Part shown: piece by piece, positions 1-64,000 of the stretch
Layout: each line of letters begins with the position of its first letter
Numbering within the stretch: the first letter of the stretch is position 1
Origin: Candidatus Omnitrophota bacterium
Lineage (GTDB): Bacteria > Omnitrophota > Gorgyraeia > 2-01-FULL-45-10
Reading direction: 5' to 3'
Assembly (NCBI GenBank): GCA_026387175.1
Contig: JAPLME010000011.1
Location: forward strand, 1,856 to 65,855
DNA length: 64,000 nucleotides
The notes under the pieces: generated by a model
Told to the model about the DNA's origin: nothing
What the model saw: only the letters and a program-made list of their open reading frames with translations
Database searches by the model: none
Translations under genes and position numbers: made by a program

Positions 1-3000
1 CATAACTGGTTTAACGGTACTGCCGGTAATGTCTACTGGACCAACGCTTCAGGTGATGGCAAATGGTCCACGGCAGCTAACTGGTCAACCGGTGTTATTC
101 CACAGACAACAGACTCAGTTGTGTTCAATGCTACCTCGACCACAAACTGTTCAGTTAACCAGGCAGCTACGGTCACCAACCTCACTCTTGACACAGGTTA
201 CACCGGCACGGTTACCTTAGGTGCAACTTCAGGACAAGATCTTACCGTAACTAACTCTATCGCCATTAACACCAACGGCGGCATACTTGTTGACAACGGC
301 AGAGTAGTGAACTTTAAGAATGTTGCAATTGTTTCTGAAAGTAATCACCTGAATTCTACTGGCAACTGGAAGCAAACAGCCAGCGGAAATATATCGGCTT
401 ATTATCCCGAAGCTTTTAATAGCCTTGAATTGGCAAGCGGAGTTACCGCGACCTTAACCAATAGCATAAGTGTGAGGAAAGTTATTCTTGGCAGTAATGC
501 TACAATTACCGGAAATACAAGCTATCGTCTTTGGATATCTCCCACGGCAGATAATTTTATTACTCAGGGCACAGGCTCAAATATTTCTTTGCCAATTCAT
601 ATAACTGGTATAACCAGTAATATAAACCAAGGCGCCTTGAATGTTTCCGGGGCTGTTTTCCTTCGTGATAGCAACAATAAAATTTTGACCATGACTGGGG
701 ATTGGAATATTGGCACGTTGACGATATGGGGAACCAACGCGACTGGCTCCGTAGTTACCATTGATACCAACGGAAATAACTTAACTATAACAGGCGATTT
801 AGCTATATCAAACGGAGCCGTCAATTATGCCAATCAACAACTTGGCAAAATCCTCTTTAAAACCGGAAATCATACAATTACAGGTGATGTATATATCCTT
901 GGCCAAGGCCAATACACCCACGGCTACATTGACTTTGGCTCAAGCACGGTGAATGTAGGGGGGAACCTTGACTTTAGATACGCCTCAGTTACTCCCGGAA
1001 CATCAACTGTAAACCTTACCGGCGCTACCACTGCCAATATCTATAGTATTGTGGATTATACTTATAAAGACGCTACCTTAGATAATGCGGTATTGAATAC
1101 AGCGCCGTTCTATAAATTAACCTCAACCGTAGCAGGGAAGACCGTTAAATTTGAAGCAGGGAAGACCGTAACGATAGCCAATAACCTAAACCTTGCCGGA
1201 ACCGGAACAGGCATCAATCTCTTAACCTTAAACTCTACCACTTCCGGCACTGCCGCGAAACTAAATGTCGCGAGCGGCGCTACAGTTACCGGCATGAATT
1301 ACTTAAGTGTCAAGGATTCCGACGCTTCGAGCGGCAAGGGTATCGTCGCATCTAATTCGACCAATGTTAGTAATAATACCAACTGGTTCTTTGGCGCCGC
1401 CGGCAGTAATTATTGGGTTAATAACTCAGGCGACGGCAAGTGGTCCACTGCCGCTAACTGGTCCACCGGTAGCGTGCCAACTTCGGCTGACAATGTTGTG
1501 CTTAACTCCGCCTCAGCTTCAAACTGCAGTTTCGATACAGGGGTGGCTAATACCACAGTCGCTAGCCTCACTCTGGACACAGGCTATACCGGCACTCTGA
1601 CCTTAGCGCAAGGTATTACGGTCACCGGAACGCTTAAAGTAACCCAAGGCACATTTGACGCCGCTACCTATAATGTAAATGCCGCTAACTTCACTTCCAC
1701 AGGAATATTGGCTCGAACACTTAACTTAGGGACAGGGAGTACCTGGACCATATCAGGTAACTGGGACTCTTCAGGCGGTAATATTACGGTTAATCCAGGT
1801 ACCTCAACCGTTACTCTCACCGGAGACGGCACAGTTAAAGCCTGTCCCAGCGTTACTACTTTCTATAACCTCTCAGCGGCCGCATCAGGCATGACCACTA
1901 CTATTGCCCGGGATCCTTCTAAGAATATGTGGGTGGCGGGGGGATGGGGCGTTAATAACTACTTTGCCTACTCTTCTGACGGGATTACTTGGACAGGCTT
2001 GGGCACAAACACATGCCTTACCACCGTCCATAACATCTGCGGGAATGGTTCTAAGTTCGTGGCGGTAGGTACTGGCCCTAGTTCCATTGCCTACTCTACT
2101 AACGGGATTACCTGGACAGGCTTGGGCACAAGTATATTCTCAGGTAATGGCGCCTTTGGCGTCTGCTGGAACGGCTCTAAGTTCGTAGCTGTAGGGCATG
2201 GCGCTAATACCATTGCCTACTCTTATGATGGCATTGCCTGGGCAGCCGCTCCAGGCAGTACAAACATATTTTCAATCAACGCAAACGGCGCCGACATCTG
2301 CTGGAACGGCTCTAAGTTCGTTGCTGTAGGAGACGGAACTAATACCATTGCCTACTCCTCTGATGGCATTAACTGGACAGGCTTGGGCACAAGTATATTC
2401 TCAAGCTATGGCAAAAGCGTTGCCTGGAACGGCACTCGCTTTATAGCAACAGGTTCTGGCAATAGTACTCTTGCCTATTCCTCTGACGGTATTACCTGGG
2501 TAGGCTTAGGCACAAGCATATTCTCAAGCTATGGCTGGGGCGTCGCCTGGAACGGCACCCGTATTATAGCAACAGGCGCTGGCACCAATACCATTGCCTA
2601 CTCTTCTGATGGTATTACCTGGGTAGGCTTAGGCTCAAGTATATTCATAACCTTCGGAGGCGGCATCTGCTGGAATGGTTCTAAGTTCGTCGCTGGCGGG
2701 CAAAGCCCTGGCAGCGCCTATTCAACTGATGGGATCACCTGGACAAGCGGTGGAGTCCCAATGGCAGTCGGCTACGGCGTTTGCTCCATCCCAGCCCCCA
2801 AACTCGTTCCACCTATCCTATCAGATGACATAAAGGTCTCAAATAACCTCACATTAGGTGGAGGTACACTCACTCGTAACGGCACCGACCAGATAGCCTT
2901 AACCTTAACTAGCGCCACCCCTACAGTAACATTAGGAGGCTCTACGATTAGTAGCGGCACAATTATCAGATACGCTCCCGCAGCAGGCTCAGGCGCTACC

Positions 3001-6000
3001 ACTGTCACTATCCCAGGAGGCGCCTACAGCGGAGCTAAGATCGAAGCCTATACTAAGCTTAATTATAGCGTCGCCCAGCCCCAAGGAGCTGTCACATATC
3101 AGTTAGGGGGGAGCATCACCTCATTAGCCAATCTAAACATCTACGCTGATGTAGGGCTACCAGCCACTACATTCAGCTTAGTAAATGGCTCTAATAATTA
3201 TAACCTTACCTCTAATAGCCTTACATTAGGTAAAGATGAAGTAACTAACGGATCTGTCACATTTAATTCAGGAAGTGGCACAGTAGCTCTACCGTCACTT
3301 ACAAACCTCGTTCCTTCCACTAATAATAGCGGCTTACACACTCTTAACCTTAACACATCCACCTGGAATGTGGCAGGGGACTGGGATACCTCAGGCAATA
3401 ACATTATACTTAATCCAAGCACCTCAACTGTTAACCTTACCGATAACGGTATACTTAAGACTAACCCCTCTACCACAAGCTTCTATAACCTATCCTGCGC
3501 GGTCACAGGTAAGACCACAACAGTTGCCCGGGACCCTTCTAAGAATATGTGGGTAGCGGCAGGCGAAGGCACCAACTCTCTTGCCTACTCTTCTGATGGT
3601 ATTACCTGGGTAGGCTTAGGCACAAGTATATTATCATACCGTGGCCGAGGCGTTGCCTGGAACGGCACCCGTTTCGTAGCAACAGGCGCTGGCGCCGACT
3701 CCCTTGCTTATTCTTCCAATGGGATTAATTGGACAGGCCTTGGCTCAAGCATATTCTCCGGCACTGGCCGCTACGTTGCCTGGAACGGCACCCGTTTCGT
3801 AACAGTAGGCACTGGCGCTAACTCCATTGCTTACTCCTCCGACGGTACTAATTGGACTGGGGTGACTACCACAAGCATATTCTCAGCCTATGGCTACGGC
3901 ATTGCCTGGAACGGCACCCGCTTCGTAGCAACGGGCAGCGGCACCAACAACTCCATTGCTTACTCCTTCGATGGCATTACTTGGACAGGCCTTGGCACAA
4001 GCATATTTTCAAGCAGTGGTACCGGCATTGCTTGGAACGGCACCCGTTTCGTGGCAGTGGGTAGTGGCACCAACTCCATTACCTACTCTTCCGATGGCAT
4101 TACCTGGACCGGTTTAGGTAAAAGCATATTCTCAGTCAATGGCTACGATGTTGCCTGGAACGGCACCCGTTTCGTAACAGTAGGCACTGGCACCAACTGC
4201 ATTGCCTACTCTTCAGATGGCATCACCTGGACAGGTTTAGGCACAAGTGTATTCTCAAGCTATGGCTACAGCATCGGCTCTTGCCCTGCTCCTAAACTTA
4301 CTCCACCCGTCCTAAGCGATGACATACCGGTCTTGAATACCCTCACCTTAGGCGGCGGCACACTCACCCGTAACGGCACCGACCAGGTAGCCTTAACATT
4401 ACGTAAGGACACCGGCAATTTCTTAGTGTTAAATAACTCCACGATCAGTAATAATGCTATTATCCGCTTCGCTCCTCTGGCTAACGCCTCAAGTCCTAAG
4501 ACTGTCTCTATCCCCGGAGGCGACTACGGCACAGCTCAAGTAGAAGCCTATGTCCAGACTAATAACGCTGTAGCCCAGCCTCAAGGAGCTATCAGCTATC
4601 AACTAGCGGGAAATATCGCGGGGGCAAACAGCTTAAATATCTACGCTGACTCTAATCTCTCCACAACCTTTGGCTTAAATAGCTACAATCTTTATACCGC
4701 TACTCCAGGGCTCCTCTATTTAGGTAAAGACTGTGCTCAAGGCGCAGTTACCTTTAATTCAGGTGCAGGCGCGGTAACCTTAGCCGCAACACCTCTCTCA
4801 AGCATAGTCGCGGATAACGCCGGAAGCCACACGCTCAATATGAACTCTTCCACCTGGAATATCTCCGGTGACTGGTGTCCTGAAGGTCTGACAAGCGGCA
4901 CCTCCAGCTCACTCAGTGTAGCCCCCAGCACATCCACTGTCAATATCACCGGCACCGGCACTACCACAATCTATGGCTCAAAGACCGCTACTCCTTCGAC
5001 ACCGTTTAATAACCTGTATACTCCTGTCGGCGGCTTAACTGACAAAACTATCAAGGTCAATGCCGGAAGCACACTTCAGATAGCCGGTATTCTGGGATTG
5101 CGGGGACAGGGCGAGAGCAGCCCGCTTAATTTCCAAAGCACTACCGCAGGAACTGCAGCTAATCTTAACGTTCTAGGCTCGACCGCCAATATGCAATACC
5201 TTAATGTCACAGACTCCAATGCTTCGGGCGGGAAGAAGATTCTCGCGTGTTCTTCCACTATTGACACCTACAGCTTGAATCATAACTGGGTTAACGGCAT
5301 TGTCGGTAATGTCTATTGGACCAATGCCTCTGGCGACGGCTTATGGTCCACCGCGGCTAACTGGTCCACAGGAGCTGTGCCGGTTTCGACAGACTCAGTC
5401 GTATTCAACGCTACCTCGACCACACCCTGCTCGGTTAACCAAGCAGCGACGGTTACAAACCTCACTATGGACACAGGATACACCGGCACAGTGACTTTAA
5501 GCGCAACGTCAGGACAGGATTTAACCGTTACAGGCTCTATTACCATTAGTACCAACAGCGGTACGCTAGTAGATAATGGACGAACAGTTAATTTCAAGAA
5601 TGTCTCTATTGCTTATGAAAACACGCCCGTGCATCTTACTTCTACGGGTAATTGGAAAATGATTTCCAGCGGAACTATTTTTGGCCCTCAAGATAGTTCT
5701 AAAATTAATAGCCTTGAGCTGGCAGCCGGAGTTACCGCGAATTTGTTGACAAATTGCACTGTTAACATAAGAAACCTTATCCTTGGAAATAATTCCGTGC
5801 TTACCGGTTATTATATGATAATTGTGCCTACAACCAATAATTTTATTACCCAGGGTACCGGAGCAACTATTTCTGCGACTTTAGAGATTTGTCCAGGTGA
5901 CATGAACCAGGGCGCTCTGACTACATCCGGACCTGTAAAGATTACCTGGGGCGCTAACCGTACTTTGACCATGACCGGAGATTGGAATATTGGTGGATAC

Positions 6001-9000
6001 CTTATGGTATTTGGTTCATCAAGTTTTGGCACAACCGGAATGATGACCCTGGACACTAACGGCAAAAATCTTACTGTAGGCGGTGACTTACAATTAGGAA
6101 ATAGTGACTCTTCGTATGCCAACGATTTTCTCGGAAAAATTCTGTTTAAGAACGGTACCCACACTATCGGAGGCAAAATATTTGTTATGAACGGAAACAC
6201 TCCTTCAACCTGCTACACCCATGGCTACTTTGACTTTGGCCAAAGCACGGTAAACGTAGGGGGGAACCTTGACTTTAGGTGCGCCTCAGTAACTCCCGGA
6301 ACTTCAACCGTAAATCTTACCGGCACTACTGCCGCCACGATTTATTCAATAGTTGACTATGCCTATAAAGACACCATCTTAGACACTCCGGTATTGAACA
6401 CAGCGCCGTTCTATAATTTAGCCTCAAGCGCGGCAAGCAAGATCATTAAATTTGAGGCAGGCAAGACCGTAACAGTAGCCAATAATCTAAGCCTTGCCGG
6501 TGCAAGCGGTAACCTCTTAACCTTAAACTCTACTACCGCGGGCACTGCAGCTAACCTGAATATTTTAGGCACAGCCACCGGTATGAACTACCTGAGTGTT
6601 AAGGACTCCAATGCTTCAGGCGGGAAAGGTATCATCACTTATAACTCCACAAATGTTAGCAACAATACCAACTGGTTCTTTGGCACCGCCGGTAATAATT
6701 ACTGGCTCAATGCCTCCGGCGACGGCTTGTGGTCCACACCCGCTAACTGGTCCACAGGCATTGTGCCGGTCTCGGGCGACAATGTTTATTTCAACACGAC
6801 CTCAACTTCAGACTGCAGTTTCGATACAGGAGCGACCAATACGACAGTCGCAAGCCTTACCTTAGATACAAATTACACCGGTACCCTGACCTTAGCGCAA
6901 GGTATTACAGTCACCGGAACACTTAAAGTGACCCAGGGGACATTTGACGCCGCTACCTATAATGTAAACGCCGCTAACTTCACTTCCACAGGAGCCTTAG
7001 CTCGTACACTAAACTTAGGAACAGGGAGTACTTGGACCATTGCAGGCAACTGGGACTCATCAGGAGGTAACATCACAGTTAACCCCGGTACTTCAACAGT
7101 TACTCTTACAGGAACCGGCACAGTTAAAGCCTGTCCCAGTGTCACTACTTTCTATAACCTCTCAGCGGCCGCGTCAGGCAAGACTACGACGATTGCCCGG
7201 GATCCGTCGAAGAATATATGGGTGGCGACTGGCGTTGGCGCTAACACTCTTGCCTACTCTTCTGATGGTACTAATTGGACAGGCTTGGGCTCAAGTATAT
7301 TCTCAGGCAATGGTTACGGCGCTGCCTGGAACGGCACCCACTTCGTAGCAACGGGCTATGGCACCAACTCCCTTGCCCACTCTTATGACGGTATTATCTG
7401 GACTGGCCTAGGCACAAGTATATTCTCAACCCAAGGCCTTGGCATCTGTTGGAACGGCACCAAGTTTGTGGCTGTAGGAGAAGGCACTAATACAATTGCC
7501 TACTCCTCTAATGGGATTACCTGGACAGGCTTAAGCTCAAGCATATTCTCAGTCTTTGGCGATGGCGTTGCCTGGAACGGCACACGCTTCGTCGCAGTAG
7601 GCTATGGCACCAACTCCATTACCTATTCCCCCGATGGGATTACATGGACTGGGGTGACCGGCAAAAGTATATTCTCAGATTACGGCATGAACATTGCCTG
7701 GAACGGCACCCGCTTCGTCGCAGTAGGCCAAGGCACCAACTCCCTAGCTTACTCTTCTGACGGTATTATATGGATAGGTTTAGGCACAAGCATATTCTCA
7801 ACTTCTGGCCGCGGCGTCGCCTGGAACGGCACCCGCTTCGTCGCAGTAGGTTGGGGCACCAATTCCATCGCTTACTCTTCTGACGGCATCACCTGGACAG
7901 GACTCGGCTATAGCGGATTATCATCCCACGGCAACAGCGTTGCCTGGAACGGCACTAGCTTTGTAGCAATAGGCTTAGGCACTAACAATATTGCCTACTC
8001 TTCCGATGGCATTACCTGGACTGGAGTAACCGGCACAAGCATATTCTCAGTCAATGGTGTTGGCGTTGCCTCTTGCCTTGCCCCCAAACTCACTCCACCC
8101 ATCCTTAGCGATGGCATAAAGATCACAAATGGTCTTACACTAAACGGCGGCACACTCACTCGTAACAGCACCGACCAGGTAGCCTTATCCTTAACGAGCA
8201 ATACTCCTACATTAACATTAGGCTCTTCCACTATCAGTAATAGCGCTATTATTAGATATGCCCCTGTGGCCACTTCAGGCGCTACCACCGTCACTATCCC
8301 CGGAGGCGCTTACTCAGGCGCCAAGATAGAAGCTTATTCTAAGACTAATTATGGTGTTACCCAGCCTCAAGGGTCTATAACATACAAATTAGGGGGCAGT
8401 ATCACCTCAGCAGCTAATCTAAACATCTACGCAGATGTAGGACTACCTAGCACTACATTCAGCTTAGTAAATGGCGCCAGTAACTATAACCTCACCTCCA
8501 CATCCCTTACAATAGGTAAGGATGAAGTAACTAACGGCACTATTACATTTAACTCTGGAAGCGGCACAGTAGCTCTTGCCTCACTTACAAACTTAGTGCC
8601 TTCCACTAATAATAGCGGTCTACACACATTAAACCTCAATACATCCACCTGGAATGTGGCAGGGGACTGGGATACATCAGGCAATAACATCATACTTAAT
8701 CCAAGCACCTCAACCGTTAACCTTACAGGCTCAGGTACACTAAAGACCAGCCCGAACACTACAAGCTTCTATAACTTATCCTGCGCGGCATCAGGGAAGA
8801 CCACTACAGTCGCCAGAGATCCTTCTAAGAATATATGGGTGGCGGCAGGCCAAGGCACCAACTCTCTTGCTTATTCTTATGATGGTATTAACTGGGTAGG
8901 TTTGGGCATAAATATATTCGCGATCAACGGCTATGGTGCTTGTTGGAATGGCTCTAAGTTCATTGTCGTAGGCCAAGGCACTAACACCCTTGCCTATTCC

Positions 9001-12000
9001 TCTGATGGCATCAACTGGACAGGCTTAGGCACAAGCATATTCTCAACCCGAGGTTATGGCATTGCCTGGAACGGCACCCGTTTCGTAGCAGGAGGCGGCG
9101 GCGTTAACTTCCTCGCCTACTCTTCTGACGGTACTACTTGGACCGGTTTAGGCACAAGCGTATTTTCAACCGCCGGCTATGGCGTCGCCTGGAACGGCAC
9201 CTGTTTTGTATCAGTGGGCAGCGGCACTAATTCCATTGCTTACTCTTCCGATGGAATTACTTGGACCGGTTTAGGCACAAGCGTATTTTCAACCGCCGGC
9301 AATGGCGTCGCCTGGAACGGCACGCGTTTCGTTGCAGTAGGCTATGGCACTACCTCTCCGGGTACTAATTCCATTGCCTATTCTTCCGATGGAATTACTT
9401 GGACCGGTTTAGGCACAAGCATATTTTCGACAGGAATTGGTTACGGCGTCGCCTGGAACGGCACGCGTTTCATAGCAACTGGTGGAGGCACCAACTCCCT
9501 TGGATACTCTTCCGATGGTATTATCTGGACAGGCCAAGCCGTATTCTTAAGTCAAGGCAATGGTGTCTGCTGGAACGGCTCTAAGTTTGTAGCCGTAGGA
9601 TATGCAGGCGGCACTAACTCTATCGCTTACTCCTCCGATGGTATTATCTGGACCGGCTTAGGCTCAAGCATATTCTCATACTATGGTCGTAGTGTTTGCT
9701 CCAGCTCCGCCCCGAAGCTCACTCCGCCCATCTTAAGCGACGACATCCCTGTCCTGAACACCCTCACCTTAGGCGGCGGCACACTCACTCGTAACGGCAC
9801 CGACCAGGTGGCCTTAACCTTACGTAAGGACACCGGCAATTTCTTAGTCTTAAATAACTCCACAATCAGCAATAACGCTATTATCCGCTTTGCTCCTTTG
9901 GCTAACGCCACAAGCGCTAAGACCGTCTCTATCCCAGGAGGCGACTATGGCACCGCTCAATTAGAAGCCTATGTCCAGACTAATAATGCTGTCGATCAGC
10001 CTCAAGGACCTATCAGCTATCAGTTAGCGGGAAATATCGCGGGGGCAAACAGCTTAAACATTTACGCCGACTCTAACCTCTCCACCACCTTTGGCTTAAA
10101 TAGCTACAATCTCTATACCGCCACTCCCGGACTCCTCTATTTAGGTAAAGACTGCGCTCGAGGCGCAGTTACCTTTAATTCAGGCGCAGGCGCGGTAACC
10201 TTAGCCGCTACACCTCTCTCAAGCATAGTCGCTGATAACGCAGGAGCTCACACACTCAATATGAATAGCTCCACCTGGAATATCTCCGGTGACTGGTGTC
10301 CTGAGAGCCAGACCAGCGGTACCTCAAGCGCTCTAAGCGTAGTCCCTGGCACATCCACTGTTAATATCACCGGCACCGGCGCCACCACAATCTATGGTTC
10401 AAAAACCGCCACTCCTTCGACGCCGCTTTATAACCTTTACACACCCAGCGGCGGCTTAGTGGATAAGGTTATCAAAGTTAATGCCGGAAGCACGCTCCAG
10501 ATAGCAGGGACCTTGAGATTGCAGGGCCAGAATTCAGGCAGCCCTCTCTATTTCCAGAGCACCGCCTTAGGTACGCCCGCTAGCCTGAATCTTCAAGGCT
10601 CAGCCGTGAGTATGCAATATCTTGTTGTCAAAGATTCCGACGCCACCAGTGGAAAGAAGATCCTTGCCTACGACTCCACTATCGACACTTACAGCTTGAA
10701 TCATAATTGGATCGGCGGTACAGTCGGTATCGTTTACTGGACCAATGCCTCCGGCGACGGCTTATGGTCCACGGCTGCTAACTGGTCCACGGGCGCTGTG
10801 CCGGTTTCGACAGACTCAGTCATATTTAATGTTGTCTCAGGTTCAAGCCCAACCTCAAACTGCTCGGTTAACCAGGCAGTTACGGTTGCTAACCTCACCC
10901 TTGATACCGGCTATACCGGCACAGTTATCTTAAGCTCAACTTCAGGGCAGGATTTAACTGTTACCGGTTCCATCAATATTAATACGAACGGCGGCGCACT
11001 GAATGATAACGGCAGAAATGTAAATTTTGTGAATGCTTCTATTGTCAACGAAGGAAACCGTTTATATTCCAATGGCAACTGGAAGATGACAGCCAACGGT
11101 AATATTAAAAATGCTAACGGCGGTAATATATTTAATAAAACCTTTGAGGTGGGAGCCGGAGTTACCGCGACTTTAACAAGTGATATTTGGACGAAAGGTC
11201 TCATTCTGGGGAATAACGCTGTTGTTACAGGAGGATCAACAATAGTATTTTATTATCCCCCTAATGATTTCATCGCTCAAGGCGCAGGCTCAGTTATTTC
11301 TTCTACTATAGATATCGATCTAAGTGGTAACAGAAGCCAGGGCGCTTTGACTACAACTTCAAGCGTAAACTTTTATTGGCATACTGCTACTTTAACTATG
11401 ACTGATAATTGGCATATCGGTGGATATCTTTCTATTTACAGCGGTTCTTCTGGCGCAACTGCCATCTTAGATACTAACGGCAAAAATCTTACTGTAGACG
11501 GAAATTTATACTTGGGGAATACCGTTTATTATGGTCAAATTCTTTTTAAAACTGGCACGCATACAATAGGCGGAAATATGTATGTCAACCAATCAGGCAG
11601 CCCTAGCCACGGTTATTTTGATTTTGGCTCAAGCACAGTTAATGTAGCAGGTAATGTCGATTTCCGTTATGCTTCGGTAAAGCCTGGCACATCAACAATA
11701 GTGTTTACCGGTACCAATGCCGCAACTATCCGCGCGCTCACAAGCGATGATACGTCCTTTGACGCGTTAAGCCTAAACAATACAGCGCCGTTCTATAAAT
11801 TAACCTCGACCGTTGCAGGCAAGACCATTAACTTTGAAGCAGGGAAGACCGTAACGGTAGCGAATAACTTAACTCTTGCCGGAACCGGGATGGGCGCTAA
11901 TCTCCTGACCTTAAACTCTACCGTAGCAGGCACTACCGCTAATTTAAATGTCGCGGGCACAGCCACCGGCATGAATTACTTAAGCGTCAAAGATTCCGAT

Positions 12001-15000
12001 GCTTCGATCGGGAAAGGTATTGTCGCTTATAATTCTACAAATGTTAGCAATAACACCAACTGGTATTTTGGCGCCTCGGGTAATAATTACTGGCTCAATG
12101 CCTCAGGCGATGGCAAGTGGTCGACGCCGACTAACTGGTCCACGGGAATTGTGCCGACCTTGGGCGACAACGTCTATTTTAACACCACCTCAACCTCAAA
12201 TTGCAGTTTCGATACGGGAGTGGTTAATACGTCAGTTAATAGCCTCACTTTAGATACGGGTTACACCGGCACCCTTACTTTGGCTAAAAATATCACGGTT
12301 ACAACAGCCCTCACTGTAACCCAAGGCACATTTAACGCCGCTACCTATAATGTAAACGCGGCGAACTTCACCTCCACAGGAGCCTTAGCCCGCGCATTGA
12401 ATTTAGGAACAGGAAGTATCTGGACCATCTCAGGTAACTGGGATTCTTCAGGAGGCAACATTACGGTTAACCCCGGCACATCAACCGTTACTCTTACAGG
12501 AGACGGCACGGTTAAGGCTTGTCCCAGCGTTACTACTTTCTATAACCTCTCAGCCGCCGCCTCAGGCAAGACTACGACAATTGCCCGGGATCCTTCTAAG
12601 AATATATGGGTGGCAGGAGGTTATAACCCTAATAGCGCTGCTTACTCTGTTAATGAAGGAGTTAACTGGACCAAATCATCAAGTTTGGCAAGTATACTGG
12701 ATCAGGCTTGTCAAGGTATCGCCTGGAACGGCACCCGCTTTGTAGCAATGGGTAGTACTTCCAATTCTATCGCCTATTCTTCTGATGGTGTTACATGGAT
12801 AGCAGCGCCTAACTCAAAAAACATATTTTCAACCCGAGGCTACGGCATCGCCTGGAACGGCACCCGTTGGGTAGGAGTAGGCGGTGGCATCAATTCCATT
12901 GCCTATTCTTCTGACGGTATTATCTGGACAGGTTTAGGCACAATAAGCACAAACATATTCTCAATCTATGGCACCAATATCGCCTGGAACGGAAACCGCT
13001 TCGTAGCAGTAGGCAATGGTACGAATAACACCCTTGCTTATTCCTCTGACGGAATCACCTGGACCGGCTTAGGTACAAGCGTATTTTCGTCCAACGGCCG
13101 CGGTCTTGCCTGGAACGGCACCCGCTTCGTAGCCACGGGAAGCGGCACCAATTCCATTGCCTATTCCTCCGACGGCATTAATTGGATAGGTTTAGGTACA
13201 AGCGTATTCTCAAATAACGGCACAAGTGTCGCCTGGAACGGCACCCGCTTCGTAGCCACGGGAAGCGGCACCAATTCCATTGCCTATTCCTCCGATGGCA
13301 TTAATTGGACAGGTCTGGGTACTGTAAGCACAAACATATTCTCAATCTATGGCACCAATATCGCCTGGAACGGAAATCGCTTTGTAGCGGTAGGTTACAG
13401 CGGCGGTGGCACCTCCGTTGCCTATTCTTCCGATGGCATTATCTGGACGGCAGCGACCGTGTCCGGGATATTCTCAGGTGATGGATATGCTATCGCCTCT
13501 TCTCCTGCCCCTAAACTTACTCCACCCATCCTAAGCGATGACATAAAAGTCTCAAATGCCCTCACATTAGGTGGTGGCACACTCACTCGTAACGGCACCG
13601 ACGTAGTAGCTTTAACATTAACTAGCGCTACTCCTACAGTAACATTAGGCGGTTCCACCATCAGTAATAACGCGATCATAAGATACGCTCCTGTAGCCGG
13701 TGCAAGTGATACGATTGTCAATATACCAGGAGGTGCCTACAGCGGAGCCAGGATCGAAGCCTATACCAAGCGTAATGGAAGCATTACACAGCCTCAAGGA
13801 GCCCTCACGTATCGGTTAGGAGGCAGTATTACCTCGGCGGCTAGCCTAAACATCTATGCGGATGTGGGCCTGCCTGCAACCATCTTTAACCTATATGATG
13901 GCTCTAATAGCTATAATCTTGCTTCTTCCGGACTTATATTAGGTAAGGATGAAGTTACCAATGGCAATATTACTCTTAACTCAGGGACAGGTACGGTAGC
14001 TCTTAATTCACTTACAGGGCTCGTTCCTTCCACTAATAATAGCGGCTCACATATCTTAAATCTTAATTCATCCACCTGGAATGTAGCAGGGGACTGGGAT
14101 ACTTCAGGCAATAACATCGTACTTAATCCGGGCACTTCAACAGTTAACCTTACAGACACAGGCACTATAAAGACCAGCCCGAATACTACAAGCTTCTATA
14201 ACCTCTCAGCCGCGGCAAACGGGAAGACCACCACAGTTGCTCGTGACCCTTCCAAGAATATCTGGGTGGCGGTAGGTAACGGCGCCAACACCATTGCCTA
14301 TTCTTCCGACGGAATCACATGGACAGGCTTAGGCGCAGGCATATTATCAAGCTACAGCTATGGCGTCTGCTGGAACGGCTCCAAGTTCGTGGCGGTAGGG
14401 CAAGGCACCAACTCCATTGCCTACTCTTCAGACGGCATCATCTGGACAGGAGTGACCGTTCATAGCGTATTCTCAACCAACGGCCGTGGCGTCTGCTGGA
14501 ACGGCTCCAAGTTCGTGGCGGTAGGGCAAGGCACCAACTCCATTGCCTACTCTTCAGACGGCATCATCTGGACAGGTTTAGGTACAAGCATATTCTCATA
14601 TGGCTATAACGTCTGCTGGAACGGCTCCAAGTTCGTGGCTGTAGGAGGTAGCATTAACTCCATTGCCTACTCCTCTGACGGCATTATCTGGACAGGCTTA
14701 GGCGCAGGCATATTCTCACCCTATAGCCATGGTGTCTGCTGGAACGGCTCCAAGTTCGTGGCTGTAGGAGAAGGTAACAACACCATTGCCTACTCTTCCG
14801 ATGGTATTACCTGGACCGGTTTAGGCTACAGTATATTCTCACCCTATGGCCATGGCATTGCCTGGAACGGCTCCAAGTTCGTGGCTGTAGGAGGTAGCAT
14901 TAACTCCATTGCCTACTCCTCTGATGGCATTACCTGGACCGGTTTAGGCACAAGCTCATTCTTATACGGCCGTGGCGTCTGTTCTATCCTAACTCCCAAG

Positions 15001-18000
15001 CTTACTCCGCCTGTCTTAAGTGATGATATACCGGTCCTAAATACCCTCATCTTAGGCGGCGGCACACTCACTCGTAACGGCACCGATCAGGTAGCTTTAA
15101 CCTTGCGTAACAACGATAGCGATTCCTTAGCTTTGAATAGTTCCACGATCAGTAATAACGCGATTATCCGCTTTGCTCCACCGGCTCCCGGCGCAATGGA
15201 TGGAGTAGCGGAGCCTATCACTGTAACTATCCCGGCAGGTAACTATGGCACAGCGCAAGTAGAAGCTTACGCTCAGTTTAATAATAGCGTCGATCAACCT
15301 CAAGGAGTTATCAGCTATAAACTGGCAGGAGATATCACCGCGGCGGGCAGTTTAAATATCTACGCGGATGCAGGGCTCCCTGCAACCACCTTTAGCCTGA
15401 ATGACGGCGCGAATAATTATAATCTTTACAGCTCTACTCCGGGGCTCATATATTTAGGTAAAGATTGCGCTCAAGGAGCCGTTACATTTAACTCCGGATC
15501 GGGCACGGTAAATGTAACATCCTTTGGTATCATTCCGAATAATGCCGGCAGCCATACCGTAAATCTTAATTCATCCACATGGAACATTTCCGGAGACTGG
15601 CAGCCGGAAGGAGAAGGGAACAGCGCTTCGAATTTGAATGCCGGGACCTCCACCTTCCACTATATCGGCACCGGCGCCGCCACCTTATATGGTCTAAAAT
15701 CCGGCCCTAACATTAATACTATGCCTTTCTACAACCTGACCTCTACGGCGGCAGGCAAGACACTCAACTTTGAGGCAGGCAAGACCGTAAAGATAGCCAA
15801 TAACATAAGCCTCACCGGCGGATCGAGCAAGATGCTATTACGCAGTACTAGCACCGGTTCCTACTGGAACATAAATGTCGCGCCCGCGGCCACAGCCACA
15901 TTCATGAGCTATCTGGATGTTAAAGACTCCGACGCGAGTTCCGGCAATACTATCGCCGCCACAGCCTGTATCGGCAGTACACAGCATAACCTTAACTGGA
16001 CCTTTAGCACAGGCGGCGCTGCGATCTGGATCGCCGATGGCGCTAAGAACTGGTCCGACGCCACCGCCTGGAGCACGGTCAGTGTTCCCACGACGACCGG
16101 AACGGCGGAGATCCTATTTACAGGCGACCATAAGGGAGCTTGCACTATAAATGCCGCGGCAAATGTAAAGAGCATTAATATCCTGAGCGGTTACACGGGA
16201 ACCATCACCCAGGCCGGCACAGTTACTGCCGGGTCGGGCGGCTACGCTCAGGCAGACGGCGTATTTAACTGCGGAGGACAGGCTGTTAACGTAAACGGGC
16301 CGTTTACATTGTCCGGAGGGACATTCGACGCCGCAAACTCGACCATAGCAATAACCGGCGGTAATATCAATCTCTCGGGCGGCGCGTTCGCTCCCGTCGC
16401 CTCGACGGTGACGCTCTCCGGGACCTGTGCCATTAATTCCGATATCCCGGCCCTTAATATCATGACCTTTAATCCCGGGACATATACCATTGCCGCGGGC
16501 AAGACCATCAGCGCGCCCGCCAACAGCTTACTGAGCTTCGCCGGCACCGGCACATCGAACATGGTCACATTAAGGAGCTCCGCGCCCGGGACGAGATGGA
16601 ACCTGGCTAATGCCTCAGGCTCCACAGTTACGCCTGTCTATACGGATGTTATGGATTCTAACGCTTCTAATCTTATCTCCGCCGCTAATTCCAAGGACTC
16701 CGGAAATAATATCAACTGGGTGTGCACCGGCACGCTCACTAATGCCAGTGTCCTGCCGGCATCATTGGTCGCGGGGGTAAGCGGCAATGTAACGGTGAAC
16801 TTTACCACGGTAAACCCTATTCCGAATAACGGCAAGATCGTAGTTACCCTCCCCAGCAACTTTACGTTTAATTCCGGCGGCGCCACGGCAGTCTCCGGCG
16901 CCCCGACAGGCATAGATGGAAATTTCTCAGTATCAGTGGAAGGCCCATCGGCCATCATTACCAGATCGGGCGGCACATCCGCGGGCGCGGGAGCCAAGTC
17001 GATCATTCTCACTAACATAAAGAACCCGACTGCCCCTTGCACTACAGGGACGTATTCTATCGCCACCAGAACTTCCGCGGATGCTTCTATCGACAGCTTG
17101 ACCGGGATCGCCGGAAGCGTTATCACTGCCGCCAGCGTGACGAGCTGGGACCTGAATATGAATGCCGGAACTCTTACGCTTAATTTCAACGCCGGTATAA
17201 CCGCCGCCAGCCTTGCCGCTACAGGCATAACGATACAGAACACAATTGCTTCACCGAGCGCTTCCTATACATTAACCGACAGCACTACCGCAAGCTCAAA
17301 CGGCACGGCTATCACGATCACGTTATCCGATACGGACAGAAATACGATTAAGGCTACCGCTAATCTCGCGAAAGCCCAGAACAGCAGTTGCCTCAGCATC
17401 ACCTCGGCAGCCTTTATGGATCTGTATAATAACCCTATAACAGCTATCACCGGATCTTTGGCGATGAATGTCACGAACTATACGACGGATATCACGGCTC
17501 CGGGGTTGTCGAGCTGGACGCTGGATATGAATACGCATATGGTGGAGATGACCTTTAACGAACCTGTCGCCATAAGCTCATTCGATCAGACGAAATTCAC
17601 GATACAGGATGACTCGGGCCATGCTTATACTTTAGCCGCGTCGAACAATACTTATATCGAGGACCCGTATGACAATATGCTGGCGGGCGGCTATGCTATA
17701 GGCTCGACTAACAACATGAAGCTGCGCATCAAGCTTACCACGAAAGATTTTAACGCGCTGGTGGACGACGCCAATATAGCCAAGGCGCGCTCATCCTCAT
17801 ATTTAGTTATCGCTACGGAAAGCGGTGTGCGGGACAAAGCGACTTTAGCCAACGCACTGGCCGCCATCCCGGCGACGAATGCCGCGAGCTATACCGCCAA
17901 CTCCGTCGTCGCCGCCCAGTTCTACGTCACAACATCATCCTATGCGACCGCAACGACACTGACAGCCGGAACCTTTAAGGATATAGTCATAAAGGCGTAT

Positions 18001-21000
18001 GATAACCTTGGTTACCGCACCCCGGCTTACACAGGGGACAAGACGGTGGTCTTCTCAGACGCCGGGCTTTCCGCGGATCAAATCGCGCCTAAAGCCAAAG
18101 ACAAGAATAACGTGTCTATAGTTTTTGGTACCGGCACCACGATCGCCTTCACAAACGGAAGAGGCACAAGCACTATTACCCTGTATAAGAAAGAGGTGGT
18201 GCTGATAAAAGCGACCGTTGGCGCTATTACCACCGCCGATAATTATTCCCTGACGGTAACCGTTAATCCGGATGTGAAGGCTAAGCTGGTCTTCACCACA
18301 CAGCCGTCCGCCACCGGCATTATCAATAGCGCTTTAACCCAGCAGCCCGTCGTAGTCATCAGGGACCAATACGGCAACCGGACCGCGGATACGGATGAAA
18401 TCCAGATTAACGCGTCGACCGCCGGAATATTTTTTAATCCTGCCGCCGGCACGTTATCGGCGACTTCTAACCCGTTGGCCGCGGTAGACGGAGAAGCGGT
18501 ATTCGCCGGGGTTAAATACAACATCGCGGAGACGATATATATATATGCAAGTTCCGGTAATCTTGCCGGCGCCTATTCCGGGGCTATCGAGCTTAGCTCA
18601 GGCGTGTCCACTACAGTGGAGGCTGCCGCCCAGCCGCAGGCAAGCTTCCCGCTCATTCCTACGAATGACATCGAGACCGAGAAGTTCACTGTCCTGAAAT
18701 TTAAGATTAAAGACGCCGGTGATGACGGGACTCCTACTCTGATAGACAGAATAAAGATAGCCATTACCGGCACGGCCCAGCCGAGCGCGTCGACCGATAT
18801 CGCCTGGGCGGAATTAAGGGCGAATAACGGGGGAGACCATCAGGTTACTTTTGTTGCCGGGCCCTCAGGTTTCGAGGTTGACGGCTCCACCACTTATATC
18901 GTTTTCGGAAACGAACCTGATGCCCGCAGCGATTCGACCCTGGGCGCAATAGCGGCCGACGGTACGATACCGGATGGCGGCGAGATAGAATATACGGTAA
19001 AGATCTATATGAAACCCTCGAAGTTGACCGCCACGGACAAACAGGGCTACAATTTCACTACGAATGAGTCGCTCATCGGTGTAGATATGGGCGTATCGTC
19101 GAGGATGACGACAGACAGCGGGAAGATAACGCCTGTTGTCGGGCAGATCACGGTGAATGTATCGAATTTTGAGATCGTGGATCAGACCCCGCCTAATAAT
19201 GCCGCGATCAACGTTATCGCGGGCATCGCGTCTTATCTCCAGGTAAGGGCCACTGATAGCAATAAGAATATAGACATAGACTATGCCGGCGTGAAGAGCC
19301 TTATCTTCTCGGGATTGAGCTCGATAAACGGTTATACCCCCACGATAGGAACCACGACTAAGGTAACCTTTGGCGCCCCTACTTCAATAAATTTCGTAGC
19401 GGGCCAGTCATATAATTTAACAGGTACCGCGGTTGCCTTAACTGCTTATGCCAAAGGCACGGAAAACCTCAGGGCAGCGGATTATAATAAAACTCCGCCG
19501 CCATACGGCGTCTTCCCCTGCGCGGTGACGGTGGACAGCACCACGGCAAACAGTATAGGGCTAGCCGCAGGCAACAACCAGAGCGGATTGGGAGGGCGCG
19601 CATTGTCCAATCCTTTAGCGGCTATCGTTCGCGATCTTTACGGCAACCCCGTTAATTCCGGCACAGCCGTAACTTTCGCGGTATCGAGCGAGCCTGCCGG
19701 CACAACAACTCACGCCGGTTTGGATACACCCACGACTTCTACCGGCTCAAACGGCCAGGCTTCCACTCATCTTACTCTGGGCAACGCTAAAGGCACATAT
19801 CAGGTAACGGCAACATCCGGCTCGCTTGCCGGATCTCCCGTTACCTTCAGCGCCTCCGCCCGCGTCCCGGCGACACTATACATATTTGGCGGCAATCACC
19901 AGTCGGCGGTTGTGGCCACTCAGCTGCCGCTCGCTCTTGTGGTCCAGCTTTTAGATAGCGAGACTATCCCTCAGCCTATCGCGGGTGAGACCATAAACTT
20001 CGCGATAAAGGCCCAACCCACCGGCGCGGGCTCTTTCCTGTCAAGCTCTACGGCTGTCACTGACGCGGAAGGCAAGGCTCAGGTACCTCAGATCCTATTC
20101 ACATTGGGAATGATAGCGGGAACTGACGCTTATGAGGTCAGGGCGACTTACTCGAATTTAACGCCGGCTGATTTCACTGCCACCGCTGCCCCATCGCCGG
20201 CTTATAAGGCGGTTTTGGACGGCCCGGCGTCCGTGAATGCGGGTATTGTCGCCACGTTCAGTATAAATATTAAGGATACCTACGATAACGCGAGCACCAT
20301 TGCCACAACACCTATGGCATTTAATATTACCGCCACTCCGTCTCTGGGGGCGTTTTACAGCGATGCCGCGTGTACGAGCGCTCCGATCACTACGATGACC
20401 GTTCCGGGCGGAAGCAGTACAGCGACGTTCTATTTCAAAAGCTCCGTAACTGGAACCGCTAACATTGCAGCTACCACTACAGATGTCAGATTGGATGCTG
20501 ACCATCGGGTCGGTTCCATCACCGGCTTCACTGTTATGCCGGAAAGCCTGCATCACTTTACAGTTACCGCGGCAAATACGGACCCGATGACAGTAGGTGA
20601 GCCAAGGACGCTCAGCATAAAAGCCCGTGATATATATGATAACGTGAAAACCGATTTGAATGCCACTTTTAATGTAACATTCTCCGGTGCCACCGTCTCT
20701 CCGTCTCCCTCGAGCGCAGCGCTGGGCACGGCGCCGACCTGTTCGGGCCACGGCAGTGAAGCCGTAGGCGCTAACATAACAGGCACACCCGTGGCGTTTG
20801 GCCAGAGCACAAGCATAAGTTTCGCCAATGGCGCGGCAACCACCATATTTACGCCATATAAGGCCGAAGCAGCGCAGATCACAGCGACCTCAGGCATCAC
20901 TACGCCGACTCCTTTAAGTTTAACGGTAAAACACGGCGCCGCGCACCATCTGAAATTCCATGATAATATTCTCAGCCCCCAGACCGCGGGCACAGCCTTT

Positions 21001-24000
21001 AATTTTGATACGACCCTGGACGCGGTGGACCTGTACTCGAATATCTGCGATGGGGCAAACCTTGCGCCGGCCTATAACGGTACCGGCAAGACCATCGGCT
21101 GGCCGCTGGTCGATGCCGCGACAGGCAATTCCGGGATAGTTAACGGCCCTGAAACCGGCACCGATGCTTACACCAACCCGGTCGACTTCACAAGCGGCCG
21201 CTCGACCACGCCGCTTAGCGCCACGCTCTATTACGCGCAGACTATTAAGATAGCTCCAAGCGTTACCGGGTTAAGCGCCGGAACCCCGTCCAATAGTATC
21301 GTCGTGCGCCCGGCTGTGCCGAACAGGATCAGATTTACCCAGCAACCGTCCACATCCTGTTTAGCTAATCAGACGCTGGGACAACAGCCATGTGTAGCCA
21401 TCTCTGACCAGTATGGAAATATCTGCGTAAATACCCCTGGCCAGATAACGTTAAAGGCCTCTACTACCCGCGACTCTTATACGTCGGTTATCAATGGTGT
21501 ACTCCGTCCAGCCAGCGGCCTTTTTGTAGCTACGTCAGGCGGTGTGGCGACATTCACAGGCGTGAACTATACTTACCCTGAAATAATATATCTCAGGGCC
21601 CAGGCGTCAGTATCAGGTTATCCATACATTGCCGATATCTATTCTAATGGAATAAATGTGGTCGCGGGCACGGACCTGACCGTTTCCGCGGTATCCGCCA
21701 ATCCCACAGTCTCATCCATAGCAAACGCGAGCACCGATAAAACGGCGGTATTCGCGTTTAAGATCACTGACGCGGGCACTGACGGCCTGGTCGGACTGAT
21801 AAAGAAGATCGTGATCAATCGTTCAGACGCTTATGAGGCGCTTGACTGGACACAATACATAAAAGACGCGGTCCTGAGCGACGGCACAGTTGAAATAGCC
21901 GGCGCTATAGAAGCGAACGCTATCACCTTCGGCACGGGAACCGCGAATATATATACTGTGCCGAATAACGCCAATAGGACATATACGCTCAGCATTACCA
22001 TCAAGAACTCACTGCCCGCCGGAGCGGATGGAAAGATCCTTGGATTTACGATCAATGCCCGTGACGATATAACTCTTAATGACGCGGGCACTTCAGTGTT
22101 CGCGGACGTGGTTGACCCGGTTACCGCCGGTTCAGCCATTGATGTAGTAGCTACCAACCTTGTGATAAACGGCGACTCTAATATGGATGCCGGCACGCCC
22201 AAGAATATAACAATTACGGCCAAAGACAAGAATAATAATATAGATAAGGATTTTGATGATCACGGGGTAGGGACGAGGGTTATATTTTCGGGCGCTTCCG
22301 TAGTGCAGTCGGACAGGGACTATGGGCCAACCTGCACAGATTATACCGGATCCGGTAAAGCATTCGGCGAACCGACGAGTATATACTTTGCCTCCGGCGT
22401 CAGCACATCTACGATCACTATGTATCTATATAAGGCAGAGACCGCCACCATCTTGGCCTCGGCCGCGTATTTGGGCCACCAGGTGGTTTCCAGTTCCACC
22501 GGCCAGGGCAGGCTGATGGTTACAGTCAGAGGCGGCACCGGCTCCCAGCTCTCCTGGAGCACCAAGCCGGCAGTTAAAGCGGTAGCCGACGCCCCATGGA
22601 AAGCATTCATCGTCGCGGTAATCGACGCTTACGGCAATACCGCTTCGGATGACAGGGAGATAACAGTGAGTATTCCAGACGGCTTATCGCTCTCTCCCGG
22701 TGCTTCCAATAAGGCCACGGCCAACGGAGGGGTAGCCACCTTCGATCATTATGCTGTTCGCGCTCCCGCCGACGCGGCATATCCTAAATATTTTACCGTG
22801 ACAGCTTCCGCCGGAGGTATTTCTACGCCGGAGTCCGACCAGGTCACCCTTGATAAAGAGTACAAAATTTATATAACGGTGAAGGATACAACCAACGCGA
22901 CTACGCTAACCGGGTTTACTTTTACCGTTAAAGATACTAATGGCGTAGACAAGATACCTGAGACTACGCCGGCGCCGCCGTACCCATTTATGATATCTCT
23001 TCCTTATGGGACATATACCTTCATCTACAATCTGGATAAGTATGTTACCTTGAGCCCGGAGAAGGCTGTCAGCGTAGCGAGTGACGCCTCTGACGGCAAA
23101 TATGACAATGTTATTAACTGGACGGAGTATATGACCAGCCTCACTGAAGCTACGGCGGACTATCGTGTAATGTCGAGTTTTGCCTACGATGAAGATAATG
23201 AGTCGCTGGCGATCAGGATATGGCTGGAACGGCGCGGCAAGCTGATAGTGAATAATGACGTAAATAAGATGGGCCCCGCCACGATCGAGGCTTATGAGCC
23301 TAATGAGACAGCGCTCAACGTGATAAATATAGGCGCTCCCGATCCTAATCCCGACTCCGATGGCAATTATTCGACCATCGGCGCCACCTATAAAACTACA
23401 GTAGACAACATCCTGCTGTCCAAAGGCCCGTCTAATTTATTCGGCAAGGCGCTGGAAGCCGGAAAGACGTATTTCGTAAAATGCAAGATAAGTTATGGCG
23501 GCCTTGGCACCGACGGCGTTTACGGAAGCACATATGAAGGCGGCACGACGTTTACCGTGACGGTCAGCCAGAAACTGACTAAACAGATAATAACCCAGTT
23601 GGGTGTGGCCGCCGGCCAAACGGTGGTCGGCGAAATAGCCAAAACGCAGACTGCGGTAGCGGCTGTCAGCACCAGAGTGGATACTAAGGCTGCCGAGGTC
23701 GGCGCTAAAGTGGAGACGGTGGGCACTCAGGTGGCCGCCGCTAACGCTAACGTTTCCAATGTTGGCTCACAGGTCACTAATGTCCAGAGTTCGGCGGCAT
23801 CTATCCTGGAAGGCGTGAACACTACCTTGCCGACGAAGGTTGTGTCTGAATTGGCAAAAGGAGTCATGAGCGAGATGCTCACGCGTAATACGGTCTTAAG
23901 GGCTGACGACTCGATAAAGATAAGATACCGCACAGCGAGCGGACTGGTTCCTACAATGACTATATATAAGGAAGATGGCACCATTCTACCGGACTATAAT

Positions 24001-25032
24001 GGTGTGAAGATGAAAGAGATAAGCAACACAGGTATATACGAATACGAGGTTACTGCCAAAGAAGATTGGGGAGCAGGCGAATTCACAGCCGCATGTTCGG
24101 AGAGCACCAAAAATTCCAAGGACAGCATGACCTTAACTATCAAGGCGCTATATACCGCTGGCGCGGGTGTGCAGGAATCCGTAGATGCCGTCGGTGATGC
24201 TGTGTCGAAAGTCTATACGAGGCAGAAAGCTATCGAAGGGTTGCTGGGAAGTTCAGTCGATACGAAGGCCGCCACCACTATATTCGGAAAGGTTAACGGC
24301 CTTAACACTACCGTGGACAGCCTGAACCTTACCACGGTCTCCGCGGACGCGAAGAACGCCAGGACGAACGCGCAGAATGTCGCTAATGAGATCGAAAATA
24401 TAGTTAAGAGCGTGGGTGATATGAAGGCTCAAGCCGCGTCGCTGAAGGAGCTGTCGAACCAGCTCGAACTTATGAAGAGCAGCCTCAGTAAGATATCCCA
24501 GAACACCACCGTGATAACTTCAACCCCTGCCGCTCCCGCGACCACATCATTCGATGGCGGCGCCACTACAGCATCTTCCGGCGGCGGCACCGCTACAGCG
24601 GTATCCGGCGGCACCACTACTATAATCGCGAGCACGGCCGCCCCGGTGAGTACGACAGAGAGCGGTTCGATCATTATGCAGGGCACGCCGGGCGCGCCGC
24701 GGCCGGGTCTTTATTCCAAAAATTATCCGCCCGGCACTTATCGCACGAAGGTCTCTGTCAGCGAGGGCGCGGTCACGGTCGCGGAGTATAATGACGCGGG
24801 AAGCGTTTACAGCACAGAGCGTCGTATATACGACGGACAGAGCACGGTCGTTGTCTCGACTATAGGGAAGGCCACCGGCACGGGTACGGGCGCCGGCGGC
24901 AAGTCCGCTTCGGACATGACTAATCTTAACAACAGGGTAGAGGAGCTGACCGCGCTGGTTAAAGTTTTGACCAAGATGATTGAAACCACGAATAATAAAC
25001 CGATCGTCGAGGGCTGGTTCGAGCAAGGGTAA
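1..25032 (+). CDS. Giant repetitive extracellular-type protein, 5'-partial (more than 8,303 aa in window). It contains PATR-like beta-helix segments, six Asp-box-like beta-propeller arrays, Ig-like domain arrays and a coiled-coil tail
   Basis: Frame 1 is open from base 1 (HNWFNGTAGNVYWTNASGDGKWSTAANWSTG...) with no stop until TAA at 25030-25032. The track's Met at 121 is internal, not the real start. The codon periodicity of the repeats is conserved. All antisense and off-frame ORFs inside are short. Composition is N/T/S/G-rich, with conserved Cys (KACPS, CPAPKL, DWCPE) pointing to an exported protein. Confidence 0.85.
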   Translation, partial: HNWFNGTAGNVYWTNASGDGKWSTAANWSTGVIPQTTDSVVFNATSTTNCSVNQAATVTNLTLDTGYTGTVTLGATSGQDLTVTNSIAINTNGGILVDNGRVVNFKNVAIVSESNHLNSTGNWKQTASGNISAYYPEAFNSLELASGVTATLTNSISVRKVILGSNATITGNTSYRLWISPTADNFITQGTGSNISLPIHITGITSNINQGALNVSGAVFLRDSNNKILTMTGDWNIGTLTIWGTNATGSVVTIDTNGNNLTITGDLAISNGAVNYANQQLGKILFKTGNHTITGDVYILGQGQYTHGYIDFGSSTVNVGGNLDFRYASVTPGTSTVNLTGATTANIYSIVDYTYKDATLDNAVLNTAPFYKLTSTVAGKTVKFEAGKTVTIANNLNLAGTGTGINLLTLNSTTSGTAAKLNVASGATVTGMNYLSVKDSDASSGKGIVASNSTNVSNNTNWFFGAAGSNYWVNNSGDGKWSTAANWSTGSVPTSADNVVLNSASASNCSFDTGVANTTVASLTLDTGYTGTLTLAQGITVTGTLKVTQGTFDAATYNVNAANFTSTGILARTLNLGTGSTWTISGNWDSSGGNITVNPGTSTVTLTGDGTVKACPSVTTFYNLSAAASGMTTTIARDPSKNMWVAGGWGVNNYFAYSSDGITWTGLGTNTCLTTVHNICGNGSKFVAVGTGPSSIAYSTNGITWTGLGTSIFSGNGAFGVCWNGSKFVAVGHGANTIAYSYDGIAWAAAPGSTNIFSINANGADICWNGSKFVAVGDGTNTIAYSSDGINWTGLGTSIFSSYGKSVAWNGTRFIATGSGNSTLAYSSDGITWVGLGTSIFSSYGWGVAWNGTRIIATGAGTNTIAYSSDGITWVGLGSSIFITFGGGICWNGSKFVAGGQSPGSAYSTDGITWTSGGVPMAVGYGVCSIPAPKLVPPILSDDIKVSNNLTLGGGTLTRNGTDQIALTLTSATPTVTLGGSTISSGTIIRYAPAAGSGATTVTIPGGAYSGAKIEAYTKLNYSVAQPQGAVTYQLGGSITSLANLNIYADVGLPATTFSLVNGSNNYNLTSNSLTLGKDEVTNGSVTFNSGSGTVALPSLTNLVPSTNNSGLHTLNLNTSTWNVAGDWDTSGNNIILNPSTSTVNLTDNGILKTNPSTTSFYNLSCAVTGKTTTVARDPSKNMWVAAGEGTNSLAYSSDGITWVGLGTSILSYRGRGVAWNGTRFVATGAGADSLAYSSNGINWTGLGSSIFSGTGRYVAWNGTRFVTVGTGANSIAYSSDGTNWTGVTTTSIFSAYGYGIAWNGTRFVATGSGTNNSIAYSFDGITWTGLGTSIFSSSGTGIAWNGTRFVAVGSGTNSITYSSDGITWTGLGKSIFSVNGYDVAWNGTRFVTVGTGTNCIAYSSDGITWTGLGTSVFSSYGYSIGSCPAPKLTPPVLSDDIPVLNTLTLGGGTLTRNGTDQVALTLRKDTGNFLVLNNSTISNNAIIRFAPLANASSPKTVSIPGGDYGTAQVEAYVQTNNAVAQPQGAISYQLAGNIAGANSLNIYADSNLSTTFGLNSYNLYTATPGLLYLGKDCAQGAVTFNSGAGAVTLAATPLSSIVADNAGSHTLNMNSSTWNISGDWCPEGLTSGTSSSLSVAPSTSTVNITGTGTTTIYGSKTATPSTPFNNLYTPVGGLTDKTIKVNAGSTLQIAGILGLRGQGESSPLNFQSTTAGTAANLNVLGSTANMQYLNVTDSNASGGKKILACSSTIDTYSLNHNWVNGIVGNVYWTNASGDGLWSTAANWSTGAVPVSTDSVVFNATSTTPCSVNQAATVTNLTMDTGYTGTVTLSATSGQDLTVTGSITISTNSGTLVDNGRTVNFKNVSIAYENTPVHLTSTGNWKMISSGTIFGPQDSSKINSLELAAGVTANLLTNCTVNIRNLILGNNSVLTGYYMIIVPTTNNFITQGTGATISATLEICPGDMNQGALTTSGPVKITWGANRTLTMTGDWNIGGYLMVFGSSSFGTTGMMTLDTNGKNLTVGGDLQLGNSDSSYANDFLGKILFKNGTHTIGGKIFVMNGNTPSTCYTHGYFDFGQSTVNVGGNLDFRCASVTPGTSTVNLTGTTAATIYSIVDYAYKDTILDTPVLNTAPFYNLASSAASKIIKFEAGKTVTVANNLSLAGASGNLLTLNSTTAGTAANLNILGTATGMNYLSVKDSNASGGKGIITYNSTNVSNNTNWFFGTAGNNYWLNASGDGLWSTPANWSTGIVPVSGDNVYFNTTSTSDCSFDTGATNTTVASLTLDTNYTGTLTLAQGITVTGTLKVTQGTFDAATYNVNAANFTSTGALARTLNLGTGSTWTIAGNWDSSGGNITVNPGTSTVTLTGTGTVKACPSVTTFYNLSAAASGKTTTIARDPSKNIWVATGVGANTLAYSSDGTNWTGLGSSIFSGNGYGAAWNGTHFVATGYGTNSLAHSYDGIIWTGLGTSIFSTQGLGICWNGTKFVAVGEGTNTIAYSSNGITWTGLSSSIFSVFGDGVAWNGTRFVAVGYGTNSITYSPDGITWTGVTGKSIFSDYGMNIAWNGTRFVAVGQGTNSLAYSSDGIIWIGLGTSIFSTSGRGVAWNGTRFVAVGWGTNSIAYSSDGITWTGLGYSGLSSHGNSVAWNGTSFVAIGLGTNNIAYSSDGITWTGVTGTSIFSVNGVGVASCLAPKLTPPILSDGIKITNGLTLNGGTLTRNSTDQVALSLTSNTPTLTLGSSTISNSAIIRYAPVATSGATTVTIPGGAYSGAKIEAYSKTNYGVTQPQGSITYKLGGSITSAANLNIYADVGLPSTTFSLVNGASNYNLTSTSLTIGKDEVTNGTITFNSGSGTVALASLTNLVPSTNNSGLHTLNLNTSTWNVAGDWDTSGNNIILNPSTSTVNLTGSGTLKTSPNTTSFYNLSCAASGKTTTVARDPSKNIWVAAGQGTNSLAYSYDGINWVGLGINIFAINGYGACWNGSKFIVVGQGTNTLAYSSDGINWTGLGTSIFSTRGYGIAWNGTRFVAGGGGVNFLAYSSDGTTWTGLGTSVFSTAGYGVAWNGTCFVSVGSGTNSIAYSSDGITWTGLGTSVFSTAGNGVAWNGTRFVAVGYGTTSPGTNSIAYSSDGITWTGLGTSIFSTGIGYGVAWNGTRFIATGGGTNSLGYSSDGIIWTGQAVFLSQGNGVCWNGSKFVAVGYAGGTNSIAYSSDGIIWTGLGSSIFSYYGRSVCSSSAPKLTPPILSDDIPVLNTLTLGGGTLTRNGTDQVALTLRKDTGNFLVLNNSTISNNAIIRFAPLANATSAKTVSIPGGDYGTAQLEAYVQTNNAVDQPQGPISYQLAGNIAGANSLNIYADSNLSTTFGLNSYNLYTATPGLLYLGKDCARGAVTFNSGAGAVTLAATPLSSIVADNAGAHTLNMNSSTWNISGDWCPESQTSGTSSALSVVPGTSTVNITGTGATTIYGSKTATPSTPLYNLYTPSGGLVDKVIKVNAGSTLQIAGTLRLQGQNSGSPLYFQSTALGTPASLNLQGSAVSMQYLVVKDSDATSGKKILAYDSTIDTYSLNHNWIGGTVGIVYWTNASGDGLWSTAANWSTGAVPVSTDSVIFNVVSGSSPTSNCSVNQAVTVANLTLDTGYTGTVILSSTSGQDLTVTGSININTNGGALNDNGRNVNFVNASIVNEGNRLYSNGNWKMTANGNIKNANGGNIFNKTFEVGAGVTATLTSDIWTKGLILGNNAVVTGGSTIVFYYPPNDFIAQGAGSVISSTIDIDLSGNRSQGALTTTSSVNFYWHTATLTMTDNWHIGGYLSIYSGSSGATAILDTNGKNLTVDGNLYLGNTVYYGQILFKTGTHTIGGNMYVNQSGSPSHGYFDFGSSTVNVAGNVDFRYASVKPGTSTIVFTGTNAATIRALTSDDTSFDALSLNNTAPFYKLTSTVAGKTINFEAGKTVTVANNLTLAGTGMGANLLTLNSTVAGTTANLNVAGTATGMNYLSVKDSDASIGKGIVAYNSTNVSNNTNWYFGASGNNYWLNASGDGKWSTPTNWSTGIVPTLGDNVYFNTTSTSNCSFDTGVVNTSVNSLTLDTGYTGTLTLAKNITVTTALTVTQGTFNAATYNVNAANFTSTGALARALNLGTGSIWTISGNWDSSGGNITVNPGTSTVTLTGDGTVKACPSVTTFYNLSAAASGKTTTIARDPSKNIWVAGGYNPNSAAYSVNEGVNWTKSSSLASILDQACQGIAWNGTRFVAMGSTSNSIAYSSDGVTWIAAPNSKNIFSTRGYGIAWNGTRWVGVGGGINSIAYSSDGIIWTGLGTISTNIFSIYGTNIAWNGNRFVAVGNGTNNTLAYSSDGITWTGLGTSVFSSNGRGLAWNGTRFVATGSGTNSIAYSSDGINWIGLGTSVFSNNGTSVAWNGTRFVATGSGTNSIAYSSDGINWTGLGTVSTNIFSIYGTNIAWNGNRFVAVGYSGGGTSVAYSSDGIIWTAATVSGIFSGDGYAIASSPAPKLTPPILSDDIKVSNALTLGGGTLTRNGTDVVALTLTSATPTVTLGGSTISNNAIIRYAPVAGASDTIVNIPGGAYSGARIEAYTKRNGSITQPQGALTYRLGGSITSAASLNIYADVGLPATIFNLYDGSNSYNLASSGLILGKDEVTNGNITLNSGTGTVALNSLTGLVPSTNNSGSHILNLNSSTWNVAGDWDTSGNNIVLNPGTSTVNLTDTGTIKTSPNTTSFYNLSAAANGKTTTVARDPSKNIWVAVGNGANTIAYSSDGITWTGLGAGILSSYSYGVCWNGSKFVAVGQGTNSIAYSSDGIIWTGVTVHSVFSTNGRGVCWNGSKFVAVGQGTNSIAYSSDGIIWTGLGTSIFSYGYNVCWNGSKFVAVGGSINSIAYSSDGIIWTGLGAGIFSPYSHGVCWNGSKFVAVGEGNNTIAYSSDGITWTGLGYSIFSPYGHGIAWNGSKFVAVGGSINSIAYSSDGITWTGLGTSSFLYGRGVCSILTPKLTPPVLSDDIPVLNTLILGGGTLTRNGTDQVALTLRNNDSDSLALNSSTISNNAIIRFAPPAPGAMDGVAEPITVTIPAGNYGTAQVEAYAQFNNSVDQPQGVISYKLAGDITAAGSLNIYADAGLPATTFSLNDGANNYNLYSSTPGLIYLGKDCAQGAVTFNSGSGTVNVTSFGIIPNNAGSHTVNLNSSTWNISGDWQPEGEGNSASNLNAGTSTFHYIGTGAATLYGLKSGPNINTMPFYNLTSTAAGKTLNFEAGKTVKIANNISLTGGSSKMLLRSTSTGSYWNINVAPAATATFMSYLDVKDSDASSGNTIAATACIGSTQHNLNWTFSTGGAAIWIADGAKNWSDATAWSTVSVPTTTGTAEILFTGDHKGACTINAAANVKSINILSGYTGTITQAGTVTAGSGGYAQADGVFNCGGQAVNVNGPFTLSGGTFDAANSTIAITGGNINLSGGAFAPVASTVTLSGTCAINSDIPALNIMTFNPGTYTIAAGKTISAPANSLLSFAGTGTSNMVTLRSSAPGTRWNLANASGSTVTPVYTDVMDSNASNLISAANSKDSGNNINWVCTGTLTNASVLPASLVAGVSGNVTVNFTTVNPIPNNGKIVVTLPSNFTFNSGGATAVSGAPTGIDGNFSVSVEGPSAIITRSGGTSAGAGAKSIILTNIKNPTAPCTTGTYSIATRTSADASIDSLTGIAGSVITAASVTSWDLNMNAGTLTLNFNAGITAASLAATGITIQNTIASPSASYTLTDSTTASSNGTAITITLSDTDRNTIKATANLAKAQNSSCLSITSAAFMDLYNNPITAITGSLAMNVTNYTTDITAPGLSSWTLDMNTHMVEMTFNEPVAISSFDQTKFTIQDDSGHAYTLAASNNTYIEDPYDNMLAGGYAIGSTNNMKLRIKLTTKDFNALVDDANIAKARSSSYLVIATESGVRDKATLANALAAIPATNAASYTANSVVAAQFYVTTSSYATATTLTAGTFKDIVIKAYDNLGYRTPAYTGDKTVVFSDAGLSADQIAPKAKDKNNVSIVFGTGTTIAFTNGRGTSTITLYKKEVVLIKATVGAITTADNYSLTVTVNPDVKAKLVFTTQPSATGIINSALTQQPVVVIRDQYGNRTADTDEIQINASTAGIFFNPAAGTLSATSNPLAAVDGEAVFAGVKYNIAETIYIYASSGNLAGAYSGAIELSSGVSTTVEAAAQPQASFPLIPTNDIETEKFTVLKFKIKDAGDDGTPTLIDRIKIAITGTAQPSASTDIAWAELRANNGGDHQVTFVAGPSGFEVDGSTTYIVFGNEPDARSDSTLGAIAADGTIPDGGEIEYTVKIYMKPSKLTATDKQGYNFTTNESLIGVDMGVSSRMTTDSGKITPVVGQITVNVSNFEIVDQTPPNNAAINVIAGIASYLQVRATDSNKNIDIDYAGVKSLIFSGLSSINGYTPTIGTTTKVTFGAPTSINFVAGQSYNLTGTAVALTAYAKGTENLRAADYNKTPPPYGVFPCAVTVDSTTANSIGLAAGNNQSGLGGRALSNPLAAIVRDLYGNPVNSGTAVTFAVSSEPAGTTTHAGLDTPTTSTGSNGQASTHLTLGNAKGTYQVTATSGSLAGSPVTFSASARVPATLYIFGGNHQSAVVATQLPLALVVQLLDSETIPQPIAGETINFAIKAQPTGAGSFLSSSTAVTDAEGKAQVPQILFTLGMIAGTDAYEVRATYSNLTPADFTATAAPSPAYKAVLDGPASVNAGIVATFSINIKDTYDNASTIATTPMAFNITATPSLGAFYSDAACTSAPITTMTVPGGSSTATFYFKSSVTGTANIAATTTDVRLDADHRVGSITGFTVMPESLHHFTVTAANTDPMTVGEPRTLSIKARDIYDNVKTDLNATFNVTFSGATVSPSPSSAALGTAPTCSGHGSEAVGANITGTPVAFGQSTSISFANGAATTIFTPYKAEAAQITATSGITTPTPLSLTVKHGAAHHLKFHDNILSPQTAGTAFNFDTTLDAVDLYSNICDGANLAPAYNGTGKTIGWPLVDAATGNSGIVNGPETGTDAYTNPVDFTSGRSTTPLSATLYYAQTIKIAPSVTGLSAGTPSNSIVVRPAVPNRIRFTQQPSTSCLANQTLGQQPCVAISDQYGNICVNTPGQITLKASTTRDSYTSVINGVLRPASGLFVATSGGVATFTGVNYTYPEIIYLRAQASVSGYPYIADIYSNGINVVAGTDLTVSAVSANPTVSSIANASTDKTAVFAFKITDAGTDGLVGLIKKIVINRSDAYEALDWTQYIKDAVLSDGTVEIAGAIEANAITFGTGTANIYTVPNNANRTYTLSITIKNSLPAGADGKILGFTINARDDITLNDAGTSVFADVVDPVTAGSAIDVVATNLVINGDSNMDAGTPKNITITAKDKNNNIDKDFDDHGVGTRVIFSGASVVQSDRDYGPTCTDYTGSGKAFGEPTSIYFASGVSTSTITMYLYKAETATILASAAYLGHQVVSSSTGQGRLMVTVRGGTGSQLSWSTKPAVKAVADAPWKAFIVAVIDAYGNTASDDREITVSIPDGLSLSPGASNKATANGGVATFDHYAVRAPADAAYPKYFTVTASAGGISTPESDQVTLDKEYKIYITVKDTTNATTLTGFTFTVKDTNGVDKIPETTPAPPYPFMISLPYGTYTFIYNLDKYVTLSPEKAVSVASDASDGKYDNVINWTEYMTSLTEATADYRVMSSFAYDEDNESLAIRIWLERRGKLIVNNDVNKMGPATIEAYEPNETALNVINIGAPDPNPDSDGNYSTIGATYKTTVDNILLSKGPSNLFGKALEAGKTYFVKCKISYGGLGTDGVYGSTYEGGTTFTVTVSQKLTKQIITQLGVAAGQTVVGEIAKTQTAVAAVSTRVDTKAAEVGAKVETVGTQVAAANANVSNVGSQVTNVQSSAASILEGVNTTLPTKVVSELAKGVMSEMLTRNTVLRADDSIKIRYRTASGLVPTMTIYKEDGTILPDYNGVKMKEISNTGIYEYEVTAKEDWGAGEFTAACSESTKNSKDSMTLTIKALYTAGAGVQESVDAVGDAVSKVYTRQKAIEGLLGSSVDTKAATTIFGKVNGLNTTVDSLNLTTVSADAKNARTNAQNVANEIENIVKSVGDMKAQAASLKELSNQLELMKSSLSKISQNTTVITSTPAAPATTSFDGGATTASSGGGTATAVSGGTTTIIASTAAPVSTTESGSIIMQGTPGAPRPGLYSKNYPPGTYRTKVSVSEGAVTVAEYNDAGSVYSTERRIYDGQSTVVVSTIGKATGTGTGAGGKSASDMTNLNNRVEELTALVKVLTKMIETTNNKPIVEGWFEQG
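1921..2785 (+). repeat. Propeller-like blade array 1a, about 7 blades of 42 aa (approximate bounds)
   Basis: Repeated blocks of the form IAYSSDGITWTGLGTSIFS..G.GVAWNGTRFVAVG.GTNS. The array ends at a conserved C-PAPKL-PP linker. Confidence 0.6.
3541..4285 (+). repeat. Propeller-like blade array 1b (approximate bounds)
   Basis: Same 42-aa blade periodicity. The array is preceded by the TTTVARDPSKNMWVA motif and ends at SCPAPKLTPP. Confidence 0.6.
7210..8075 (+). repeat. Propeller-like blade array 2a (approximate bounds)
   Basis: Same blade repeat family. Confidence 0.6.
8825..9705 (+). repeat. Propeller-like blade array 2b (approximate bounds)
   Basis: Same blade repeat family. Confidence 0.6.
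12601..13500 (+). repeat. Propeller-like blade array 3a (approximate bounds)
   Basis: Same blade repeat family. Confidence 0.6.
14255..14985 (+). repeat. Propeller-like blade array 3b (approximate bounds)
   Basis: Same blade repeat family. It contains near-identical consecutive blades (CWNGSKFVAVGQGTNSIAYSSDGIIWTG occurs twice). Confidence 0.6.
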
Positions 25033-25053
25033 TCTAAAAACGAGGATTTATAT

Positions 25054-26415
25054 ATGACAAGACGAAGAATGAAAATCATAGGCATATTATTGCTGCTTAT
25101 TTTCATCTCAAGCGCGGGTTACGCGGATGTTAAGCTGAAGATAGCCATTGTCAACCCATCCCCGACAGATAGACAGACCTCACCCATAAGGTACGACCTT
25201 CCTAAGGGTATCGGCCCGGAACAGGTTATCGATATAGGCAAGCTGGAGATGAAATATGATTTTGACAAGGGCAATTATTACCTTGCCGGCACCGTGACGC
25301 TCGAAGCGTCGGAGAGGAAGGTCCTCGAGATAGCGATCCGCGATGTCTGGGGCATCCCGGAAAAAGACCTGGATAATTTAAAGAGCCACACGGATATGTT
25401 GGTGAAAAGGCTGAAGGATACAAAGCATTTCAAAGCCGGCGCCGAACTCTCTAAAAATATTATCAAACAGCTGGACACCATGATCACGGAAGAGAAAACG
25501 GCCGGCGCGAATACGCGGGAGCGTATAAACCAGTACTATGAGAATGAGGTGGTCCTGAGCGAGGTCAAAGAAAATATAGGCATGCTCGAAAACCTGGTCC
25601 TTGACGCGGGCGGCGTCGTAGAGGACAGGGTCCAGATACCTACCACCCTCGCGATTCCTTTAAGGGGGGAATCTCTCTCGAGCGACAAAGATATTATCGA
25701 ATTAAAAATAAAGGCGGTTAACCCATCGACAAAAACAAAACAGATCACGCCGGTAAGATATTCCCTGCCGGCCGAAATAAGCCCCAGATATATAATGGAC
25801 AGAAACGGCCTTAATATGGCCTACGATTTTGATAAACAATGCTTTTACCTTTACCAGGACGATTTGGAGCTGGGCCCGGAGCAGTCCAAGGAGTATGTAG
25901 TAAAGATAAGAGACATATGGAATATATCAGATACAGAATTGGAAGCGCTCAGGTCGCATACCGATAATATAATGCTGCTTCTCCAGGGCACCGACTATTT
26001 AAAGCAAGCGCAGGTCTCCGCGGATAAGGTCAGCGCCAATATTGACGATATAGTCAGGACTCAAGCCGCCAAGGTTTCGGCCATGGAACATATAGCCTAT
26101 TACCGCGATAATGTAAAGTTACTGCGGGACGTTAAAAAGATGATAGCCGAACTGGAAAAGCTTGTCAGCCAGAGAGGTGTGACTGCCGGCGTTACGGTGA
26201 AGTGGCCGGAAGAAGGCGGAGGAGGGCCGCTGGCAAGAAGGGCCAAGGGCTATAAAGGGTTGGACCTGATAGCTAAATCCATCTTCAGGGGGCAGGCCCC
26301 TACGGTTGCCACCACCTGGAAGGTAATTTTTGTAATAATCGGTTTCATAGGAATTATTGCCGCATTTTTCTTCGCGGTATGGTATATTCAACTGAAGAGG
26401 GCGGGGAAGAAATAA
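25054..26415 (+). CDS. Hypothetical exported, membrane-anchored protein with an internal tandem duplication of about 200 aa (453 aa)
   Basis: GAGG RBS 8 nt upstream. It lies 22 nt after the giant ORF stop. N-terminal signal peptide (MTRRRMKIIGILLLLIFISSAGYA) and C-terminal TM (VIFVIIGFIGIIAAFFFAVWYI + RAGKK). The two halves align (DVKLKIAIVNPSPTDRQTSPIRYDLP versus IELKIKAVNPSTKTKQITPVRYSLP; LDNLKSHTD versus LEALRSHTD). Confidence 0.6.
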   Translation: MTRRRMKIIGILLLLIFISSAGYADVKLKIAIVNPSPTDRQTSPIRYDLPKGIGPEQVIDIGKLEMKYDFDKGNYYLAGTVTLEASERKVLEIAIRDVWGIPEKDLDNLKSHTDMLVKRLKDTKHFKAGAELSKNIIKQLDTMITEEKTAGANTRERINQYYENEVVLSEVKENIGMLENLVLDAGGVVEDRVQIPTTLAIPLRGESLSSDKDIIELKIKAVNPSTKTKQITPVRYSLPAEISPRYIMDRNGLNMAYDFDKQCFYLYQDDLELGPEQSKEYVVKIRDIWNISDTELEALRSHTDNIMLLLQGTDYLKQAQVSADKVSANIDDIVRTQAAKVSAMEHIAYYRDNVKLLRDVKKMIAELEKLVSQRGVTAGVTVKWPEEGGGGPLARRAKGYKGLDLIAKSIFRGQAPTVATTWKVIFVIIGFIGIIAAFFFAVWYIQLKRAGKK

Positions 26416-26426
26416 TAAAGGCTGTA

Positions 26427-26660
26427 ATGTTTAAAGCCACAATCGTAACTCCCAATAAAGTATTGTTCGATGGTGAGGCCTGGAGCGTTTTTTTGCCCGG
26501 GGCTACCGGTGAGTTTGAAATTCTGGAGATGCATAAGGCGATCGTGAGCCTTTTGCGTCAGGGAAATATTGTGATTAACTGGGATATAGAGATACCGGTA
26601 ACCAGCGGCGCGGTCAGGATGTCCGGCGATGAGCTGGTGGCGATAGTAGAGTCAGATTAG
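26427..26660 (+). CDS. atpC: F-type ATP synthase epsilon-like subunit, N-terminal beta-sandwich domain only (77 aa)
   Basis: MFKATIVTPNKVLFDGEAWSVFLPGATGEFEILEMHKAIVSLL matches the epsilon N-domain pattern (GEA..V.LPG..GEFGIL.GH). The start was moved from the track's 26379 to the ATG at 26427 to avoid overlapping the upstream gene. The protein lacks the C-terminal helical hairpin. Confidence 0.55.
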   Translation: MFKATIVTPNKVLFDGEAWSVFLPGATGEFEILEMHKAIVSLLRQGNIVINWDIEIPVTSGAVRMSGDELVAIVESD

Positions 26661-26662
26661 AG

Positions 26663-26689
26663 CAGCTTTCAGCAAAAAACTGATAGCTG
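26663..26689 (+). promoter_or_regulatory. Intergenic RNA stem-loop (10-bp stem with one mismatch, 7-nt A-rich loop) between atpC and atpF
   Basis: cagctttcag-caaaaaa-ctgatagctg. The same motif recurs after atpD. Confidence 0.35.
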
Positions 26690-26705
26690 TAACAAGGAGT
26701 CATAA

Positions 26706-27422
26706 ATGGTATTCCAACTAGTCGTAGTCCAGATAGTGACCTTCATCGCTATCGTCTTTGTGTTGAGGAAATTGTTATATTCCGAATCCGCCAAAGAGAT
26801 GCTCCGCTTGCGGAAGATCAAGGAAGAGACCGCGGTGAAGCAGAGAGAGCTGCAGCAAAAGATCGACGAAGCGCAGGATGCTTACAGCGAAAAGATCGCC
26901 GAAGCGGAACAGAAGACGCGGGCATTCCGTATTAAAGCGGAAGAAGAGATCGAGGAATTAAAGAAGAAGATATTGAGCAAGGCCAAAGAGGATGCCGAGC
27001 AGATAGTGAAATCCGCTTTCAATGCCAAAGAGAAGATCCGCGAAGAGATCGGCGAAGAGATGCGTAAGAAGGCGCCTCTCCTTGCCTCGCGGGTTTTTAA
27101 GGAAGTCCTTTCTCCGGAGGTCCAGGAGATGATGCATAAGGAATTAGTCAGGGATGTGATAGATAAGATAAGGAATACCGAGAAGACGGCCTTTAAGTCC
27201 AAAATCGAGAAGGGGGAGATCGTTTCGGCGTATCCTTTATCGAAAAACGATAAGCTCGTGGTGGAGTCTCTTATACACGATAGCCTCGGATACCAGATCC
27301 CTTTATATGAAACAGAAGACAGCCAGCTTGTAGCGGGCGTCCTTATCAAGCTGGGCACCATTTTAATAGACGGGAGCCTGAATAACAGGCTTAAACAGGT
27401 CGAGAGGGAGTTGGAATTTTAG
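26706..27422 (+). CDS. atpF: ATP synthase subunit b-like (N-terminal TM plus charged coiled coil) with a delta/OSCP-like C-terminus
   Basis: AAGGAG RBS. TM MVFQLVVVQIVTFIAIVFVL followed by a long E/K-rich helix. The C-terminus AGVLIKLGTILIDGSLNNRLKQVEREL resembles the delta C-terminal motif (G.....G....DGS....L). Confidence 0.55.
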   Translation: MVFQLVVVQIVTFIAIVFVLRKLLYSESAKEMLRLRKIKEETAVKQRELQQKIDEAQDAYSEKIAEAEQKTRAFRIKAEEEIEELKKKILSKAKEDAEQIVKSAFNAKEKIREEIGEEMRKKAPLLASRVFKEVLSPEVQEMMHKELVRDVIDKIRNTEKTAFKSKIEKGEIVSAYPLSKNDKLVVESLIHDSLGYQIPLYETEDSQLVAGVLIKLGTILIDGSLNNRLKQVERELEF

Positions 27423-27434
27423 AGAGGCGCTGAT

Positions 27435-27647
27435 ATGCGAAATCTTATAATAATTCTGGTGATGTTCGTTACGATACTCGGGCCCTCAGCGGTCATCGCG
27501 GCCATAGGCTTTGCCTCGATAAACGCTTTGGGAAGGAACCCGTCATCCGCTCCGAAGATATTAAGCGCGATGATAGTTTCCCTGGTATTTGCCGAAGCCA
27601 TCGCGGTGATCGCTCTTCTGGTATTGTTCCAGTTATTTGGGAGGTAA
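27435..27647 (+). CDS. atpE: ATP synthase subunit c (70-aa two-helix proteolipid)
   Basis: GAGAGG RBS. Helix-loop (GRNP)-helix architecture with a conserved carboxylate in helix 2 (VFAEAIAVIALL). Its position lies between the b and alpha genes. Confidence 0.7.
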   Translation: MRNLIIILVMFVTILGPSAVIAAIGFASINALGRNPSSAPKILSAMIVSLVFAEAIAVIALLVLFQLFGR

Positions 27648-27661
27648 GGCAAACCGCTATA

Positions 27662-29164
27662 ATGAAGACTGAATCTGTATCCATAGGGGAGATCGGGCGC
27701 ATAAAGGAGATCAAGAAATCTATCGTCACGATAGAAGGCCTTCACAACTGCATGCTGGGTCAGCTGGTGACGTTTACAGACGGCACTAAAGGTTTTGTGA
27801 TGGGTTTCAATGAAAACGAAGTCCTGGTGCTGCTTTTAGGAATTTCGAAGACATTAAAAGCCGGCAATGAAGTCTATTCCAGGGAAGAGTCCTTTAAGAT
27901 ACCGGTGGGAAATAATTTTTTGGGCCGTATCGTAAACCCGCTATGCGAGGGCCTGGACGGGAAGGGATACGTCAAGGAGGATTCTTTTGCCTATATATTC
28001 AGGGACGCGCCGGCGGTCCTCGATAGAGAGCCTGTCAATGAAATGCTGGTCACCGGGATAAGGATAGTCGATGCCACCATACCCATAGGTAAAGGACAAA
28101 GACAGCTTATCATAGGCGATAGAATGACGGGTAAGACATCGATAGCCGTCGACGCTATATTGAACCAGAAGGGTAAAGATGTCATATGCATATATTGCTG
28201 TGTGGGCCGTGACTACGCCTCGTTTGAAAAGGTCGTAGGCACTTTTAAAGAGAAGGACGCCCTCGATTATATGATAGTTGTGGCGGCTCTCGCTTCTTCT
28301 TCTATCGGAGAGCAGTATCTCGCCCCCTACGCCGCCGCGGCGTTGGGCGAATACTTCATGTACGCGGGCAAGAATGTCCTTATCGTTTTTGATGACCTTA
28401 CCAAACATGCGTGGGCATACAGAGAGTTGTCCCTTCTCCTGGAAAGGCCGCCCGGCAGAGAGGCTTATCCGGGAGATATATTTTACCTGCACGCTCAGCT
28501 TATGGAGAGAGGCGCCCGCCTGTCGTCACATAACGGCGGCGGCTCCATGACATTCCTCTCGATAGCGGATACCCTGCAGGGCGATATCTCCGGGTTTATA
28601 CCGACGAACCTGATCTCAATGACGGACGGGCAGATATACCTTAACTCCGCGTTATTCGGAGAGGGGTTCAAGCCCGCGATAGACATAGGGCTCTCCGTCT
28701 CGCGTATCGGCAGCAGGGTACAGTCGAAGACCTTAAGGGAATTGACGAAGAACCTCAGTTTAAAATATGTCCAGTACAGGGAGCTTCTGAAGACCACGAG
28801 ATTGAAGTCGGGTATCTCCGAAGATATGACCGGCCGCCTGAAGCACGGCGAGAAGATCGAAAGGATCTTCATGCAGGATAAGAACAGCCCGTCATCTCTG
28901 GCGGAGCAGCTTATCCTGTATTTCGCGCTTGAGACCGGGGCGCTCGATATCCTGTCGAACGAAAAGTGCGACTATTTCAAAAAAAATATATTAGCTTTCG
29001 CCAGGCAGGATATTCCGGCAGTGGTTGAGAACATGGAAAAAGGCGCCGAGATGACGGCCGAGGACAGGGAAGCTATTAAAAAATGTATAATGAATTTTAA
29101 CCATAAGTTGTGGGCATCCGAGGGTGAAACCGCGCCCATCTCCGCAGCCGAGGCCGCGGAATGA
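27662..29164 (+). CDS. atpA: F1 ATP synthase alpha subunit
   Basis: P-loop GDRMTGKTSIAVDAILNQ (alpha-type GDRQTGKT), N-terminal beta-barrel, 500 aa. Confidence 0.9.
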   Translation: MKTESVSIGEIGRIKEIKKSIVTIEGLHNCMLGQLVTFTDGTKGFVMGFNENEVLVLLLGISKTLKAGNEVYSREESFKIPVGNNFLGRIVNPLCEGLDGKGYVKEDSFAYIFRDAPAVLDREPVNEMLVTGIRIVDATIPIGKGQRQLIIGDRMTGKTSIAVDAILNQKGKDVICIYCCVGRDYASFEKVVGTFKEKDALDYMIVVAALASSSIGEQYLAPYAAAALGEYFMYAGKNVLIVFDDLTKHAWAYRELSLLLERPPGREAYPGDIFYLHAQLMERGARLSSHNGGGSMTFLSIADTLQGDISGFIPTNLISMTDGQIYLNSALFGEGFKPAIDIGLSVSRIGSRVQSKTLRELTKNLSLKYVQYRELLKTTRLKSGISEDMTGRLKHGEKIERIFMQDKNSPSSLAEQLILYFALETGALDILSNEKCDYFKKNILAFARQDIPAVVENMEKGAEMTAEDREAIKKCIMNFNHKLWASEGETAPISAAEAAE

Positions 29165-30048
29165 AGGCGCGGGAGATAAAAGAGGACCTCCTCTTCAATA
29201 CCGAATTCATGGGCCTTCTCGAAGTGATGAAGAATATAGCGATTTCTCAATTCCGGTCCCTTCAGAAGAAGAGGAGCAGGTTTATCCGGTTCACCCAGCT
29301 TTTGAACGGTTTTTTTCAGATGGTGGATATCAGGCAGGCCCCGCACAAGTTAATAAACCCAAAGACAGAGAAGAGGGCGATCGTATCGATAACCTCCGAC
29401 GAGGGCTTTATGGGGGACCTGAATTTTCAGGTCGTGGACGCCGCGATCATGAAAGGAGGCCCCGAATCCGCTGAGATTATCGTAGTAGGAGAGTCGGGGG
29501 TAAGGTATCTGAAAGATATGGGAAGAAAATTTACCGCGTTTAAAAACGCCGCCGACGCCGAAGCGAGACATACCGTCGCCGTGGAGCTGAAGAATTATAT
29601 CATGCGAGGCATCGCTGAAGACCGTTTCGGCAGGGTGTCCGTTTACTATCCTAACCCGATCTCATTCATGATCCAGAAAGTGGAAGCCGTGGAGCTTCTT
29701 CCCCTCACTGCCTTCTTTTCGCCGCAGGCGCAAGGCCCGGGATACGATCAGCAGGTGATAGTAGAATCGCCGGCGGAGGGCATAATAGAATACCTCGCCG
29801 AGGAATTTATCGAACAAAAACTGATGGAGCTTCTCGAAGACAGCAAGCTTTCAGAGTTCGCCGCGAGAGGCGCCCACCTCGAGCGGAGCGGCCAGGAGCT
29901 CGCCGAAAAACAGAAACGGCTCAGAGCCCAGTATTTTCACGCTTATCATGAAGTCATAGACAAAAATACCAGAGAACTATTTTCCTCGCAGATTATCATA
30001 AAGCGGAAGGCCAAAGAGGTATCCGCAGCGCTGAATCTTAAAGTATAA
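29161..30048 (+). CDS. atpG: F1 ATP synthase gamma subunit
   Basis: The ATGA start overlaps the atpA stop. The protein is 295 aa, sits between alpha and beta, and has the coiled-coil termini typical of gamma (C-terminus ...LNLKV). Confidence 0.8.
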   Translation: MKAREIKEDLLFNTEFMGLLEVMKNIAISQFRSLQKKRSRFIRFTQLLNGFFQMVDIRQAPHKLINPKTEKRAIVSITSDEGFMGDLNFQVVDAAIMKGGPESAEIIVVGESGVRYLKDMGRKFTAFKNAADAEARHTVAVELKNYIMRGIAEDRFGRVSVYYPNPISFMIQKVEAVELLPLTAFFSPQAQGPGYDQQVIVESPAEGIIEYLAEEFIEQKLMELLEDSKLSEFAARGAHLERSGQELAEKQKRLRAQYFHAYHEVIDKNTRELFSSQIIIKRKAKEVSAALNLKV

Positions 30049-31453
<1,405 letters not shown>

Positions 31454-31455
<2 letters not shown>

Positions 31456-31477
31456 CTTTCAGAAAAAGCTGAAAGCT
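31454..31477 (+). promoter_or_regulatory. Intergenic RNA stem-loop (9-bp perfect stem, 6-nt loop) overlapping the atpD stop codon, upstream of gspE
   Basis: agctttcag-aaaaag-ctgaaagct. No T-run follows, so it is not a canonical intrinsic terminator. It is a possible processing or attenuation site. Confidence 0.35.
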
Positions 31478-31494
31478 GAAACAGGAGACGAACA

Positions 31495-33201
31495 ATGGCG
31501 TTACGATTGGGAGATATTTTAGTCGAGAAGGGAATAATAACGCAGGAGGAACTCAATACCGCTCTTGCGGAGCAGCAGAGGACGAAGGAGGCCCTGGGGC
31601 AGATATTGATCAGGATGGGTTTCGTTGCGGAGAGAGATATGCTTCAGATCCTGGCGAAACAGCAGGGTATCCCGTTCGTCGAGCTGAAGATGAAAGATAT
31701 TGATGATAAGGTCCTGAAGAATGTGCCCGCCAAATTTGTCTGGCACTATAAGATAATGCCGATAAGCCTCGACGGCAATATCCTTACGGCCGCCATATCC
31801 AATCCGTTCGATATGTGGCCGATCGACGACCTGGAGACGCACCTCGGGTTCAAAGTGGAGAAGGTCCTGGCTACGTCCGCGGATATAATGGAGGCGATAA
31901 AGAAATATTACGGGGTAGGAGCGGAGACGATAGACCGTATATTATCCGATGATGTGCGTCCCGCCGGAGAGACATCCACCGCGGGAGAAGAAAAAGTAGA
32001 GGACCTCGAAAAACTGGCGGAATCGGCTTCGGTGATAAAGCTGGTGAACCAGATATTGCAGGAAGCCATAACGGACAGGGCGACGGATATACATTTTGAA
32101 CATTTCAGGGGTGAACTGGTCCTGCGTTACAGGATAGACGGCATACTGTATGATACGCCGGTCAGCGAGAAGATAAAATATCTCCATCCGGCGATCGTCT
32201 CCAGGATAAAGGTCATGTCGGGCCTCGATATCGTCGAACGCAGGCTGCCTCAGGACGGCCGCGCGAAGGTGAAGATAGGAAAGAGCGAATATGAGCTGCG
32301 CGTGTCGATAATGCCGACGCTCTACGGCGAGAATATAGTCATAAGGGTCCTGCCCACCACGATGCTTTTCAATATCGCGGATCTGGGTATGTCCCATAAC
32401 GACAGGAGCATCATCGAGCAGCTGCTGAAAAAATCGCACGGCATAATCTTTGTCACGGGCCCGACGGGCAGCGGCAAGACCACCACCCTGTACGCCTGTC
32501 TCAGCAAGCTGAACTCGCGGGAAAGAAAGATCCTTACCATCGAGGACCCGATCGAATATGAATTGGGCGGCATCTCGCAGACGCAGGTCAACGCGAAGAT
32601 AGACCTTACATTCGCCAAGATGCTCAGGAGCATGCTGAGGCACGACCCGGACGTGATGATGGTCGGAGAGGTCAGGGACCTGGAGACCGCCGAGATCACT
32701 ATCCAGACGGCCCTCACGGGGCACCTGGTATTCTCCACGCTCCATACAAACGACGCGGCAAGCGGCGTGACCCGTTTAGTTGATATAGGCATAGAGCCGT
32801 ATCTGGTGGCCTCTTCCGTTATAGCTTTTATCGCGCAGAGGCTCGTCAGGGTCATATGCGCTGCTTGCAAGGAGAAAGTGACGCTGGCAGAGCTGGGTTT
32901 TAAAAACGATCAGTTGAAGATCGAGGGATTCGACTCGAATCACAACACTGTTGTATATAGAGGTAAAGGCTGCAAGGCCTGCGGCGGCACCGGTTACGTA
33001 GGCAGGGCGGCCATATATGAGATCTTATTGATAAAGGATGAGATCAAGGACCTTATTTTAACTAAATCGCCGGCGCATATCATAAAAGATAAAGCCACGC
33101 AGCTCGGGATGCATACCTTAAAGCAGGATGGATGGGACAAGGTGGTGGCGGGCGTAACCACGCCGGAAGAGGTATTGAGAGTGACACAGCTGGAAGGATA
33201 A
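31495..33201 (+). CDS. gspE: T2SS/type IV pilus assembly ATPase (GspE/PilB family)
   Basis: AGGAG RBS. N-terminal T2SSE_N domain, Walker A GPTGSGKTTT, tetracysteine CAACKEK...CKACGGTG. Confidence 0.9.
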   Translation: MALRLGDILVEKGIITQEELNTALAEQQRTKEALGQILIRMGFVAERDMLQILAKQQGIPFVELKMKDIDDKVLKNVPAKFVWHYKIMPISLDGNILTAAISNPFDMWPIDDLETHLGFKVEKVLATSADIMEAIKKYYGVGAETIDRILSDDVRPAGETSTAGEEKVEDLEKLAESASVIKLVNQILQEAITDRATDIHFEHFRGELVLRYRIDGILYDTPVSEKIKYLHPAIVSRIKVMSGLDIVERRLPQDGRAKVKIGKSEYELRVSIMPTLYGENIVIRVLPTTMLFNIADLGMSHNDRSIIEQLLKKSHGIIFVTGPTGSGKTTTLYACLSKLNSRERKILTIEDPIEYELGGISQTQVNAKIDLTFAKMLRSMLRHDPDVMMVGEVRDLETAEITIQTALTGHLVFSTLHTNDAASGVTRLVDIGIEPYLVASSVIAFIAQRLVRVICAACKEKVTLAELGFKNDQLKIEGFDSNHNTVVYRGKGCKACGGTGYVGRAAIYEILLIKDEIKDLILTKSPAHIIKDKATQLGMHTLKQDGWDKVVAGVTTPEEVLRVTQLEG

Positions 33202-33214
33202 CAAAAATCTACTG

Positions 33215-34480
33215 ATGCCGATATACAGTTATACCGCAAAAAAAGGCCCGACCGAAATAGTAAAAAGCGAGATAGAGGCCGAATCTGAGGATAAGGCCGT
33301 CGTCATGATAGAGGCTATGGGGTTCTTTCCCATCAAGGTGGTTGAATTAAGACCGCCGTCGGCGACGCCAAGGGCGCCTGAGCGCGCCAAGCCGGAAGCT
33401 CCGCCAGTCGCCGCTAATAAAGAACAGGGCCTCTCTTCAGTGAAAGTCGGCGCGCATGATATGGACACCTTCATGTGGCAGCTGGCCAGCCTGATAAAAT
33501 CGAGCATTCCTCTCCTGCGCGCCTTATCCCTGATAGCGCGGCAGACTAAGAATAAGTCGCTTAAGGCGGTGGCCGGCGACCTGGAGCTCAAGATAAAGCA
33601 GGGAGAGCTGCTCTCCGCGGCGATGAGCAAATACCCTAATCTCTTTAATAACCTTACCGTAAATATGATAAAGGCCGGAGAGAAGAGCGGTTCTCTCGAC
33701 GAAGTGCTGTATAAGCTGGCGGAATACCGCGAGAAAGAGCAGGAGATGAAGCGCAAGATACAGTCGGCCCTTGCCTATCCGATGGTCGTTGTCGCGGTCG
33801 GTATAGGGACGATATTTATGATGTTCACGTATTTTCTGCCCAAGCTGCTGAAATTATTCGAGAATATGAAACAGGAGCTGCCGCTGCCTACGAAGCTATT
33901 GATCGCGACCAGCAAATTTATGTCCAGTTACTGGTATGTATTTGTAATAGGCATCGTTTTCGTGATCGCGGTAATCTTCAGAAATAAACCCGGAAGTAGG
34001 AAGAAGTTTATGCTCGACATGTTCTGCCTGCGCGTGCCTTTTATCAATAAATTTATAAAGACATCCGAGATAGCGCGATTTGCCAGGTCGCTGGGGCTCC
34101 TGCTTAAAAACGGCATACCCGTCTATGAGAGCCTCGATCTCGCGGCTAAGACGCTGGATAATCAGGCGCTGAAGACGCAACTGGCGCAAGCATCCGCGGT
34201 TATCGTTAACCAGGGCTGCACGATATCGGAAAGTTTCAGGCGCACAGGAGTGTTCCCGGAGTTCACGATAAATATGATAGCGGTAGGCGAGGAAGGCGGG
34301 AGACTGGAGGAATCGCTCGCCGAGATAGCCGCCTCATATGAAAAGGAAGTGGAACAGACCATAAAGGTCATGACATCGATGATAGAGCCCCTGCTGATAC
34401 TGATCGTCGGGGGATTTGTCGGCTTCATCGTATTCGCGATGCTCCTTCCTATATTGAATATGGGGGGGATGGGCGGATGA
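33215..34480 (+). CDS. gspF: T2SS/T4P inner-membrane platform protein (GspF/PilC family)
   Basis: 421 aa with a duplicated GspF domain, three TM segments and a GxxxxEE-like motif (IAVGEEGGRLEESL). Confidence 0.85.
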   Translation: MPIYSYTAKKGPTEIVKSEIEAESEDKAVVMIEAMGFFPIKVVELRPPSATPRAPERAKPEAPPVAANKEQGLSSVKVGAHDMDTFMWQLASLIKSSIPLLRALSLIARQTKNKSLKAVAGDLELKIKQGELLSAAMSKYPNLFNNLTVNMIKAGEKSGSLDEVLYKLAEYREKEQEMKRKIQSALAYPMVVVAVGIGTIFMMFTYFLPKLLKLFENMKQELPLPTKLLIATSKFMSSYWYVFVIGIVFVIAVIFRNKPGSRKKFMLDMFCLRVPFINKFIKTSEIARFARSLGLLLKNGIPVYESLDLAAKTLDNQALKTQLAQASAVIVNQGCTISESFRRTGVFPEFTINMIAVGEEGGRLEESLAEIAASYEKEVEQTIKVMTSMIEPLLILIVGGFVGFIVFAMLLPILNMGGMGG

Positions 34481-35253
34481 GCTTGGCGCTGAAGGTATGT
34501 CTATTCCTTCTCCTCCTGTGCCCGGGGGCGCGGGCCGAGAATTGGCAGGAGTTAAAGGGTGAGCATTTCGAGATATTTTATATCGAGGATCCAGCCTTCG
34601 CGCAGGAGACGCTGACGCAGGCCGAGAAATATTACGAGAAGATAGCCTCGGACCTGGGTTATTCAAGATATGATAATTTCTGGCAATGGGATAACAGGGC
34701 GAAGATATATATTTACAAAAACCGGGAAGATTTTTTAAAGGCCACCGGTAAGAAGCCATGGATTTACGGGACCGCGATATATAATGAACGGACGATAATA
34801 AGCTACAGATGGAGCCAGGGATTCTTTGACATATTACTGCCTCACGAGCTGGGCCATCTCATATTCAGGGATTTTGTAGGGTTTAAAGGGGAGGTCCCTC
34901 TGTGGCTGGATGAGGGCATTGCTCAGTGGGAGGAGACCAACAAGCGCCAGCGGGCGATTTATATGGTCAGGAGCCTTGTCGCCAAAAAAGAATTCATACC
35001 CCTGACCGAATTGATGCGCTTCAATTCGAGCAGCGAGAATGATTTTGCTCTCTCCGCCAAACTTTACGCCCAGGCGGTCACGCTGGTAGGCTATCTTATA
35101 GAGAAGTACGGCCCGACGAGATTCGCGCAATTCTGCCGGAGTCTGCGCGATGGAAAGAGCATAGACGAGGCGCTGTCATTCGCTTATACCGATTCAATAC
35201 GGAATATAAACGAACTGGAAAAAGGATGGATAAAGTACTACGGAGGAGAATAA
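34477..35253 (+). CDS. Secreted HExxH zinc-metallopeptidase-like protein (peptidase MA-like) embedded in the pilus/T2SS operon
   Basis: The start overlaps the gspF stop (ATGA). Signal peptide MSLALKVCLFLLLLCPGARA. HELGH motif in LLPHELGHLIFRDF with a downstream Glu (WLDEGIAQWEE). Confidence 0.55.
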   Translation: MSLALKVCLFLLLLCPGARAENWQELKGEHFEIFYIEDPAFAQETLTQAEKYYEKIASDLGYSRYDNFWQWDNRAKIYIYKNREDFLKATGKKPWIYGTAIYNERTIISYRWSQGFFDILLPHELGHLIFRDFVGFKGEVPLWLDEGIAQWEETNKRQRAIYMVRSLVAKKEFIPLTELMRFNSSSENDFALSAKLYAQAVTLVGYLIEKYGPTRFAQFCRSLRDGKSIDEALSFAYTDSIRNINELEKGWIKYYGGE

Positions 35254-35254
35254 G

Positions 35255-35674
35255 ATGACGGGAAGAAAAAAAGGCTTCACCCTTATTGAACTTATGATAG
35301 TCGTGGTAATAATAGTGGCGCTGGCGTCGATGGTCGTGCCGCGCTTAAGCGGACGTACGGAACAGGCTAAAAAAGCCGTCGCGAAAGCGGATATCGGTTC
35401 AAACATATCGATGGCGCTGAAGTTATACGAGCTTGATAACGGGAATTTCCCCACCACGGAGCAGGGCCTGGCCGCCCTGGCCTCTTCTCCATCCTCCGCG
35501 CCCGTTCCCAGCAACTGGAACGGCCCATATCTTGAAACCATACCTGCGGATCCCTGGGGCAACCCTTATAAATATAAATGCCCGGGCAGTCATAATAAAA
35601 CGACCTATGATCTCTATTCGGTAGGCAAAGACGGCTTGGAAGAAACGGATGATGATATCAAGAATTGGAAATAG
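35255..35674 (+). CDS. gspG: Major pseudopilin / type IV pilin-like protein (GspG family)
   Basis: Prepilin leader and N-methylation motif MTGRKKGFTLIELMIVVVII, 139 aa. Confidence 0.85.
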   Translation: MTGRKKGFTLIELMIVVVIIVALASMVVPRLSGRTEQAKKAVAKADIGSNISMALKLYELDNGNFPTTEQGLAALASSPSSAPVPSNWNGPYLETIPADPWGNPYKYKCPGSHNKTTYDLYSVGKDGLEETDDDIKNWK

Positions 35675-36152
35675 GGTATCCGGCTCAAGACGCGGGTTCA
35701 CGCTTCTCGAAACGCTGATGGCCATCTCCATTTTAGCCGTAGGGACGGTCAGCGTCCTTCGGGCCTATTCTACATCGGTAAGCGCCATCGAAAGGGCGCA
35801 GTATAATATAGACGCGGGTTGCCTATTGAAGTCAGTCATGGGCCTTATCGAGGAGAAGGCTATCACCGGAAAGGGGACGTCGCCGGGCGAGTCATCCGGC
35901 GAGTTAAACTCTTCATCCGGTATAAAGATGGACACGACGCAGTCGGATAAATGGGAATGGAGCGAAGAAGTGAAGGATGCCGGCCTCGAGATAAAGAAAC
36001 CGAAAGAAACGCCCGCATCGGGGGAGAAGAAGCCGGAAAAAGAGGTCTATTCCTTAAACGAGGTCAAGCTTACCGTCGTGAACCACGAACGGAGCCCGTC
36101 GAATAAAGTAAGCGTGATAACGTACATGGAGAACAGCAGTGCCGCGCGCTGA
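35649..36152 (+). CDS. Minor pseudopilin (GspH/GspI-like)
   Basis: GFTLLETLMAISILAVG prepilin-type N-terminus. The start is uncertain because the leader before GFT is long with the 35649 ATG, which overlaps gspG by 26 nt. Confidence 0.55.
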   Translation: MMISRIGNRVSGSRRGFTLLETLMAISILAVGTVSVLRAYSTSVSAIERAQYNIDAGCLLKSVMGLIEEKAITGKGTSPGESSGELNSSSGIKMDTTQSDKWEWSEEVKDAGLEIKKPKETPASGEKKPEKEVYSLNEVKLTVVNHERSPSNKVSVITYMENSSAAR

Positions 36153-36885
36153 CGGGGCCAAAGGCTTTACGCTGGTGGAGATGATGCTGGCGGCGGGCAT
36201 ACTGGCGATAATAGGATTAACCATAGTCTCGACTTTTTCCGGCGGGATGAATATTTTTTACAGGATAGAGGGCCAGACCGCGGCCAAAACGGATGTGCTC
36301 GTCGCGATGGAGAAGATGGAGAGGGACCTGAGAGACACATTCTGTTACACCGGCATAGACTTCATCGGCAGCTCCAGGAAGATGGCCTTTCCCGGCCTCA
36401 TAAGGGCATTCAACGATAAGGGCTTGCCCGAGGAGTCGCTGGGCTCGATCTCGTACTATCTCGACGATAGGATGAGGAAAAGGGCCCTCTCCAGAGAAGT
36501 GAAAAGATATTCTTATGCCGTCAAAAAAGAAAGTTCCCCGCCAGGCGACATTCTGCCCTTGGCGGAGATAGAGGATGTGAATTTCAAATATTATACCTAC
36601 GATCCGGAATCGGAATCTTACAACTGGGCGAGTTCATGGGATAAGACCGAAAAGATAAAGAAGAAGAAAGAGGAGGGGGTCGCGACCGGCGACGTGCTCC
36701 TTAAAGACAGAGAAGAGAACATCCCTCTGGGGGTCAAGATTGAAATAAGCTATAAGGAGAACGGCAGGACTATTACGCTGAACAGGGCCGTATTTTTGCC
36801 GACGGCCGTATCATTGAACCTCGCGAAGATAAAGGCAAAGTCTAAAACGGCGAACGCGACAGGGGCGGCGAGTGAGAAGAAATAG
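36139..36885 (+). CDS. Minor pseudopilin (GspJ-like)
   Basis: MPRADGAKGFTLVEMMLAAGILAII prepilin-type N-terminus, 248 aa. Confidence 0.6.
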   Translation: MPRADGAKGFTLVEMMLAAGILAIIGLTIVSTFSGGMNIFYRIEGQTAAKTDVLVAMEKMERDLRDTFCYTGIDFIGSSRKMAFPGLIRAFNDKGLPEESLGSISYYLDDRMRKRALSREVKRYSYAVKKESSPPGDILPLAEIEDVNFKYYTYDPESESYNWASSWDKTEKIKKKKEEGVATGDVLLKDREENIPLGVKIEISYKENGRTITLNRAVFLPTAVSLNLAKIKAKSKTANATGAASEKK

Positions 36886-37900
36886 AAGAGGGAGCGTCCT
36901 TATCGTGGTCCTGTGGAGCCTGTTCTTTATGGCGATGCTTGCCGTGGCCATAAATTCATATGTCCGGCCGCAGATGGAGTTTTCAAGCAGGTTATCGGCC
37001 AATACCAGGATGTATTATATCGCGCGCGCCGGGGTCCAGAGGGCGATCTTCGAGGTCGAGAACGATGAAACCGAAACGTACGATAGCCTGTATGACTCAT
37101 GGGGCAACAACGACGCGGCTTTCAATAATGTGTCCTTTGGCGGCGGTAAGTTCAGCGTTATAAGGCCGGAGCCGCCGGGCCCCTCCGCCGGCAAGGGGAC
37201 CAGCGCCGCCCAGGCGGGCGAATCCAAGCCGCAGTACGGCCTTATAGACGAGGAGAGCAAGATCAATATAAATAAGGCCCCGCATGACGTCCTGAAGAAT
37301 TTATTTGAGAAGATGGCCGGGGTTGAGTCGAAGGAAGCAGACGGTATAGCGGATTGTATACTGGATTGGGTCGACAAGGACGACTCGCTTCATAAGGACG
37401 GTAAGGAAGACGACTATTACCAGTCGCTCGGCGATCCCTATCATTGCAAAAATGGCCCTTTTGAGGCCATAGAAGAGCTTCTCCTTGTAGCGGGAGTGAC
37501 GCGGGAAAGTTTCGATAAGGTGAAGGATATTATTACGATATACGGCAATGGCACAGTTAATGTCAATACCGCGGACGCGCGGGTGCTGGAGGTCCTCGGC
37601 TTAACTAAGGAGGCCTCCGAAAGCATAGTAAGCTTCCGTTCCGGACGAAATTCAAAAAAAGAGGGAGAGATTCCGGACAATGTCTTTACGAATGTTTCGG
37701 CGATAGCGGGTGTGTTGAACAAGGCGGGCGCCAGTGATGGCGGCGCCAGCCTCATCAGCGCCTCGGCGATGCTCGGCGTGAAATCCGATAATTTCAGAGG
37801 CACCGTTAAGGGTTCGCTCGGGAGCTCGGGGCGATCGGAGACGATAACGTTCGTGTACGACAGAAATGATAAGATAATAAAGTACTGGAGAGAAGAATGA
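36872..37900 (+). CDS. gspK: Minor pseudopilin GspK-like
   Basis: N-terminus RRGSVLIVVLWSLFFMAMLAV is typical of GspK. 342 aa. Confidence 0.6.
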   Translation: MRRNRRGSVLIVVLWSLFFMAMLAVAINSYVRPQMEFSSRLSANTRMYYIARAGVQRAIFEVENDETETYDSLYDSWGNNDAAFNNVSFGGGKFSVIRPEPPGPSAGKGTSAAQAGESKPQYGLIDEESKININKAPHDVLKNLFEKMAGVESKEADGIADCILDWVDKDDSLHKDGKEDDYYQSLGDPYHCKNGPFEAIEELLLVAGVTRESFDKVKDIITIYGNGTVNVNTADARVLEVLGLTKEASESIVSFRSGRNSKKEGEIPDNVFTNVSAIAGVLNKAGASDGGASLISASAMLGVKSDNFRGTVKGSLGSSGRSETITFVYDRNDKIIKYWREE

Positions 37901-39414
37901 TCGGCGGCATAAAAAGTTTCATAAATAATATAAAGATACCGCGCTTTCCGCGAAATATGAAATTCATGAAATTTGATTTTAAGGCCGGCGCCGTCGCGGT
38001 GGAGATAGGGAACGACTGGCTGAAGATATCCCAGAAGAGCCCCGCCAGGGGTAACGAGTTCATCTACCAGATCAGCCTCACCAAGCTGGCTGAGATCAAA
38101 GGCGGAGTAGCGCTCGCCATAGACGATATCTTCAAGGACCTCAAGCTTGACAGGCAGCATGTGGTAGCCTATATCCCGCGCCATCTGGTCACCGTGCGCA
38201 TGCTGGACCTGCCCGCCACGGATCCCAAAGAGATAAATGATATGATCAATCTGCAGGTGGGTAAACAGACGCCCTATTCGAAGGAAGAGATAGTGTCGTC
38301 GCATAAGATAATAGAGATCGGCGCCGCCGGATATGCCAAGGTTATGCTGGTCATAGCGGCGCGCAATATCATCAACGAACGCACGGATACGCTTGTAAAG
38401 GCCGGCCTGGACATAAAGAGGGTCGCCATATCTTCCGAGGGAGTTTTCAACTGGTTTACCACCATTCACATGCCGCGCTTAAAACTGGATGATTCTCAAG
38501 GTGTGGTAGTGGTGGATATAGATTCCAACTATTCGGATTTCATAGTTATACGCAGAGGGAAGATGGTCTTTACCAGAAACATATTCATAGGCGCAAATCA
38601 CCTCATGCAGGACTCGGACGAGTGGCGGGATAAGTTTGCGGAGGAATTGAAACGGTCCTTCGAACGGCACCAGAGCGAGGAAAAGAACGTAAAGATAGTA
38701 AAGATGTTTTTGAGCGGCGCGGGAGCGAATATAAAAGGGCTGGATATTGTCTTGAGCGCCGGCATCGGGCTCCCCATTGAGGGCATAGACCAGCTTAGCG
38801 ATATCCGCGCGAGAAATAGCATCGAAGCTTTGCGGGCCGAGAATTTCAGGTACGTTTCGCTGACCCAGCTTCTCGGGGTGTCGATGACCGACAAGGAGCC
38901 GCAGATCGATCTCACGACCGGCGAGCAGAAGGTCCAGCATCTGATGGACACGAAGAGGAAACAGCTTACCGTAATGGGGATATTGATAGCATCGATCGTT
39001 ACAATGCTGTCGTTCCTGTGCCTGACGGATATTTATAATAAGAACGCGTATCTATCGAAGCTGAAACGCATGGCGACAAAGATAGGCGCGGACGCGGATG
39101 ATATCGAAAAGATGCGGGCGGTGATCAGCCTGGTGGAGAAACGCCTGGATTCCCGCGGTTCTTCGATAGAGGTGATAAATGAGATATACAAGATCACCCC
39201 TAAAGAGATATATCTTACGGATATAAATATAGACGAAAAACAGACGGTGGTTCTGAAGGGCGGGGGCCTCGCGATGTCGGACGTATTTAAATATGTCAAG
39301 AAGCTCGAAGAATCGGATATGCTCGAGAATGTCAAGACCACATACACGACGACCAAGAAAGATAAGGATACCGAATTCGCGGAGTTTGAGATATCCTGCA
39401 CTTATCAAAAATAA
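37897..39414 (+). CDS. gspL: GspL-like assembly protein (PilM-like actin-fold N-domain fused to a PilN-like TM and periplasmic domain)
   Basis: 505 aa. Cytoplasmic actin-like region, mid-protein TM LTVMGILIASIVTMLSFLCL, C-terminal periplasmic domain. Confidence 0.6.
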   Translation: MIGGIKSFINNIKIPRFPRNMKFMKFDFKAGAVAVEIGNDWLKISQKSPARGNEFIYQISLTKLAEIKGGVALAIDDIFKDLKLDRQHVVAYIPRHLVTVRMLDLPATDPKEINDMINLQVGKQTPYSKEEIVSSHKIIEIGAAGYAKVMLVIAARNIINERTDTLVKAGLDIKRVAISSEGVFNWFTTIHMPRLKLDDSQGVVVVDIDSNYSDFIVIRRGKMVFTRNIFIGANHLMQDSDEWRDKFAEELKRSFERHQSEEKNVKIVKMFLSGAGANIKGLDIVLSAGIGLPIEGIDQLSDIRARNSIEALRAENFRYVSLTQLLGVSMTDKEPQIDLTTGEQKVQHLMDTKRKQLTVMGILIASIVTMLSFLCLTDIYNKNAYLSKLKRMATKIGADADDIEKMRAVISLVEKRLDSRGSSIEVINEIYKITPKEIYLTDINIDEKQTVVLKGGGLAMSDVFKYVKKLEESDMLENVKTTYTTTKKDKDTEFAEFEISCTYQK

Positions 39415-39426
39415 CGGGAACCGAAC

Positions 39427-39972
39427 ATGATCAATATGGAATTTTTTTATAAATTATCGAAGAAGGAAAAGATAGGGCTGATGGCGGCCATCGTAGTCAT
39501 AGCGCTTATGCTCATCGACAGGCTCGTCATAAGCCCCATAGGCAACAGGATCCAGCGTATAGACCAGGAGATAAAATTCAGCGAGAAAAAATTGAGCCGC
39601 GACCTGCGTAATATGAATAATAAGGATATCATCGAAAGAGAGTATAAGAAGTATAAAAATTATGTGAAGAAGAGCTCCGTCTCGGACGAAGAAGATGTGG
39701 CAAATATACTCGGGGAGATAGAGGGCCTGGCGCGTTCATCCAGCGTCAGCCTGGTCGATATAAAGCCGCAGGCTCCGAAGCGGGCCGATTTTTACAAAGA
39801 GTACGCTATCGAGGTGGAAGTGGAAGGCAGCATGGAACAGGTCATCACTTTCCTGCACGACCTGAATAGCTCCGCGCAGTTATTGAGAGCGGTGAAACTC
39901 CGTATCGGTCTTAAAGACAAAGAATTATCCGCTATAAAAGCGTCCCTCCTTGTGACCAAGATCTCAATATAA
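39427..39972 (+). CDS. GspM/PilO-like bitopic assembly protein
   Basis: 181 aa. N-terminal TM IGLMAAIVVIALMLI, coiled coil, and a C-terminal alpha/beta domain. It is the last gene of the operon. Confidence 0.5.
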   Translation: MINMEFFYKLSKKEKIGLMAAIVVIALMLIDRLVISPIGNRIQRIDQEIKFSEKKLSRDLRNMNNKDIIEREYKKYKNYVKKSSVSDEEDVANILGEIEGLARSSSVSLVDIKPQAPKRADFYKEYAIEVEVEGSMEQVITFLHDLNSSAQLLRAVKLRIGLKDKELSAIKASLLVTKISI

Positions 39973-40011
39973 ACCGTTTCGATATAAGCGATATAAGGAC
40001 CGGGTCCTGTG

Positions 40012-40043
40012 CCAATAGGGGAAGTGTCCCCTTGGCCGTTTTT
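40012..40043 (+). terminator. Rho-independent terminator ending the giant-gene/atp/T2SS co-directional gene block
   Basis: ccaa-ta-gggga-agtg-tcccc-ttgg hairpin followed by ccg-ttttt. It overlaps the stop of the convergent minus-strand gene. Confidence 0.4.
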
Positions 40044-40365
40044 ACCGCGGTGACGTAGCTATCTGCGAGAATTTTTCCGGGTGTTTTATGAAATGCTTTG
40101 CGCACGCGTCACAGCACAGATTGTAGATCTTGCCCTTATATTCGATTTTGATGCAGTTGGCCTTATCGATATCATCGTCTGAAACCGGGCAGCGGAAGTT
40201 CTTTACGCTTTCAGCCGTGCTGCTTACCTGTTCTTCTTTTGTCAGGATTTTAGCCTCGTCACTCTCATCCCCGCATACACCGTTTCCAGCCCCGATGCCT
40301 GCGCATAAAAGCAGGGCTAAAGCTATTATAAAGACACTTTTTTTCAATATATTAAATATATTCAT
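40042..40365 (-). CDS. Small secreted Cys-rich YHS/TRASH-like domain protein
   Basis: Signal peptide MNIFNILKKSVFIIALALLLCAG. C-terminus KGKIYNLCCDACAKHFIKHPEKF resembles the YHS metal-binding domain. It is the only minus-strand gene in the window. Confidence 0.5.
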   Translation of the reverse strand: MNIFNILKKSVFIIALALLLCAGIGAGNGVCGDESDEAKILTKEEQVSSTAESVKNFRCPVSDDDIDKANCIKIEYKGKIYNLCCDACAKHFIKHPEKFSQIATSPR

Positions 40366-40437
40366 ATATCCTCCTTACGGTATCCTCACATCTAAAGTAT
40401 ATCATAAAACTCGCTATAAGGGGAACGGAGGCGAATA

Positions 40438-41427
40438 TTGTTGAAAAATGTGAAAATGGCGTGTAAAATCAATAAAATGAAACGCGCCTTCCAAATCCTG
40501 GTGATCACTATTATAGCGATATCTCTTTATTCGCTCACTCCGATGGTATCGTTATACCTGAAAAAAGACGTCCGCCAGCCTACTAACGCGGAAATTGCCG
40601 AAAAGCTGAAGAAGAACAAGGGGGAATATTTCGGTTTCATCGTCTTCGGGGATAATCACGCGGGCTTCATATTCGATGACAGCGCTTTCCTTAAACTCAT
40701 ACGGACCATGAACAGAGAGGATCGCTTTAAGAAGCTGCCGATAGATTTCGCGGCTAACATGGGCGATGTCACGTTCTCGAAGGGAAAAGAGTCCGATTAC
40801 ATTATGTACGACCGCCTGCGCTCGATGCTAAAGTGGCCGGTGGTAAGCGTGATGGGCAATCATGACTACCAGAATGGTGGCTGGCGCAGGTTCAATAAAC
40901 ACATAGGAAGCGCTGATTTCTCATTTGTCGATCGAAACTCATACTTTATTATACTGGATAATAAGATCACGGATATTTCTCAGAAACAATTTGAATGGCT
41001 CGATGAAGAGCTGGCCAAGGCCTCCGCTTACAAACACAAGTTTATATTCATGCATAAGTCGCCCATCTCCCTTTATCAGCAATCATGGTTCAGGCCCGAA
41101 CTGGGCCCCTGGTCATACAGGATAATGAAACTTTGCCAGAAATACGGGGTGGATATCGTATTCTCCGGACACGAACATATGTTCAGAGAGAGTGTTTTCG
41201 GGGGAGTGCGCTATGTAACATCCGGCGGCGCCGGTATGCTCACGCAGATACCGGAATCGGAGGGAGGATTTTTACATTATGTAGTGGTCAGGGTGTACGG
41301 TGACTATGTTGATTATGAAGTCAGAAAAGTCTTCCCGCCGTTCTGGGAATCCGTCACGTACTATATGTGGAAAGAAGCGTTCTATTGCCTGAAAAGAGTT
41401 TTCCTTAGGGACGGATTTCTGTTTTAA
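40438..41427 (+). CDS. Membrane-anchored calcineurin-like metallophosphoesterase
   Basis: Motifs GDNHAG, GDVT, GNHD and GHEHMF. The N-terminal TM is preserved whichever start is used, and the start is uncertain (alternative Met codons at +6 and +13). Confidence 0.7.
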   Translation: MLKNVKMACKINKMKRAFQILVITIIAISLYSLTPMVSLYLKKDVRQPTNAEIAEKLKKNKGEYFGFIVFGDNHAGFIFDDSAFLKLIRTMNREDRFKKLPIDFAANMGDVTFSKGKESDYIMYDRLRSMLKWPVVSVMGNHDYQNGGWRRFNKHIGSADFSFVDRNSYFIILDNKITDISQKQFEWLDEELAKASAYKHKFIFMHKSPISLYQQSWFRPELGPWSYRIMKLCQKYGVDIVFSGHEHMFRESVFGGVRYVTSGGAGMLTQIPESEGGFLHYVVVRVYGDYVDYEVRKVFPPFWESVTYYMWKEAFYCLKRVFLRDGFLF

Positions 41428-41443
41428 CCCCACCGCCTAAACG

Positions 41444-42538
41444 ATGAGAATATTAAGAGATTACATATTAAAAGAGTTCTTCCACTCATTCTTCCTGACG
41501 CTGGTGGTATTCACCTTTGTATTCCTGGTGGGCAACATTATCACACTCGCCAATTATATCATCAATAAAGGCGTCGATCCGTTATCGATATTAAAGCTTT
41601 TCATATACCTGATCCCATGGCTCCTGAGCTTCACTTTGCCGATAGCGGTCCTTACGGCCTCGATACTCTCCTTCGGACGGCTCTCGGCCGACGGCGAGCT
41701 GACCGCGATGAAGGCCAGCGGCGTATCGCTATTCCGCGTATCGATACCCATCATCATGGTCGGGGTGCTGTGCAGTTTCTTCGCGTTCTTTCTGAACGAC
41801 CAGATATCGCCCAACGCTTCATTCGCTTCGCGGCGGGTGATAAAGGAGATAGGGATACGCTCCCCGGCGGCGGCCCTGGAGGAAGGCACTTTTATCAGGG
41901 GTTTCGAGAACTATATAATATTCATCCATGAAATAAAAGGCAATAAGCTGAAGAACATAAGGATATACCAGCCGCAGGAAGGGAAGCCCACGCGCACTAT
42001 AGTAGCGGAGGCGGGCGAGATCAACTCTATACCGGCAAAAAATCTTATAGAGCTTAAGCTGTATAACGGGACCAGCGAGGAGCCTTCTCCGACCGACCCC
42101 GACAGTTTCTATAAACTCAATTTCAAGACATACTTCATGTCGCTCGACCTCAGTAAGGTATTCAAAAATGAGAAGATACAGAAGAAGACCAGGGAGATGA
42201 CTATAAATGAGCTCAACGCGGAGATAAAGAATTGCGTCGACCAGAAGATCGATCCGACGCCGCTTCGCGTCGAGATATATAAGAAGATAAATATATCGAT
42301 CGCGACGCTGATATTCGCGCTGATAGGCATACCTCTGGGAGTGAAGACGGAGCGCAGCGAAAAATCCGTAGGATTTGTCCTGGGGTCCGTTCTATTCGGG
42401 GTCTACTGGGCCGCTTTTTCAGGCATGATAGTCGTTGCCGCGACCTCCAAGATACCGCCGATGCTGGCCGCGGCGCTGCCTAACATTGTATTTTTCAGTA
42501 TAGGGCTGATACTATTCATCTGGACAGCCAGAAAGTAG
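41444..42538 (+). CDS. LptF/LptG family permease (YjgP/YjgQ)
   Basis: MRILRDYILKEF... N-terminus, six TM segments and a periplasmic beta-jellyroll insert, 364 aa. Confidence 0.8.
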   Translation: MRILRDYILKEFFHSFFLTLVVFTFVFLVGNIITLANYIINKGVDPLSILKLFIYLIPWLLSFTLPIAVLTASILSFGRLSADGELTAMKASGVSLFRVSIPIIMVGVLCSFFAFFLNDQISPNASFASRRVIKEIGIRSPAAALEEGTFIRGFENYIIFIHEIKGNKLKNIRIYQPQEGKPTRTIVAEAGEINSIPAKNLIELKLYNGTSEEPSPTDPDSFYKLNFKTYFMSLDLSKVFKNEKIQKKTREMTINELNAEIKNCVDQKIDPTPLRVEIYKKINISIATLIFALIGIPLGVKTERSEKSVGFVLGSVLFGVYWAAFSGMIVVAATSKIPPMLAAALPNIVFFSIGLILFIWTARK

Positions 42539-42546
42539 GATGAGAG

Positions 42547-43497
42547 ATGCCGGAAATGTATGATATAGCGATAATCGGCGGAGGCCCGGCGGGCCTTACG
42601 GCAGGGCTCTATGCGTCCCGCGCCAGGATGAAGACGGTCATGATAGAAAAAATGGTGTGCGGCGGCCAGGTGCTGATAACGGACACGATAGAGAATTTTC
42701 CCGGCTTTCCCGAAGGCATAAAAGGCCCGGAGCTTGCCGACTTGATGTCCAGGCAGGCGGGCCATTTTGGACTTGAGGTGAGGCAGGCGGAAGCCTCCGG
42801 CGTGATCCTTAAGAAGAAAGAGAACGAGGCTTTCTCGGTAGAGTTTACCGATGGAATGAAGCTCGAGGCGCTCTCACTGATAGTGTCGACCGGAGCCAGA
42901 TGGAATTCTCTCGGCGTGCCGGGTGAGAAAGAGCTTACCGGCAGAGGCGTGTCGTATTGCGCCACATGCGATGGGCCGCTCTTTAAGGGGAAGGAAGTGG
43001 CGGTGATAGGGGGCGGGGATACGGCCCTGGAGGACGCGCTATTCCTCACCAGGTTCGCGGATAAGGTTACAATAATCCACCGCCGTGACCGGTTCAGGGG
43101 CACAAAGATACTTCAGGAGCGGGTAGGCGCGAATAGTAAGATAGAAGTCCGTTTTAATTCTGTAGCGGTCAGTATATCAGGATCCAGGAAGTGCGAGGCC
43201 GTAGAAATAAAGGATGTCAGGACGGGAGGCACCGATTCGATCAAAGTCAGCGGTGTATTTGTCCTGATAGGCATGGCGCCGAACTCGGAAAGCTTTAAAG
43301 GCATCATCGGGATGGATGATAAAGGCTATATAATCTGCGATGACGATATGAAGACGTCCATAGACGGCATATTTGCCTGCGGCGACGTGCGCAGGAAGCT
43401 ATTAAGGCAGGTCGTGACGGCCTGCGGCGACGGCGCGACGGCCGCTTTCAGCGCCCAGCATTATGTGGAGCGCCTGAAGGGCGTCGAGTACAAATGA
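42547..43497 (+). CDS. trxB: Thioredoxin-disulfide reductase
   Basis: GGGPAG FAD motif, CATCDG redox-active site, GGGDTA NADPH motif, 316 aa. Confidence 0.9.
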   Translation: MPEMYDIAIIGGGPAGLTAGLYASRARMKTVMIEKMVCGGQVLITDTIENFPGFPEGIKGPELADLMSRQAGHFGLEVRQAEASGVILKKKENEAFSVEFTDGMKLEALSLIVSTGARWNSLGVPGEKELTGRGVSYCATCDGPLFKGKEVAVIGGGDTALEDALFLTRFADKVTIIHRRDRFRGTKILQERVGANSKIEVRFNSVAVSISGSRKCEAVEIKDVRTGGTDSIKVSGVFVLIGMAPNSESFKGIIGMDDKGYIICDDDMKTSIDGIFACGDVRRKLLRQVVTACGDGATAAFSAQHYVERLKGVEYK

Positions 43498-43555
43498 TAT
43501 TGACTAAGCCCGCCATTCATGTTAGTTTAGATTTCGATATTTTGGAATATATTGT

Positions 43556-43630
43556 GCCGAGGTAGCTCAGCGGTAGAGCGCTGCCCTGAAAAGGCAGGCG
43601 TGGCGTGTTCGACTCACGCCCTCGGCACCA
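43556..43630 (+). tRNA. tRNA-Phe (anticodon GAA)
   Basis: Cloverleaf with acceptor GCCGAGG/CCTCGGC, D-arm GCTC-AGCGGTA-GAGC, anticodon stem CTGCC/GGCAG with loop CTGAAAA, T-arm GCGTG-TTCGACT-CACGC, discriminator A and encoded CCA. Confidence 0.85.
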
Positions 43631-43692
43631 TTTTATTGTCCGAAAAATCTGCTAGGGGGCGGGTAGAGAGTGAGATTGGAACAAGGAAAAAC

Positions 43693-44193
43693 ATGAAAAC
43701 TGTCTTCAAGGGAAAATTATTAAAAGTGTTTGTTAAGAAGGTGAGGCTGCCGCATGGGTACCTCGCCACTTACGAGATGGTCCGGCATCCCGGGGCAGCG
43801 CTTATCGTGCCGTTTCTGACCGGCGGCAAAGTCATAATGCTGAAGCAGCTCAGGCCCGTCATCGGAAAATACATCTATGAATTGCCGGCGGGCACGCTCG
43901 GTAAGAATGAAGTGCCTCTATCATGCGCTCGACGGGAGATAGTGGAAGAGACTGGTTATTCGGCCGGTAAATTTAAGCTTCTGGGCGCTATCTATCCCGT
44001 ACCGGGGTATTCCACGGAGAAGATATTTATATATAAGGCGGAGGGCCTGAAGAGGGAAGAACGTGCCCCCGAGGAAGATGAAGTGATAGAAGCCGAGGTC
44101 CTCACGCGGGCGCAAATAAAGAAGCTATTTAAATCCGGCAAGATCGTTGACGCAAAGACGATAGCGGCGCTGGCCTTCTGCGGGTGGTTATAA
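43693..44193 (+). CDS. NUDIX hydrolase (ADP-ribose pyrophosphatase-like)
   Basis: Nudix box GTLGKNEVPLSCARREIVEETGY. The start was moved to the ATG at 43693 because the track ORF (43552) reads through the tRNA. Confidence 0.8.
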   Translation: MKTVFKGKLLKVFVKKVRLPHGYLATYEMVRHPGAALIVPFLTGGKVIMLKQLRPVIGKYIYELPAGTLGKNEVPLSCARREIVEETGYSAGKFKLLGAIYPVPGYSTEKIFIYKAEGLKREERAPEEDEVIEAEVLTRAQIKKLFKSGKIVDAKTIAALAFCGWL

Positions 44194-44197
44194 TATT

Positions 44198-45376
44198 ATG
44201 AAAGAGAATTCGGTAAAATTGAGAAGCGGCCGAAACGGAATATTGCGGCCAAACCATCCCTGGATATACAAAGGCCAATTGTTACATCCGGCAGAGCCGA
44301 TAAAAGGCGGAAGCGTAGTGAGCGTATGGACTTCCGATAATAAATTCGCGGGCCGCGGCTATTATAACCCCACCTCCGAGATTACAGTAAGGCTGCTCAC
44401 ATTTAAAGACGAACCCATAGACGACGCGTTTATCGACCGGAAGATAAAAGAGGCCGTGGCCAGAAGGGTGCCTCTGAGACAGCGGACGAACGCCTATCGC
44501 GCTGTATTCAGCGAGGCCGACGGCCTCCCCGGGCTTATAGTCGATATCTACGCGGATACGGCAGTATTCCAGATATTGACGCTCGGTATGGAGCGATTCA
44601 TAGAAGCGATCGCCGCGGCCATCAGGAGAAACACCGGCGCGCGGTATGTATATGAGAAGAGCGACGGGCCCTTCAGGAAGCGCGAAGGCCTGAAGGTCGT
44701 AAAGAGCTGGCATGGCGATAAGGGCAATAGATATATCACGATATCCGAAGGGAAAGCCAAATTTGTTGTCGACATATACGAGGGGCATAAGACCGGATTT
44801 TATCTCGATCAGCGTTCATCCAGGCTTGCCATGCATACGATATCGAAAGGCAAGAGCGTTCTGGACCTATTTTCGTATATAGGGGGATTTTCGATCCATG
44901 CGGCGCTTTCCGGCGCCGCCAGCGCAACAGCAGTCGATATAAAAGAGGACTGGCTGAAAACCGGCCATAGAAACGCCATCCTGAACAATGCAGCCGACAA
45001 AATAGAATTTGTAAAAGCCGATGCCTTTGAATATCTAAAGAAGACCTTCATCTCCGGAAAGAAATTTGATGTCATAATCGTCGATCCTCCGTCCTTTCTT
45101 AAAACACGCCATTCGCTCGCGAGCGCTTCGAAGGGCTATAAAGAGTTGAATTACATGGCGATAAAATGTCTTAACAAAGAAGGTGTGCTTGCGACCTTTT
45201 CATGTTCCCATAATATGCCGAATGAAGCGTTTTCCGCCCTTTTGAAAGAGGCCGCCTCCGAGGCGAGAAGGGAGTTCACCATATTGAAGAGATGTCATCA
45301 GGCGGAGGATCACCCGATAGTGCGATCGATCCCGGAAACCGAATACCTGAAGGGGTATTTTCTCAAGGTGAGTTGA
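44198..45376 (+). CDS. rlmI: Class I SAM-dependent rRNA methyltransferase, RlmI-like (PUA plus MTase)
   Basis: N-terminal PUA-like region (RPNHPWIYKGQL), the GLPGLIVDIYAD motif and a C-terminal Rossmann MTase domain. 392 aa. Confidence 0.7.
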   Translation: MKENSVKLRSGRNGILRPNHPWIYKGQLLHPAEPIKGGSVVSVWTSDNKFAGRGYYNPTSEITVRLLTFKDEPIDDAFIDRKIKEAVARRVPLRQRTNAYRAVFSEADGLPGLIVDIYADTAVFQILTLGMERFIEAIAAAIRRNTGARYVYEKSDGPFRKREGLKVVKSWHGDKGNRYITISEGKAKFVVDIYEGHKTGFYLDQRSSRLAMHTISKGKSVLDLFSYIGGFSIHAALSGAASATAVDIKEDWLKTGHRNAILNNAADKIEFVKADAFEYLKKTFISGKKFDVIIVDPPSFLKTRHSLASASKGYKELNYMAIKCLNKEGVLATFSCSHNMPNEAFSALLKEAASEARREFTILKRCHQAEDHPIVRSIPETEYLKGYFLKVS

Positions 45377-45410
45377 CCCCCTTACCCTTAGGGCCCCACT
45401 GGAGGAAGAT

Positions 45411-45539
45411 AGGGACAGGTACAAAATTAAGATTAGACCTGTCCCCTCCCATTCTTACAATATAACCCGAATGAATAAAAAAATGGAGGGCGGGGTGGGG
45501 TAGGGGGACAGGTCTGAGATAAGATTTGTACCTGTCCCT
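45411..45539. repeat. Nested imperfect inverted repeat (outer 15-bp and inner 12-bp perfect arms) enclosing a G-tract run
   Basis: agggacaggtacaaa (45411-45425) pairs with tttgtacctgtccct (45525-45539). agacctgtcccc (45435-45446) pairs with ggggacaggtct (45504-45515). gggcggggtggggtaggggg lies at 45488-45507. Confidence 0.5.
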
Positions 45540-45581
45540 AAAGAACTAAAGAATAAAGAACTACTACAGAGGAATAAAGAT

Positions 45582-46376
45582 ATGTGCGCTAAGCTAAATC
45601 AGGTCCTGTCGCGGCTCCTGCCGGAAGGGACGATAAAAGAGAGATTGAAGAGCTCTTACTATAGCCTTTACTATAACAGGAAGCATTTCAAAGAGAATAA
45701 TTTCCGCGTTTATTATAAGGACGGGCATTTCGAATATAAATTCGACGAAGGCGTTACGTTCAGCTCATACGAAAATATGACGGATGAATTGAAACGCTCG
45801 CTTAAAGGGTATCTGGCTAAATATTCTTTGAAACCGGGCGACACTGTGATAGATTGCGGCGCGTATATAGGAGAATTTACATTATACGCCGGTGTGGCCG
45901 TGGGAGCGTCGGGTAAGGTTATCGCGTTCGAGCCGGATGCCGGAATATATAAAAAACTGCTCACCAATATCGAGCTTAACGGTTTAAAGAATGTTATAAC
46001 GGTAAATAAGGGGCTGTGGAGTAAGGACGGTGTCATGAAATTCGTCGGAGATAATATAAAAGGCTATTCATTCATGTTCGCCGAAAATATCGCAGGCGCG
46101 GTGGATACGCCGGTCGTGAGCCTCGATAACGAACTTGCCAGGCTTGAGGTTACGCATGTGAATTTCATTAAGGCGGATATAGAGGGTGCGGAGCTTGAGT
46201 TTATAAAAGGAGCCGTGAAGACCCTTGGCTCCGGAGACGTCAAAATCGCGATCGCCTCGTACCACAAAATAGACGGTAGGAAGTCCTTCCTTGAACTCGA
46301 AAAGATGCTGACCCAGCTCGGCTATAATCCCGAGACCTCTCATCCCGGACACCTCACTACCTACGCAAGTAAATAG
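45582..46376 (+). CDS. FkbM family SAM-dependent methyltransferase
   Basis: IDCGAYIGEFT...FEPD...NKGLW motifs are typical of the FkbM family. 264 aa. Confidence 0.75.
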   Translation: MCAKLNQVLSRLLPEGTIKERLKSSYYSLYYNRKHFKENNFRVYYKDGHFEYKFDEGVTFSSYENMTDELKRSLKGYLAKYSLKPGDTVIDCGAYIGEFTLYAGVAVGASGKVIAFEPDAGIYKKLLTNIELNGLKNVITVNKGLWSKDGVMKFVGDNIKGYSFMFAENIAGAVDTPVVSLDNELARLEVTHVNFIKADIEGAELEFIKGAVKTLGSGDVKIAIASYHKIDGRKSFLELEKMLTQLGYNPETSHPGHLTTYASK

Positions 46377-46398
46377 ATTTTTCGGCTGCAACGCGAAG

Positions 46399-46553
46399 GC
46401 AGGAAACTTTCGGCACCTTGCTTCCGCTTGCCGCTCGCTCGGAATAGGCTTCCTCGCTCGCTGTTGCTAAAATTTCGATGGTGAAGCCTGTACCGCCTAT
46501 AGGTATCGAAATTTTAGAAAGTCGCTCCAGCAAAGTGCCAAAAGTTCCCTGCC
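46399..46553 (+). other. Candidate structured noncoding element (long-range imperfect inverted repeat around a perfect 13-bp inverted repeat) in a 497-nt noncoding gap
   Basis: gcaggaaactttcggcacc (46399-46417) pairs with ggtgccaaaagttccctgc (complement of 46532-46553). ctaaaatttcgat (46467-46479) pairs with atcgaaattttag (46505-46517), and the loop contains the cctatagg palindrome. No ORF of 60 aa or more on the sense strand. Confidence 0.3.
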
Positions 46554-46833
46554 ATCTCGCAGAGGCCGAAAAATCTCTTAGGGGAGCGGAGGCGAAAATA
46601 TCCTGGCGTATAATGCGGTAGCGGGAATTTTTTAGGGGTGACGCTCTTTCCAGCCTTTTTTCGAATAAGAGGCGGTACGTAGTGGGGCTTGCCACGATCG
46701 ACTAGTTCTACGTGCAAGAGTCGGACACAGCCTCGAATAGGAAAAAAGGCGAAAGAGCGGCAGGACCCCTAAAAAATTCATAAACCATGAAAGACCCGAA
46801 GGATATTTTTGCCGTAGTGAAGGATATTTTCGC

Positions 46834-46862
46834 TTGTGCGGGGAAAACGTATTTGATATAAT
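46834..46862 (+). promoter_or_regulatory. Sigma70-like promoter with an extended -10 element for the efflux operon (near-leaderless)
   Basis: ttgtgc (-35, 46834-46839), 17-nt spacer, tg-a-tataat (46854-46862). The ATG is at 46874, which implies a 5' UTR of only about 4-6 nt with no SD. Confidence 0.35.
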
Positions 46863-46873
46863 CATATCCAATA

Positions 46874-48241
46874 ATGATTAAAAAGATATTAATCATCTCC
46901 ATATTGCTGTTTACGCCCGCGCTCCCTCGCCTCTATTGCGAAGAAGCCTCTAAAACCGTCGACATCAGAACTTTCACATTAAAAGATTCCATTCGCACCG
47001 CCATCATGAATAACCGCTCCATCCAGATACAGGAAGAGCAGGTTGATTATGCCAGGGCGGGCATCATGTACGCTAAAAGCGCCTTCCTGCCTCAGGTGGG
47101 AGCGGGCTATAGCTATACGCTTAATGACTCCGTCCCAACATTAGTACAGCCGTCGGCCAACTCCAGAAAAGATCCCGGCGTGTACTATGGCTTTAAGAAT
47201 AATAATCTCGTCACTCTTTCCGCGAAGGAATCCATATATAACGGCGGCGCCGACATAGCCAGTTTAAAACAATCCAAGCTGACTCTCAAGGTCCAGGAAG
47301 AGACGCTCCGCGCCGCTAAACTCGACGTCGAGTTTGAGACCAGGAGGCTCTTTTACGGGCTTCTCCTGGGTTACGATACGTTGCGCATAGCGCAGGAGCT
47401 TGTCGATCAGGCCGAGGCCCATTATGAACATACTAAAACGATGTTTGATCAGGGTACGGCCTCAAAATTCGATGTCCTGCAGTCCAAGGTGCAGGTATCG
47501 AAGCTGATGCCGCAGCTTATAAGCGCGCAGAACGCGATAGACCTGATAATGGCCGACTTCAAAAAACTTCTCGTGATAAAAATGTCAGAGCCCATAGCCA
47601 TTGACGGGAAACTTGATTACAAGCTTATCGAAATCACAGAAGACGCGTTTTTGAAGGAAGCTTATGGCCGTAACCCGCAGATAATATTGAAACTCCTCGG
47701 CATAGATATCAATAGGTGGGCGATCGAATACGCGAAGGCCGGCTGGCTTCCCCAGATCAGCGCGTCGGCCAATTACACCTTCCAATCCGATAGTGCCACT
47801 AATATGATCAACCCCAGGCATAGCCTGTGGAACATAGGCGCGCAGGCATCGATCGCTCTTTTCGACGGTTTCGCGACGAAAGCGAAAGTCGACCAGGCCA
47901 AGGCGCAGTATAACCAGGCGCGCCTGGCCAAAGAGGATGTCACCGACCAGGTTGCGGTCGATATAAAGCAGGCATGCCTTAACCTGAAAGAATCGAAGAC
48001 CGTTATCGACTCGCAAAAAGACAGCGTTATCGAGGCGACAGAGGCCCTGAGGCTCGCGAATGTGCGTTTCGACAACGGAGTGGGAATAAACCTGGATGTT
48101 CTGGATTCACAGACATCCCTGGCGCAGGTGGAGCAGAATCTGGCCCAGGGAATTTACGATTATCTTATGGCGAAGGCCCAGGTCAACAGGGTAATGGGCC
48201 GCTTATATTCCGGAGAGGAGAATTATGGCACTGGATATTAA
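46874..48241 (+). CDS. TolC-like outer membrane efflux protein
   Basis: Signal peptide and two OEP repeats with coiled-coil segments. 455 aa. Confidence 0.8.
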   Translation: MIKKILIISILLFTPALPRLYCEEASKTVDIRTFTLKDSIRTAIMNNRSIQIQEEQVDYARAGIMYAKSAFLPQVGAGYSYTLNDSVPTLVQPSANSRKDPGVYYGFKNNNLVTLSAKESIYNGGADIASLKQSKLTLKVQEETLRAAKLDVEFETRRLFYGLLLGYDTLRIAQELVDQAEAHYEHTKTMFDQGTASKFDVLQSKVQVSKLMPQLISAQNAIDLIMADFKKLLVIKMSEPIAIDGKLDYKLIEITEDAFLKEAYGRNPQIILKLLGIDINRWAIEYAKAGWLPQISASANYTFQSDSATNMINPRHSLWNIGAQASIALFDGFATKAKVDQAKAQYNQARLAKEDVTDQVAVDIKQACLNLKESKTVIDSQKDSVIEATEALRLANVRFDNGVGINLDVLDSQTSLAQVEQNLAQGIYDYLMAKAQVNRVMGRLYSGEENYGTGY

Positions 48242-49115
48242 AGAGAAGTTAAAGGACAAGAGTCCCGGCGCGGTAAAAAAGAGAAGGAAGAACCTGGCGC
48301 TGTCACTTTTGGCGATCACGGCCCTGGTGGCCGGCGGCATTTTTATTTACAAGGCCATTACCGGCATCGAGGGCCTGCGCACTATAAAGGTCTCCGGCAA
48401 TATCGAAGGCAATGAGGTCAAGATATCCTTCAGAGTCGCAGGCCTTATCCAGGAACTGCTGGCCGATGAAGGTAATGTGATCAAGGTGGGCGATTGCCTG
48501 GCGCGGCTCGACAAAACTCCTCTTATACAGCAACGCGACGAAGCGGCGGCCGCGGTGAAGCTGGCGGAGGCGCAATACGAATTTGACAGGTTTGAGTATG
48601 TGCGCGCGGAAAACCTTTACAAGGAAGGCGCCGTCTCGGCTCAGCAGCGGGACGCGGCAAAGACGAAGGCCGATACCGACAAGGCCAACGTTGATAAACT
48701 GAACGCGTCCCTGGCGCTTGCCGAACTCAACCTGACCTGGGGAGACCTGGCATCGCCGCTCAACGGCTATATAACGGTTAAGAGCGCGCTTGCCGGCGAG
48801 AATATCCAGATAGCCGGGCCCGTCTTTACGGCGATCGACCTGAATGACATCTGGGTGAGCGCATATGTGGATGAGAAGGACCTCGGAAGGATAAAATTAA
48901 ACCAGAAAGCACATGTGAAGATCGACGCATATCCGCATAAAAAATATAACGGCTGGATATCGTTCATATCGCAGCAGACGGAATTCACCCCAAAATATAT
49001 ACAGACCACAAAGGAGAGAGTGAAGTACGTCTACAGGATAAAGGTCAAGGTCGATAATTCAAGCCTCGACCTGAAGCCAGGGATGCCCGCGGACGCGTAT
49101 ATAGATGTCGAGTAA
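48225..49115 (+). CDS. HlyD-family periplasmic adaptor (membrane fusion protein, YbhG-like)
   Basis: N-terminal TM, coiled-coil hairpin and beta-barrel domains. It overlaps the TolC-like stop. 296 aa. Confidence 0.8.
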   Translation: MALDIKEKLKDKSPGAVKKRRKNLALSLLAITALVAGGIFIYKAITGIEGLRTIKVSGNIEGNEVKISFRVAGLIQELLADEGNVIKVGDCLARLDKTPLIQQRDEAAAAVKLAEAQYEFDRFEYVRAENLYKEGAVSAQQRDAAKTKADTDKANVDKLNASLALAELNLTWGDLASPLNGYITVKSALAGENIQIAGPVFTAIDLNDIWVSAYVDEKDLGRIKLNQKAHVKIDAYPHKKYNGWISFISQQTEFTPKYIQTTKERVKYVYRIKVKVDNSSLDLKPGMPADAYIDVE

Positions 49116-49137
49116 AAACTCTATCTAACAAGGTGAA

Positions 49138-49908
49138 ATGTCAGTAATAAAAGCCGTCAACCTCACGCGTAAGTTCAATGACATGACCGCGGTGAACGGG
49201 TTGAATCTCGATATTCCGGAAGGCGAGATATTCGGCCTCGTCGGCCCCGACGGCGCCGGCAAGACGACCACTATGCGGCTCCTCACAGGTATCCTCGATC
49301 CCACCTCGGGTGAGGGATGGGTCTACGGTAAACATATCCAGAAAGAGGCGGAAGAACTTAAAGATAACATCGCCTACATGTCCCAGCGGTTCGGCCTTTA
49401 CGAGGACCTGACCGTGCTCGAAAATATAAATTTCTACGCGGACCTTTTCGGCGTATCCGAAAGCGATCGGCCGAAGAAGACAGAAGAGTTGCTGGGTTTC
49501 AGCAATCTGACGCCGTTCAAAGAACGCCTCGCAGGTAAACTCTCCGGCGGTATGAAACAGAAGCTGGGCCTGGCCTGCGCCCTGATACACACCCCCAAAG
49601 TGCTCTTCCTGGACGAGCCGACCAACGGCGTCGATCCTGTGTCGCGCCGCGACTTCTGGCGCATACTCCATCAATTATTGAAAGAGAAGGTTACGATACT
49701 CTATTCGACGTCGTATCTCGATGAGGCGGAGAGATGTAAGAGGGTGGGGCTCCTGCATAAAGGGCAATTATTGAGATGCGATACGCCGGAAGCCATAAAG
49801 AAGGAGCTGGGAGTCTCTACGCTTGAGCAGGCTTTTATAGCCATAGTAAATGAATATGAGTCGCATACCCTTCATAGCTTTCCTGCAAAGAAAGAGGGTG
49901 CAGGATGA
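49138..49908 (+). CDS. ABC transporter ATP-binding protein (ABC-2 type)
   Basis: Walker A GPDGAGKTT, signature LSGGMKQK, Walker B LFLDEPT. Confidence 0.85.
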   Translation: MSVIKAVNLTRKFNDMTAVNGLNLDIPEGEIFGLVGPDGAGKTTTMRLLTGILDPTSGEGWVYGKHIQKEAEELKDNIAYMSQRFGLYEDLTVLENINFYADLFGVSESDRPKKTEELLGFSNLTPFKERLAGKLSGGMKQKLGLACALIHTPKVLFLDEPTNGVDPVSRRDFWRILHQLLKEKVTILYSTSYLDEAERCKRVGLLHKGQLLRCDTPEAIKKELGVSTLEQAFIAIVNEYESHTLHSFPAKKEGAG

Positions 49909-50873
49909 GCCTTGTACCCGACACGAAATCCGATATTGCCGTAAGCGTCTCCAGCCTTGAGAAGACATTCGGGAATTTTACGGCGGTCAATAAGATCAGC
50001 TTCGAGATAAAACGCGGCGAGATCTTCGGTTTCCTGGGCCCTAACGGCGCGGGAAAGTCCACAACCATACGGATGCTCTGCGGAATACTCACTCCCACCT
50101 CAGGCTCTGGTACGGTCGGCGGTTTCGACATAATAAAAGAGCAGGAAGAGATAAAACAGAATATCGGCTACATGTCCCAGAAATTTTCCCTATACGATGA
50201 CCTTACCGTAGAAGAGAATATCGACTTTTACGGCGGCATATACACGATCCCCAGGGCGACGCGGCAAGCGCGGGAAGAGAGCATAATCAAGATGGCGGGG
50301 ATAGAGGAGTTCAGGACCTCGCTCACCAGGACCCTCTCCGGCGGATGGAAACAGCGCCTGGCCCTCGGCTGCGCGATAATACACGAGCCGAAGATAATAT
50401 TCCTCGATGAGCCGACGTCCGGTGTTGATCCCATAACGAGGGCAAATTTCTGGGGCATAATAAAAGATATGGCGAAGCGCGGGGTCACCGTATTCGTAAC
50501 TACGCATTATATGGATGAAGCGGAGAATTGCGACAGGATGACGTTGATCTATAAAGGCAATATGATCGCGATGGGAACACCGCAGGAGATGAAGACCAAG
50601 GTCATGAAGGACGAAGTACTCGAGGTGATCGTGCCGGTCGCGGAGGATTGGGTCGATAAGGTCCAAACAGCGAAAGGCGTCAAGGAGTCGGCGCTCTTTA
50701 GCACGAAGATACACGCGGTGGTCGAAGATTCACTCACTGCTATCCCGGCCATAAAAGAGATCTTCGCCGAAGGCGGTCTGGCGGATTACGATATCCGGAA
50801 GATCACGCCCTCGCTGGAAGATGTCTTTGTCTCATCCATCGAAGCGTACGATAAGGAGCATCCCTCCAAGTGA
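49905..50873 (+). CDS. ABC transporter ATP-binding protein (ABC-2 type) with a C-terminal extension
   Basis: Walker A GPNGAGKST, signature LSGGWKQR, Walker B IFLDEPT. Confidence 0.85.
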   Translation: MSLVPDTKSDIAVSVSSLEKTFGNFTAVNKISFEIKRGEIFGFLGPNGAGKSTTIRMLCGILTPTSGSGTVGGFDIIKEQEEIKQNIGYMSQKFSLYDDLTVEENIDFYGGIYTIPRATRQAREESIIKMAGIEEFRTSLTRTLSGGWKQRLALGCAIIHEPKIIFLDEPTSGVDPITRANFWGIIKDMAKRGVTVFVTTHYMDEAENCDRMTLIYKGNMIAMGTPQEMKTKVMKDEVLEVIVPVAEDWVDKVQTAKGVKESALFSTKIHAVVEDSLTAIPAIKEIFAEGGLADYDIRKITPSLEDVFVSSIEAYDKEHPSK

Positions 50874-52000
50874 ATTTAAGAAGAGTGAAGGCCATCGCCG
50901 GTAAAGAGTTCATCCAGATATGGCGCGATCCCCGGAGCCTGGGCCTCGGGATAGCCATTCCGGTCATATTGATAGTGCTCTTCGGGTACGCGCTCTCCCT
51001 CGATATCGACCATGTACCAATGGTCGTATGGGACCAGGATAAATCCAAAGAATCCGTAGACTTCCTGCTGAACTTCAAAAATTCGATATATTTCAGCATC
51101 AATGCCTACTATGATAATTACCGTGATTTAGAGCGGGACATAAATTACGGCCGCGCGATGATAGGGATGGTGATATGCAAAGATTTTTCACATTACCTTA
51201 ATTCCGGCCAAAAGGCCCCTGTCCAGCTGATCCTGGACGGCAGCGATTCGAATACGGCCCAGATAGCGCTCGGCTACGTGACCGCGATCACTTCCGCGTA
51301 TAATGTTAATGTCATCACAAATGCACTGGCAAAGGCCGGAGCGCCCTCCGTTAGCACGCTCGACTTCCGGCCGCGAATATGGTTCAACCAGGATTTCGAA
51401 TCCAAGAACTTCATCGTCCCCGGGCTCATTGCCATAATCATGATGATCATAGCGGCGCTGCTTACGTCACTGACGGTCGCCCGGGAATGGGAACGCGGCA
51501 CGATGGAACAGCTGATATCTACGCCCGTAAGGCCCGCTGAACTTATTGTCGGCAAATTCATTCCCTATTTCGCGATAGGCCTTTTAGATCTGGGGATAGC
51601 TGTTTTTATGGGCAAGTTCGTTTTTGACGTTCCGCTGCGGGGCAATGTTTTTCTCCTCTTTATATTGAGCTCGGTGTTTTTAACGGGAGCGCTTGCGCTC
51701 GGTATCTATATATCCACCGTGGCCAAAAATCAGCTCATGGCGAGCCAGATGGCGCTACTCGTATCATTCCTGCCGACGTTTCTTCTCTCGGGTTTCACGT
51801 ACGAGATATTCAATATGCCTAAGATAGTCCAGGCGTTCACCTATTTTATTCCCGCGAGATATTTTATCACTATATTGCGCGGCATATACCTGAAGGGCGT
51901 CGGGATAGCCGACCTATGGTTCGAGACCTTGTGTCTATTGCTCTTTACTTATCTGGCCACCGGTGCGGCCATAAAGAAATTTAAAAAGAAGATAGTGTAA
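50870..52000 (+). CDS. ABC-2 family permease (YbhS/YbhR-like)
   Basis: N-terminal TM, a large periplasmic loop and a six-TM bundle. 376 aa. Confidence 0.8.
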   Translation: MNLRRVKAIAGKEFIQIWRDPRSLGLGIAIPVILIVLFGYALSLDIDHVPMVVWDQDKSKESVDFLLNFKNSIYFSINAYYDNYRDLERDINYGRAMIGMVICKDFSHYLNSGQKAPVQLILDGSDSNTAQIALGYVTAITSAYNVNVITNALAKAGAPSVSTLDFRPRIWFNQDFESKNFIVPGLIAIIMMIIAALLTSLTVAREWERGTMEQLISTPVRPAELIVGKFIPYFAIGLLDLGIAVFMGKFVFDVPLRGNVFLLFILSSVFLTGALALGIYISTVAKNQLMASQMALLVSFLPTFLLSGFTYEIFNMPKIVQAFTYFIPARYFITILRGIYLKGVGIADLWFETLCLLLFTYLATGAAIKKFKKKIV

Positions 52001-52008
52001 ATACCCAT

Positions 52009-53139
52009 ATGCTTGACAGAGTCCTGGCGATATTAAAAAAAGAGTTTCTGCAGATCTTCCGCGACCCGAGGATGCGGATGGTGATATTTGTTTCGCCGCT
52101 CATCCAGGTGCTCGTTTTCGGATACGCGGCTACGATGGATATCACGCACGTGCCCATAGCCGTCTATGATATCGATAATACGAAAGAATCCCGGGCGCTC
52201 ATCCACGATTTCTCCTACTCCCAATATTTCGACATAAAGCATTACGTCAGGGAAGAATCACAGGTTAACGCGCTCATCGATAAATCGAGGGTATTGGCCG
52301 TCCTGAAGTTCAACGCGGGATTTTCACGCGACCTTGTCGGCAATAATCCCGCGGAAGTGCAATTGGTGGTCGACGGAACGGATTCAAACGCCGCCTCCAT
52401 AATACTGGGCTACGCCAATTCGATCATTACGAATTACAACCTCAGGGTCCTGTATGAACGGTCCCAGGTATATCTGGGCGGCGAACATAACCTTCCATAC
52501 GTGGATTTGCGCGACAGGCGATGGTTCAATGAGAATCTGGAGTCGCGGAATTATTATCTGCCGGGCGTGATAGTACTGATCGTGACCATAATGTCGCTTC
52601 TCCTGTCGGCAATGGCGATCGTTAGGGAGAAGGAGATAGGCACGATGGAACAGCTCATAGTGAGCCCGATCAGGCCCGTCGAGCTTATCGTCGGAAAGAT
52701 ACTGCCGTTCGGCGTGATAGCGCTCGTCCAGGTGACGCTTATAACGCTCGTCGGCGTCCTGTGGTTTCATGTGCCGCTGCGCGGCAGTATACCACTCCTC
52801 TTCATATGCACCATCCTGTATCTTTTAACGACGCTGGGGGCGGGGCTATTCCTTTCCACCATGTGCGCGACCCAGCAGGAAGCGATGATGTCGGTCTTCC
52901 TTTTCAATTTTCCCGCCACTCTGCTCTCCGGGTTTGCCTATCCGATCGCCAATATGCCGCAGATAATACAGTATCTAACATATCTCAATCCGCAGAGATA
53001 TTACCTTACTATAGTAAGGTATATATTTTTAAAAGGCGTAGGTATAGAAGTGCTATGGGACGAGATGCTGGCGCTCCTTGTTATAGGAGTTATCGTTATA
53101 ACCATGAGTTCACTGCGCTTCCAGAAAAGGCTCGGATAA
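52009..53139 (+). CDS. ABC-2 family permease (paralog)
   Basis: Same architecture as the upstream permease. 376 aa. Confidence 0.8.
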   Translation: MLDRVLAILKKEFLQIFRDPRMRMVIFVSPLIQVLVFGYAATMDITHVPIAVYDIDNTKESRALIHDFSYSQYFDIKHYVREESQVNALIDKSRVLAVLKFNAGFSRDLVGNNPAEVQLVVDGTDSNAASIILGYANSIITNYNLRVLYERSQVYLGGEHNLPYVDLRDRRWFNENLESRNYYLPGVIVLIVTIMSLLLSAMAIVREKEIGTMEQLIVSPIRPVELIVGKILPFGVIALVQVTLITLVGVLWFHVPLRGSIPLLFICTILYLLTTLGAGLFLSTMCATQQEAMMSVFLFNFPATLLSGFAYPIANMPQIIQYLTYLNPQRYYLTIVRYIFLKGVGIEVLWDEMLALLVIGVIVITMSSLRFQKRLG

Positions 53140-53172
53140 GCTGTTTTAATACTATTAACCCGGAGGATTTCG

Positions 53173-54750
53173 ATGAAAAAAGCGATCTTTATAATGGCGC
53201 TGACGGCAGCGGTCTTTCTGTGCGCAGGCGCGCGGGTTTTCGCGCAAAGCACCGACGATGACGTTGCGGCTCTCAAGAGAGAGCTTGCGGTCATGAAGGA
53301 GCGCATCTCCGCGCTTGAGGCCAGGGTGGCCGAGCACAGGGAAGTGCCTACAAGTGTTGTGGAGGCCGCTTGCCCTGCGATAGCCTCCGCGGTCAAGGAG
53401 CAGGTCAAGGAAGAGACAGCGCCCGAAGTGAAACAGATGTCCAAAGAAGCCACATTGGATGTCCTGAAGAAGGCCAGCGTAGAATCGGCTCTCGATTCGC
53501 AGGAAGTCCTCATCAAACAACCCGATTACCTGCCTAACTATATCACCAAGGGCCTCGAGTTCCACGGATACTTCCGGTCCGGCTACGGCGTAAATTCTAA
53601 GGGAGGGCATATGCAGGCCTTCCAGGCGCCTACTTCGCCCACGACGGTCGCGCCCGCGAAGTACAGGCTTGGTAACGAGCAGGAGACCTACATCGAAACT
53701 GTATTCCTGAACAGGAACTGGAACCCCGATCCCGAAGGCGTCACGATCGAGACGCAGATACGTGTCGCCTATCAGACACAGCAGAACCAGACCTGGGATA
53801 TAAATAATGAAGTTGTTCTGCGCGAGATGTACGCGCGGATGGGACATTTTCTGGATTGGGATCCCGGCGTAAAGGTCTGGGCGGGCCAGCGTTTCTGCCG
53901 GTTGCCCGAACTCGATATAATCGATTTCTGGTGGTATGACATGTCCGGCTACGGCGGAGGGCTCGAGGATATAGACTGTAATATAGGCAAGCTAGACGTT
54001 ACATTTATAGGTTATGCCTCCAATGATATCAATCTGTCGACCCACCAGGGAAGGCTTTCCAAGAGCAATATAAATTTTAAACTGGGCGACGTCGAGGTGC
54101 CGTACGGCAAAGGCATGTTCTGGGTAAACGGCGGCTATCTGAAGGGCGGTATAGATACCGCTAATACCAATTTGAAATATCCGAGTATGGGCGGAGTGGA
54201 TGTGGGTTTCATGCACTATATGCCGGGAGAGTTGAATAATAACCAGTTTGGCGCGCAGTTCGGATGCGGTTCGAACACCTCTCTTTCGGCGGGCGCTAAT
54301 ATACCATCCGGCTTTGATGACAGGAAGTCATGGAGGATACGCCTTACCGATATGTTTAACCGCCAGTTCACGCCTAAACTGAGCGCGCAGGTCGTGGGAG
54401 TTTATCAGTACACGGATTACGGCACTACGAGTAAGACAGGAGAGACCTGGGTGAGCTTTGGTATGAGGCCCATCTATATGCTGACCAAGCATTTTGGGAT
54501 TGAAGTTGAGCCGGGCATGGATTATATTAATAGTCCACAGCAGGATTACGATACGGCTCTCTTTAAATTTACGGCCGGCATACGTATTTCGCCGGGCACC
54601 ATATTCAACAGCCGTCCGGAGTTCAGGCTCTTCGCCACTTATGCCAAGTGGGGCGACGCTTTCAAGGGTAATCCCGCGCTCGGAGGAGACGCGTTCCTTA
54701 CGCAGACCGAAGGCATGAATTACGGTATCCAGTGCGAAAACTGGTGGTAA
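53173..54750 (+). CDS. Putative outer-membrane beta-barrel porin with an N-terminal coiled coil (DcaP/OprB-like)
   Basis: Signal peptide, a coiled-coil segment (ALKRELAVMKERISALEARVAEH), alternating amphipathic strands and a C-terminal aromatic (..NWW). It sits upstream of the sugar ABC transporter. Confidence 0.45.
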   Translation: MKKAIFIMALTAAVFLCAGARVFAQSTDDDVAALKRELAVMKERISALEARVAEHREVPTSVVEAACPAIASAVKEQVKEETAPEVKQMSKEATLDVLKKASVESALDSQEVLIKQPDYLPNYITKGLEFHGYFRSGYGVNSKGGHMQAFQAPTSPTTVAPAKYRLGNEQETYIETVFLNRNWNPDPEGVTIETQIRVAYQTQQNQTWDINNEVVLREMYARMGHFLDWDPGVKVWAGQRFCRLPELDIIDFWWYDMSGYGGGLEDIDCNIGKLDVTFIGYASNDINLSTHQGRLSKSNINFKLGDVEVPYGKGMFWVNGGYLKGGIDTANTNLKYPSMGGVDVGFMHYMPGELNNNQFGAQFGCGSNTSLSAGANIPSGFDDRKSWRIRLTDMFNRQFTPKLSAQVVGVYQYTDYGTTSKTGETWVSFGMRPIYMLTKHFGIEVEPGMDYINSPQQDYDTALFKFTAGIRISPGTIFNSRPEFRLFATYAKWGDAFKGNPALGGDAFLTQTEGMNYGIQCENWW

Positions 54751-54774
54751 ATTAAATATTATAAAGGGGGGACC

Positions 54775-55791
54775 ATGAAAAAATGCATCAGCGGTCTGGT
54801 CACGGTACTGGTGGCGTTATCATTCGTGTTTCCAGCGTATTGCGCGCAAGAAGCGCCCAAAAAGATAAAGATCGGAGTCTCTCTCCCGACGCAGCGTGAT
54901 GAACGCTGGGTCAGGGACGCGCAGAAGATGAAAGATGTCGCTAAAGCCGAAGGTATAGACCTGCGCATGCAGGTCTGCGACAACGATGCGTCAAAACAGA
55001 TGTCGCAGTGCGAGAACCTGATAGCCGCGGGGATAGACATACTGATACTTGCTCCGCATGACGCCACGTCGGCCGCCGCCATTGTCGATAACGCGAAGGC
55101 CGCGGGCTTAAAAGTCATATCCTATGACCGTCTTGTTCTTGACGCAGATGTCGATCTATATGTATCGTTCGATAATTTCGAGGTCGGCCGGCTGATGGGC
55201 GAATATCTTACAAAGCTCGTGCCGAAAGGCAATTATGCGGTATTCGCCGGAGCGCCGACGGACAATAATGCCAAGCTTTACAGGGATGGCGCGTTGTCGG
55301 CGATAAAGCCGTTTGTCGATAAAGGAGACGTTAAAATAGTCATGGACCAGTGGATAACCGATTGGCAGCCCACGATCGCGATGAACCTGATGCAAAACGC
55401 CTTGACCGCCAACAATAATAAGATAGACGCGATCGTCGCTCCTAACGATAACACGGCCGGAGGCATAATACAGGCGCTCGAGCAGGTCGGGTTAGCGGGC
55501 AAGGTGCCGGTTACGGGCCAGGACGCCGAGGATACGGCCGCCGAGAGGATCCTTAAAGGCACCCAGACAATGACGGTATTCAAGAATACGAAAGAGCAGG
55601 CTGCCGAAGCGATACACGCGGCAGTAAAAATGGTAAAGGGCGAGGATCCCAGCGCGACTTCGACGGTCAATAACCGGAAGAAAGACGTGCCCTCGATATT
55701 GCTTAAGCCCGTAGTAGTGGACAAGTCGAATATCGACGATGTCCTGATAAAAAGCGGTTTTATAAAAATTAAAGACACCGGCAAGAAGTAG
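54775..55791 (+). CDS. Sugar ABC transporter periplasmic substrate-binding protein (CUT2, ChvE/XylF-like)
   Basis: Signal peptide and a type-1 periplasmic-binding-protein fold. 338 aa. Confidence 0.85.
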   Translation: MKKCISGLVTVLVALSFVFPAYCAQEAPKKIKIGVSLPTQRDERWVRDAQKMKDVAKAEGIDLRMQVCDNDASKQMSQCENLIAAGIDILILAPHDATSAAAIVDNAKAAGLKVISYDRLVLDADVDLYVSFDNFEVGRLMGEYLTKLVPKGNYAVFAGAPTDNNAKLYRDGALSAIKPFVDKGDVKIVMDQWITDWQPTIAMNLMQNALTANNNKIDAIVAPNDNTAGGIIQALEQVGLAGKVPVTGQDAEDTAAERILKGTQTMTVFKNTKEQAAEAIHAAVKMVKGEDPSATSTVNNRKKDVPSILLKPVVVDKSNIDDVLIKSGFIKIKDTGKK

Positions 55792-55800
55792 GCAGAGCTT

Positions 55801-57312
55801 ATGAGCGAATATATTTTACGGATGATAGGTATCACCAAGGATTTCCCCGGCGTAAAGGCCCTGGATAACGTCACATTCAGCGTCAAGCCCGGCGAGATAC
55901 ACGCGCTCGTAGGAGAGAACGGCGCGGGCAAGTCCACGCTGATGAAGATCCTGAGCGGCGTTTATCCGGGCGGCACCTACAGCGGCAAGATAGAGATAGA
56001 TGACACGGAGAAGCGCTTTAAGAGCACCAAGGAGAGCGAGCACTCAGGCATCGCGATCATTTATCAGGAGCTGGCCCTGGTAAAGCAGCTTTCGATAGTG
56101 GAGAATATCTGCCTCGGCGGCGAGATCGCCAGGAACGGCGTTATCGACTGGGACGCGTCCTATAAGCTGGCGGAGGAGGTCCTGAAGAAGGTGGGGCTCA
56201 ACGTAAATCCTGAATTTCCGATATCATATCTCGGCGTGGGCGAGCAGCAGCTTGTCGCCATCGCGAAAGCGCTCTCTAAGTCCGCGCGGATACTGGTACT
56301 GGACGAGCCCACGGCGGCCCTCTCGGAAGGAGAGAGCGCGAAACTCCTGAAGATACTGAAAGAACTGCGCTCGATCGGAGTCACCTGCATATATATCTCG
56401 CACCGCCTGAAAGAAGTTTTAGATATAGCGGACAGGATCACGATATTGAGGGACGGCCGCACCGTGGCCACTCATGACAGGAAGGATCTCGACGAGAATA
56501 AGCTGATAGCCCTGATGGTGGGCCGCGAAGTCAGCAATATATATCCGAAGAAATCCCGTGTTCCGGGAGATGTCGTTCTCGAAGTGAAGGACTGGACCGT
56601 TTACGATCCCGACATCAATAAGACGATAGCCGACGTCAGTTTCAGCCTGCGGCGCGGCGAGGTCCTCGGCATGGCGGGCCTGATAGGCGCCGGACGCACA
56701 GAGCTCGTCATGAGCTTCTTCCGCTTCTGGGGAAGGAAGGTCAAGGGGCAGATATTCCTGGAAGGCAAAGAGTTGGAGCTGAAAGACGCCGGTTCGACCA
56801 TCGCCTCCGGAATAAGCCTTGCCTCGGAGGATAGGAAGCGCTACGGCCTGGTTCTCGATGAGGATATACGCAAGAATATATCCCTTGCCTCGCTCGACAG
56901 GATATCCAGATATACCGTCGTGAACGTCATAGATGAGATCCGGAGCGCCGAGCGCTATACGGCTGAGCTTAAGATCAAGACACCGTCGATAGAGCAGAAG
57001 GCCGGGAACTTGAGCGGCGGAAACCAGCAGAAGGTGGTGCTGGGCAAGTGGCTTATGACGATGCCCAAAGTGCTGATACTTGATGAGCCGACGCGCGGCA
57101 TCGACGTCGGAGCGAAAGTCGAAATATATAATATCATAAACGAGCTTGTCGATAAGGGAGTCGCGGTGATAGTTATATCGTCGGACCTTCCCGAAGTGCT
57201 CGGGATCTGCGACCGCATACTCGTTATGCATGAGGGCCGTTTCACCGGGGACCTGCCGGCGAAAGAGGCGACGCAGGAAAAGATAATGCACTACGCTACC
57301 GGAGGAGAATGA
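55801..57312 (+). CDS. Sugar ABC transporter ATP-binding protein with duplicated ABC domains (XylG/GguA/MglA-like)
   Basis: Two Walker A sites (GENGAGKST and a second, degenerate one) and two signature motifs (LSGGNQQK). 503 aa. Confidence 0.9.
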   Translation: MSEYILRMIGITKDFPGVKALDNVTFSVKPGEIHALVGENGAGKSTLMKILSGVYPGGTYSGKIEIDDTEKRFKSTKESEHSGIAIIYQELALVKQLSIVENICLGGEIARNGVIDWDASYKLAEEVLKKVGLNVNPEFPISYLGVGEQQLVAIAKALSKSARILVLDEPTAALSEGESAKLLKILKELRSIGVTCIYISHRLKEVLDIADRITILRDGRTVATHDRKDLDENKLIALMVGREVSNIYPKKSRVPGDVVLEVKDWTVYDPDINKTIADVSFSLRRGEVLGMAGLIGAGRTELVMSFFRFWGRKVKGQIFLEGKELELKDAGSTIASGISLASEDRKRYGLVLDEDIRKNISLASLDRISRYTVVNVIDEIRSAERYTAELKIKTPSIEQKAGNLSGGNQQKVVLGKWLMTMPKVLILDEPTRGIDVGAKVEIYNIINELVDKGVAVIVISSDLPEVLGICDRILVMHEGRFTGDLPAKEATQEKIMHYATGGE

Positions 57313-58439
57313 TGAAGATATCATTTATGCAGAATATTCGTAAGTACACGATGCTTATAGCGCTTATAGGGATATGGCTGATCTTTTCGATCATGACCCA
57401 GGGCGTATTTATAAGCCCGCGCAATCTTTCGAACCTCTTCTTACAGACGGCGGCAGTCGCCATTATCACGATCGGGATGACGCTCGTTATCGTGACACGG
57501 AATATCGACCTGTCGGTAGGTTCCGTTGCCGCGCTCGCCGGAGCCGTAGCCGCGTACCTTAACGTAAGGATGGGCCTTCCCGCCTGGACGGCAATTACGG
57601 CGGCGCTGGTCACCGGCCTGGCGATAGGCGCATGGCACGGTTTCTGGATAGCGTATCGGCTTGTGCCGGCATTTATAGTCACACTGGCCAGCATGATGAT
57701 ATTTCGCGGGGCCGTTCTCGGCATAACAGGCGGAGCGACGATAGCTCCTCTTTCCGCGGGCTTTAAAGGAATAGGCCAGAACTACATATCGCCTCATATA
57801 AGCGTATGGATTGGACTTGCGGTAATTTGCCTGTATGTCATCATCGGCTTCTTTAAGCGGGGAAGAAGAGCAAAAGTCGGTTTTTCGGTGCAGAAATTTC
57901 CGTTCTTCGCGGTCAAGACGGCGGCCGTATGCGCGGCGATCGTCGCGTTCTTCATGATCCTTGTCGAGAATAGAGGCATTCCGTACGCGGTGATACTTGT
58001 AATGGCCCTGGCAGCGTTATTTAATTTCATGTCCCGCCAGACGGTATTCGGCCGTCATCTCTATGCCATCGGAGGCAATCCCGACGCCGCTTCGCTCTCC
58101 GGTATCAATATACAGAAGAGGGTTATGATGCTGTATGTTATATTCGGCGCGCTCACCGCGGTCGGAGGGATGGTCCTTACGGCGCGGTTGAATGCCGCGA
58201 CGACATCCGCCGGACAAGGGATGGAGCTAGATGTAATAGCGGCCGCGGTTATAGGAGGCACAAGTCTCATGGGCGGAGAGGGGACCATATGGGGTTCGGT
58301 GATCGGCGCGCTCATAATGGCGAGCCTCGACAACGGTATGAGCCTGATGGATACCAATATCACTTATCAGTATATAATTAAGGGTATGATACTCCTCTTG
58401 GCGGTATGGGTCGATATAGCTACAAGAAAGAAAACGTGA
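57309..58439 (+). CDS. Sugar ABC transporter permease (XylH/GguB-like)
   Basis: About 10 TM segments. The start overlaps the ATPase stop. 376 aa. Confidence 0.85.
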   Translation: MMKISFMQNIRKYTMLIALIGIWLIFSIMTQGVFISPRNLSNLFLQTAAVAIITIGMTLVIVTRNIDLSVGSVAALAGAVAAYLNVRMGLPAWTAITAALVTGLAIGAWHGFWIAYRLVPAFIVTLASMMIFRGAVLGITGGATIAPLSAGFKGIGQNYISPHISVWIGLAVICLYVIIGFFKRGRRAKVGFSVQKFPFFAVKTAAVCAAIVAFFMILVENRGIPYAVILVMALAALFNFMSRQTVFGRHLYAIGGNPDAASLSGINIQKRVMMLYVIFGALTAVGGMVLTARLNAATTSAGQGMELDVIAAAVIGGTSLMGGEGTIWGSVIGALIMASLDNGMSLMDTNITYQYIIKGMILLLAVWVDIATRKKT

Positions 58440-59176
58440 AGATCTCATTTCTCGGTACGAACGGATGGTATGATACGGCGACAGGCAATACATCATGTGT
58501 CCTGGCCGAGACAGACGCGCATTATATAATCTTCGATGCCGGTTCCGGGTTCCAGAAGGCGAGGGATATCATTACATCGGATAAGCCGGTATTCCTCTTT
58601 ATAAGCCATCTGCACCTCGACCATCTGTTTGGCCTCCATACTTTGCCGCTATTCCGGATTGCGCAAGGCATCGATATATACGCCCCCCGAAATGCCGTTA
58701 AGCTTTTGCACGGATTCCTGAAGAGGCCTTTCACATCACCGCCGTTTCTCCTGAATACGAAATTGCGTTTTCATGCCCTGGAAGGAAGAGAGCGCTTTCC
58801 CTTCGATTTTGAGATGAGAAAACTGCGGCATGCCGTGCCTTGTTACGGCTATAGGATAGGCTTTCGAGGCAGGACAATCGCCTACTGCACGGATACCGGC
58901 GAGTGCCGGAACCTGGGTCGCCTTGCTTCCGAAGCGGACCTGTTGATTACCGAATGCGCGATGGCGCCGGGCGACAAATCGCGGAACTTGTTTCATCTGA
59001 CACCCGAGGCCGCCGCGAAGGCCGCGTTAAACGCTTCGGCAAAAAAATTGGCGCTCTTCCATTTTGATCCGGGTAAATATCCAGCGTTCGAGAATAGAAA
59101 AAAAGCCGAAGACTCCGCAAAGAAGATATTCCCCGGCACGATTGCCGCTAATGACGGCACCGAAATTACCATATGA
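58406..59176 (+). CDS. MBL-fold metallo-hydrolase
   Basis: HLHLDH motif (FISHLHLDHLFGL). 256 aa. The start is uncertain because it overlaps the permease by 34 nt. Confidence 0.7.
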   Translation: MGRYSYKKENVKISFLGTNGWYDTATGNTSCVLAETDAHYIIFDAGSGFQKARDIITSDKPVFLFISHLHLDHLFGLHTLPLFRIAQGIDIYAPRNAVKLLHGFLKRPFTSPPFLLNTKLRFHALEGRERFPFDFEMRKLRHAVPCYGYRIGFRGRTIAYCTDTGECRNLGRLASEADLLITECAMAPGDKSRNLFHLTPEAAAKAALNASAKKLALFHFDPGKYPAFENRKKAEDSAKKIFPGTIAANDGTEITI

Positions 59177-59192
59177 TCAATAAGGAAAAGTT

Positions 59193-60815
59193 ATGAAGAA
59201 GGTATTGATTGGCATATCGGTTATCCTGATCGTCGCGTTAGCCGGAATAGGAATATTCGTAGCGACGTTTGATATCGCTCCTTATAAAGGATTTATTATA
59301 TCCCGGCTTGAGCGGATGACTGGCAATAAGGTAGAGATAGGCCGTCTTTCCCTGAAATGGAAGAACGGCATCCTCTTAGGGGTCGAGGATTTCAAGATGT
59401 ATACGAAACCCGTAGGAAACCGGACGGCCTCATTGACATTTGATAGCGCCAATGCCCTGGTGGAGCCGGCGGCCCTCCTGATGCGCAGGGTGCCGATCTC
59501 TTCGTTAGATATATATAATGGAACGATCCGGTTTCAGGATATGGCGACGGAACCCGCATCGGATATCACTATTCGCAAGATCGAGGCTAAAATCAATAAT
59601 ATCTCCGACGCGGGAGCGATGCGTTTTACCGTTAAGATGGCCCCCGTAAGCGCTGACCAGAATATGCTGCTCTCAGGCACCGCAGGCGGCTTTGTTTCAG
59701 GCTCGCCATTTATAAGAGATTGCGATATAAAGGCCGATTTGGCCGCAATCGATCATAACGAACTTGAAAAGGCATTTCCGGTCCTGCAAAAACTGGGGCT
59801 CGCACCAGGCCTCGCCGGCGAGCTGGCAGTTAAGATCAGGGAACTCGAATTTTCGAAAGGTAAGATTTCGAAACTTTCCGCGGATATATCGCTTTCCCGC
59901 GGAAAGATAGTTATAGTGTCGTTAAAAGCGCCTGTGGATAATATAAATTTGTCGGTTTCCGCCGAAGGTAACAGCGCCACCGTAAATTCTTTCTCCGCGG
60001 AGCTCGCCGAAGGCTCTTTAACCCTGAGCGGGAAATCCGACGATATCTTCGTTTTGCCGAAAACAACTTTCCGGGCGGCCGTAGAAGTGCGGGGCGTAAA
60101 ATCTTTCATATCTAAGGTATTGGCGCGGAAGCAGAACATGGACGGCAATATGCGCCTTACGTTCGACGGCTCCATGTCGGGCCTCTCATGGCCGGATATC
60201 TCGAAGACGCTCTCCGGAGGCGGTGAGTTCTATCTGGATAGAGGCGTTGTGATGAATACCAACATTCTGAACCAGACGCTCGGCTCGCTTACACTATTTC
60301 CCGGCCTGAGCGATATGGCCAGGGGGTATGTGCCCGAGCCGATCCAGCAGGCTTTTGCGAATAACGACACTGTGATCGAACCGCTTCGCCAGTCATATAC
60401 GATAGAAGAAGGTTACGTGATGATGCCGAATTTAGACCTACGGACTGATACGTTTGATTTGCGCGGCGAGGCGAAATCCTCGCTGACCGGGGATATTTCA
60501 GGCAGCGGTGTGATACGATTTGCGCAGGATGTCTCAGCCGCTATGCTAAAAGCGGCGCCGGAGATGAAATATATAACGGACAGCCAGGGCATAGTCGAAT
60601 TCCCGCTATCCTTCAAGATCGGCGAAAACGGTTTTAAAGCGATCCCGGACATGAAATACATAGGCACAAAGGTCGCTGTGCAGAAGGCAGGGGATGCTGT
60701 AGCCGGTTTTATTCAAAAGGCATCCGAGAGCTCCGCGGATCCAGGATCCGCCGGCATCTCCTCAGGCAAATTTCCGAAATTGAAAGACCTGATCAAGGGC
60801 CTTAAAGATCAATAA
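59193..60815 (+). CDS. AsmA family outer-membrane biogenesis protein
   Basis: N-terminal TM anchor followed by a long beta-rich periplasmic region typical of AsmA-like proteins. 540 aa. Confidence 0.65.
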   Translation: MKKVLIGISVILIVALAGIGIFVATFDIAPYKGFIISRLERMTGNKVEIGRLSLKWKNGILLGVEDFKMYTKPVGNRTASLTFDSANALVEPAALLMRRVPISSLDIYNGTIRFQDMATEPASDITIRKIEAKINNISDAGAMRFTVKMAPVSADQNMLLSGTAGGFVSGSPFIRDCDIKADLAAIDHNELEKAFPVLQKLGLAPGLAGELAVKIRELEFSKGKISKLSADISLSRGKIVIVSLKAPVDNINLSVSAEGNSATVNSFSAELAEGSLTLSGKSDDIFVLPKTTFRAAVEVRGVKSFISKVLARKQNMDGNMRLTFDGSMSGLSWPDISKTLSGGGEFYLDRGVVMNTNILNQTLGSLTLFPGLSDMARGYVPEPIQQAFANNDTVIEPLRQSYTIEEGYVMMPNLDLRTDTFDLRGEAKSSLTGDISGSGVIRFAQDVSAAMLKAAPEMKYITDSQGIVEFPLSFKIGENGFKAIPDMKYIGTKVAVQKAGDAVAGFIQKASESSADPGSAGISSGKFPKLKDLIKGLKDQ

Positions 60816-60825
60816 TGGAGGGATC

Positions 60826-62385
60826 ATGAGGTCAAAGCTGATTTTTATTATATTATGCGCGGCCCTCTCGATCCTGCCGCAGACTTCGATATTTGCCGCC
60901 GCGTCCAAATCGGCCGAAGTGCCCGATATAAAGCGCTTGAAGGCAATTCTCCCGGAATTTGAAACGTATGCCAGGAAAAGCATGGCCGAATGGAAGGTGC
61001 CCGGCATGGCCATAGCGATAGTGAAGGGTAAAGATGTTATTTATGAGAAGGCATTTGGCGTAAAGACGCTCGGTTCAAAGGACCCCGTCACTACCGATAC
61101 TGTCTTTCAGATCGGCTCCACGTCCAAAGCGTTTACCGCTTTGCTGGTCGGGATGCTTGTTGATGAAGGGAAGATCGGATGGGACGACCCGGTAATGAAC
61201 CATCTTAGCGGTTTTGTCATGTACGACCCATGGGTCACGAGGCAGTTTACCGTTACCGATCTTATGGCCCAGCGAAGCGGCATGCCCGAACATGCCGGCG
61301 ATACCGTGGCCACCCTGGGGTTCGACCGCTCTCATGTAATCGACATGATCAGATTTGTAAAACCCGTTACAAGCTTTCGTTCGGCATACGCCTATCAAAA
61401 CGGCCTGTTTCTCGTGGCAGCCGAGCTCGTCAGGAAAGAGACGGGGAAGAGCTGGGAGGATAATGTAAAAGAACGTATTTTTGAGCCGCTGGGAATGAAG
61501 TCCAGTTCGACGGATATGTCATCGCTCAAAAATGGCAAAAATGTCGCTTCTCTTCATCACCTGGCCGGAGATAAGATAGTCATGCTTCCGATGGACTGGA
61601 AATATATGGACTGGGTCTATACCGATGCTCCGGCCGGAGGCATAAATTCAAACGTGAAGGATATCGCGAAGTGGATCTCACTTCAGATGAATGGCGGTTC
61701 ATTCGGTTCGAAGCAGCTGATAAAGGCGGATAGCATAAAGTATATGCAGACGCCGAAGACGATAATCCCTTCTGAAAATGGAAGCCCCCGTCAATATTAT
61801 TGTCAGGGATGGGTCTACCGCGAATATAATCCGTATCCGATCATATGGCATAACGGCGGGACGAGCGGCGCGAAGACGATGATCGCATTTGTTCCTAAAG
61901 CGAAGATAGGCATAGTCGTGCTGTCGAACCTGGACGAGACGTCATTGCCTGAGTCACTTGCGTCGCGTTTCTTCGATATGTATTTCGGCGCCCGCAAGCG
62001 CGACTGGAGTAAGGAGGAGCTTAAGAGAGCTTCCAAATCTCTGGAAGATGAGAGGGCCGCTCTTCCGAAGCCGCCTGCTAAAGAGACGCCGGCATTACCG
62101 GCCGAAAGATACACAGGAAGCTATTCAAATGACATATACGGCACGGTCGCTGTTTCACAGAAAGACGGAGCCCTGATCGTGACCGCCGGGCCAAAGAAGA
62201 CGCATATGGCCTTATCGCATTTTGACCGCGATACTTTTACCGCGTCGTGGAATGTCTATATCGCGCCGGAGTACGCCGGCCTGGTAAGGTTTGATATAGG
62301 ACCGGATGGGTTCGCGGAATCCCTTACAGTGCAGGCGTTCGACGCCGACGGCTGCGGAGTGTTCCGAAAAATAGCCGGTAAATAA
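60826..62385 (+). CDS. Serine hydrolase (beta-lactamase / PBP-like family) with a C-terminal beta-rich domain
   Basis: Signal peptide, S-x-x-K active-site motif (GSTSKAF), a YAYQ-like tyrosine motif and an HNGGTSG element. 519 aa. Confidence 0.8.
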   Translation: MRSKLIFIILCAALSILPQTSIFAAASKSAEVPDIKRLKAILPEFETYARKSMAEWKVPGMAIAIVKGKDVIYEKAFGVKTLGSKDPVTTDTVFQIGSTSKAFTALLVGMLVDEGKIGWDDPVMNHLSGFVMYDPWVTRQFTVTDLMAQRSGMPEHAGDTVATLGFDRSHVIDMIRFVKPVTSFRSAYAYQNGLFLVAAELVRKETGKSWEDNVKERIFEPLGMKSSSTDMSSLKNGKNVASLHHLAGDKIVMLPMDWKYMDWVYTDAPAGGINSNVKDIAKWISLQMNGGSFGSKQLIKADSIKYMQTPKTIIPSENGSPRQYYCQGWVYREYNPYPIIWHNGGTSGAKTMIAFVPKAKIGIVVLSNLDETSLPESLASRFFDMYFGARKRDWSKEELKRASKSLEDERAALPKPPAKETPALPAERYTGSYSNDIYGTVAVSQKDGALIVTAGPKKTHMALSHFDRDTFTASWNVYIAPEYAGLVRFDIGPDGFAESLTVQAFDADGCGVFRKIAGK

Positions 62386-62408
62386 GAGCGGGGGAAAAGC
62401 AATTCCGT

Positions 62409-63170
62409 ATGCTGCAGGACGCTCACATACATCTGCAAGATTGCCCGGAAGAGGCAATTAAGATATCCGCCGGAGCCGCCGGCCACGGGGTGGGCCGTTT
62501 TTTCTGCAATGGCACTTACCCTCGGGATTGGCCCGAAGTTATGAAGCTGGCCGGTTCCCACAGTAACATCATCCCTTTTTTCGGTGTGCATCCATGGCAT
62601 ATCGATAAGACGGTCGAGGGGTGGGATAAGGCGCTTATCGAGTATCTCGCTTTGCCCGGATCGCGCATAGGGGAGATAGGCCTCGACGGCGCTAAGGTAG
62701 ATGTAAGCTTAGTCAGGCAGCGCGAAATCTTTACGCGGCAGCTGGACATAGCGGTTGAATTTAAAAAACCGTTCACCGTACACTGCGTACAGGCATGGGA
62801 CGCTCTTTTGGAAGAGATCAGGATGCGGAAGGATAAAAAGCTCCTTTTTATGGTCCACTGGTTTTCCGGTTCGCCCGAGATAGCGGTCGAACTTATTAAG
62901 CTCGGCGGGTACATCTCATTTTCTCCGCGGCTTCTTTATGAGAGGGCCCTGAAACACCGCGCATCCTTTGACGTAACGCCGGTCGACAGAATTTTACTTG
63001 AGACCGATTATCCATATACTCCGGATTCCGGGTCCGCGGATAAGCCGGATGTGTCAAAATATTTTGAGTGGCTGCGCTCGCTGTATGGCATGGCCGCCCG
63101 GCTCAAAAAGCTGGATGAGGTAACATTCGAGCAAAAGGTATGGGATAATGGGACAGTTTTTTTGCATTGA
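62409..63170 (+). CDS. TatD family metal-dependent hydrolase
   Basis: MLQDAHIHL N-terminal His motif and TIM-barrel length. 253 aa. Confidence 0.75.
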   Translation: MLQDAHIHLQDCPEEAIKISAGAAGHGVGRFFCNGTYPRDWPEVMKLAGSHSNIIPFFGVHPWHIDKTVEGWDKALIEYLALPGSRIGEIGLDGAKVDVSLVRQREIFTRQLDIAVEFKKPFTVHCVQAWDALLEEIRMRKDKKLLFMVHWFSGSPEIAVELIKLGGYISFSPRLLYERALKHRASFDVTPVDRILLETDYPYTPDSGSADKPDVSKYFEWLRSLYGMAARLKKLDEVTFEQKVWDNGTVFLH

Positions 63171-63900
63171 GCTCCTTCTCGGCAAAGACAAGCTCCAGAA
63201 ACTACATAATAGCTCCGTAACGGTCATAGGCATCGGTGCCGTCGGCAGCTACTGTGTCGAAGCATTGGCTCGCGCCGGGGTAGGGGCCTTAAGGCTGGTG
63301 GATTTCGATAAGGTAAAAGCGAGTAACCTGAACCGCCATCTGCTGGCGCTTAAGTCCACTATCGGCAGGCCAAAAGTAGAGCTCGCCAGGGAGAGGGTGC
63401 TTGCGATCAATCCCGCGTGTAAAGTGGAATCGCTGGAGGTTTTTGCCGACGATAAGACGATAGACTCGATACTCGATAACAGGCCGGATATCGTGATAGA
63501 TGCCATAGATTCGCTGGGCCCGAAATCGCAGGTGCTTAAAACCTGCCATATGAAGAATATACCCGTCATCTCGTCAATGGGCGCGGCAACGAGAGTGGAT
63601 CCTTTAGCGATCAGGATAGCGGATCTTCGTGATACGACACACTGCCCTTTGGCAAAACGCCTGAGAATTAAATTAAAGAGAGAGAATATCACGAGCGGAA
63701 TAACCTGCGTCTATTCGGCGGAGACGAGGAACCTATCGGCCATCGGCGGTGAAAACGCTCTCGGGGAAGATGATTACGCGAGAGGGCGGAAGCGGTCAAA
63801 GCTCGGCAGCCTTCCTACGATAACCGGCATATTCGGCCTCGTCATCGCCCATAAGGCCATAGAGACGCTGTGCGGCGGATTCAAAGGAAAAGGAAATTAA
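63148..63900 (+). CDS. tcdA: tRNA threonylcarbamoyladenosine dehydratase (ThiF/MoeB-like E1 fold)
   Basis: GIGAVGSY nucleotide-binding loop, LVDFDKV..NLNRH motif. 250 aa. Confidence 0.75.
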   Translation: MGQFFCIELLLGKDKLQKLHNSSVTVIGIGAVGSYCVEALARAGVGALRLVDFDKVKASNLNRHLLALKSTIGRPKVELARERVLAINPACKVESLEVFADDKTIDSILDNRPDIVIDAIDSLGPKSQVLKTCHMKNIPVISSMGAATRVDPLAIRIADLRDTTHCPLAKRLRIKLKRENITSGITCVYSAETRNLSAIGGENALGEDDYARGRKRSKLGSLPTITGIFGLVIAHKAIETLCGGFKGKGN

Positions 63901-63916
63901 CATAAGGGGAGTAAGA

Positions 63917-64000
63917 TGAAGAAAATATTCAGCATTATCGCAGCGGTCTTGGGCCTGGTTTTTGCCGGCATGTCGTATGCGCAAGGTAATATCAAAGCAG
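63917..64000 (+). CDS. Start of a secreted protein (3'-truncated by the window)
   Basis: MKKIFSIIAAVLGLVFAGMSYAQG is a signal peptide. Confidence 0.4.

What the first reader, a model, noticed from the sequence alone, without database searches (positions are those of the whole stretch)
1..25032. Giant uninterrupted ORF (more than 24.9 kb in window, 5' end off-window) encoding a hyper-repetitive exported-type protein
A single reading frame is open from base 1 to 25032, which is at least 8,303 codons with no stop, and the real start lies further upstream. The composition is N/T/S/G-rich and there is a distinctive domain architecture. Genes this large are rare in bacteria. In some ultrasmall lineages such as Omnitrophota they are implicated in attachment to or predation on other cells. 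The protein looks extracellular: it has beta-helix passenger-like repeats, propellers, Ig-like domains and conserved cysteines.
Basis: partly seen in the sequence, partly recalled or inferred. Interest (0 to 1): 0.85.

Follow-up and report, generated by a model that had tools for sequence, protein, structure and literature searches.

The report
Giant Omnitrophota surface-fibre gene (partial)
This is the real, intact 3' 25 kb of a giant gene from an ultrasmall Omnitrophota bacterium; it encodes a modular, membrane-helix-free protein that is most likely a surface adhesion fibre, which is typical for this phylum, but it sits in a conserved locus with a partner membrane protein, an unusual ATPase and a pilus/secretion system that had not been linked to such genes.

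Summary
Frame +1 is open from base 1 to 25029 (8,343 codons, TAA at 25030-32). The chance probability is about 1e-165, and internal paralogous modules show dN/dS of 0.06-0.22. Six independent assemblies reproduce the 3' 9.9 kb exactly. Base 1 falls in a module junction, so the gene continues upstream.

Relatives range from 3,017 to more than 7,000 aa and start with a signal peptide or anchor. In 8 of 8 loci examined the long ORF lies just upstream of an atypical F-type ATPase cluster. In 7 of those loci a conserved bitopic partner (GGDEF-fused in L007 and L014) lies between them, and where the sequence extends far enough a T2SS/T4aP-like cluster follows.

The best reading is a Sec-exported adhesion fibre. 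Giant ORFs are already well documented in Omnitrophota, so this is a new variant of a known kind, and interest is moderate.

The parts
1..25029 (+). Giant ORF, 5'-incomplete (8,343 codons in the window)
   Evidence: Open frame; chance probability about 1e-165; 3' 9.9 kb reproduced in six independent assemblies
1..5280 (+). Cassette copy 1: A 1-1323, B 1321-1920, 41-aa array 1912-2799, D 2803-3384, 41-aa array 3532-4290, D 4297-4875, cap 4876-5280
   Evidence: Self-BLAST and module HMM map
5281..10701 (+). Cassette copy 2: A 5281-6612, B 6610-7209, 41-aa array 7201-8085, D 8089-8670, 41-aa array 8818-9714, D 9718-10296, cap to 10701
   Evidence: 75% aa identity to copy 1, dN/dS 0.21
10702..15600 (+). 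Cassette copy 3: A 10702-12000, B 11998-12597, 41-aa array 12589-13512, D 13516-14097, 41-aa array 14245-14994, D 15001-15600
   Evidence: 68% aa identity to copy 2, dN/dS 0.22
5308..6330 (+). Right-handed parallel beta-helix (block A, confidently modelled part, aa 1770-2110)
7201..8085 (+). Best-preserved 7 x 41-aa repeat array (AWNGTRFVAVGxGTNSIAYSSDGITWTGLG...), a putative 7-bladed Asp-box-like beta-propeller; five further arrays are listed in the cassette entries
   Evidence: Period 41 by autocorrelation and stacked repeats; alignment A3. Fold not verified. Family of 9,229 cluster representatives
15601..17271 (+). Transition region (aa 5201-5757) with one degenerate B-like module (aa 5311-5509)
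17272..25029 (+). Family-conserved C-region (aa 5758-8343): tandem Ig/MG-like beta-sandwich domains, helices and tail
   Evidence: 39.7% identity over 2,748 alignment columns to the long ORF of L010 and 42% over 2,195 columns to L007; AF2 and Foldseek for aa 7144-8343; weak Big_1 hits
23569..24504 (+). Two helical segments of about 100 residues (aa 7857-7956 and 8058-8168), coiled-coil-like, flanking a small beta domain (aa 7965-8050)
   Evidence: DSSP on the AF2 model. Confidence is low in the helices and about 80 in the beta domain
24901..25029 (+). Conserved C-terminal tail: amphipathic helix NNRVEELTALVKVLTKMIE followed by NNKPIVEGWFEQG
   Evidence: 72% identical to L007 over the last 40 aa. 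Seven of the eight family loci examined end in P[IV][VI]EGW[FL]E; L019 carries the variant PVVQTWFE
25030..25032 (+). TAA stop, then a 21-nt spacer with a GAGGA ribosome-binding site before the partner gene
   Evidence: no terminator-like site between the two genes
25054..26415 (+). Conserved partner, 453 aa: signal peptide, two repeats of about 190 aa, C-terminal TM helix
   Evidence: No Pfam, NCBIfam or PDB match; topology and internal repeat; 67 homologs, every named one from Omnitrophota, several with a GGDEF fusion; always directly downstream of the long ORF
26379..31455 (+). Atypical F-type ATPase cluster: epsilon, b/delta fusion, c, alpha, gamma, beta; no a subunit
   Evidence: Alpha and beta pass genuine F0F1 cutoffs; gamma, epsilon and b/delta fall far below, and c has no hit
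31495..39972 (+). T2SS/T4aP-like cluster: GspE/PilB with an MshE-type c-di-GMP motif, GspF/PilC, peptidase MA, GspG, three minor pseudopilins, GspK, PilM-PilN fusion, PilO; no secretin or prepilin peptidase

Best explanation
Bases 1-25032 are the 3' 25 kb of an intact gene of a Candidatus Omnitrophota bacterium. It encodes a protein of more than 8,343 residues that has no transmembrane-like segment and is almost entirely beta-structured, most likely an adhesion fibre on the cell surface.

Shown: the protein belongs to a family known so far only from Omnitrophota-labelled or unlabelled metagenomic sequences, and the family has a fixed frame and a variable middle. The frame has two parts. The first is an N-terminal signal peptide or anchor with a Gly-rich head, seen in complete relatives and lying off-window here. 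The second is a C-region of about 2,600 aa made of Ig/MG-like beta-sandwiches, two helical segments of about 100 residues, and a highly conserved tail (...EELTALVKVL...KPIVEGWFEQG). The variable middle is a string of cassettes. Each cassette has a right-handed parallel beta-helix of the adhesin/passenger/tailspike type and arrays of a 41-aa Asp-box-like repeat. There are at least three cassettes here, one or two beta-helix modules in short relatives (3,017 and 3,475 aa), and six or more in others. The gene is followed 21 nt later by a conserved bitopic membrane protein, then by an atypical F-type ATPase cluster and a T2SS/T4aP-like cluster. This order recurs in every locus examined.

Inferred mechanism: the protein is exported by Sec through its N-terminal signal. 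The conserved C-terminal stalk and tail hold it at the envelope by binding the periplasmic repeats of the partner. The lineage-variable beta-helix and repeat cassettes project outward as glycan- or surface-binding modules, and they mediate attachment of the roughly 0.2 um cell to host or prey cells or to particles. Attachment is probably coupled to c-di-GMP signalling, because the partner is GGDEF-fused in some lineages and the adjacent pilus/secretion ATPase carries an MshE-type c-di-GMP-binding motif.
For: Real gene. Source phylum. No TM-like hydrophobic segment in 8,343 aa. Signal peptide or anchor plus Gly-rich head in complete relatives L007 (3,017 aa), L008 (>7,044 aa) and P0044 (3,475 aa). 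Beta-helix fold with adhesins, passengers and tailspikes as top structural neighbours. Ig/MG-like arrays. Module map and variable cassette number among relatives. Shared C-region and tail. Partner family and its GGDEF fusions. Conserved synteny of long ORF, partner, ATPase and T2SS/T4aP-like genes in the window, L007 and L010-L014, with a divergent version in L019. MshE-type c-di-GMP motif on GspE/PilB. [quoted passage not shown] T2SS or pilus flanks are the rule for Omnitrophota giants (bioRxiv 10.1101/2023.11.21.568195; bioRxiv 10.64898/2026.06.07.730766).
Against: There is no experimental evidence of expression, export or binding for this protein. Its own N-terminus is off-window, so the signal peptide is inferred from relatives of 52-59% identity. 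How a fibre of about 900 kDa would cross the outer membrane is unknown, and the adjacent cluster has no secretin. Which end is cell-proximal is an inference. The tail-partner interaction is suggested only by gene adjacency and co-conservation. Beta-helix and Asp-box-like folds are also typical of polysaccharide-degrading enzymes. The propeller assignment is unverified. Bases 1-15149 lack independent assembly support.
Confidence: 0.55

Rival explanations
1. It is a polysaccharide-degrading platform. The beta-helix and Asp-box-like repeat modules would be catalytic (lyase, glycosidase or sialidase-like) and would digest the cell wall or capsule of prey, with the products imported by the porin and sugar ABC system further downstream. 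This is the role West-Roberts et al. proposed for Omnitrophota giants.
Against: No CAZyme, lyase or sialidase family reaches significance in Pfam or NCBIfam for any piece of the protein. The top-ranked structural neighbours are non-enzymatic adhesins and passengers. The Asp-box-like motif is one residue shorter than the canonical S-x-D-x-G-x-T-W. The sugar-uptake genes are 28 kb away, separated from the giant gene by unrelated genes.
Confidence: 0.15
2. It is a structural envelope or coat protein, an S-layer-like scaffold covering the cell, with no role as a specific adhesin.
For: The best Foldseek hit of model 1 is the S-layer protein RsaA, although not significant at E 0.07. The composition is T/S/G/N-rich. 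[quoted passage not shown]
Confidence: 0.12
3. It is an assembly artefact or pseudogene. Repeats would have been mis-joined into an artificial long frame, or the gene is decaying.
For: Bases 1-15149 are repeat-rich, with exact repeats of 31-90 nt, and are not reproduced by the independent k=31 assemblies.
Against: Mis-joins would not be expected to preserve one frame over 25 kb when the other frames carry 285-744 stops. Copies are only 67-82% identical at the DNA level and show purifying selection. Relatives from other samples have open frames of more than 7,049 and 4,049 codons with the same modules. The cassette number could still be wrong without affecting the conclusion.
Confidence: 0.03
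4. It is the surface working part of an ATPase-driven machine. The fibre and its bitopic partner would be mechanically or energetically coupled to the adjacent atypical F-type ATPase and pilus system. Precedents are the Mycoplasma F1-like ATPases that drive the Gli349/Gli521 gliding legs or are required for the MIB-MIP surface system.
For: The long ORF lies just upstream of the ATPase cluster in 8 of 8 loci, over partner identities of 43-100% and also in the rearranged locus L019. The ATPase cluster lacks an a subunit and has very divergent gamma, epsilon, b/delta and c. Seymour et al. describe non-respiratory 'symbiotic' F-ATPases co-located with T4aP in Omnitrophota and relate them to the Mycoplasma gliding ATPases. 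The type 3 F-ATPase is necessary for MIB-MIP function (PMC12994834).
Against: Alpha and beta score as genuine F0F1 subunits and fall below the cutoffs of the Mycoplasma-type models. An a subunit may be encoded elsewhere in the genome. The conserved order could reflect shared ancestry of related genomes. No homology to Gli or MIB/MIP proteins was detected.
Confidence: 0.12

Closest known systems
Omnitrophota giant proteins: Archaeovorin and Dockerin types (West-Roberts et al. 2023, bioRxiv 10.1101/2023.11.21.568195) and the long-protein catalogue of Nielsen & Lui 2026 (bioRxiv 10.64898/2026.06.07.730766)
   Same: Same phylum. It is a very long ORF, largely unannotated by sequence, with a T2SS/pilus cluster nearby and sugar uptake genes further downstream. 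Repeats are old and diverged at the nucleotide level. Large beta-helical regions are predicted, and attachment to other cells is the proposed role.
   Different: There are no TM helices, SecA_DEAD, glycosyltransferase, methyltransferase, NUDIX, peptidase, dockerin or TSP3 domains in the 8,343 aa. It fits the minority 'SP-only' and 'Pfam-dark' fractions of the catalogue. It is smaller than those papers' thresholds: above 30,000 aa for the first, and at least 10,000 aa (not demonstrated here) for the second. The secretion/pilus genes lie downstream, not upstream. The gene immediately downstream is the bitopic partner, not PilZ.
Beta-helical adhesins of diderm bacteria: autotransporter passengers (pertactin, Vag8, Hap, UpaB, Ag43), two-partner-secretion exoproteins (HxuA, EtpA, HMW1), and the tapirins and SRRP of Gram-positive bacteria
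   Different: There is no C-terminal beta-barrel translocator, since the C-terminus is helices plus small beta domains. There are no PATR repeats and no TPS domain in relatives' N-termini. Sequence identity is only 7-16%. The beta-helices are repeated as cassettes interleaved with 41-aa repeat arrays.
RTX 'Lap-type' giant adhesins (LapA with LapD and LapG; MpIBP, SiiE). This comparison rests on my own knowledge.
   Same: They are giant modular adhesins with Ig-like extender arrays. The logic is analogous: a giant adhesin, an inner-membrane c-di-GMP-linked protein and a protease. Here these would be the partner with its GGDEF fusions and a peptidase-MA gene conserved in the locus.
   Different: There are no RTX nonapeptide repeats and no T1SS-type C-terminal signal. 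Relatives have a Sec-type N-terminus, which T1SS substrates lack. The nearby TolC/HlyD/ABC genes are of the ABC-2 type. The partner and peptidase are not homologous to LapD or LapG.
Mycoplasma surface systems coupled to F1-like ATPases: the Gli349/Gli521 gliding legs with the type 2 ATPase (PMC11864180, PMC8406192), and MIB-MIP with the type 3 'F1-like X0' ATPase (PMC12994834, PMC3369863)
   Same: Very large surface proteins are encoded next to, and depend on, an atypical F-type ATPase cluster that lacks a normal F0 a subunit, in host-dependent organisms with reduced genomes. Seymour et al. already relate the Omnitrophota 'symbiotic' ATPases to these.
   Different: No sequence similarity to Gli or MIB/MIP proteins was found. 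Omnitrophota are diderm: LptF/G, TolC and a porin are encoded in the window. Alpha and beta here score as ordinary F0F1 subunits. Functional coupling is untested.
Chlorobium chlorochromatii CaD3 giant parallel beta-helix protein (36,806 aa), as cited by Nielsen & Lui and Seymour et al.
   Same: It is a giant beta-helix-rich putative adhesin of a bacterium that lives attached to another cell.
   Different: The phylum is different, no homology was tested, and the architecture is different.

Membership tests
Archaeovorin-type Omnitrophota giant protein (West-Roberts et al. 2023) | Numerous transmembrane helices | tested here: not met
   Maximum Kyte-Doolittle 19-residue window is 1.48 over 8,343 aa, so there is no TM-like segment. 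The N-terminus is off-window, but complete relatives have only one N-terminal hydrophobic segment.
Archaeovorin-type Omnitrophota giant protein (West-Roberts et al. 2023) | SecA_DEAD domain plus glycosyltransferase, methyltransferase, glycosyl hydrolase, peptidase and NUDIX domains | tested here: not met
   None were found by Pfam or NCBIfam on the whole protein or on pieces.
Dockerin-type Omnitrophota giant protein | Many dockerin (PF00404) and TSP type-3 (PF18884) repeats | tested here: not met
   No such Pfam hits.
Omnitrophota long proteins, 'tandem-repeat scaffold' class and SP-only topology (Nielsen & Lui 2026) | At least 10,000 aa, one repeated domain dominating, signal peptide without TM helices | tested here: inconclusive
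   Repeated cassettes are present and there is no TM segment. Only 8,343 aa are in the window. The repeats are not Pfam families, and the signal peptide is seen only in relatives.
Family defined here (head, variable cassettes, conserved C-region and tail ending in PIVEGWFE, downstream bitopic partner) | Conserved C-region and C-terminal tail | tested here: met
   29-42% identity over 470-2,750 alignment columns, and the tail is conserved in L007, L010-L014 and P0044.
Family defined here (head, variable cassettes, conserved C-region and tail ending in PIVEGWFE, downstream bitopic partner) | Partner gene immediately downstream | tested here: met
   The window has a 21-nt spacer. The same arrangement is found in L007 and L010-L014.
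Family defined here (head, variable cassettes, conserved C-region and tail ending in PIVEGWFE, downstream bitopic partner) | N-terminal signal peptide or anchor plus Gly-rich head | not testable with these tools
   The 5' end is off-window, and the window's own contig could not be retrieved.
Type V autotransporter | C-terminal beta-barrel translocator domain | tested here: not met
   The C-terminal 500 aa are predicted as helices, a linker and small beta domains, with no autotransporter Pfam hit.
Two-partner secretion exoprotein (TpsA) | N-terminal TPS domain and a TpsB partner | tested here: not met
   The N-terminal 372-400 aa of three complete or 5'-complete relatives have no Pfam hit, and no TpsB/POTRA gene lies in the window. 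The window protein's own N-terminus is unavailable.
RTX/T1SS giant adhesin (LapA-like) | RTX nonapeptide repeats, a C-terminal T1SS signal, no Sec signal, and an adjacent T1SS ABC/MFP/OMP | tested here: not met
   There is no HemolysinCabind hit. Relatives have Sec-type N-termini. The nearby exporter is of the ABC-2 type.
Pectate-lyase-like right-handed parallel beta-helix fold | Three-faced parallel beta-solenoid | tested here: met
BNR/Asp-box beta-propeller (sialidase, Ycf48, sortilin type) | Asp-box S-x-D-x-G-x-T-W in each blade, and a 6-8-bladed propeller fold | tested here: inconclusive
   The repeat carries SSDG-I-T-W, one residue shorter than the canonical motif, in runs of about seven 41-aa units. 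AF2 confidence is about 30. There was no Pfam BNR hit and no PDB profile hit.
Bacterial Ig-like / macroglobulin-like beta-sandwich arrays (Big_1/invasin type) | Tandem beta-sandwich domains of about 90-100 aa | tested here: met
   Foldseek gives 143 hits at E<=1e-3, with complement and alpha-2-macroglobulin MG arrays at 3e-10 and InvD at 1e-6. Pfam Big_1 is below its cutoff at 28.4 against 34.9, so this is fold level only, not Pfam membership.
'Symbiotic' type 2/3 F-type ATPase / T4aP locus of Omnitrophota (Seymour et al. 2023) | F-type ATPase cluster co-located within 10 kb of a T4aP cluster | tested here: met
   The ATPase cluster at 26379-31455 directly abuts the pilus/T2SS-like cluster at 31495-39972.
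'Symbiotic' type 2/3 F-type ATPase / T4aP locus of Omnitrophota (Seymour et al. 2023) | Alpha subunit falls in the non-respiratory type 2/3 clade | not tested
   No phylogeny was run. NCBIfam scores alpha and beta above genuine F0F1 cutoffs and below the Mycoplasma-type models, while gamma, epsilon, b/delta and c are highly divergent and the a subunit is absent.

The most novel reading that the evidence does not exclude
The long fibre, its bitopic partner (with a GGDEF output in some lineages), the atypical F-type ATPase that lacks an a subunit, the locus peptidase-MA and the c-di-GMP-binding T2SS/T4aP-like system together form one conserved Omnitrophota attachment machine. In it the conserved C-terminal tail ending in PIVEGWFE would be a new kind of docking or sorting signal recognised by the partner. 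The ATPase and/or pilus would energise deployment, movement or release of the fibre. This would be a diderm analogue of the Mycoplasma F1-like-ATPase-coupled surface systems (gliding legs, MIB-MIP).
Probability: 0.15. Interest if true: 0.85.

Novelty: new variant of a known kind. Interest (0 to 1): 0.45.

Why it matters
Giant ORFs are a hallmark of Omnitrophota, but their functions are essentially unknown, and published work has concentrated on the TM-rich, enzyme-laden giants. This gene represents a simpler and more tractable class. It has no TM segment and is fibre-like, and its domains can be recognised by structure prediction. It has short complete relatives of 3,017-3,475 aa that could be expressed, and a clear fixed-frame, variable-cassette organisation that suggests diversification of binding specificity.

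The conserved tail, the conserved unannotated partner (with occasional GGDEF fusions) and the recurrent position just upstream of the F-type ATPase/pilus locus give concrete, testable hypotheses. They address how these ultrasmall, probably host-dependent bacteria anchor and regulate their attachment apparatus, and what the puzzling 'symbiotic' ATPase is for. If none of this holds, the finding is simply one more giant Omnitrophota surface protein.

Tried and rejected
1. Sequence annotation of the giant protein led nowhere. I tried Pfam on halves and on 20 pieces, NCBIfam, and PDB phmmer. The summed 'Amnionless' hit (71 bits) is many weak matches to a cap motif of about 45 aa (W..G.W....NW..G..P...D.V.F) at the start of each A and B module, covering profile positions 7-51 of 442. 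It is not Amnionless homology.

2. I could not recover the true 5' end. The protein itself is absent from the 5.8-billion and 1.84-billion protein libraries (best identity 58-61%). Its genome is not among the species-representative genomes or the JGI metagenome contigs. The 206-kb NCBI contig is not indexed by the contig look-up. I could not determine where the window lies within that contig.

3. The propeller fold could not be verified. AF2 failed on that region. A PDB profile search of the six arrays gave only noise. Short family members have no Pfam match. Module HMMs against the available 3' parts of the syntenic ORFs were uninformative.

5. Autotransporter, TPS, RTX/T1SS, Archaeovorin and Dockerin memberships were considered and rejected; see the membership table.

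6. Recent repeat expansion or a collapsed assembly was rejected on DNA divergence and dN/dS.

7. No solved relative was found for the partner.

Full report
**Observation.** Frame +1 of the window is open from base 1 to base 25029, which is 8,343 codons, and ends with TAA at 25030-25032. The next longest open stretch anywhere in the window is 576 codons. From the base composition of the region, the probability of 8,343 codons without a stop is about 1e-165, and the other five frames of the same stretch contain 285-744 stops. The translated product is T 13.7%, G 11.8%, S 10.7%, A 10.1% and N 8.4%, with only 0.7% Cys.

**Is it an assembly artefact?** A DNA self-comparison shows that the internal repeats are only 67-82% identical and that the longest exact repeat is 90 nt. 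Between paralogous modules dS is 0.4-1.45 and dN/dS is 0.06-0.22. The copies are therefore old and have been kept in this frame by purifying selection. Logan contigs from six different sequencing runs carry the downstream neighbour and are 100% identical to window 15150-36415 or parts of it, with a single mismatch in one contig. A further contig from a seventh run also starts at 15150. That breakpoint is explained by repeated 31-mers, which pepper bases 1843-15086 and stop there. The 5' 15 kb is thus not independently confirmed. The cassette number could in principle be wrong, but a spurious 25-kb frame can be excluded.

**Source.** Seven neighbouring proteins are exact matches to GenBank proteins MCX5678707-MCX5678736 of a MAG labelled Candidatus Omnitrophica/Omnitrophota bacterium (locus tags NTY76_...), on a contig of 206,413 bp. 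I could not determine where the window lies within that contig.

**The 5' end.** The window's first residues (HNWFNGTAGNVYWTNASGDGKWSTAANWSTG...) align position for position with aa 1761 and aa 3568. Each of those is preceded by the C-terminal cap of a previous module (...MQYL.V.DS.A.GGKKILA..TIDTYSLN). Base 1 therefore lies inside a module junction. Complete or 5'-complete relatives show how such proteins begin. These are L007 (JAZDJU010000130.1, an Omnitrophota MAG, 3,017 aa), L008 (Ga0315279_10000772, more than 7,044 aa from an ATG with the RBS GAGGGAGAG) and P0044 (3,475 aa). Each starts with a short basic stretch, one hydrophobic segment of about 20 residues, a motif (S/F)(S/A)SPTD, a Gly-rich head of about 300 aa, and then the first A module. 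At least a partial cassette plus a head of about 330 aa must therefore lie upstream. The gene is more than 8.8 kaa and could exceed 10 kaa. The protein itself is not present in either large protein library, and its contig could not be retrieved.

**Anatomy.** Self-comparison and module HMMs give three cassettes of about 1,800 aa, starting at aa 1, 1761 and 3568. Each cassette has the following parts:
- block A, about 440 aa;
- block B, about 200 aa, which begins with the same cap motif as A;
- an array of about seven 41-aa repeats;
- block D, about 190 aa;
- a second 41-aa array;
- a second D, and a cap.

After a transition region (aa 5201-5757) comes a non-repetitive C-region (aa 5758-8343). 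No TM-like hydrophobic segment exists anywhere in the 8,343 residues; the maximum Kyte-Doolittle 19-residue mean is 1.48. Sequence libraries are blind to this protein. Pfam gives only a summed 'Amnionless' score that arises from many weak matches to the 45-aa cap motif, plus sub-threshold Big_1. NCBIfam and PDB sequence searches give nothing.

**Folds.**
- AlphaFold2 on aa 1761-2960, with an alignment of the three copies and database homologs, models block A at pLDDT about 90 as an all-beta solenoid and block B at 75-85. It fails on the 41-aa array (pLDDT about 30).
- AlphaFold2 on the last 1,200 aa gives a string of beta-sandwich domains (several at pLDDT 75-89). These are followed by a helix of about 100 residues, a small beta domain (pLDDT about 80) and a second helical stretch of about 110 residues. 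The end consists of a disordered T/A/S/G linker, a small beta domain and a terminal helix.
- Foldseek finds 143 hits at E<=1e-3 for this second model. The best, at 3e-10, are arrays of macroglobulin/Ig-like domains (complement C3/C5, bacterial alpha-2-macroglobulin, CD109, TEP1), with invasin InvD and Bap at about 1e-6.
- The 41-aa repeat (AWNGTRFVAVGxGTNSIAYSSDGITWTGLG..SIFS) carries an Asp-box-like SSDGxTW motif, one residue shorter than the canonical form, and occurs in runs of about seven. A 7-bladed propeller is plausible, but nothing I could run verifies it.
- The domain belongs to a very large family that Pfam does not model, with 9,229 cluster representatives at E<=1e-3 and 1,030 at E<=1e-30.
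Only 4 of 29 Cys columns are shared by the three cassettes, against 41 of 57 Trp columns.

**The family.** L007's complete 3,017-aa protein consists of the head, one A module, a region 42% identical to window aa 6010-8168, and a last 40 residues 72% identical to the window's. P0044 has two A modules. L008 has at least six A modules and at least seven 41-aa arrays, and L009 has at least six A modules. The family thus has a fixed frame (head, C-region, tail) and a variable number of cassettes. The window protein is the same protein expanded by at least three cassettes. Homologs of the C-terminal 1,200 aa are few (9 hits, mostly Omnitrophota fragments).

**Context.**
- The stop codon is followed after 21 nt, including a GAGGA ribosome-binding site and no terminator-like site, by a 453-aa ORF. 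This ORF has no Pfam, NCBIfam or PDB match. It has a signal peptide, two repeats of about 190 aa (34% identical, E 2e-29) and a C-terminal TM helix.
- The partner defines a family of 67 database proteins. Every one with an organism name is from Omnitrophota, they are full-length down to 42% identity, and six listed members are fused to a cytoplasmic GGDEF domain. L007's partner is also GGDEF-fused.
- I examined five further members on long contigs (partner identity 43-73%). In each the order is the same: a very long ORF, the partner, F-type ATPase genes (epsilon in four of the five, then b/delta, c, alpha, gamma, beta), GspE/PilB, GspF/PilC, peptidase MA (in four of the five) and GspG. The long ORFs are 4,701, 4,508 and 6,355 aa, or are cut by a contig end at 1,665 and 1,266 aa or more.
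- L007 shows the same start of the series.
- All these long ORFs share the C-region (29-42% identity) and end in ...EELTA[LM]...P[IV]VEGWFE... Their upstream parts carry different modules (RCC1/WD40-like, PKD, Beta_helix/NosD by precomputed Pfam).
- A more divergent locus (L019, tail KKPVVQTWFEFK) has a long ORF, then a 237-aa ORF, peptidase MA, a response-regulator-GGDEF protein and the ATPase genes.
- So in 8 of 8 loci the long ORF is tied to the ATPase cluster.
- In the window the ATPase cluster lacks an a subunit. Alpha and beta pass NCBI's cutoffs for genuine F0F1 subunits, whereas gamma, epsilon and the b/delta fusion score far below cutoffs and c has no hit.
- The GspE/PilB ATPase carries an MshE-type c-di-GMP-binding motif (71.5 bits against a cutoff of 38).
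- The pilus/T2SS-like cluster (31495-39972) has no secretin and no prepilin peptidase.
- Further downstream are LptF/G, a TolC/HlyD/ABC-2 exporter, a LamB-type porin and a sugar ABC importer. The organism is therefore diderm.

**What is known.**
- Seymour et al. (PMC10066038) showed that Omnitrophota cells are about 0.2 um and that giant ORFs above 20 kb occur in many genomes of each class and may be adhesins. They also found that non-respiratory 'symbiotic' type 2/3 F-type ATPases are co-located with T4aP clusters in every class, and they relate these to the Mycoplasma gliding ATPases.
- West-Roberts et al. described Archaeovorin-type giants (TM-rich, with SecA_DEAD and many enzyme domains) and Dockerin-type giants, with T2SS-like loci, PilZ genes and sugar uptake genes nearby.
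- Nielsen & Lui catalogued 5,761 proteins of at least 10 kaa. [quoted passage not shown]
- By text search, none of the three papers mentions the partner, the tail, or a link between long ORFs and the F-type ATPase locus.
- In mycoplasmas, atypical F1-like ATPases drive gliding through giant surface legs (PMC11864180, PMC8406192), and a type 3 ATPase is required for the MIB-MIP surface system (PMC12994834, PMC3369863).

**Interpretation.** What has been shown is the following:
- a real, 5'-incomplete Omnitrophota gene;
- a protein with no TM segment, built of parallel beta-helices, 41-aa repeat arrays, Ig/MG-like sandwiches and helical segments;
- a family with a fixed frame and variable cassettes;
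- a conserved downstream partner;
- a conserved position upstream of an atypical F-type ATPase and a T2SS/T4aP-like cluster.

What is inferred is Sec export through the signal seen in relatives, retention at the envelope through the conserved stalk and tail and the partner, outward display of the variable cassettes as binding modules, and a role in attachment under c-di-GMP control. I put this reading at about 0.55. The rivals are an enzymatic polysaccharide-degrading platform (0.15), a structural coat (0.12), coupling to the ATPase as a machine (0.12, which overlaps with the best explanation and is not exclusive of it) and an artefact or pseudogene (0.03).

**Verdict.** The exceptions are the propellers, which are unverified, and the conserved cysteines, which are not supported. 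The finding is less exceptional than it was scored, because giant ORFs are a known hallmark of this phylum and this one is modest by its standards. It does not fit the two described giant types. It belongs to a distinct, tractable family with an unreported conserved tail, partner and ATPase/pilus linkage. I therefore class it as a new variant of a known kind, with moderate interest.

Noticed in passing
window 26379-31455: The F-type ATPase cluster has an unusual order (epsilon, b/delta fusion, c, alpha, gamma, beta) and no a-subunit gene. Alpha and beta pass genuine F0F1 cutoffs, but gamma, epsilon and b/delta score far below cutoffs and c has no NCBIfam hit. The same cluster, likewise without an a subunit among the called genes, is seen in L010-L014 and L019.
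   Followed up: partly
window 31495-33201: The GspE/PilB-type ATPase carries an N-terminal MshE-type c-di-GMP-binding motif (NF053729, 71.5 bits against a cutoff of 38). This fits the GGDEF fusions on the partner protein in other lineages.
   Followed up: partly
window 34477-35253: A Peptidase_MA_2 gene is embedded between GspF and GspG. The arrangement is conserved in L001 and L010-L013, and in L019 the peptidase gene lies near the long ORF. This is unusual for T2SS/T4P clusters.
   Followed up: partly
window 31495-39972: The T2SS/T4aP-like cluster contains E, F, G, three minor pseudopilins, K, a PilM-PilN fusion and PilO. It contains no secretin (GspD/PilQ) and no prepilin peptidase, and none is found elsewhere in the window.
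   Followed up: partly
window 1912-2799, 3532-4290, 7201-8085, 8818-9714, 12589-13512, 14245-14994; proteins P0042-P0191: The 41-aa repeat domain belongs to a very large family (9,229 cluster representatives at E<=1e-3) that no Pfam model covers. Many members are multi-thousand-residue proteins. Some resemble viral or phage fibre proteins, with collagen-like GPxG repeats (P0125) or C-terminal 'SDSNIKENI...' tails resembling tail-fibre intramolecular chaperone domains (P0046, P0047, P0086).
   Followed up: partly
window 15051-15150: Independent Logan (k=31) contigs from different runs all end at window position 15150, just downstream of the last repeated 31-mer (15051-15086). The repeat-rich 5' part cannot be assembled at that k.
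   Followed up: yes
window 1-200, 1321-1500, 5281-5480 and other module starts: Pfam 'Amnionless' (PF14828) reaches 71 bits summed, against a gathering score of 30.4, with no individually significant stretch. The score comes from a cap motif of about 45 aa (W..G.W....NW..G..P...D.V.F) at the start of every A and B module. Automated annotation could mislabel the protein.
   Followed up: yes
window 43556-43630: A tRNA-Phe (GAA) overlaps the start of the mechanically listed ORF 43552-44193 (NUDIX). The real NUDIX start is probably further downstream.
   Followed up: no
window 46874-58439: A TolC-like OMP, a HlyD-type adaptor, two ABC ATPases and two ABC-2 permeases are followed by a LamB-type carbohydrate porin and a sugar ABC importer. 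This matches the 'carbohydrate import downstream of giant genes' pattern reported by West-Roberts et al., although here it lies 22-28 kb from the giant gene.
   Followed up: no
window 59193-60815: A 540-aa ORF has only weak, sub-threshold AsmA/YhdP, DUF748 and T2SSN-like Pfam hits. It may be an envelope-spanning or lipid-transport-type protein.
   Followed up: no
L013 5720-6637 and 9148-9441: In one relative, an IS200/IS605-type Y1 transposase gene and a GIY-YIG gene are inserted between genes of the ATPase cluster.
   Followed up: no
L014 1-9982; L010 1-9877; L011 1-9985: Syntenic long ORFs in other Omnitrophota share the C-region and tail but carry different upstream modules by precomputed Pfam (Beta_helix/NosD; RCC1_2/WD40_RLD; PKD). 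This suggests cassette swapping on a fixed frame.
   Followed up: partly

What the first reader, a model, noticed from the sequence alone, without database searches (positions are those of the whole stretch)
1..16250. Three tandem super-repeats of 5.3-5.4 kb (about 1,760-1,800 aa), plus a truncated fourth module start, inside one gene
The motif HNW..G..G.VYWTNASGDG.WSTAANWSTG.VP restarts at 1, 5281 and 10702. Each unit repeats the same order of sub-domains: an A beta-helix, a B beta-helix, propeller 1, a linker with C-PAPKL-PP and GGGTLTRNGTDQ, propeller 2, and a second linker ending in DWCPE. A diverged fourth start at about 15984 leads into the unique C-terminal region. Units are about 80-92% identical at the nucleotide level, so they are old enough to have diverged but are still recombinogenic. 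This is a substrate for copy-number variation between strains or cells, meaning phase or length variation of a surface fibre.
Basis: seen in the sequence. Interest (0 to 1): 0.7.

Follow-up and report, generated by a model that had tools for sequence, protein, structure and literature searches.

The report
Triplicated 5.3-kb module in giant gene
The first 16 kb of the window really are three in-frame copies of a 5.3-5.4 kb module inside one giant bacterial surface-protein gene, but the copies are old and diverged, so this is an ordinary example of the repeat-built giant proteins already described in Omnitrophota, not a fast-switching locus.

Summary
Observation confirmed. One reading frame is open from window base 1, where it runs off the left edge, to the stop at 25032 (at least 8,343 aa). 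It holds three tandem units at 1-5280, 5281-10701 and 10702-15981, then a short diverged fourth head module at 15982-16725.

The stated identity is too high. Units are 69-76% identical in DNA and 67-75% in protein. dS is 0.8-1.1 and dN/dS is 0.22. The longest exact match between units is 36 nt.

Each unit reads A stalk, B stalk, propeller, linker, propeller, linker, cap. AlphaFold2 supports the propeller fold. The beta-helix nature of the stalks is only inferred.

A syntenic 3,017-aa protein from an Omnitrophota genome has one A module and no propellers. A metagenome relative has the same modules in different numbers, and modules cluster by genome. Copy number therefore changes between lineages.

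Nothing indicates phase variation or ongoing recombination between units. Only the 41-aa propeller blades show recent turnover.

The head at base 1 is of the type that follows a cap, so three units is probably a lower bound.

Most likely function (inferred): a multivalent attachment fibre, encoded next to an ATPase and pilus/type II secretion cluster, as published for Omnitrophota. New member of a known kind.

The parts
1..25032 (+). 3' part (8,343 codons) of one giant gene; start codon and N-terminus lie left of the window
   Evidence: No stop in frame 1 from base 1 to 25032. No hydrophobic TM-like segment in the visible part.
1..5280 (+). Super-unit 1 (1,760 aa)
   Evidence: Self-blastn diagonals. 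Three-way protein alignment A1. 75% aa and 76% nt identity to unit 2.
5281..10701 (+). Super-unit 2 (1,807 aa; 141 nt longer than the others, mainly because of one extra blade)
10702..15981 (+). Super-unit 3 (1,760 aa), the most diverged, especially its end cap (50% nt identity)
1..1371 (+). A module of unit 1: head motif, long stalk segment (beta-helix inferred), cap ending in NSTNVSNNTNW. Equivalents at 5281-6660 and 10702-12048
   Evidence: Boundaries. 48-57% identical to aa 329-790 of P0001. Distant relatives of A/B modules lie in proteins with TPS and PATR domains. Fold not verified.
1372..1929 (+). B module of unit 1: second head plus short stalk. Equivalents at 6661-7218 and 12049-12606. 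The most conserved part along with the linkers (81-84% nt)
1930..2775 (+). Propeller 1 of unit 1, seven 41-aa blades with the motif YSSDGITW. Equivalents at 7219-8061 and 12607-13488
   Evidence: Blade list. 123-nt tandem arrays. Family with 10,380 cluster representatives at E<=0.001.
2776..3555 (+). Linker 1 of unit 1 (APKLxPP, GGGTLTRNGTDQ ... STWNVAGDW ... ARDPSKNxWV). Equivalents at 8062-8841 and 13489-14268
   Evidence: Alignment A4. Only distant relatives in other phyla. 60% identical copies in L014.
3556..4275 (+). Propeller 2 of unit 1, six blades. Equivalents at 8842-9696 (seven blades) and 14269-14979 (six blades)
4276..4875 (+). Linker 2 of unit 1, ending in GDWCPE. Equivalents at 9697-10296 and 14980-15600
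   Evidence: Units 1 and 2 are 89% identical in nt here (dS 0.45), the only young-looking tract.
4876..5280 (+). End cap of unit 1 (... MQYLxVxDSxAxxGKKILA ... SLN), paralogous to the cap of the A module. Equivalents at 10297-10701 and 15601-15981
   Evidence: P0001 aa 559-791 aligns to the ends of units 2 and 3.
9484..9606 (+). Extra 41-aa blade in propeller 2 of unit 2, absent from units 1 and 3
   Evidence: 41-column gap in alignment A1. Coordinates.
14361..14576 (+). Adjacent blades of propeller 2 in unit 3 sharing a 90-nt exact match (14361-14450 and 14487-14576), the longest exact repeat in the region
   Evidence: Blades 1-5 of this propeller are 78-85% identical to each other in the matches listed and average 69% to those of units 1 and 2.
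15982..16725 (+). Fourth, short and diverged head-stalk-cap module (aa 5328-5575)
   Evidence: 34-38% identity to the other heads over about 77 aa. Ends in the cap motif DSGNNINW.
16726..25032 (+). Non-repeated C-terminal region. aa 6010-8168 are 42% and the last 40 aa 72% identical to the matching parts of P0001. One weak Big_1 Ig-like hit, below Pfam's curated cut-off. Conserved C-terminal end ...NNKPIVEGWFEQG
25054..26415 (+). 453-aa gene 22 nt downstream of the giant gene, conserved in synteny
   Evidence: 56% identical to part of the 645-aa GGDEF protein that follows P0001 in L009. No Pfam or NCBIfam hit.
26379..31455 (+). F-type ATPase genes (epsilon, b/delta fusion, c, alpha, gamma, beta)
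   Evidence: Same order and 63-84% identity for alpha, gamma and beta in L009.
31495..39972 (+). Type II secretion / type IV pilus-like cluster (GspE, GspF, MA peptidase, prepilin-like proteins, GspK, PilM-PilN, PilO)
   Evidence: GspE is 80% identical to that of L009.

Best explanation
The region is the repetitive middle part of a giant secreted or surface-exposed protein of an Omnitrophota-like bacterium.

An ancestral protein of about 3,000 aa probably had this layout: signal anchor, glycine-rich domain, one head-stalk-cap module, then a long C-terminal region with at most weak Ig-like similarity. It was lengthened by hierarchical tandem duplication. Blades of 41 aa make six- or seven-bladed propellers. 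A propeller-plus-linker cassette was duplicated. The whole A-B-(propeller-linker)x2-cap unit of about 1,760 aa was then copied at least three times.

The copies are old, with dS about 1, and each is kept by purifying selection. The stalk and linker parts are the most conserved. The propellers and the long A stalk segment are the most diverged.

The most likely working model is a long fibre that presents at least six propellers as ligand-binding heads, probably glycan-binding. These would give multivalent attachment to other cells, and possibly several specificities. Export would be by the Sec pathway, possibly helped by the adjacent pilus/type II secretion machinery.

Shown: the repeat anatomy, the divergence, the selection, the propeller fold, the synteny, and the different module numbers in relatives. 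Inferred: beta-helical stalks, surface location, binding function and export route.
For: - Repeats and single open frame.
- Divergence and selection: nt identity 69-76%, dS 0.81-1.14, dN/dS 0.22. dN is 0.03-0.19 in B and the linkers against 0.20-0.40 in the propellers and A helix.
- Propeller family: very large and unannotated, with 10,380 representatives, many of them multi-propeller giants.
- Syntenic ortholog P0001 (3,017 aa) from Omnitrophota MAG GCA_043803685.1. It has an N-terminal hydrophobic anchor, one A module and no propellers. It is followed by a homolog of the 453-aa gene, then ATPase, then GspE/F.
- L014 relative: the same N-terminus and the same modules in different numbers. Modules cluster by genome.
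- Relatives of the A/B modules occur in TPS/PATR exoproteins.
- No TM-like segment in 8,343 aa.
- Neighbourhood: ATPase, pilus/T2SS, TolC/HlyD/ABC-2, LamB porin and a sugar ABC importer. [quoted passage not shown]
Against: - No experimental or expression data exist for this protein.
- The N-terminus of this gene is not in the window, so the signal anchor is known only from relatives.
- The stalk and linker folds are unverified. The 1,183-aa model failed with pLDDT 42, and the linker part of the second model scored 41-82 by 10-residue block.
- No sequence match to any solved structure or curated family supports a lectin function.
- No secretin gene is seen in the window.
- The organism is assigned only through one MAG's label and synteny.
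Confidence: 0.6

Rival explanations
1. Contingency locus. The units recombine with each other often enough that cells or strains of one population carry 2-, 3-, 4- or more-unit alleles, giving length or phase variation of the fibre.
For: - The units are in frame, tandem and collinear.
- Relatives differ in module number.
- Linker 2 of units 1 and 2 is 89% identical with dS 0.45, which suggests a past conversion or a younger duplication.
- Blades show recent turnover and one blade-number difference.
- Short-read assemblies break inside the gene.
Against: - dS is 0.8-1.1 between units.
- No exact match between units exceeds 36 nt, and only 1 to 3 matches of 30 nt or more exist per pair.
- There is no concerted evolution of whole units.
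- All units are under purifying selection.
- From general knowledge: homologous recombination falls steeply with divergence of this size, and known length-variable surface proteins carry near-identical repeats.
- No allele with another unit number was found, but the available data could not have shown one.
Confidence: 0.1
2. The propellers are catalytic rather than binding modules. The protein would then be a multi-enzyme array of Asp-box-type glycoside hydrolases that digests surface polysaccharides of prey or host.
For: - The blade motif resembles the Asp-box found in sialidases and GH74 enzymes.
- GH74 xyloglucanases are among the Foldseek matches.
- Many relatives carry a faint precomputed hit to Glyco_hydro_43_rel.
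- Published proposals see Omnitrophota giant proteins as degrading cell walls.
- A porin and a sugar importer lie downstream.
Against: - No glycoside hydrolase family reaches significance in hmmscan.
- The best structural matches are non-catalytic propellers (LRP, designed SAKe, WD40).
- The blades are highly regular and have been amplified recently. From general knowledge this is typical of binding propellers, not of propellers with a differentiated active site.
Confidence: 0.12
3. The protein is a structural coat or envelope-layer protein. The repeats would give size and surface coverage rather than specific attachment to another cell.
For: [quoted passage not shown]
- The sequence is rich in Thr, Ser, Gly and Asn.
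Against: - The coat-type proteins described carry many TM helices. None is seen here in 8,343 aa.
- The propellers diverge faster than the scaffold parts, which suits ligand recognition better than packing.
Confidence: 0.13
4. Assembly artefact. The three units are collapsed or mis-joined copies from different loci or strains.
For: - Repeats of this kind often break or confuse assemblies.
- The unit junctions at 5281 and 10702 are not covered by any independent contig I could obtain.
Against: - The units differ by 24-31% in DNA yet keep one frame for 25 kb, with dN/dS 0.22.
- Unit ends and heads join in the same way at both junctions.
- An independent short-read contig confirms 15150-36415 at 100% identity, including the junction of unit 3 with the fourth module.
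- L014 shows the same kind of tandem modules in another organism.
Confidence: 0.02

Closest known systems
Very long and giant proteins of Omnitrophota, in particular the 'tandem-repeat scaffold' class (Nielsen & Lui 2026, 10.64898/2026.06.07.730766; West-Roberts et al. 2023, 10.1101/2023.11.21.568195; Seymour et al. 2023, PMC10066038)
   Same: - Omnitrophota-like genome.
- A single very long ORF built largely from repeated domains.
- Largely without Pfam matches.
- Diverged rather than identical nucleotide repeats.
- Flanked by pilus/type II secretion genes and sugar uptake genes.
- Short-read assemblies break in it.
- An adhesion role has been proposed for such proteins.
   Different: - It has none of the Archaeovorin features: no SecA DEAD domain, HEAT repeats, enzyme domains or TM helices in the visible part.
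- It has no dockerin or TSP3 repeats.
- The repeat is hierarchical (blade, propeller-linker cassette, 1,760-aa unit). It is made of an unannotated propeller plus head-stalk-cap modules.
- The visible length of 8,343 aa is below the 10,000-aa cut-off of the catalogue, although the gene is incomplete.
Highly repetitive beta-propellers amplified from single blades (Pereira & Lupas 2022, PMC9218822)
   Same: - 41-aa blades with high identity within a propeller, up to 88% nt and with a 90-nt exact match.
- Little positional orthology between copies of the same propeller.
- Six- and seven-bladed versions at the same position.
   Different: - Here the propellers are embedded six times in a larger repeat unit.
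- The blade motif SxDGxTW is one residue shorter than the canonical Asp-box SxDxGxTW.
- No curated propeller family matches.
Beta-helical two-partner-secretion exoproteins and PATR-repeat adhesins (FHA-like TpsA proteins)
   Same: - Distant relatives of the A and B head-stalk-cap modules occur in proteins that carry TPS and PATR domains.
- They are long, Thr/Ser/Gly/Asn-rich, all-beta and extracellular.
   Different: - No precomputed Pfam hit (hence no TPS domain) is on record for the complete ortholog P0001; the L014 N-terminus resembles P0001's by eye but was not scanned.
- No TpsB partner gene is seen.
- The neighbouring machinery is type II secretion / type IV pilus-like.
Length-variable repeat adhesins of pathogens (for example Alp/Rib-family or Bap-like proteins; recalled from general knowledge)
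   Same: Tandem in-frame repeats in a surface protein whose number differs between relatives.
   Different: Those repeats are short (tens to about 100 aa) and near-identical in DNA, which is what makes them recombine. Here the units are 1,760 aa, 24-31% diverged, and share no exact tract above 36 nt.

Membership tests
Omnitrophota very long proteins, tandem-repeat scaffold class | Encoded in an Omnitrophota genome | tested here: met
   Indirect. The best homolog and syntenic ortholog P0001 lies in NCBI MAG GCA_043803685.1, labelled Candidatus Omnitrophota. Neighbours are 56-84% identical and in the same order. No phylogenetic marker gene was placed.
Omnitrophota very long proteins, tandem-repeat scaffold class | Length of at least 10,000 aa (catalogue cut-off), or an ORF above 20 kb (Seymour 2023) | tested here: inconclusive
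   The visible ORF is 25,032 nt and 8,343 aa, so the 20-kb criterion is met. The 5' end is missing, and the first head is of the post-cap type, so the true length is larger.
Omnitrophota very long proteins, tandem-repeat scaffold class | One domain type dominates by copy number | tested here: met
   40 blades in six propellers, plus six linkers and seven head modules. The dominating domain is not a Pfam family, however.
Omnitrophota very long proteins, tandem-repeat scaffold class | Signal peptide or TM helices | tested here: inconclusive
   None in the visible 8,343 aa. The relatives P0001 and L014 have an N-terminal hydrophobic anchor.
Omnitrophota very long proteins, tandem-repeat scaffold class | Secretion or pilus genes in the flank | tested here: met
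   GspE, GspF, prepilin-like proteins, GspK, PilM/N and PilO at 31495-39972.
Archaeovorin-type giant proteins | SecA DEAD-like domain, many TM helices, HEAT repeats and enzyme domains | tested here: not met
   Pfam finds only the Amnionless-like head motif, a Big_1 match below Pfam's curated cut-off and a marginal Ig_GEX2_N match. No TM-like segment.
Dockerin-type giant proteins | Dockerin and TSP3 repeats | tested here: not met
   No such Pfam hits in unit 1 or in the C-terminal 3,016 aa.
Asp-box (BNR) beta-propellers | Beta-propeller fold | tested here: met
Asp-box (BNR) beta-propellers | SxDxGxTW motif in the blades | tested here: not met
   The blade motif is S-S-D-G-I-T-W, one residue shorter. 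The canonical motif is as given in PMC9218822.
Asp-box (BNR) beta-propellers | Significant match to the BNR, Sortilin-Vps10 or PSII_BNR profiles | tested here: not met
   No such hit at E<=10 for the window propellers. Ycf48 and GH74 appear only as structural matches among many unrelated propellers.
Recombination-driven length- or phase-variable repeat loci | Repeat copies near-identical in DNA, with long exact tracts | tested here: not met
   69-76% nt identity. Longest exact tract between units is 36 nt.
Recombination-driven length- or phase-variable repeat loci | Alleles with different repeat numbers within one population | not testable with these tools
   The only same-strain contigs start at 15150 or later. 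No fragments of the units were found in the protein collection. An exact 49-mer from unit 1 was absent from both contig collections.
Two-partner-secretion (TpsA) exoproteins | N-terminal TPS domain and a TpsB partner | tested here: inconclusive
   The window lacks the N-terminus. P0001 has no precomputed Pfam hit and its N-terminus, read by eye, is a hydrophobic anchor plus a Gly-rich domain; the L014 N-terminus looks similar but was not scanned. No TpsB-like gene in the window.

The most novel reading that the evidence does not exclude
The propeller-linker cassettes and the 1,760-aa units could be a modular host-recognition array that each Omnitrophota lineage re-amplifies on its own. Cassette number and propeller surfaces would then track the host or prey range of these ultra-small episymbionts. 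Populations might also hold alleles with different unit numbers, hidden until now by short-read assembly breaks. The visible three units would then be part of a much longer and variable array.
Probability: 0.15. Interest if true: 0.55.

Novelty: new member of a known kind. Interest (0 to 1): 0.3.

Why it matters
The case gives a clean, fully resolved example of how a bacterial giant gene grows. An ortholog of about 3,000 aa without the array, a relative with another arrangement, and this gene together show stepwise, lineage-specific amplification at three nested scales. All copies are kept under selection.

It also links an abundant but uncurated propeller family (more than 10,000 cluster representatives) to the putative attachment apparatus of Omnitrophota. 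That gives concrete modules to express and test for ligand binding.

It does not open a new kind of mechanism.

Tried and rejected
1. Extending the gene upstream. An exact 49-mer from unit 1 was absent from genome contigs and metagenome contigs. The N-terminus and the total unit number stay unknown.
2. Surveying alleles. The same-strain Logan contigs reach only to 15150. The protein collection holds no fragments of the units.
3. Folding 1,183 aa (B module to linker 2) with a three-row alignment gave pLDDT 42 and is unusable. The beta-helix claim therefore rests on inference.
4. Sequence searches of a whole unit, the linkers and the A modules against PDB, Pfam and NCBIfam found nothing meaningful. 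The only results were chance-level matches to protein S and RadA, and the Amnionless-like head motif.
5. The AlphaFold database fold library was not available.
6. A search with the C-terminal 900 aa found only five relatives, too few for a survey of ortholog lengths.
7. Assembly artefact was considered and rejected; see the rival explanations.
8. Linker relatives in Desulfobulbaceae, Chromatiaceae and Planctomycetia MAGs are distant (31-42%) and lack propellers, so they say nothing about the super-unit.

Full report

Yes, with two corrections.

Frame 1 of the + strand is open from window base 1 to the stop at 25032. That is 8,343 codons, and the other frames are full of stops. The ORF lister shows 121..25032 only because it needs a start codon. 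The gene therefore enters the window already running, and its 5' end is unknown.

A k-mer offset count and a self-blastn of 1-25032 give long collinear diagonals, all at E = 0:
- offset about 5301: 913-4235 vs 6214-9533, 75.8% identity
- offset about 5409: 3561-9533 vs 8970-14942, 73.1%
- offset about 10683: 1096-4886 vs 11779-15611, 72.4%

The head motif (NW..G..G..YW.N.SGDG.WST..NWSTG.VP) restarts at aa 1, 1761 and 3568, that is nt 1, 5281 and 10702. A second B-type copy lies about 1.4 kb into each unit. This cannot be chance.

The units are 1-5280, 5281-10701 and 10702-15981, or 1,760, 1,807 and 1,760 aa.

**2. Corrections to the observation**

First, identity is lower than stated:

| Measure | Units 1-2 | Units 1-3 | Units 2-3 |
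|---|---|---|---|
| Protein identity | 75% | 67% | 68% |
| Codon-aligned DNA identity | 76% | 69% | 70% |

By sub-domain, DNA identity ranges from 50% (end cap of unit 3) to 89% (linker 2 of units 1 and 2). The '80-92%' holds only for the B module and some linker pairs.

Second, 'three' is what is visible. In the two relatives with a complete N-terminus (P0001 and L014), the first head lacks the stretch N.NW..G..G..YW.N.SGDG. Every head that follows a cap has it, in both relatives and in units 2 and 3. The window begins with exactly that post-cap form, HNWFNGTAGNVYWTNASGDG. By inference, at least one more cap-terminated module lies upstream.

The 'fourth start' is real, at aa 5328-5575 (nt 15982-16725). 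It is a short module of about 248 aa with head, stalk and cap, only 34-38% identical to the other heads.

**3. Anatomy of a unit**

Coordinates are for unit 1; the equivalents in units 2 and 3 come.

| Sub-domain | aa | Note |
|---|---|---|
| A: head, long stalk, cap | 1-457 | |
| B: head, short stalk | 458-643 | |
| Propeller 1 | 644-925 | 7 blades |
| Linker 1 | 926-1185 | |
| Propeller 2 | 1186-1425 | 6 blades; 7 in unit 2 |
| Linker 2 | 1426-1625 | |
| End cap | 1626-1760 | paralogous to the cap of A |

- The extra 41-aa blade at 9484-9606 accounts for most of the 141 nt by which unit 2 exceeds units 1 and 3.
- The repeat is hierarchical. Blades of 123 nt build propellers. A propeller-plus-linker cassette occurs twice per unit; linker 1 and linker 2 are 59-64% identical. 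The whole unit occurs at least three times.
- There are 40 blades in all.

**4. How old are the copies, and do they still interact?**

Nei-Gojobori estimates on the codon alignment give dS 0.81 for units 1-2 and 1.09-1.14 for pairs with unit 3. dN/dS is 0.22 for every pair. The copies are old and each is under purifying selection.

dN is lowest in the B module and the linkers (0.03-0.19). It is highest in the propellers and the A stalk (0.20-0.40).

The longest exact match between two units is 35-36 nt. There are only 1-3 matches of 30 nt or more per pair, and none of 40 nt or more. The only young-looking tract is linker 2 of units 1 and 2, with dS 0.45.

Blades behave differently:
- Adjacent blades share exact matches of up to 90 nt (14361 vs 14487).
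- Many blades are most similar to a neighbour in the same propeller rather than to the blade at the same position in another unit. Blades 1-5 of unit 3 propeller 2 are 78-85% identical to each other in the matches listed. Blades 3 and 6 of unit 3 propeller 1 are 88% identical.

Turnover therefore continues at the 123-nt scale, as described for repetitive propellers in general (PMC9218822). It does not continue at the 5.3-kb scale.

**5. What the modules are**

A whole unit has no match in PDB sequences, NCBIfam or Pfam, apart from the short Amnionless-like head motif.

*Propeller.*
- An AlphaFold2 model of propeller 2 plus linker 2 (window 3469-4875, 47-row alignment) scored pLDDT 78-97 by 10-residue block over residues about 25-270. 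Strands recur at a period of about 41 aa, consistent with six blades. The linker part scored only 41-82 by block.
- Foldseek matches six-bladed propellers at E 1e-9 to 1e-7: LRP YWTD domains, designed SAKe proteins, Ycf48 and GH74.
- The fold is therefore a beta-propeller, but no superfamily can be assigned.
- The blade motif SSDGITW resembles the Asp-box SxDxGxTW but is one residue shorter. No BNR-type profile matches it.

*Propeller family.* The family is very large and uncurated:
- 10,380 cluster representatives at E<=0.001 and 1,192 at E<=1e-30, many of them multi-propeller giants of 3,000-7,500 aa.
- 1,438 hits at E<=1e-10 in the other collection.
- None of the source names shown is more specific than 'hypothetical protein' or a bare gene-call line.
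- The frequent precomputed PF22847 label is a faint Glyco_hydro_43_rel hit that I could not reproduce.

*A, B, linker and cap modules.* Their beta-helix nature is inferred, not shown. The 1,183-aa model failed at pLDDT 42, although it was all-beta. Distant relatives of A and B lie in proteins with TPS and PATR domains, which are beta-helical exoproteins.

**6. Relatives and evolution**

*P0001* (3,017 aa; NCBI MAG GCA_043803685.1, Candidatus Omnitrophota) is complete:
- It has an N-terminal hydrophobic anchor, a Gly-rich domain and one A module. That module (aa 329-790) is 48-57% identical to the three A modules.
- From aa 830 on it matches giant aa 6010-8343: 42% identity over aa 830-2921 and 72% over its last 40 aa.
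- It has no B module, propeller or linker.
- It is syntenic. It is followed by a homolog of the 453-aa gene (56% identity), then ATPase alpha, gamma and beta (70, 63 and 84%), then GspE (80%) and GspF.

*L014* (JGI contig Ga0315279_10000772) carries a gene of at least 4,793 aa with the same N-terminus. Its layout is A-B-(propeller-linker)x3-cap, then B-(propeller-linker)x1-cap, then A-...-propeller-linker..., running off the locus.

*Modules cluster by genome*:

| Comparison | Identity |
|---|---|
| L014 linkers, among themselves | 72-86% |
| L014 linkers vs window linkers | 55-65% |
| B modules within a genome | 84-88% |
| B modules between genomes | 64-66% |

The arrays were therefore amplified or homogenised separately in each lineage. 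Module number is evolutionarily labile between lineages.

**7. Context and likely function**

Downstream of the giant gene, all on the same strand, lie:
- a 453-aa gene;
- F-type ATPase genes;
- a type II secretion / type IV pilus-like cluster;
- LptF/G-family permease, TolC/HlyD/ABC-2, a LamB porin and a sugar ABC importer.

This matches published descriptions. Omnitrophota giant genes lie near T2SS-like and carbohydrate import genes (10.1101/2023.11.21.568195; 10.64898/2026.06.07.730766). F-type ATPase and type-4 pilus genes are co-located in loci proposed to serve attachment to host cells (PMC10066038). The catalogue of Omnitrophota long proteins already has a 'tandem-repeat scaffold' class. 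It notes that nucleotide tandems have mostly decayed while the protein repeats persist, which is exactly the state seen here.

I therefore read the protein as a long secreted or anchored fibre. It would carry at least six propellers as binding heads on conserved stalk segments. This function is inferred, with confidence about 0.6.

The rivals are:
- a frequently recombining contingency locus (0.10);
- catalytic propellers (0.12);
- a coat protein (0.13);
- an assembly artefact (0.02).

An independent contig confirms 15150-36415 at 100% identity. Diverged in-frame copies under selection cannot be produced by misassembly.

**8. Verdict**

The stated identity is too high, and the inference of current recombination or phase variation is unsupported.

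This is a new member of a known kind: the repeat-built long proteins of Omnitrophota. Its nested architecture is well resolved, and its relatives are informative. Interest is modest.

Noticed in passing
window 25054-26415; L009 9738-11675: The 453-aa gene just after the giant gene is 56% identical to about aa 53-483 of the 645-aa GGDEF protein at the same position in the Omnitrophota MAG. The window copy appears to lack the GGDEF end. Published work notes c-di-GMP-related genes next to giant genes.
   Followed up: partly
window 26379-39972: F-type ATPase genes (epsilon, a b/delta fusion at 26706-27422, c, alpha, gamma, beta; no a subunit seen) are followed directly by GspE, GspF, prepilin-like genes, GspK, a PilM-PilN fusion and PilO. 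No secretin gene was seen in the window. This looks like the co-located 'symbiotic F-type ATPase/T4aP locus' of Seymour et al. 2023. The clade of the alpha subunit was not tested.
   Followed up: partly
window 15088-15200 (start of L001 at 15150): The independent short-read contig L001 ends at window 15150. No repeated 20-mer or longer from the visible window lies there; the nearest is the 36-nt match at 15051-15086. The break is unexplained. It could reflect a k-mer shared with an unseen upstream unit.
   Followed up: partly
window 8842-9696 versus 3556-4275 and 14269-14979: The same propeller position has seven blades in unit 2 but six in units 1 and 3. All five complete propellers of the relative L014 have seven.
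   Followed up: yes
L015 and L016, 3001-5331: A 776-aa single-propeller relative (P0179, found on at least 18 contigs, some from Tara Oceans) lies next to a MutS gene of more than 1,000 aa and several small unannotated genes. The origin of these contigs was not examined.
   Followed up: no
proteins P0020, P0170, P0171: One 90%-identity cluster of a multi-propeller giant protein holds members of 7,015, 7,017 and 3,885 aa. These may be length variants or truncated gene calls.
   Followed up: no
window 24556-24612: A short 27-nt tandem repeat (2.1 copies) encodes a Gly/Thr/Ala/Ser-rich stretch near the C-terminus of the giant protein.
   Followed up: no
window 1-24000 versus 24001-64000: GC skew on the + strand is negative across nearly all of the giant gene and positive in the genes downstream, although all are on the same strand. 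This is probably an effect of the Thr/Ser/Asn/Ala-rich codon content of the giant gene.
   Followed up: no

Follow-up and report, generated by a model that had tools for sequence, protein, structure and literature searches.

Six predicted beta-propeller domains of a very large protein family, carried in pairs along a giant Omnitrophota protein

A short form of the Asp-box (s-Asp-box) was described by Quistgaard and Thirup in 2009 with the consensus S/t-X-D/n-X-X-X-W/f/y and a location between the third and fourth strands, and is known from CBM32 domains and from the 5-bladed propellers of GH32 and GH43, where it generally occupies only one or two blades (PMC2716378). Giant genes of Omnitrophota have been published in neighbourhoods like the one described below and were read as serving prey adhesion (West-Roberts et al. 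2023, 10.1101/2023.11.21.568195; 10.64898/2026.06.07.730766); neither of these two works mentions the propeller described here. BamH (Bt3727) of the Bacteroidota BAM complex belongs to DUF6242, a family reported to be limited to Bacteroidota, and has a C-terminal 6-bladed propeller that is exposed on the cell surface and touches other BAM subunits. Kelch motifs, also found in propellers, are 44-56 aa in length.

The window analysed here is a stretch of 64,000 nucleotides from a Candidatus Omnitrophota bacterium, in which the ATP synthase beta subunit shares 64-85% identity with named relatives, all of them Omnitrophota. Frame 1 was found to be open from nucleotide 1 to a stop at 25032, and the encoded protein is therefore longer than 8,343 aa with its 5' end missing, the N-terminus falling beyond the window edge. 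Position 121, reported as a start by the ORF tool, is no genuine start of this ORF. A sequence-only reading of the window had described six repeat arrays at 1921-14985, and these were indeed present at 1906-15003, all in the one frame and not in separate genes, with Tandem Repeats Finder returning 123-nt arrays at all six places (70-85% matches). The features of the frame are as follows.

1..25032, + strand, giant ORF in frame 1
22..5301, + strand, super-repeat 1, about 1,760 aa (motif map)
1906..2805, + strand, propeller array 1, 7 blades
2806..3525, + strand, inter-propeller stalk of super-repeat 1, exactly 240 aa (sequence comparison)
3526..4299, + strand, propeller array 2, 6 blades (also 6-bladed in its AF2 model)
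5302..10722, + strand, super-repeat 2, about 1,807 aa (motif map, identity comparison)
7195..8091, + strand, propeller array 3, 7 blades (closed 7-bladed propeller in its AF2 model)
8092..8811, + strand, inter-propeller stalk of super-repeat 2, 240 aa (predicted all-beta, at low confidence)
8812..9720, + strand, propeller array 4, 7 blades
10723..16008, + strand, super-repeat 3, about 1,762 aa (motif map, identity comparison)
12583..13518, + strand, propeller array 5, 7 blades, the first with the degenerate motif YSVNEGVNW
13519..14238, + strand, inter-propeller stalk of super-repeat 3, 240 aa (sequence comparison)
14239..15003, + strand, propeller array 6, 6 blades, holding the longest exact repeat of the gene
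16009..25032, + strand, non-propeller C-terminal region, about 3,000 aa, with a tail that is Ala/Thr/Gly-rich and partly charged

The arrays are deployed in pairs, as had been proposed, since each of the three super-repeats (approximately 1,780 aa) consists of two propeller cassettes and two other beta-rich modules, the latter carrying the motif W-S-T-x-x-N-W-S-T-G-x-x-P in super-repeat 1. Super-repeat 1 shares 75% amino acid identity with super-repeat 2 and 67% with super-repeat 3. One cassette covers approximately 540 aa, propeller included, and the motifs F-Y-N-L-S...G-K-T-T-T-I and I-L-S-D-D-I...N-x-L-T-L-G-G lie on either side of each propeller; at places lacking a propeller, motifs like these two adjoin each other. 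The stalk of super-repeat 1 joins what follows the propeller in cassette 1 to what precedes the propeller in cassette 2, and the three stalks are 77-83% identical in pairwise comparison. The stalk of super-repeat 2 retrieved no protein at E<=1e-3 among 5.8 billion sequences, in a search limited by its word index. For the C-terminal region no Pfam or NCBIfam match above threshold was obtained, and positions 16009-22500 gave no match in a PDB sequence search. The giant protein is abundant in Thr, Gly, Ser and Asn. Its visible 8,343 aa contain no transmembrane helix and no 19-residue window with a Kyte-Doolittle hydropathy above 1.6, and a SecA-like domain, transmembrane region, dockerin and TSP3 repeat are all absent from them.

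Altogether, 40 blades were counted (7, 6, 7, 7, 7 and 6), so that the description of about seven blocks per array holds for four arrays but not for arrays 2 and 6. The modal unit is 41 aa (123 nt) and not 42 aa as first read, with 21 of the 33 blades between consecutive motifs being exactly 41 aa. The motif core is one residue shorter than S-x-D-x-G-x-T-W, as had been observed, taking the form S-x-D-G-x-x-W in 39 blades alongside the one degenerate copy; the Thr before Trp is kept in 11 of 21 canonical blades, with Asn or Ile in the others. Both the AWNGTRFVA and CWNGSKFVA variants of the second half are present, but they do not alternate as had been suggested and are instead clustered by array, arrays 2 and 5 having the A type only and array 6 nearly all the C type.

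The expected beta-propeller fold was borne out by structure prediction. The AF2 model of array 3 (pLDDT 94.3, pTM 0.92) repeats its strand pattern seven times as seven four-strand units, with the N-terminal and C-terminal strands sharing one blade, and its best Foldseek match in the PDB was a 7-bladed designer propeller (TM 0.74). For array 2 the model was 6-bladed, with pLDDT of 77-93 over the propeller part, and the best structural matches were 6-bladed propellers with a target-normalised TM (TMt) of 0.64-0.70. The six arrays are, on the evidence of these models and the blade counts, six beta-propeller domains, four 7-bladed and two 6-bladed. In every modelled blade the S-S-D-G-I-T-W motif occupies the hairpin of strands 3 and 4, between the LAHS strand and the TG strand when model secondary structure is set against sequence, which agrees with its proposed Asp-box-like character, while the W-N-G turn joins strands 1 and 2.

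The shorter motif is not new, since its consensus fits that of the s-Asp-box (PMC2716378), with which it shares the propeller fold, the S-x-D...W hairpin of strands 3-4, and the same length and consensus S-x-D-x-x-x-W. Canonical and short forms also interchange at one blade position in relatives, as they do in 3sil and 1y4w (PMC2716378). Among 270 family proteins, 4,413 short motifs were counted against 297 canonical ones (S-x-D-x-G-x-x-W), 211 of the 297 being in phase, and in the relative P0068 both forms occur together in one propeller. Unlike the described s-Asp-boxes, however, the window motif is carried by every one of the 40 blades, in propellers that are regular and 6- or 7-bladed, Gly directly follows the Asp, and the Thr before Trp is often retained. 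Asp-box propellers are typically irregular, whereas the window blades are very regular.

Blade pairs have a mean amino acid identity of 64%, with nucleotide identity averaging 70% and reaching a maximum of 85%. Leaving Trp aside, the nine blade positions with the highest conservation use different synonymous codons in 43% of blade pairs, which indicates that the conserved residues have been kept by selection and not by recent copying. These conserved residues are structural. Conversely, blade positions 18, 19, 21 and 35 are unlike in 86-90% of blade pairs, with Tyr, Arg, His and Asn enriched, and the differing residues fall in the loop from strand 4 to strand 1 and the loop from strand 2 to strand 3. 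By standard propeller topology, and not by measurement, both loops would lie on one face of the disc.

The arrays belong to a very large family that is almost without a curated model. A profile search returned 42,697 cluster representatives at E<=1e-3, and still 10,335 when the cut-off was E<=1e-30. Some of these proteins hold up to 80 blades, and the genomes with matches include those of Patescibacteria, Spirochaetia, Acidobacteriota, Proteobacteria, Thermus and other groups. On the window arrays no Pfam or NCBIfam model attained its threshold and BNR gave no match at all; the Pfam BNR model also matched none of 50 family members, showing that these are not standard BNR sialidase repeats, the outcome that the profile search had been proposed to check. 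The nearest curated profile is DUF6242, which matched 7 of the 50 (best E = 2e-7), whereas the Pfam Kelch model touched one (E = 5e-4). The suggestion of a distinct family is supported in respect of BNR, but the family occurs far beyond this locus and a fringe of it already bears the label DUF6242 or DUF6242_C, the latter being recorded on some relatives, while UniProt names phage relatives DUF6242. BamH is the closest characterised relative and gives no function to transfer.

Relatives were found fused to Peptidase_S74 (a tail-fibre chaperone), to Laminin_G_3, and to an InlB-type repeat with a peptidoglycan-binding domain. Structural matches to two viral proteins reached TM 0.90 at 39-40% identity. 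Phage proteins that have an 'intramolecular chaperone auto-processing domain' are among the viral matches, as are collagen-repeat proteins of Hokovirus and Klosneuvirus, and five cultured phages carry a family propeller, one of them annotated 'host specificity protein'. These phage tail-fibre-type and giant-virus proteins have the same fold as the window arrays and clear homology to them. They differ in that each bears a single propeller or a few, mounted on a fibre that is trimeric or collagen-like, as opposed to six propellers along a single giant bacterial chain whose stalk has no detectable homologues.

It is conceivable, though unlikely, that the propellers have a structural role or dock other proteins, forming a lattice or sheath or holding a partner as BamH does, and are not binders of foreign surfaces. 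Propellers are frequent protein-interaction scaffolds (PMC9218822), and DUF6242, as the nearest named Pfam family, includes a propeller that contacts BAM subunits. Arrays 1 and 2, however, scored only 14.7 and 20.6 bits against the DUF6242 gathering threshold of 29, array 3 had no match at E<=0.01, the N-terminal Ig-like domain of BamH is missing from the window arrays, and the window family extends across many phyla and viruses. Similarity to Kelch, which binds peptides, would be compatible with peptide ligands: the best sequence-profile matches in the PDB were a designed Kelch protein (SAKe, E = 4.5e-10) and Keap1 (E ~3e-3), the order of hydrophobic strand, G-x-G, Y and W is shared, and 6-bladed Kelch propellers are among the best structural matches (TMt ~0.65). 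This weak per-blade similarity is inflated, as the strongest PDB match is an idealised consensus design, and the S-x-D-G hairpin, the W-N-G turn and the 41-aa blade are not Kelch features. Furthermore, the tail-fibre chaperone, collagen-like fibre and lectin-type domains that co-occur with the family point to outward-facing recognition, and strong variation on one inferred face across six copies is easier to reconcile with diversified targets than with a single fixed partner.

Catalysis by the propellers, as glycoside hydrolases of the sialidase, GH43 or GH74 type digesting cell-wall glycans of prey or host, is considerably less probable. Giant proteins of Omnitrophota have been proposed to degrade cell walls (10.1101/2023.11.21.568195), faint precomputed 'Glyco_hydro_43_rel' matches exist on some relatives, and GH74 enzymes rank low among the Foldseek matches. 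On the arrays themselves, all glycosidase models remained under threshold. The F5_F8_type_C matches from Pfam span only ~16-23 residues and in array 3 (residues 18-40) overlie the motif itself; these and the faint GH43-related matches are best explained by those families also containing the s-Asp-box. The s-Asp-box glycosidase propellers of the published classification are 5-bladed with the motif in only one or two blades (PMC2716378), whereas the blades here are near-symmetrical and do not show the blade-specific conserved acidic or basic residues that an active site needs.

The sequence-only reading had warned of an assembly hazard from near-identical 25-30-mers recurring dozens of times. 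That count was overstated (its example 23-mer occurs exactly five times, the top 25-mer four and the top 30-mer three times), although the example does give 20 matches at <=3 mismatches against none in 100 shuffles, and the longest stretch repeated without a mismatch measures 90 nt, its copies beginning at 14361 and 14487. Some support for the warning comes from a public short-read contig that matches 21,266 nt of the window at 100% identity and ends at window position 15150, 147 nt past the last array. Even so, that the arrays are collapsed or chimeric repeats or a decaying pseudogene is scarcely credible despite the repetitive region and this contig end, given a frame open over 25,032 nt, diverged copies with no longer exact repeat, stalks of identical length, differing codons for conserved residues, and an independent public assembly that reproduces the 3' 9.9 kb of the gene with zero mismatches.

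The whole reading favoured here, comprising the fold, the family and a giant secreted or surface fibre with propellers as multivalent adhesion heads, is reasonably probable; fold and family are demonstrated by the models and profile searches above, and the adhesive function is inferred. The first strand of each propeller would pair with the last to close the ring, the two ends thereby being adjacent, and the propeller may sit as a knob within a beta-rich stalk cassette, with ~60 aa before it and 185 aa after it. This geometry is derived mainly from sequence owing to the low confidence of the stalk model (pLDDT 50-75).

Downstream of the giant gene lie a LamB porin, a sugar ABC importer and the following operon.

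31495..39972, + strand, type II secretion / type IV pilus-like operon (Pfam matches)

This operon encodes GspE, GspF, an MA-family peptidase, GspG, GspK, a PilM-PilN fusion and PilO, together with three proteins with a pilin N-terminal methylation motif that are likely to be minor pseudopilins, and is possibly the export or display machinery for the giant protein. The locus resembles those of published Omnitrophota giant proteins in phylum, in its very long repetitive extracellular-type protein and in the adjoining T2SS/pilus and sugar-import genes, and the protein suits the 'tandem-repeat scaffold' class (10.64898/2026.06.07.730766). In the published cases the secretion locus is upstream, whereas here it is downstream with the ATP synthase operon in between.

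The giant protein is most likely a secreted or surface-displayed fibre, and the viral and phage contexts would favour binding by association. The earlier proposal of a ligand- or glycan-binding head is plausible. The six propeller faces may serve as a multivalent set of binding heads, slightly different from one another, for molecules on the surface of a host or prey cell, the ligands probably being glycans or glycoproteins.

Reading frame 1 was found to be open from base 1 of the window to a stop codon at 25032, with 8,343 residues of a giant protein visible. The apparent start at position 121 is not considered to be real, because there is no upstream stop in this frame and the first 40 codons resemble the internal repeats; the N-terminus of the giant protein therefore lies outside the window. 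Within this frame, the motif [YH]-S-x-[DNE]-[GE]-x-x-W was identified 39 times in six clusters, with a degenerate copy in one further repeat unit (blade), giving a total of 40 blades across six arrays. Clusters were found to be bounded by A-R-D-P-S-K-N-(I/M)-W-V-A at the start and (A/T)-P-K-L at the end. The arrays, as delimited by these clusters and with the period given by Tandem Repeats Finder, are as follows:

1906-2805, + strand, array 1, 7 units with 123-nt periodicity
3526-4299, + strand, array 2, 6 units with 123-nt periodicity
7195-8091, + strand, array 3, 7 units with 123-nt periodicity
8812-9720, + strand, array 4, 7 units with 123-nt periodicity
12583-13518, + strand, array 5, 7 units with 123-nt periodicity
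14239-15003, + strand, array 6, 6 units with 123-nt periodicity

Tandem Repeats Finder, which is independent of the motif map, recovered the 123-nt period at all six sites with 70-85% matches. This period corresponds to a unit of 41 aa and not of 42 aa as had been claimed in the sequence-only reading of this DNA, with exactly 41 aa found for 21 of the 33 blades measured between consecutive motifs. Both blade variants named in that reading (A-W-N-G-T-R-F-V-A and C-W-N-G-S-K-F-V-A) are present, but rather than alternating as described they cluster by array, array 6 being the most homogeneous for the second. A 23-mer that it had singled out occurs in 5 exact copies and 20 copies at ≤3 mismatches, with none in shuffled sequence. 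The commonest exact 25-mer occurs four times, while the longest exact repeat in the gene is of 90 nt (14361-14450 and 14487-14576), joining two adjacent blades of array 6. This repeat, along with the homogeneity of the array, suggests that blade-to-blade copying or gene conversion may have occurred recently within array 6.

Repeats of this kind had also been flagged as an assembly hazard. The short-read Logan contig SRR25046533_3058 (24,252 nt) showed 0 mismatches to the window over the 21,266 nt compared and ends at window position 15150, 147 nt past the last array, which fits such a hazard. Three further short-read contigs with the downstream gene break deeper inside the giant gene. The 3' 9.9 kb of the giant gene is independently confirmed by SRR25046533_3058, and nothing suggests that the arrays are artefacts.

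Array 3 was modelled using AlphaFold2 with an alignment consisting of array 3, the five other arrays and 44 database relatives. The resulting model (mean pLDDT 94.3, pTM 0.92) has a four-strand unit repeated seven times, and comparison to the PDB using Foldseek returned only propellers, with a 7-bladed designer protein ranked first (TM 0.74) and YWTD and Kelch propellers next. The beta-propeller proposed from sequence was thereby recovered at the level of structure prediction. When strands were assigned to the sequence, strand 1 corresponded to G-x-G-V-A-W followed by an N-G turn, strand 2 to R-F-V-A-V-G followed by the G-T-N-S loop, strand 3 to I-A-Y-S followed by the S-D-G turn, and the short strand 4 to T-W-T-G, after which comes the long loop L-G-T-S-I-F-S-x-x-G. 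The chain of array 3 begins with a strand 2 and ends with a strand 1 of the same blade, so that the termini pair to close the ring and there are as many blades as motifs. When array 2 was modelled together with its flanks, six blades were obtained at pLDDT 77-93, with the best structural matches being 6-bladed (TMt 0.64-0.70), among them nidogen (TMt 0.70), a designed Kelch protein (0.66) and Keap1 (0.65). The flanking segment (stalk), for which the alignment consisted of only six paralogous rows, was predicted with low confidence to be all-beta (pLDDT 50-75).

The motif of these blades had been described as one residue shorter than the canonical S-x-D-x-G-x-T-W Asp-box, which is true of all 40 blades, 39 of them matching S-x-[DN]-G-x-x-W. 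Such a motif was defined by Quistgaard and Thirup in 2009 as the s-Asp-box (S/t-X-D/n-X-X-X-W/f/y), an Asp-box minus one residue, and is always situated between the third and fourth strands (PMC2716378). In the array 3 model, Y-S-S-D-G-x-x-W falls in the loop joining strand 3 to the short strand 4, in agreement with this position. Judged on sequence and predicted structure, S-S-D-G-I-T-W is an exact fit to the s-Asp-box, the short motif having thus already been named. Homologous blades of P0068, a database relative of the arrays, contain I-A-Y-S-L-D-G-N-K-W, I-A-Y-S-E-D-N-G-I-N-W and T-A-Y-S-T-D-N-G-Q-T-W; this protein has canonical-length boxes, the last of these sequences being picked up below threshold by the Pfam BNR and Sortilin-Vps10 models. 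Among 270 family proteins, 4,413 short motifs were counted against 297 of canonical length, with 211 of the 297 in phase with their neighbours. Relatives in which both motif lengths are mixed are direct support for the putative descent of the blade from the Asp-box. The published picture is of s-Asp-boxes in one or two blades of 5-bladed glycosidases, unlike the case here, in which the propellers are very regular, have 6 or 7 blades and carry an s-Asp-box in each of them.

Comparison to curated profiles identified no Pfam or NCBIfam model above threshold on the arrays. Scans with Pfam, NCBIfam and PHROGs of the arrays, the stalk, the N-terminal modules and the C-terminal region gave a single match above threshold, a short match to 'Amnionless' in the first 640 aa (34.9 bits against 30.4) that covers only ~45 residues on the motif W-S-T-x-x-N-W-S-T-G; this is apparently a case of one short motif being shared, and not of a genuine Amnionless domain. 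The Pfam BNR model (PF02012) matched neither the window arrays nor any of 50 family members scanned singly, and an identity as standard BNR sialidase repeats was rejected on the latter count (0 of 50), so that the proposal of something other than standard BNR repeats stands. Among the same 50 members, DUF6242 matched seven (best E = 2.1e-7), F5_F8_type_C five (over a short stretch) and Kelch_6 one. The short F5_F8_type_C matches and the faint 'Glyco_hydro_43_rel' matches on relatives are explained by both of these families containing the s-Asp-box. The F5_F8_type_C matches are local only and are no evidence for that domain, with the same probably being the case for a CBM_X2 match.

Kelch Pfam models did not match the window arrays, and the one match among the 50 members was at E = 5e-4. 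A profile of the 50 sequences searched against PDB sequences did find a designed Kelch protein (E = 4.5e-10) and Keap1 (~3e-3), with no sialidase found by the same profile, while a single-sequence search of the PDB with array 1 gave no match. Kelch motifs are 44-56 aa in length, compared to the 41-aa blade seen here. Membership of the Kelch family was rejected, as there is essentially no Pfam support, the blade is apparently too short, the motifs differ and the strong match is to an idealised design. The similarity is regarded as distant, resting on a pattern common to both (a hydrophobic strand, G-x-G, Y and W) whose effect is magnified in an idealised design.

The best match of the arrays was to DUF6242, at 14.7 bits for array 1 and 20.6 bits for array 2 against a gathering cut-off of 29, with none for array 3 at E ≤ 0.01; these results cover arrays 1, 2 and 3 and are for the DUF6242 model, as opposed to the newer DUF6242_C. 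The latter is on record for some relatives of the arrays, including P0074, a database protein matched by array 3 at E = 1.4e-49. DUF6242 is the family to which BamH (Bt3727) belongs, a Bacteroidota surface lipoprotein that has an Ig-like domain at its N-terminus and a 6-bladed propeller at its C-terminus (10.1101/2025.01.31.636011). The architecture found here differs from that of BamH, with six propellers inside a giant chain and an Omnitrophota host, and docking of self proteins by these propellers, as by BamH, is regarded as possible but less likely than binding to another cell.

The six propellers, which start at residues 636, 1176, 2399, 2938, 4195 and 4747, are part of three super-repeats of ~1,760-1,810 aa each (67-75% identity). 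Six beta-rich modules, two per super-repeat, open with Y-W-x-N-x-S-G-D-G-x-W-S-T-x-x-N-W-S-T-G-x-x-P-x-x-x-D-x-V. The core of this motif, W-S-T-x-x-N-W-S-T-G-x-x-P, lies at residues 22, 481, 1782, 2244, 3589 and 4040 (numbered from nt 1), with a degenerate seventh copy at residue 5351, at the opening of the non-repeat C-terminal region. These modules and the stalks between paired propellers are located as follows:

1-192, W-S-T motif module
5344-5469, W-S-T motif module
near 1441, 6730, 10765 and 12118, starts of the other W-S-T motif modules
2806-3525, + strand, inter-propeller stalk of exactly 240 aa
8092-8811, + strand, inter-propeller stalk of exactly 240 aa
13519-14238, + strand, inter-propeller stalk of exactly 240 aa

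Each propeller is preceded by ~60 aa ending in T-T-x-F-Y-N-L-S-x-A-x-x-G-K-T-T-T-(I/V) and followed by ~185 aa starting with P-P-(I/V)-L-S-D-D-I-x-V-x-N-x-L-T-L-G-G-G-T-L, forming a cassette of ~540 aa, of which there are two per super-repeat. At other places in the protein, only ~10 residues separate F-Y-x-L-T...A-G-K-T from I-A-N-N-L-x-L-x-G. As motifs of the flanking type are this close together, the propeller is read as a probable insertion into a beta-rich stalk. The stalks (77-83% identical) are better conserved than the propellers (60-73% in any pairing), and no homologue of the 240-aa stalk was found at E ≤ 1e-3 in a search of 5.8 billion proteins. No Pfam or NCBIfam family matched the last ~3,000 residues, no PDB sequence matched the region encoded by 16009-22500, and no segment of the visible protein was hydrophobic enough for a membrane helix. 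Near the C-terminus, a 27-nt tandem repeat of 2.1 copies (24556-24612) encodes a low-complexity tract rich in Gly, Thr, Ala and Ser, upstream of which is a longer heptad-like region rich in Ala, Val, Thr and Lys. A role as flexible tether or in oligomerisation is possible for this tail (the ~250 codons preceding 25032).

Positional orthology of odd and even propellers across the super-repeats was looked for and none was found, all pairings having 60-73% identity. At the nucleotide level, the nearest neighbour of a blade was in the same array for 10 of the 21 canonical blades and at the same index of another array for two of the 21. This pattern, together with the lack of odd or even preference, suggests that blades may have been amplified or exchanged within arrays after copying of the super-repeats. 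Such events would be in line with evidence on propellers in general, in which single blades keep being amplified anew (PMC9218822).

Among the 21 canonical blades, positions Y1, S2, G5, W8, G10, L11, N26, G27, G34 and G36 are near-invariant. At the nine conserved positions outside Trp, codons differ in 43% of blade pairs, and the residues are therefore maintained by selection. Positions 18, 19 and 21 (strand 4-1 loop) and 35 (strand 2-3 loop), in contrast to these, differ in 86-90% of blade pairs and favour Tyr, Arg, His, Asn and Ser. In standard propeller topology the strand 4-1 and 2-3 loops are on one face, with the strand 1-2 and 3-4 turns on the other. By this topology, the conserved W-N-G and S-S-D-G turns would lie on the side of the propeller close to the termini, opposite the variable residues. 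A catalytic glycosidase role for the propellers is unlikely, as the blades are near-symmetrical and lack blade-specific conserved polar residues, and glycosidase profiles did not match the arrays.

Of 8,000 candidates scored with array 3 as the query, no fewer than 2,999 reached E ≤ 1e-3, and almost all of these carry the label 'hypothetical'. A profile searched against 1.84 billion cluster representatives matched 42,697 at E ≤ 1e-3, 29,511 at E ≤ 1e-10 and 10,335 at E ≤ 1e-30. Many of the family representatives are multi-propeller giants (e.g. 7,015 aa with 29 matched stretches), with up to 80 motifs per protein among the 270 family proteins, and cluster look-up gave only the label 'hypothetical protein' for the largest. 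Proteins of ~600 aa with 13 blades, which are probably two tandem propellers, are common among relatives. Fusion partners in relatives include Peptidase_S74 (a tail-fibre chaperone), Laminin_G_3, and InlB-type repeats with a peptidoglycan-binding domain. Species-representative genomes queried with the six-array alignment were found to encode the family in Patescibacteria, Spirochaetia, Acidobacteriota, Proteobacteria and Nitrospinota, with further genomes being those of Thermus, Oscillospiraceae, Verrucomicrobiota and a Woesearchaeote.

A locus of Candidatus Yanofskybacteria (MGJK01000008.1, 3232-12801), from a Patescibacteria genome, contains an ORF that is 3,190 aa or longer and has 34 copies of S-x-[DN]-G-x-x-W, its best segment being 67% identical to array 3. 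It has the propeller in common with the window protein but not the cassette stalk, the other shared part being a module of ~90 aa (31-38% identity). Closely related propellers are common to two lineages of ultrasmall host-dependent bacteria, Omnitrophota and Patescibacteria. Comparison of the model to predicted viral structures identified two proteins at TM 0.90 (39-40% identity), with other matches being phage intramolecular-chaperone-domain proteins, a phage 'DUF6242 domain-containing protein' and collagen-repeat proteins of Hokovirus and Klosneuvirus. The family was also found in five cultured phages, in one of which the protein is annotated as a 'host specificity protein'.

The assignment of the window to Omnitrophota is supported by the ATP synthase beta subunit (30052-31455), whose organism-named matches (64-85% identity) are all from Candidatus Omnitrophota/Omnitrophica, the closest matches being up to 93% identical. 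Downstream of the giant gene the order is a 453-aa ORF, the ATP synthase, a secretion operon, TolC/HlyD/ABC-2 genes, and LamB with a sugar importer:

25054-26415, + strand, 453-aa ORF beginning 22 nt after the giant-gene stop, with no Pfam match
26379-31455, + strand, F-type ATP synthase operon (epsilon-like, b/delta, c, alpha, gamma, beta) between the giant gene and the secretion operon
31.5-40 kb, type II secretion/type IV pilus-like operon (GspE, GspF, MA-family peptidase, GspG, GspK, PilM-PilN, PilO)
46874-58439, + strand, exporter and sugar import genes (TolC-like, HlyD-type, ABC-2; then LamB porin, sugar-binding protein, ABC importer)

An identical copy of the 453-aa protein was found on 9 contigs, directly after a giant-gene fragment in all four of the places displayed; it is a candidate partner of the giant protein. 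In the ATP synthase operon a single 238-aa protein matches both the b and delta (OSCP) subunits, and no a subunit was seen in the window. The secretion operon also encodes three proteins with a pilin N-terminal methylation motif; gspF and gspG are separated by an MA-family metallopeptidase gene (34477-35253, + strand), and PilM and PilN domains are united in one 505-aa protein (37897-39414, + strand). The window yielded no gene for a secretin (GspD). The ABC-2 exporter consists of two ATPases and two permeases, beside the TolC-like outer-membrane protein and HlyD-type adaptor.

Two papers report such settings for giant or very long Omnitrophota proteins and read them in terms of glycan use and adhesion to prey or a host (10.1101/2023.11.21.568195; 10.64898/2026.06.07.730766), with neither of them mentioning the propeller found here. 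The LamB/sugar importer found here corresponds to the published link of Omnitrophota giant genes with carbohydrate import. The window protein fits the 'tandem-repeat scaffold' class defined in 10.64898/2026.06.07.730766, having one repeated domain (40 blades), secretion/pilus genes nearby and an Omnitrophota host. None of the features of the Archaeovorin/Dockerin type (many transmembrane regions, SecA DEAD-like, dockerin, TSP3 repeats) occurs in the 8,343 residues that can be seen, with the gene's 5' part beyond the window.

With the predicted fold, family, repeat architecture, organism and context established, the best-supported reading of the giant protein is that of a surface fibre with multivalent binding heads, for which location, ligand and insertion geometry are putative. 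The protein would be secreted or surface-displayed, with six propeller discs, each with its own variable face, serving as heads that would bind surface molecules of another cell. A broader proposal is made only tentatively, and with more doubt than confidence: that these regular 6- and 7-bladed propellers with an s-Asp-box per blade are a major unrecognised Asp-box branch, acting as a shared, fast-diversifying recognition head of phage tail fibres, giant-virus fibrils and giant adhesins of Omnitrophota and Patescibacteria, whose specificities would arise through within-array amplification or exchange of blades, and which is here inserted in a lineage-specific beta-stalk without detectable relatives.

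Both the domain and the protein described here are of kinds already known, the fold, short motif and genomic setting all having been reported previously. What remains of interest is that so sizeable a family is without a proper curated model, and that it has been used repeatedly, both in viral fibre or tail-fibre-type proteins and in giant proteins from host-dependent bacteria. At E ≤ 1e-30 the matches exceed 10,000 clusters, yet no curated profile covers the family properly, and for this reason it is annotated as 'hypothetical' almost everywhere. With a profile made for the family, tens of thousands of proteins would gain an annotation, among them candidate receptor-binding proteins of phages and giant viruses, as well as adhesins of uncultured host-dependent bacteria. 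The family also widens the picture of the s-Asp-box, with a full complement in regular 6- and 7-bladed propellers, and the locus offers an expressible domain of ~300 aa, predicted with high confidence, for testing the attachment targets of Omnitrophota.
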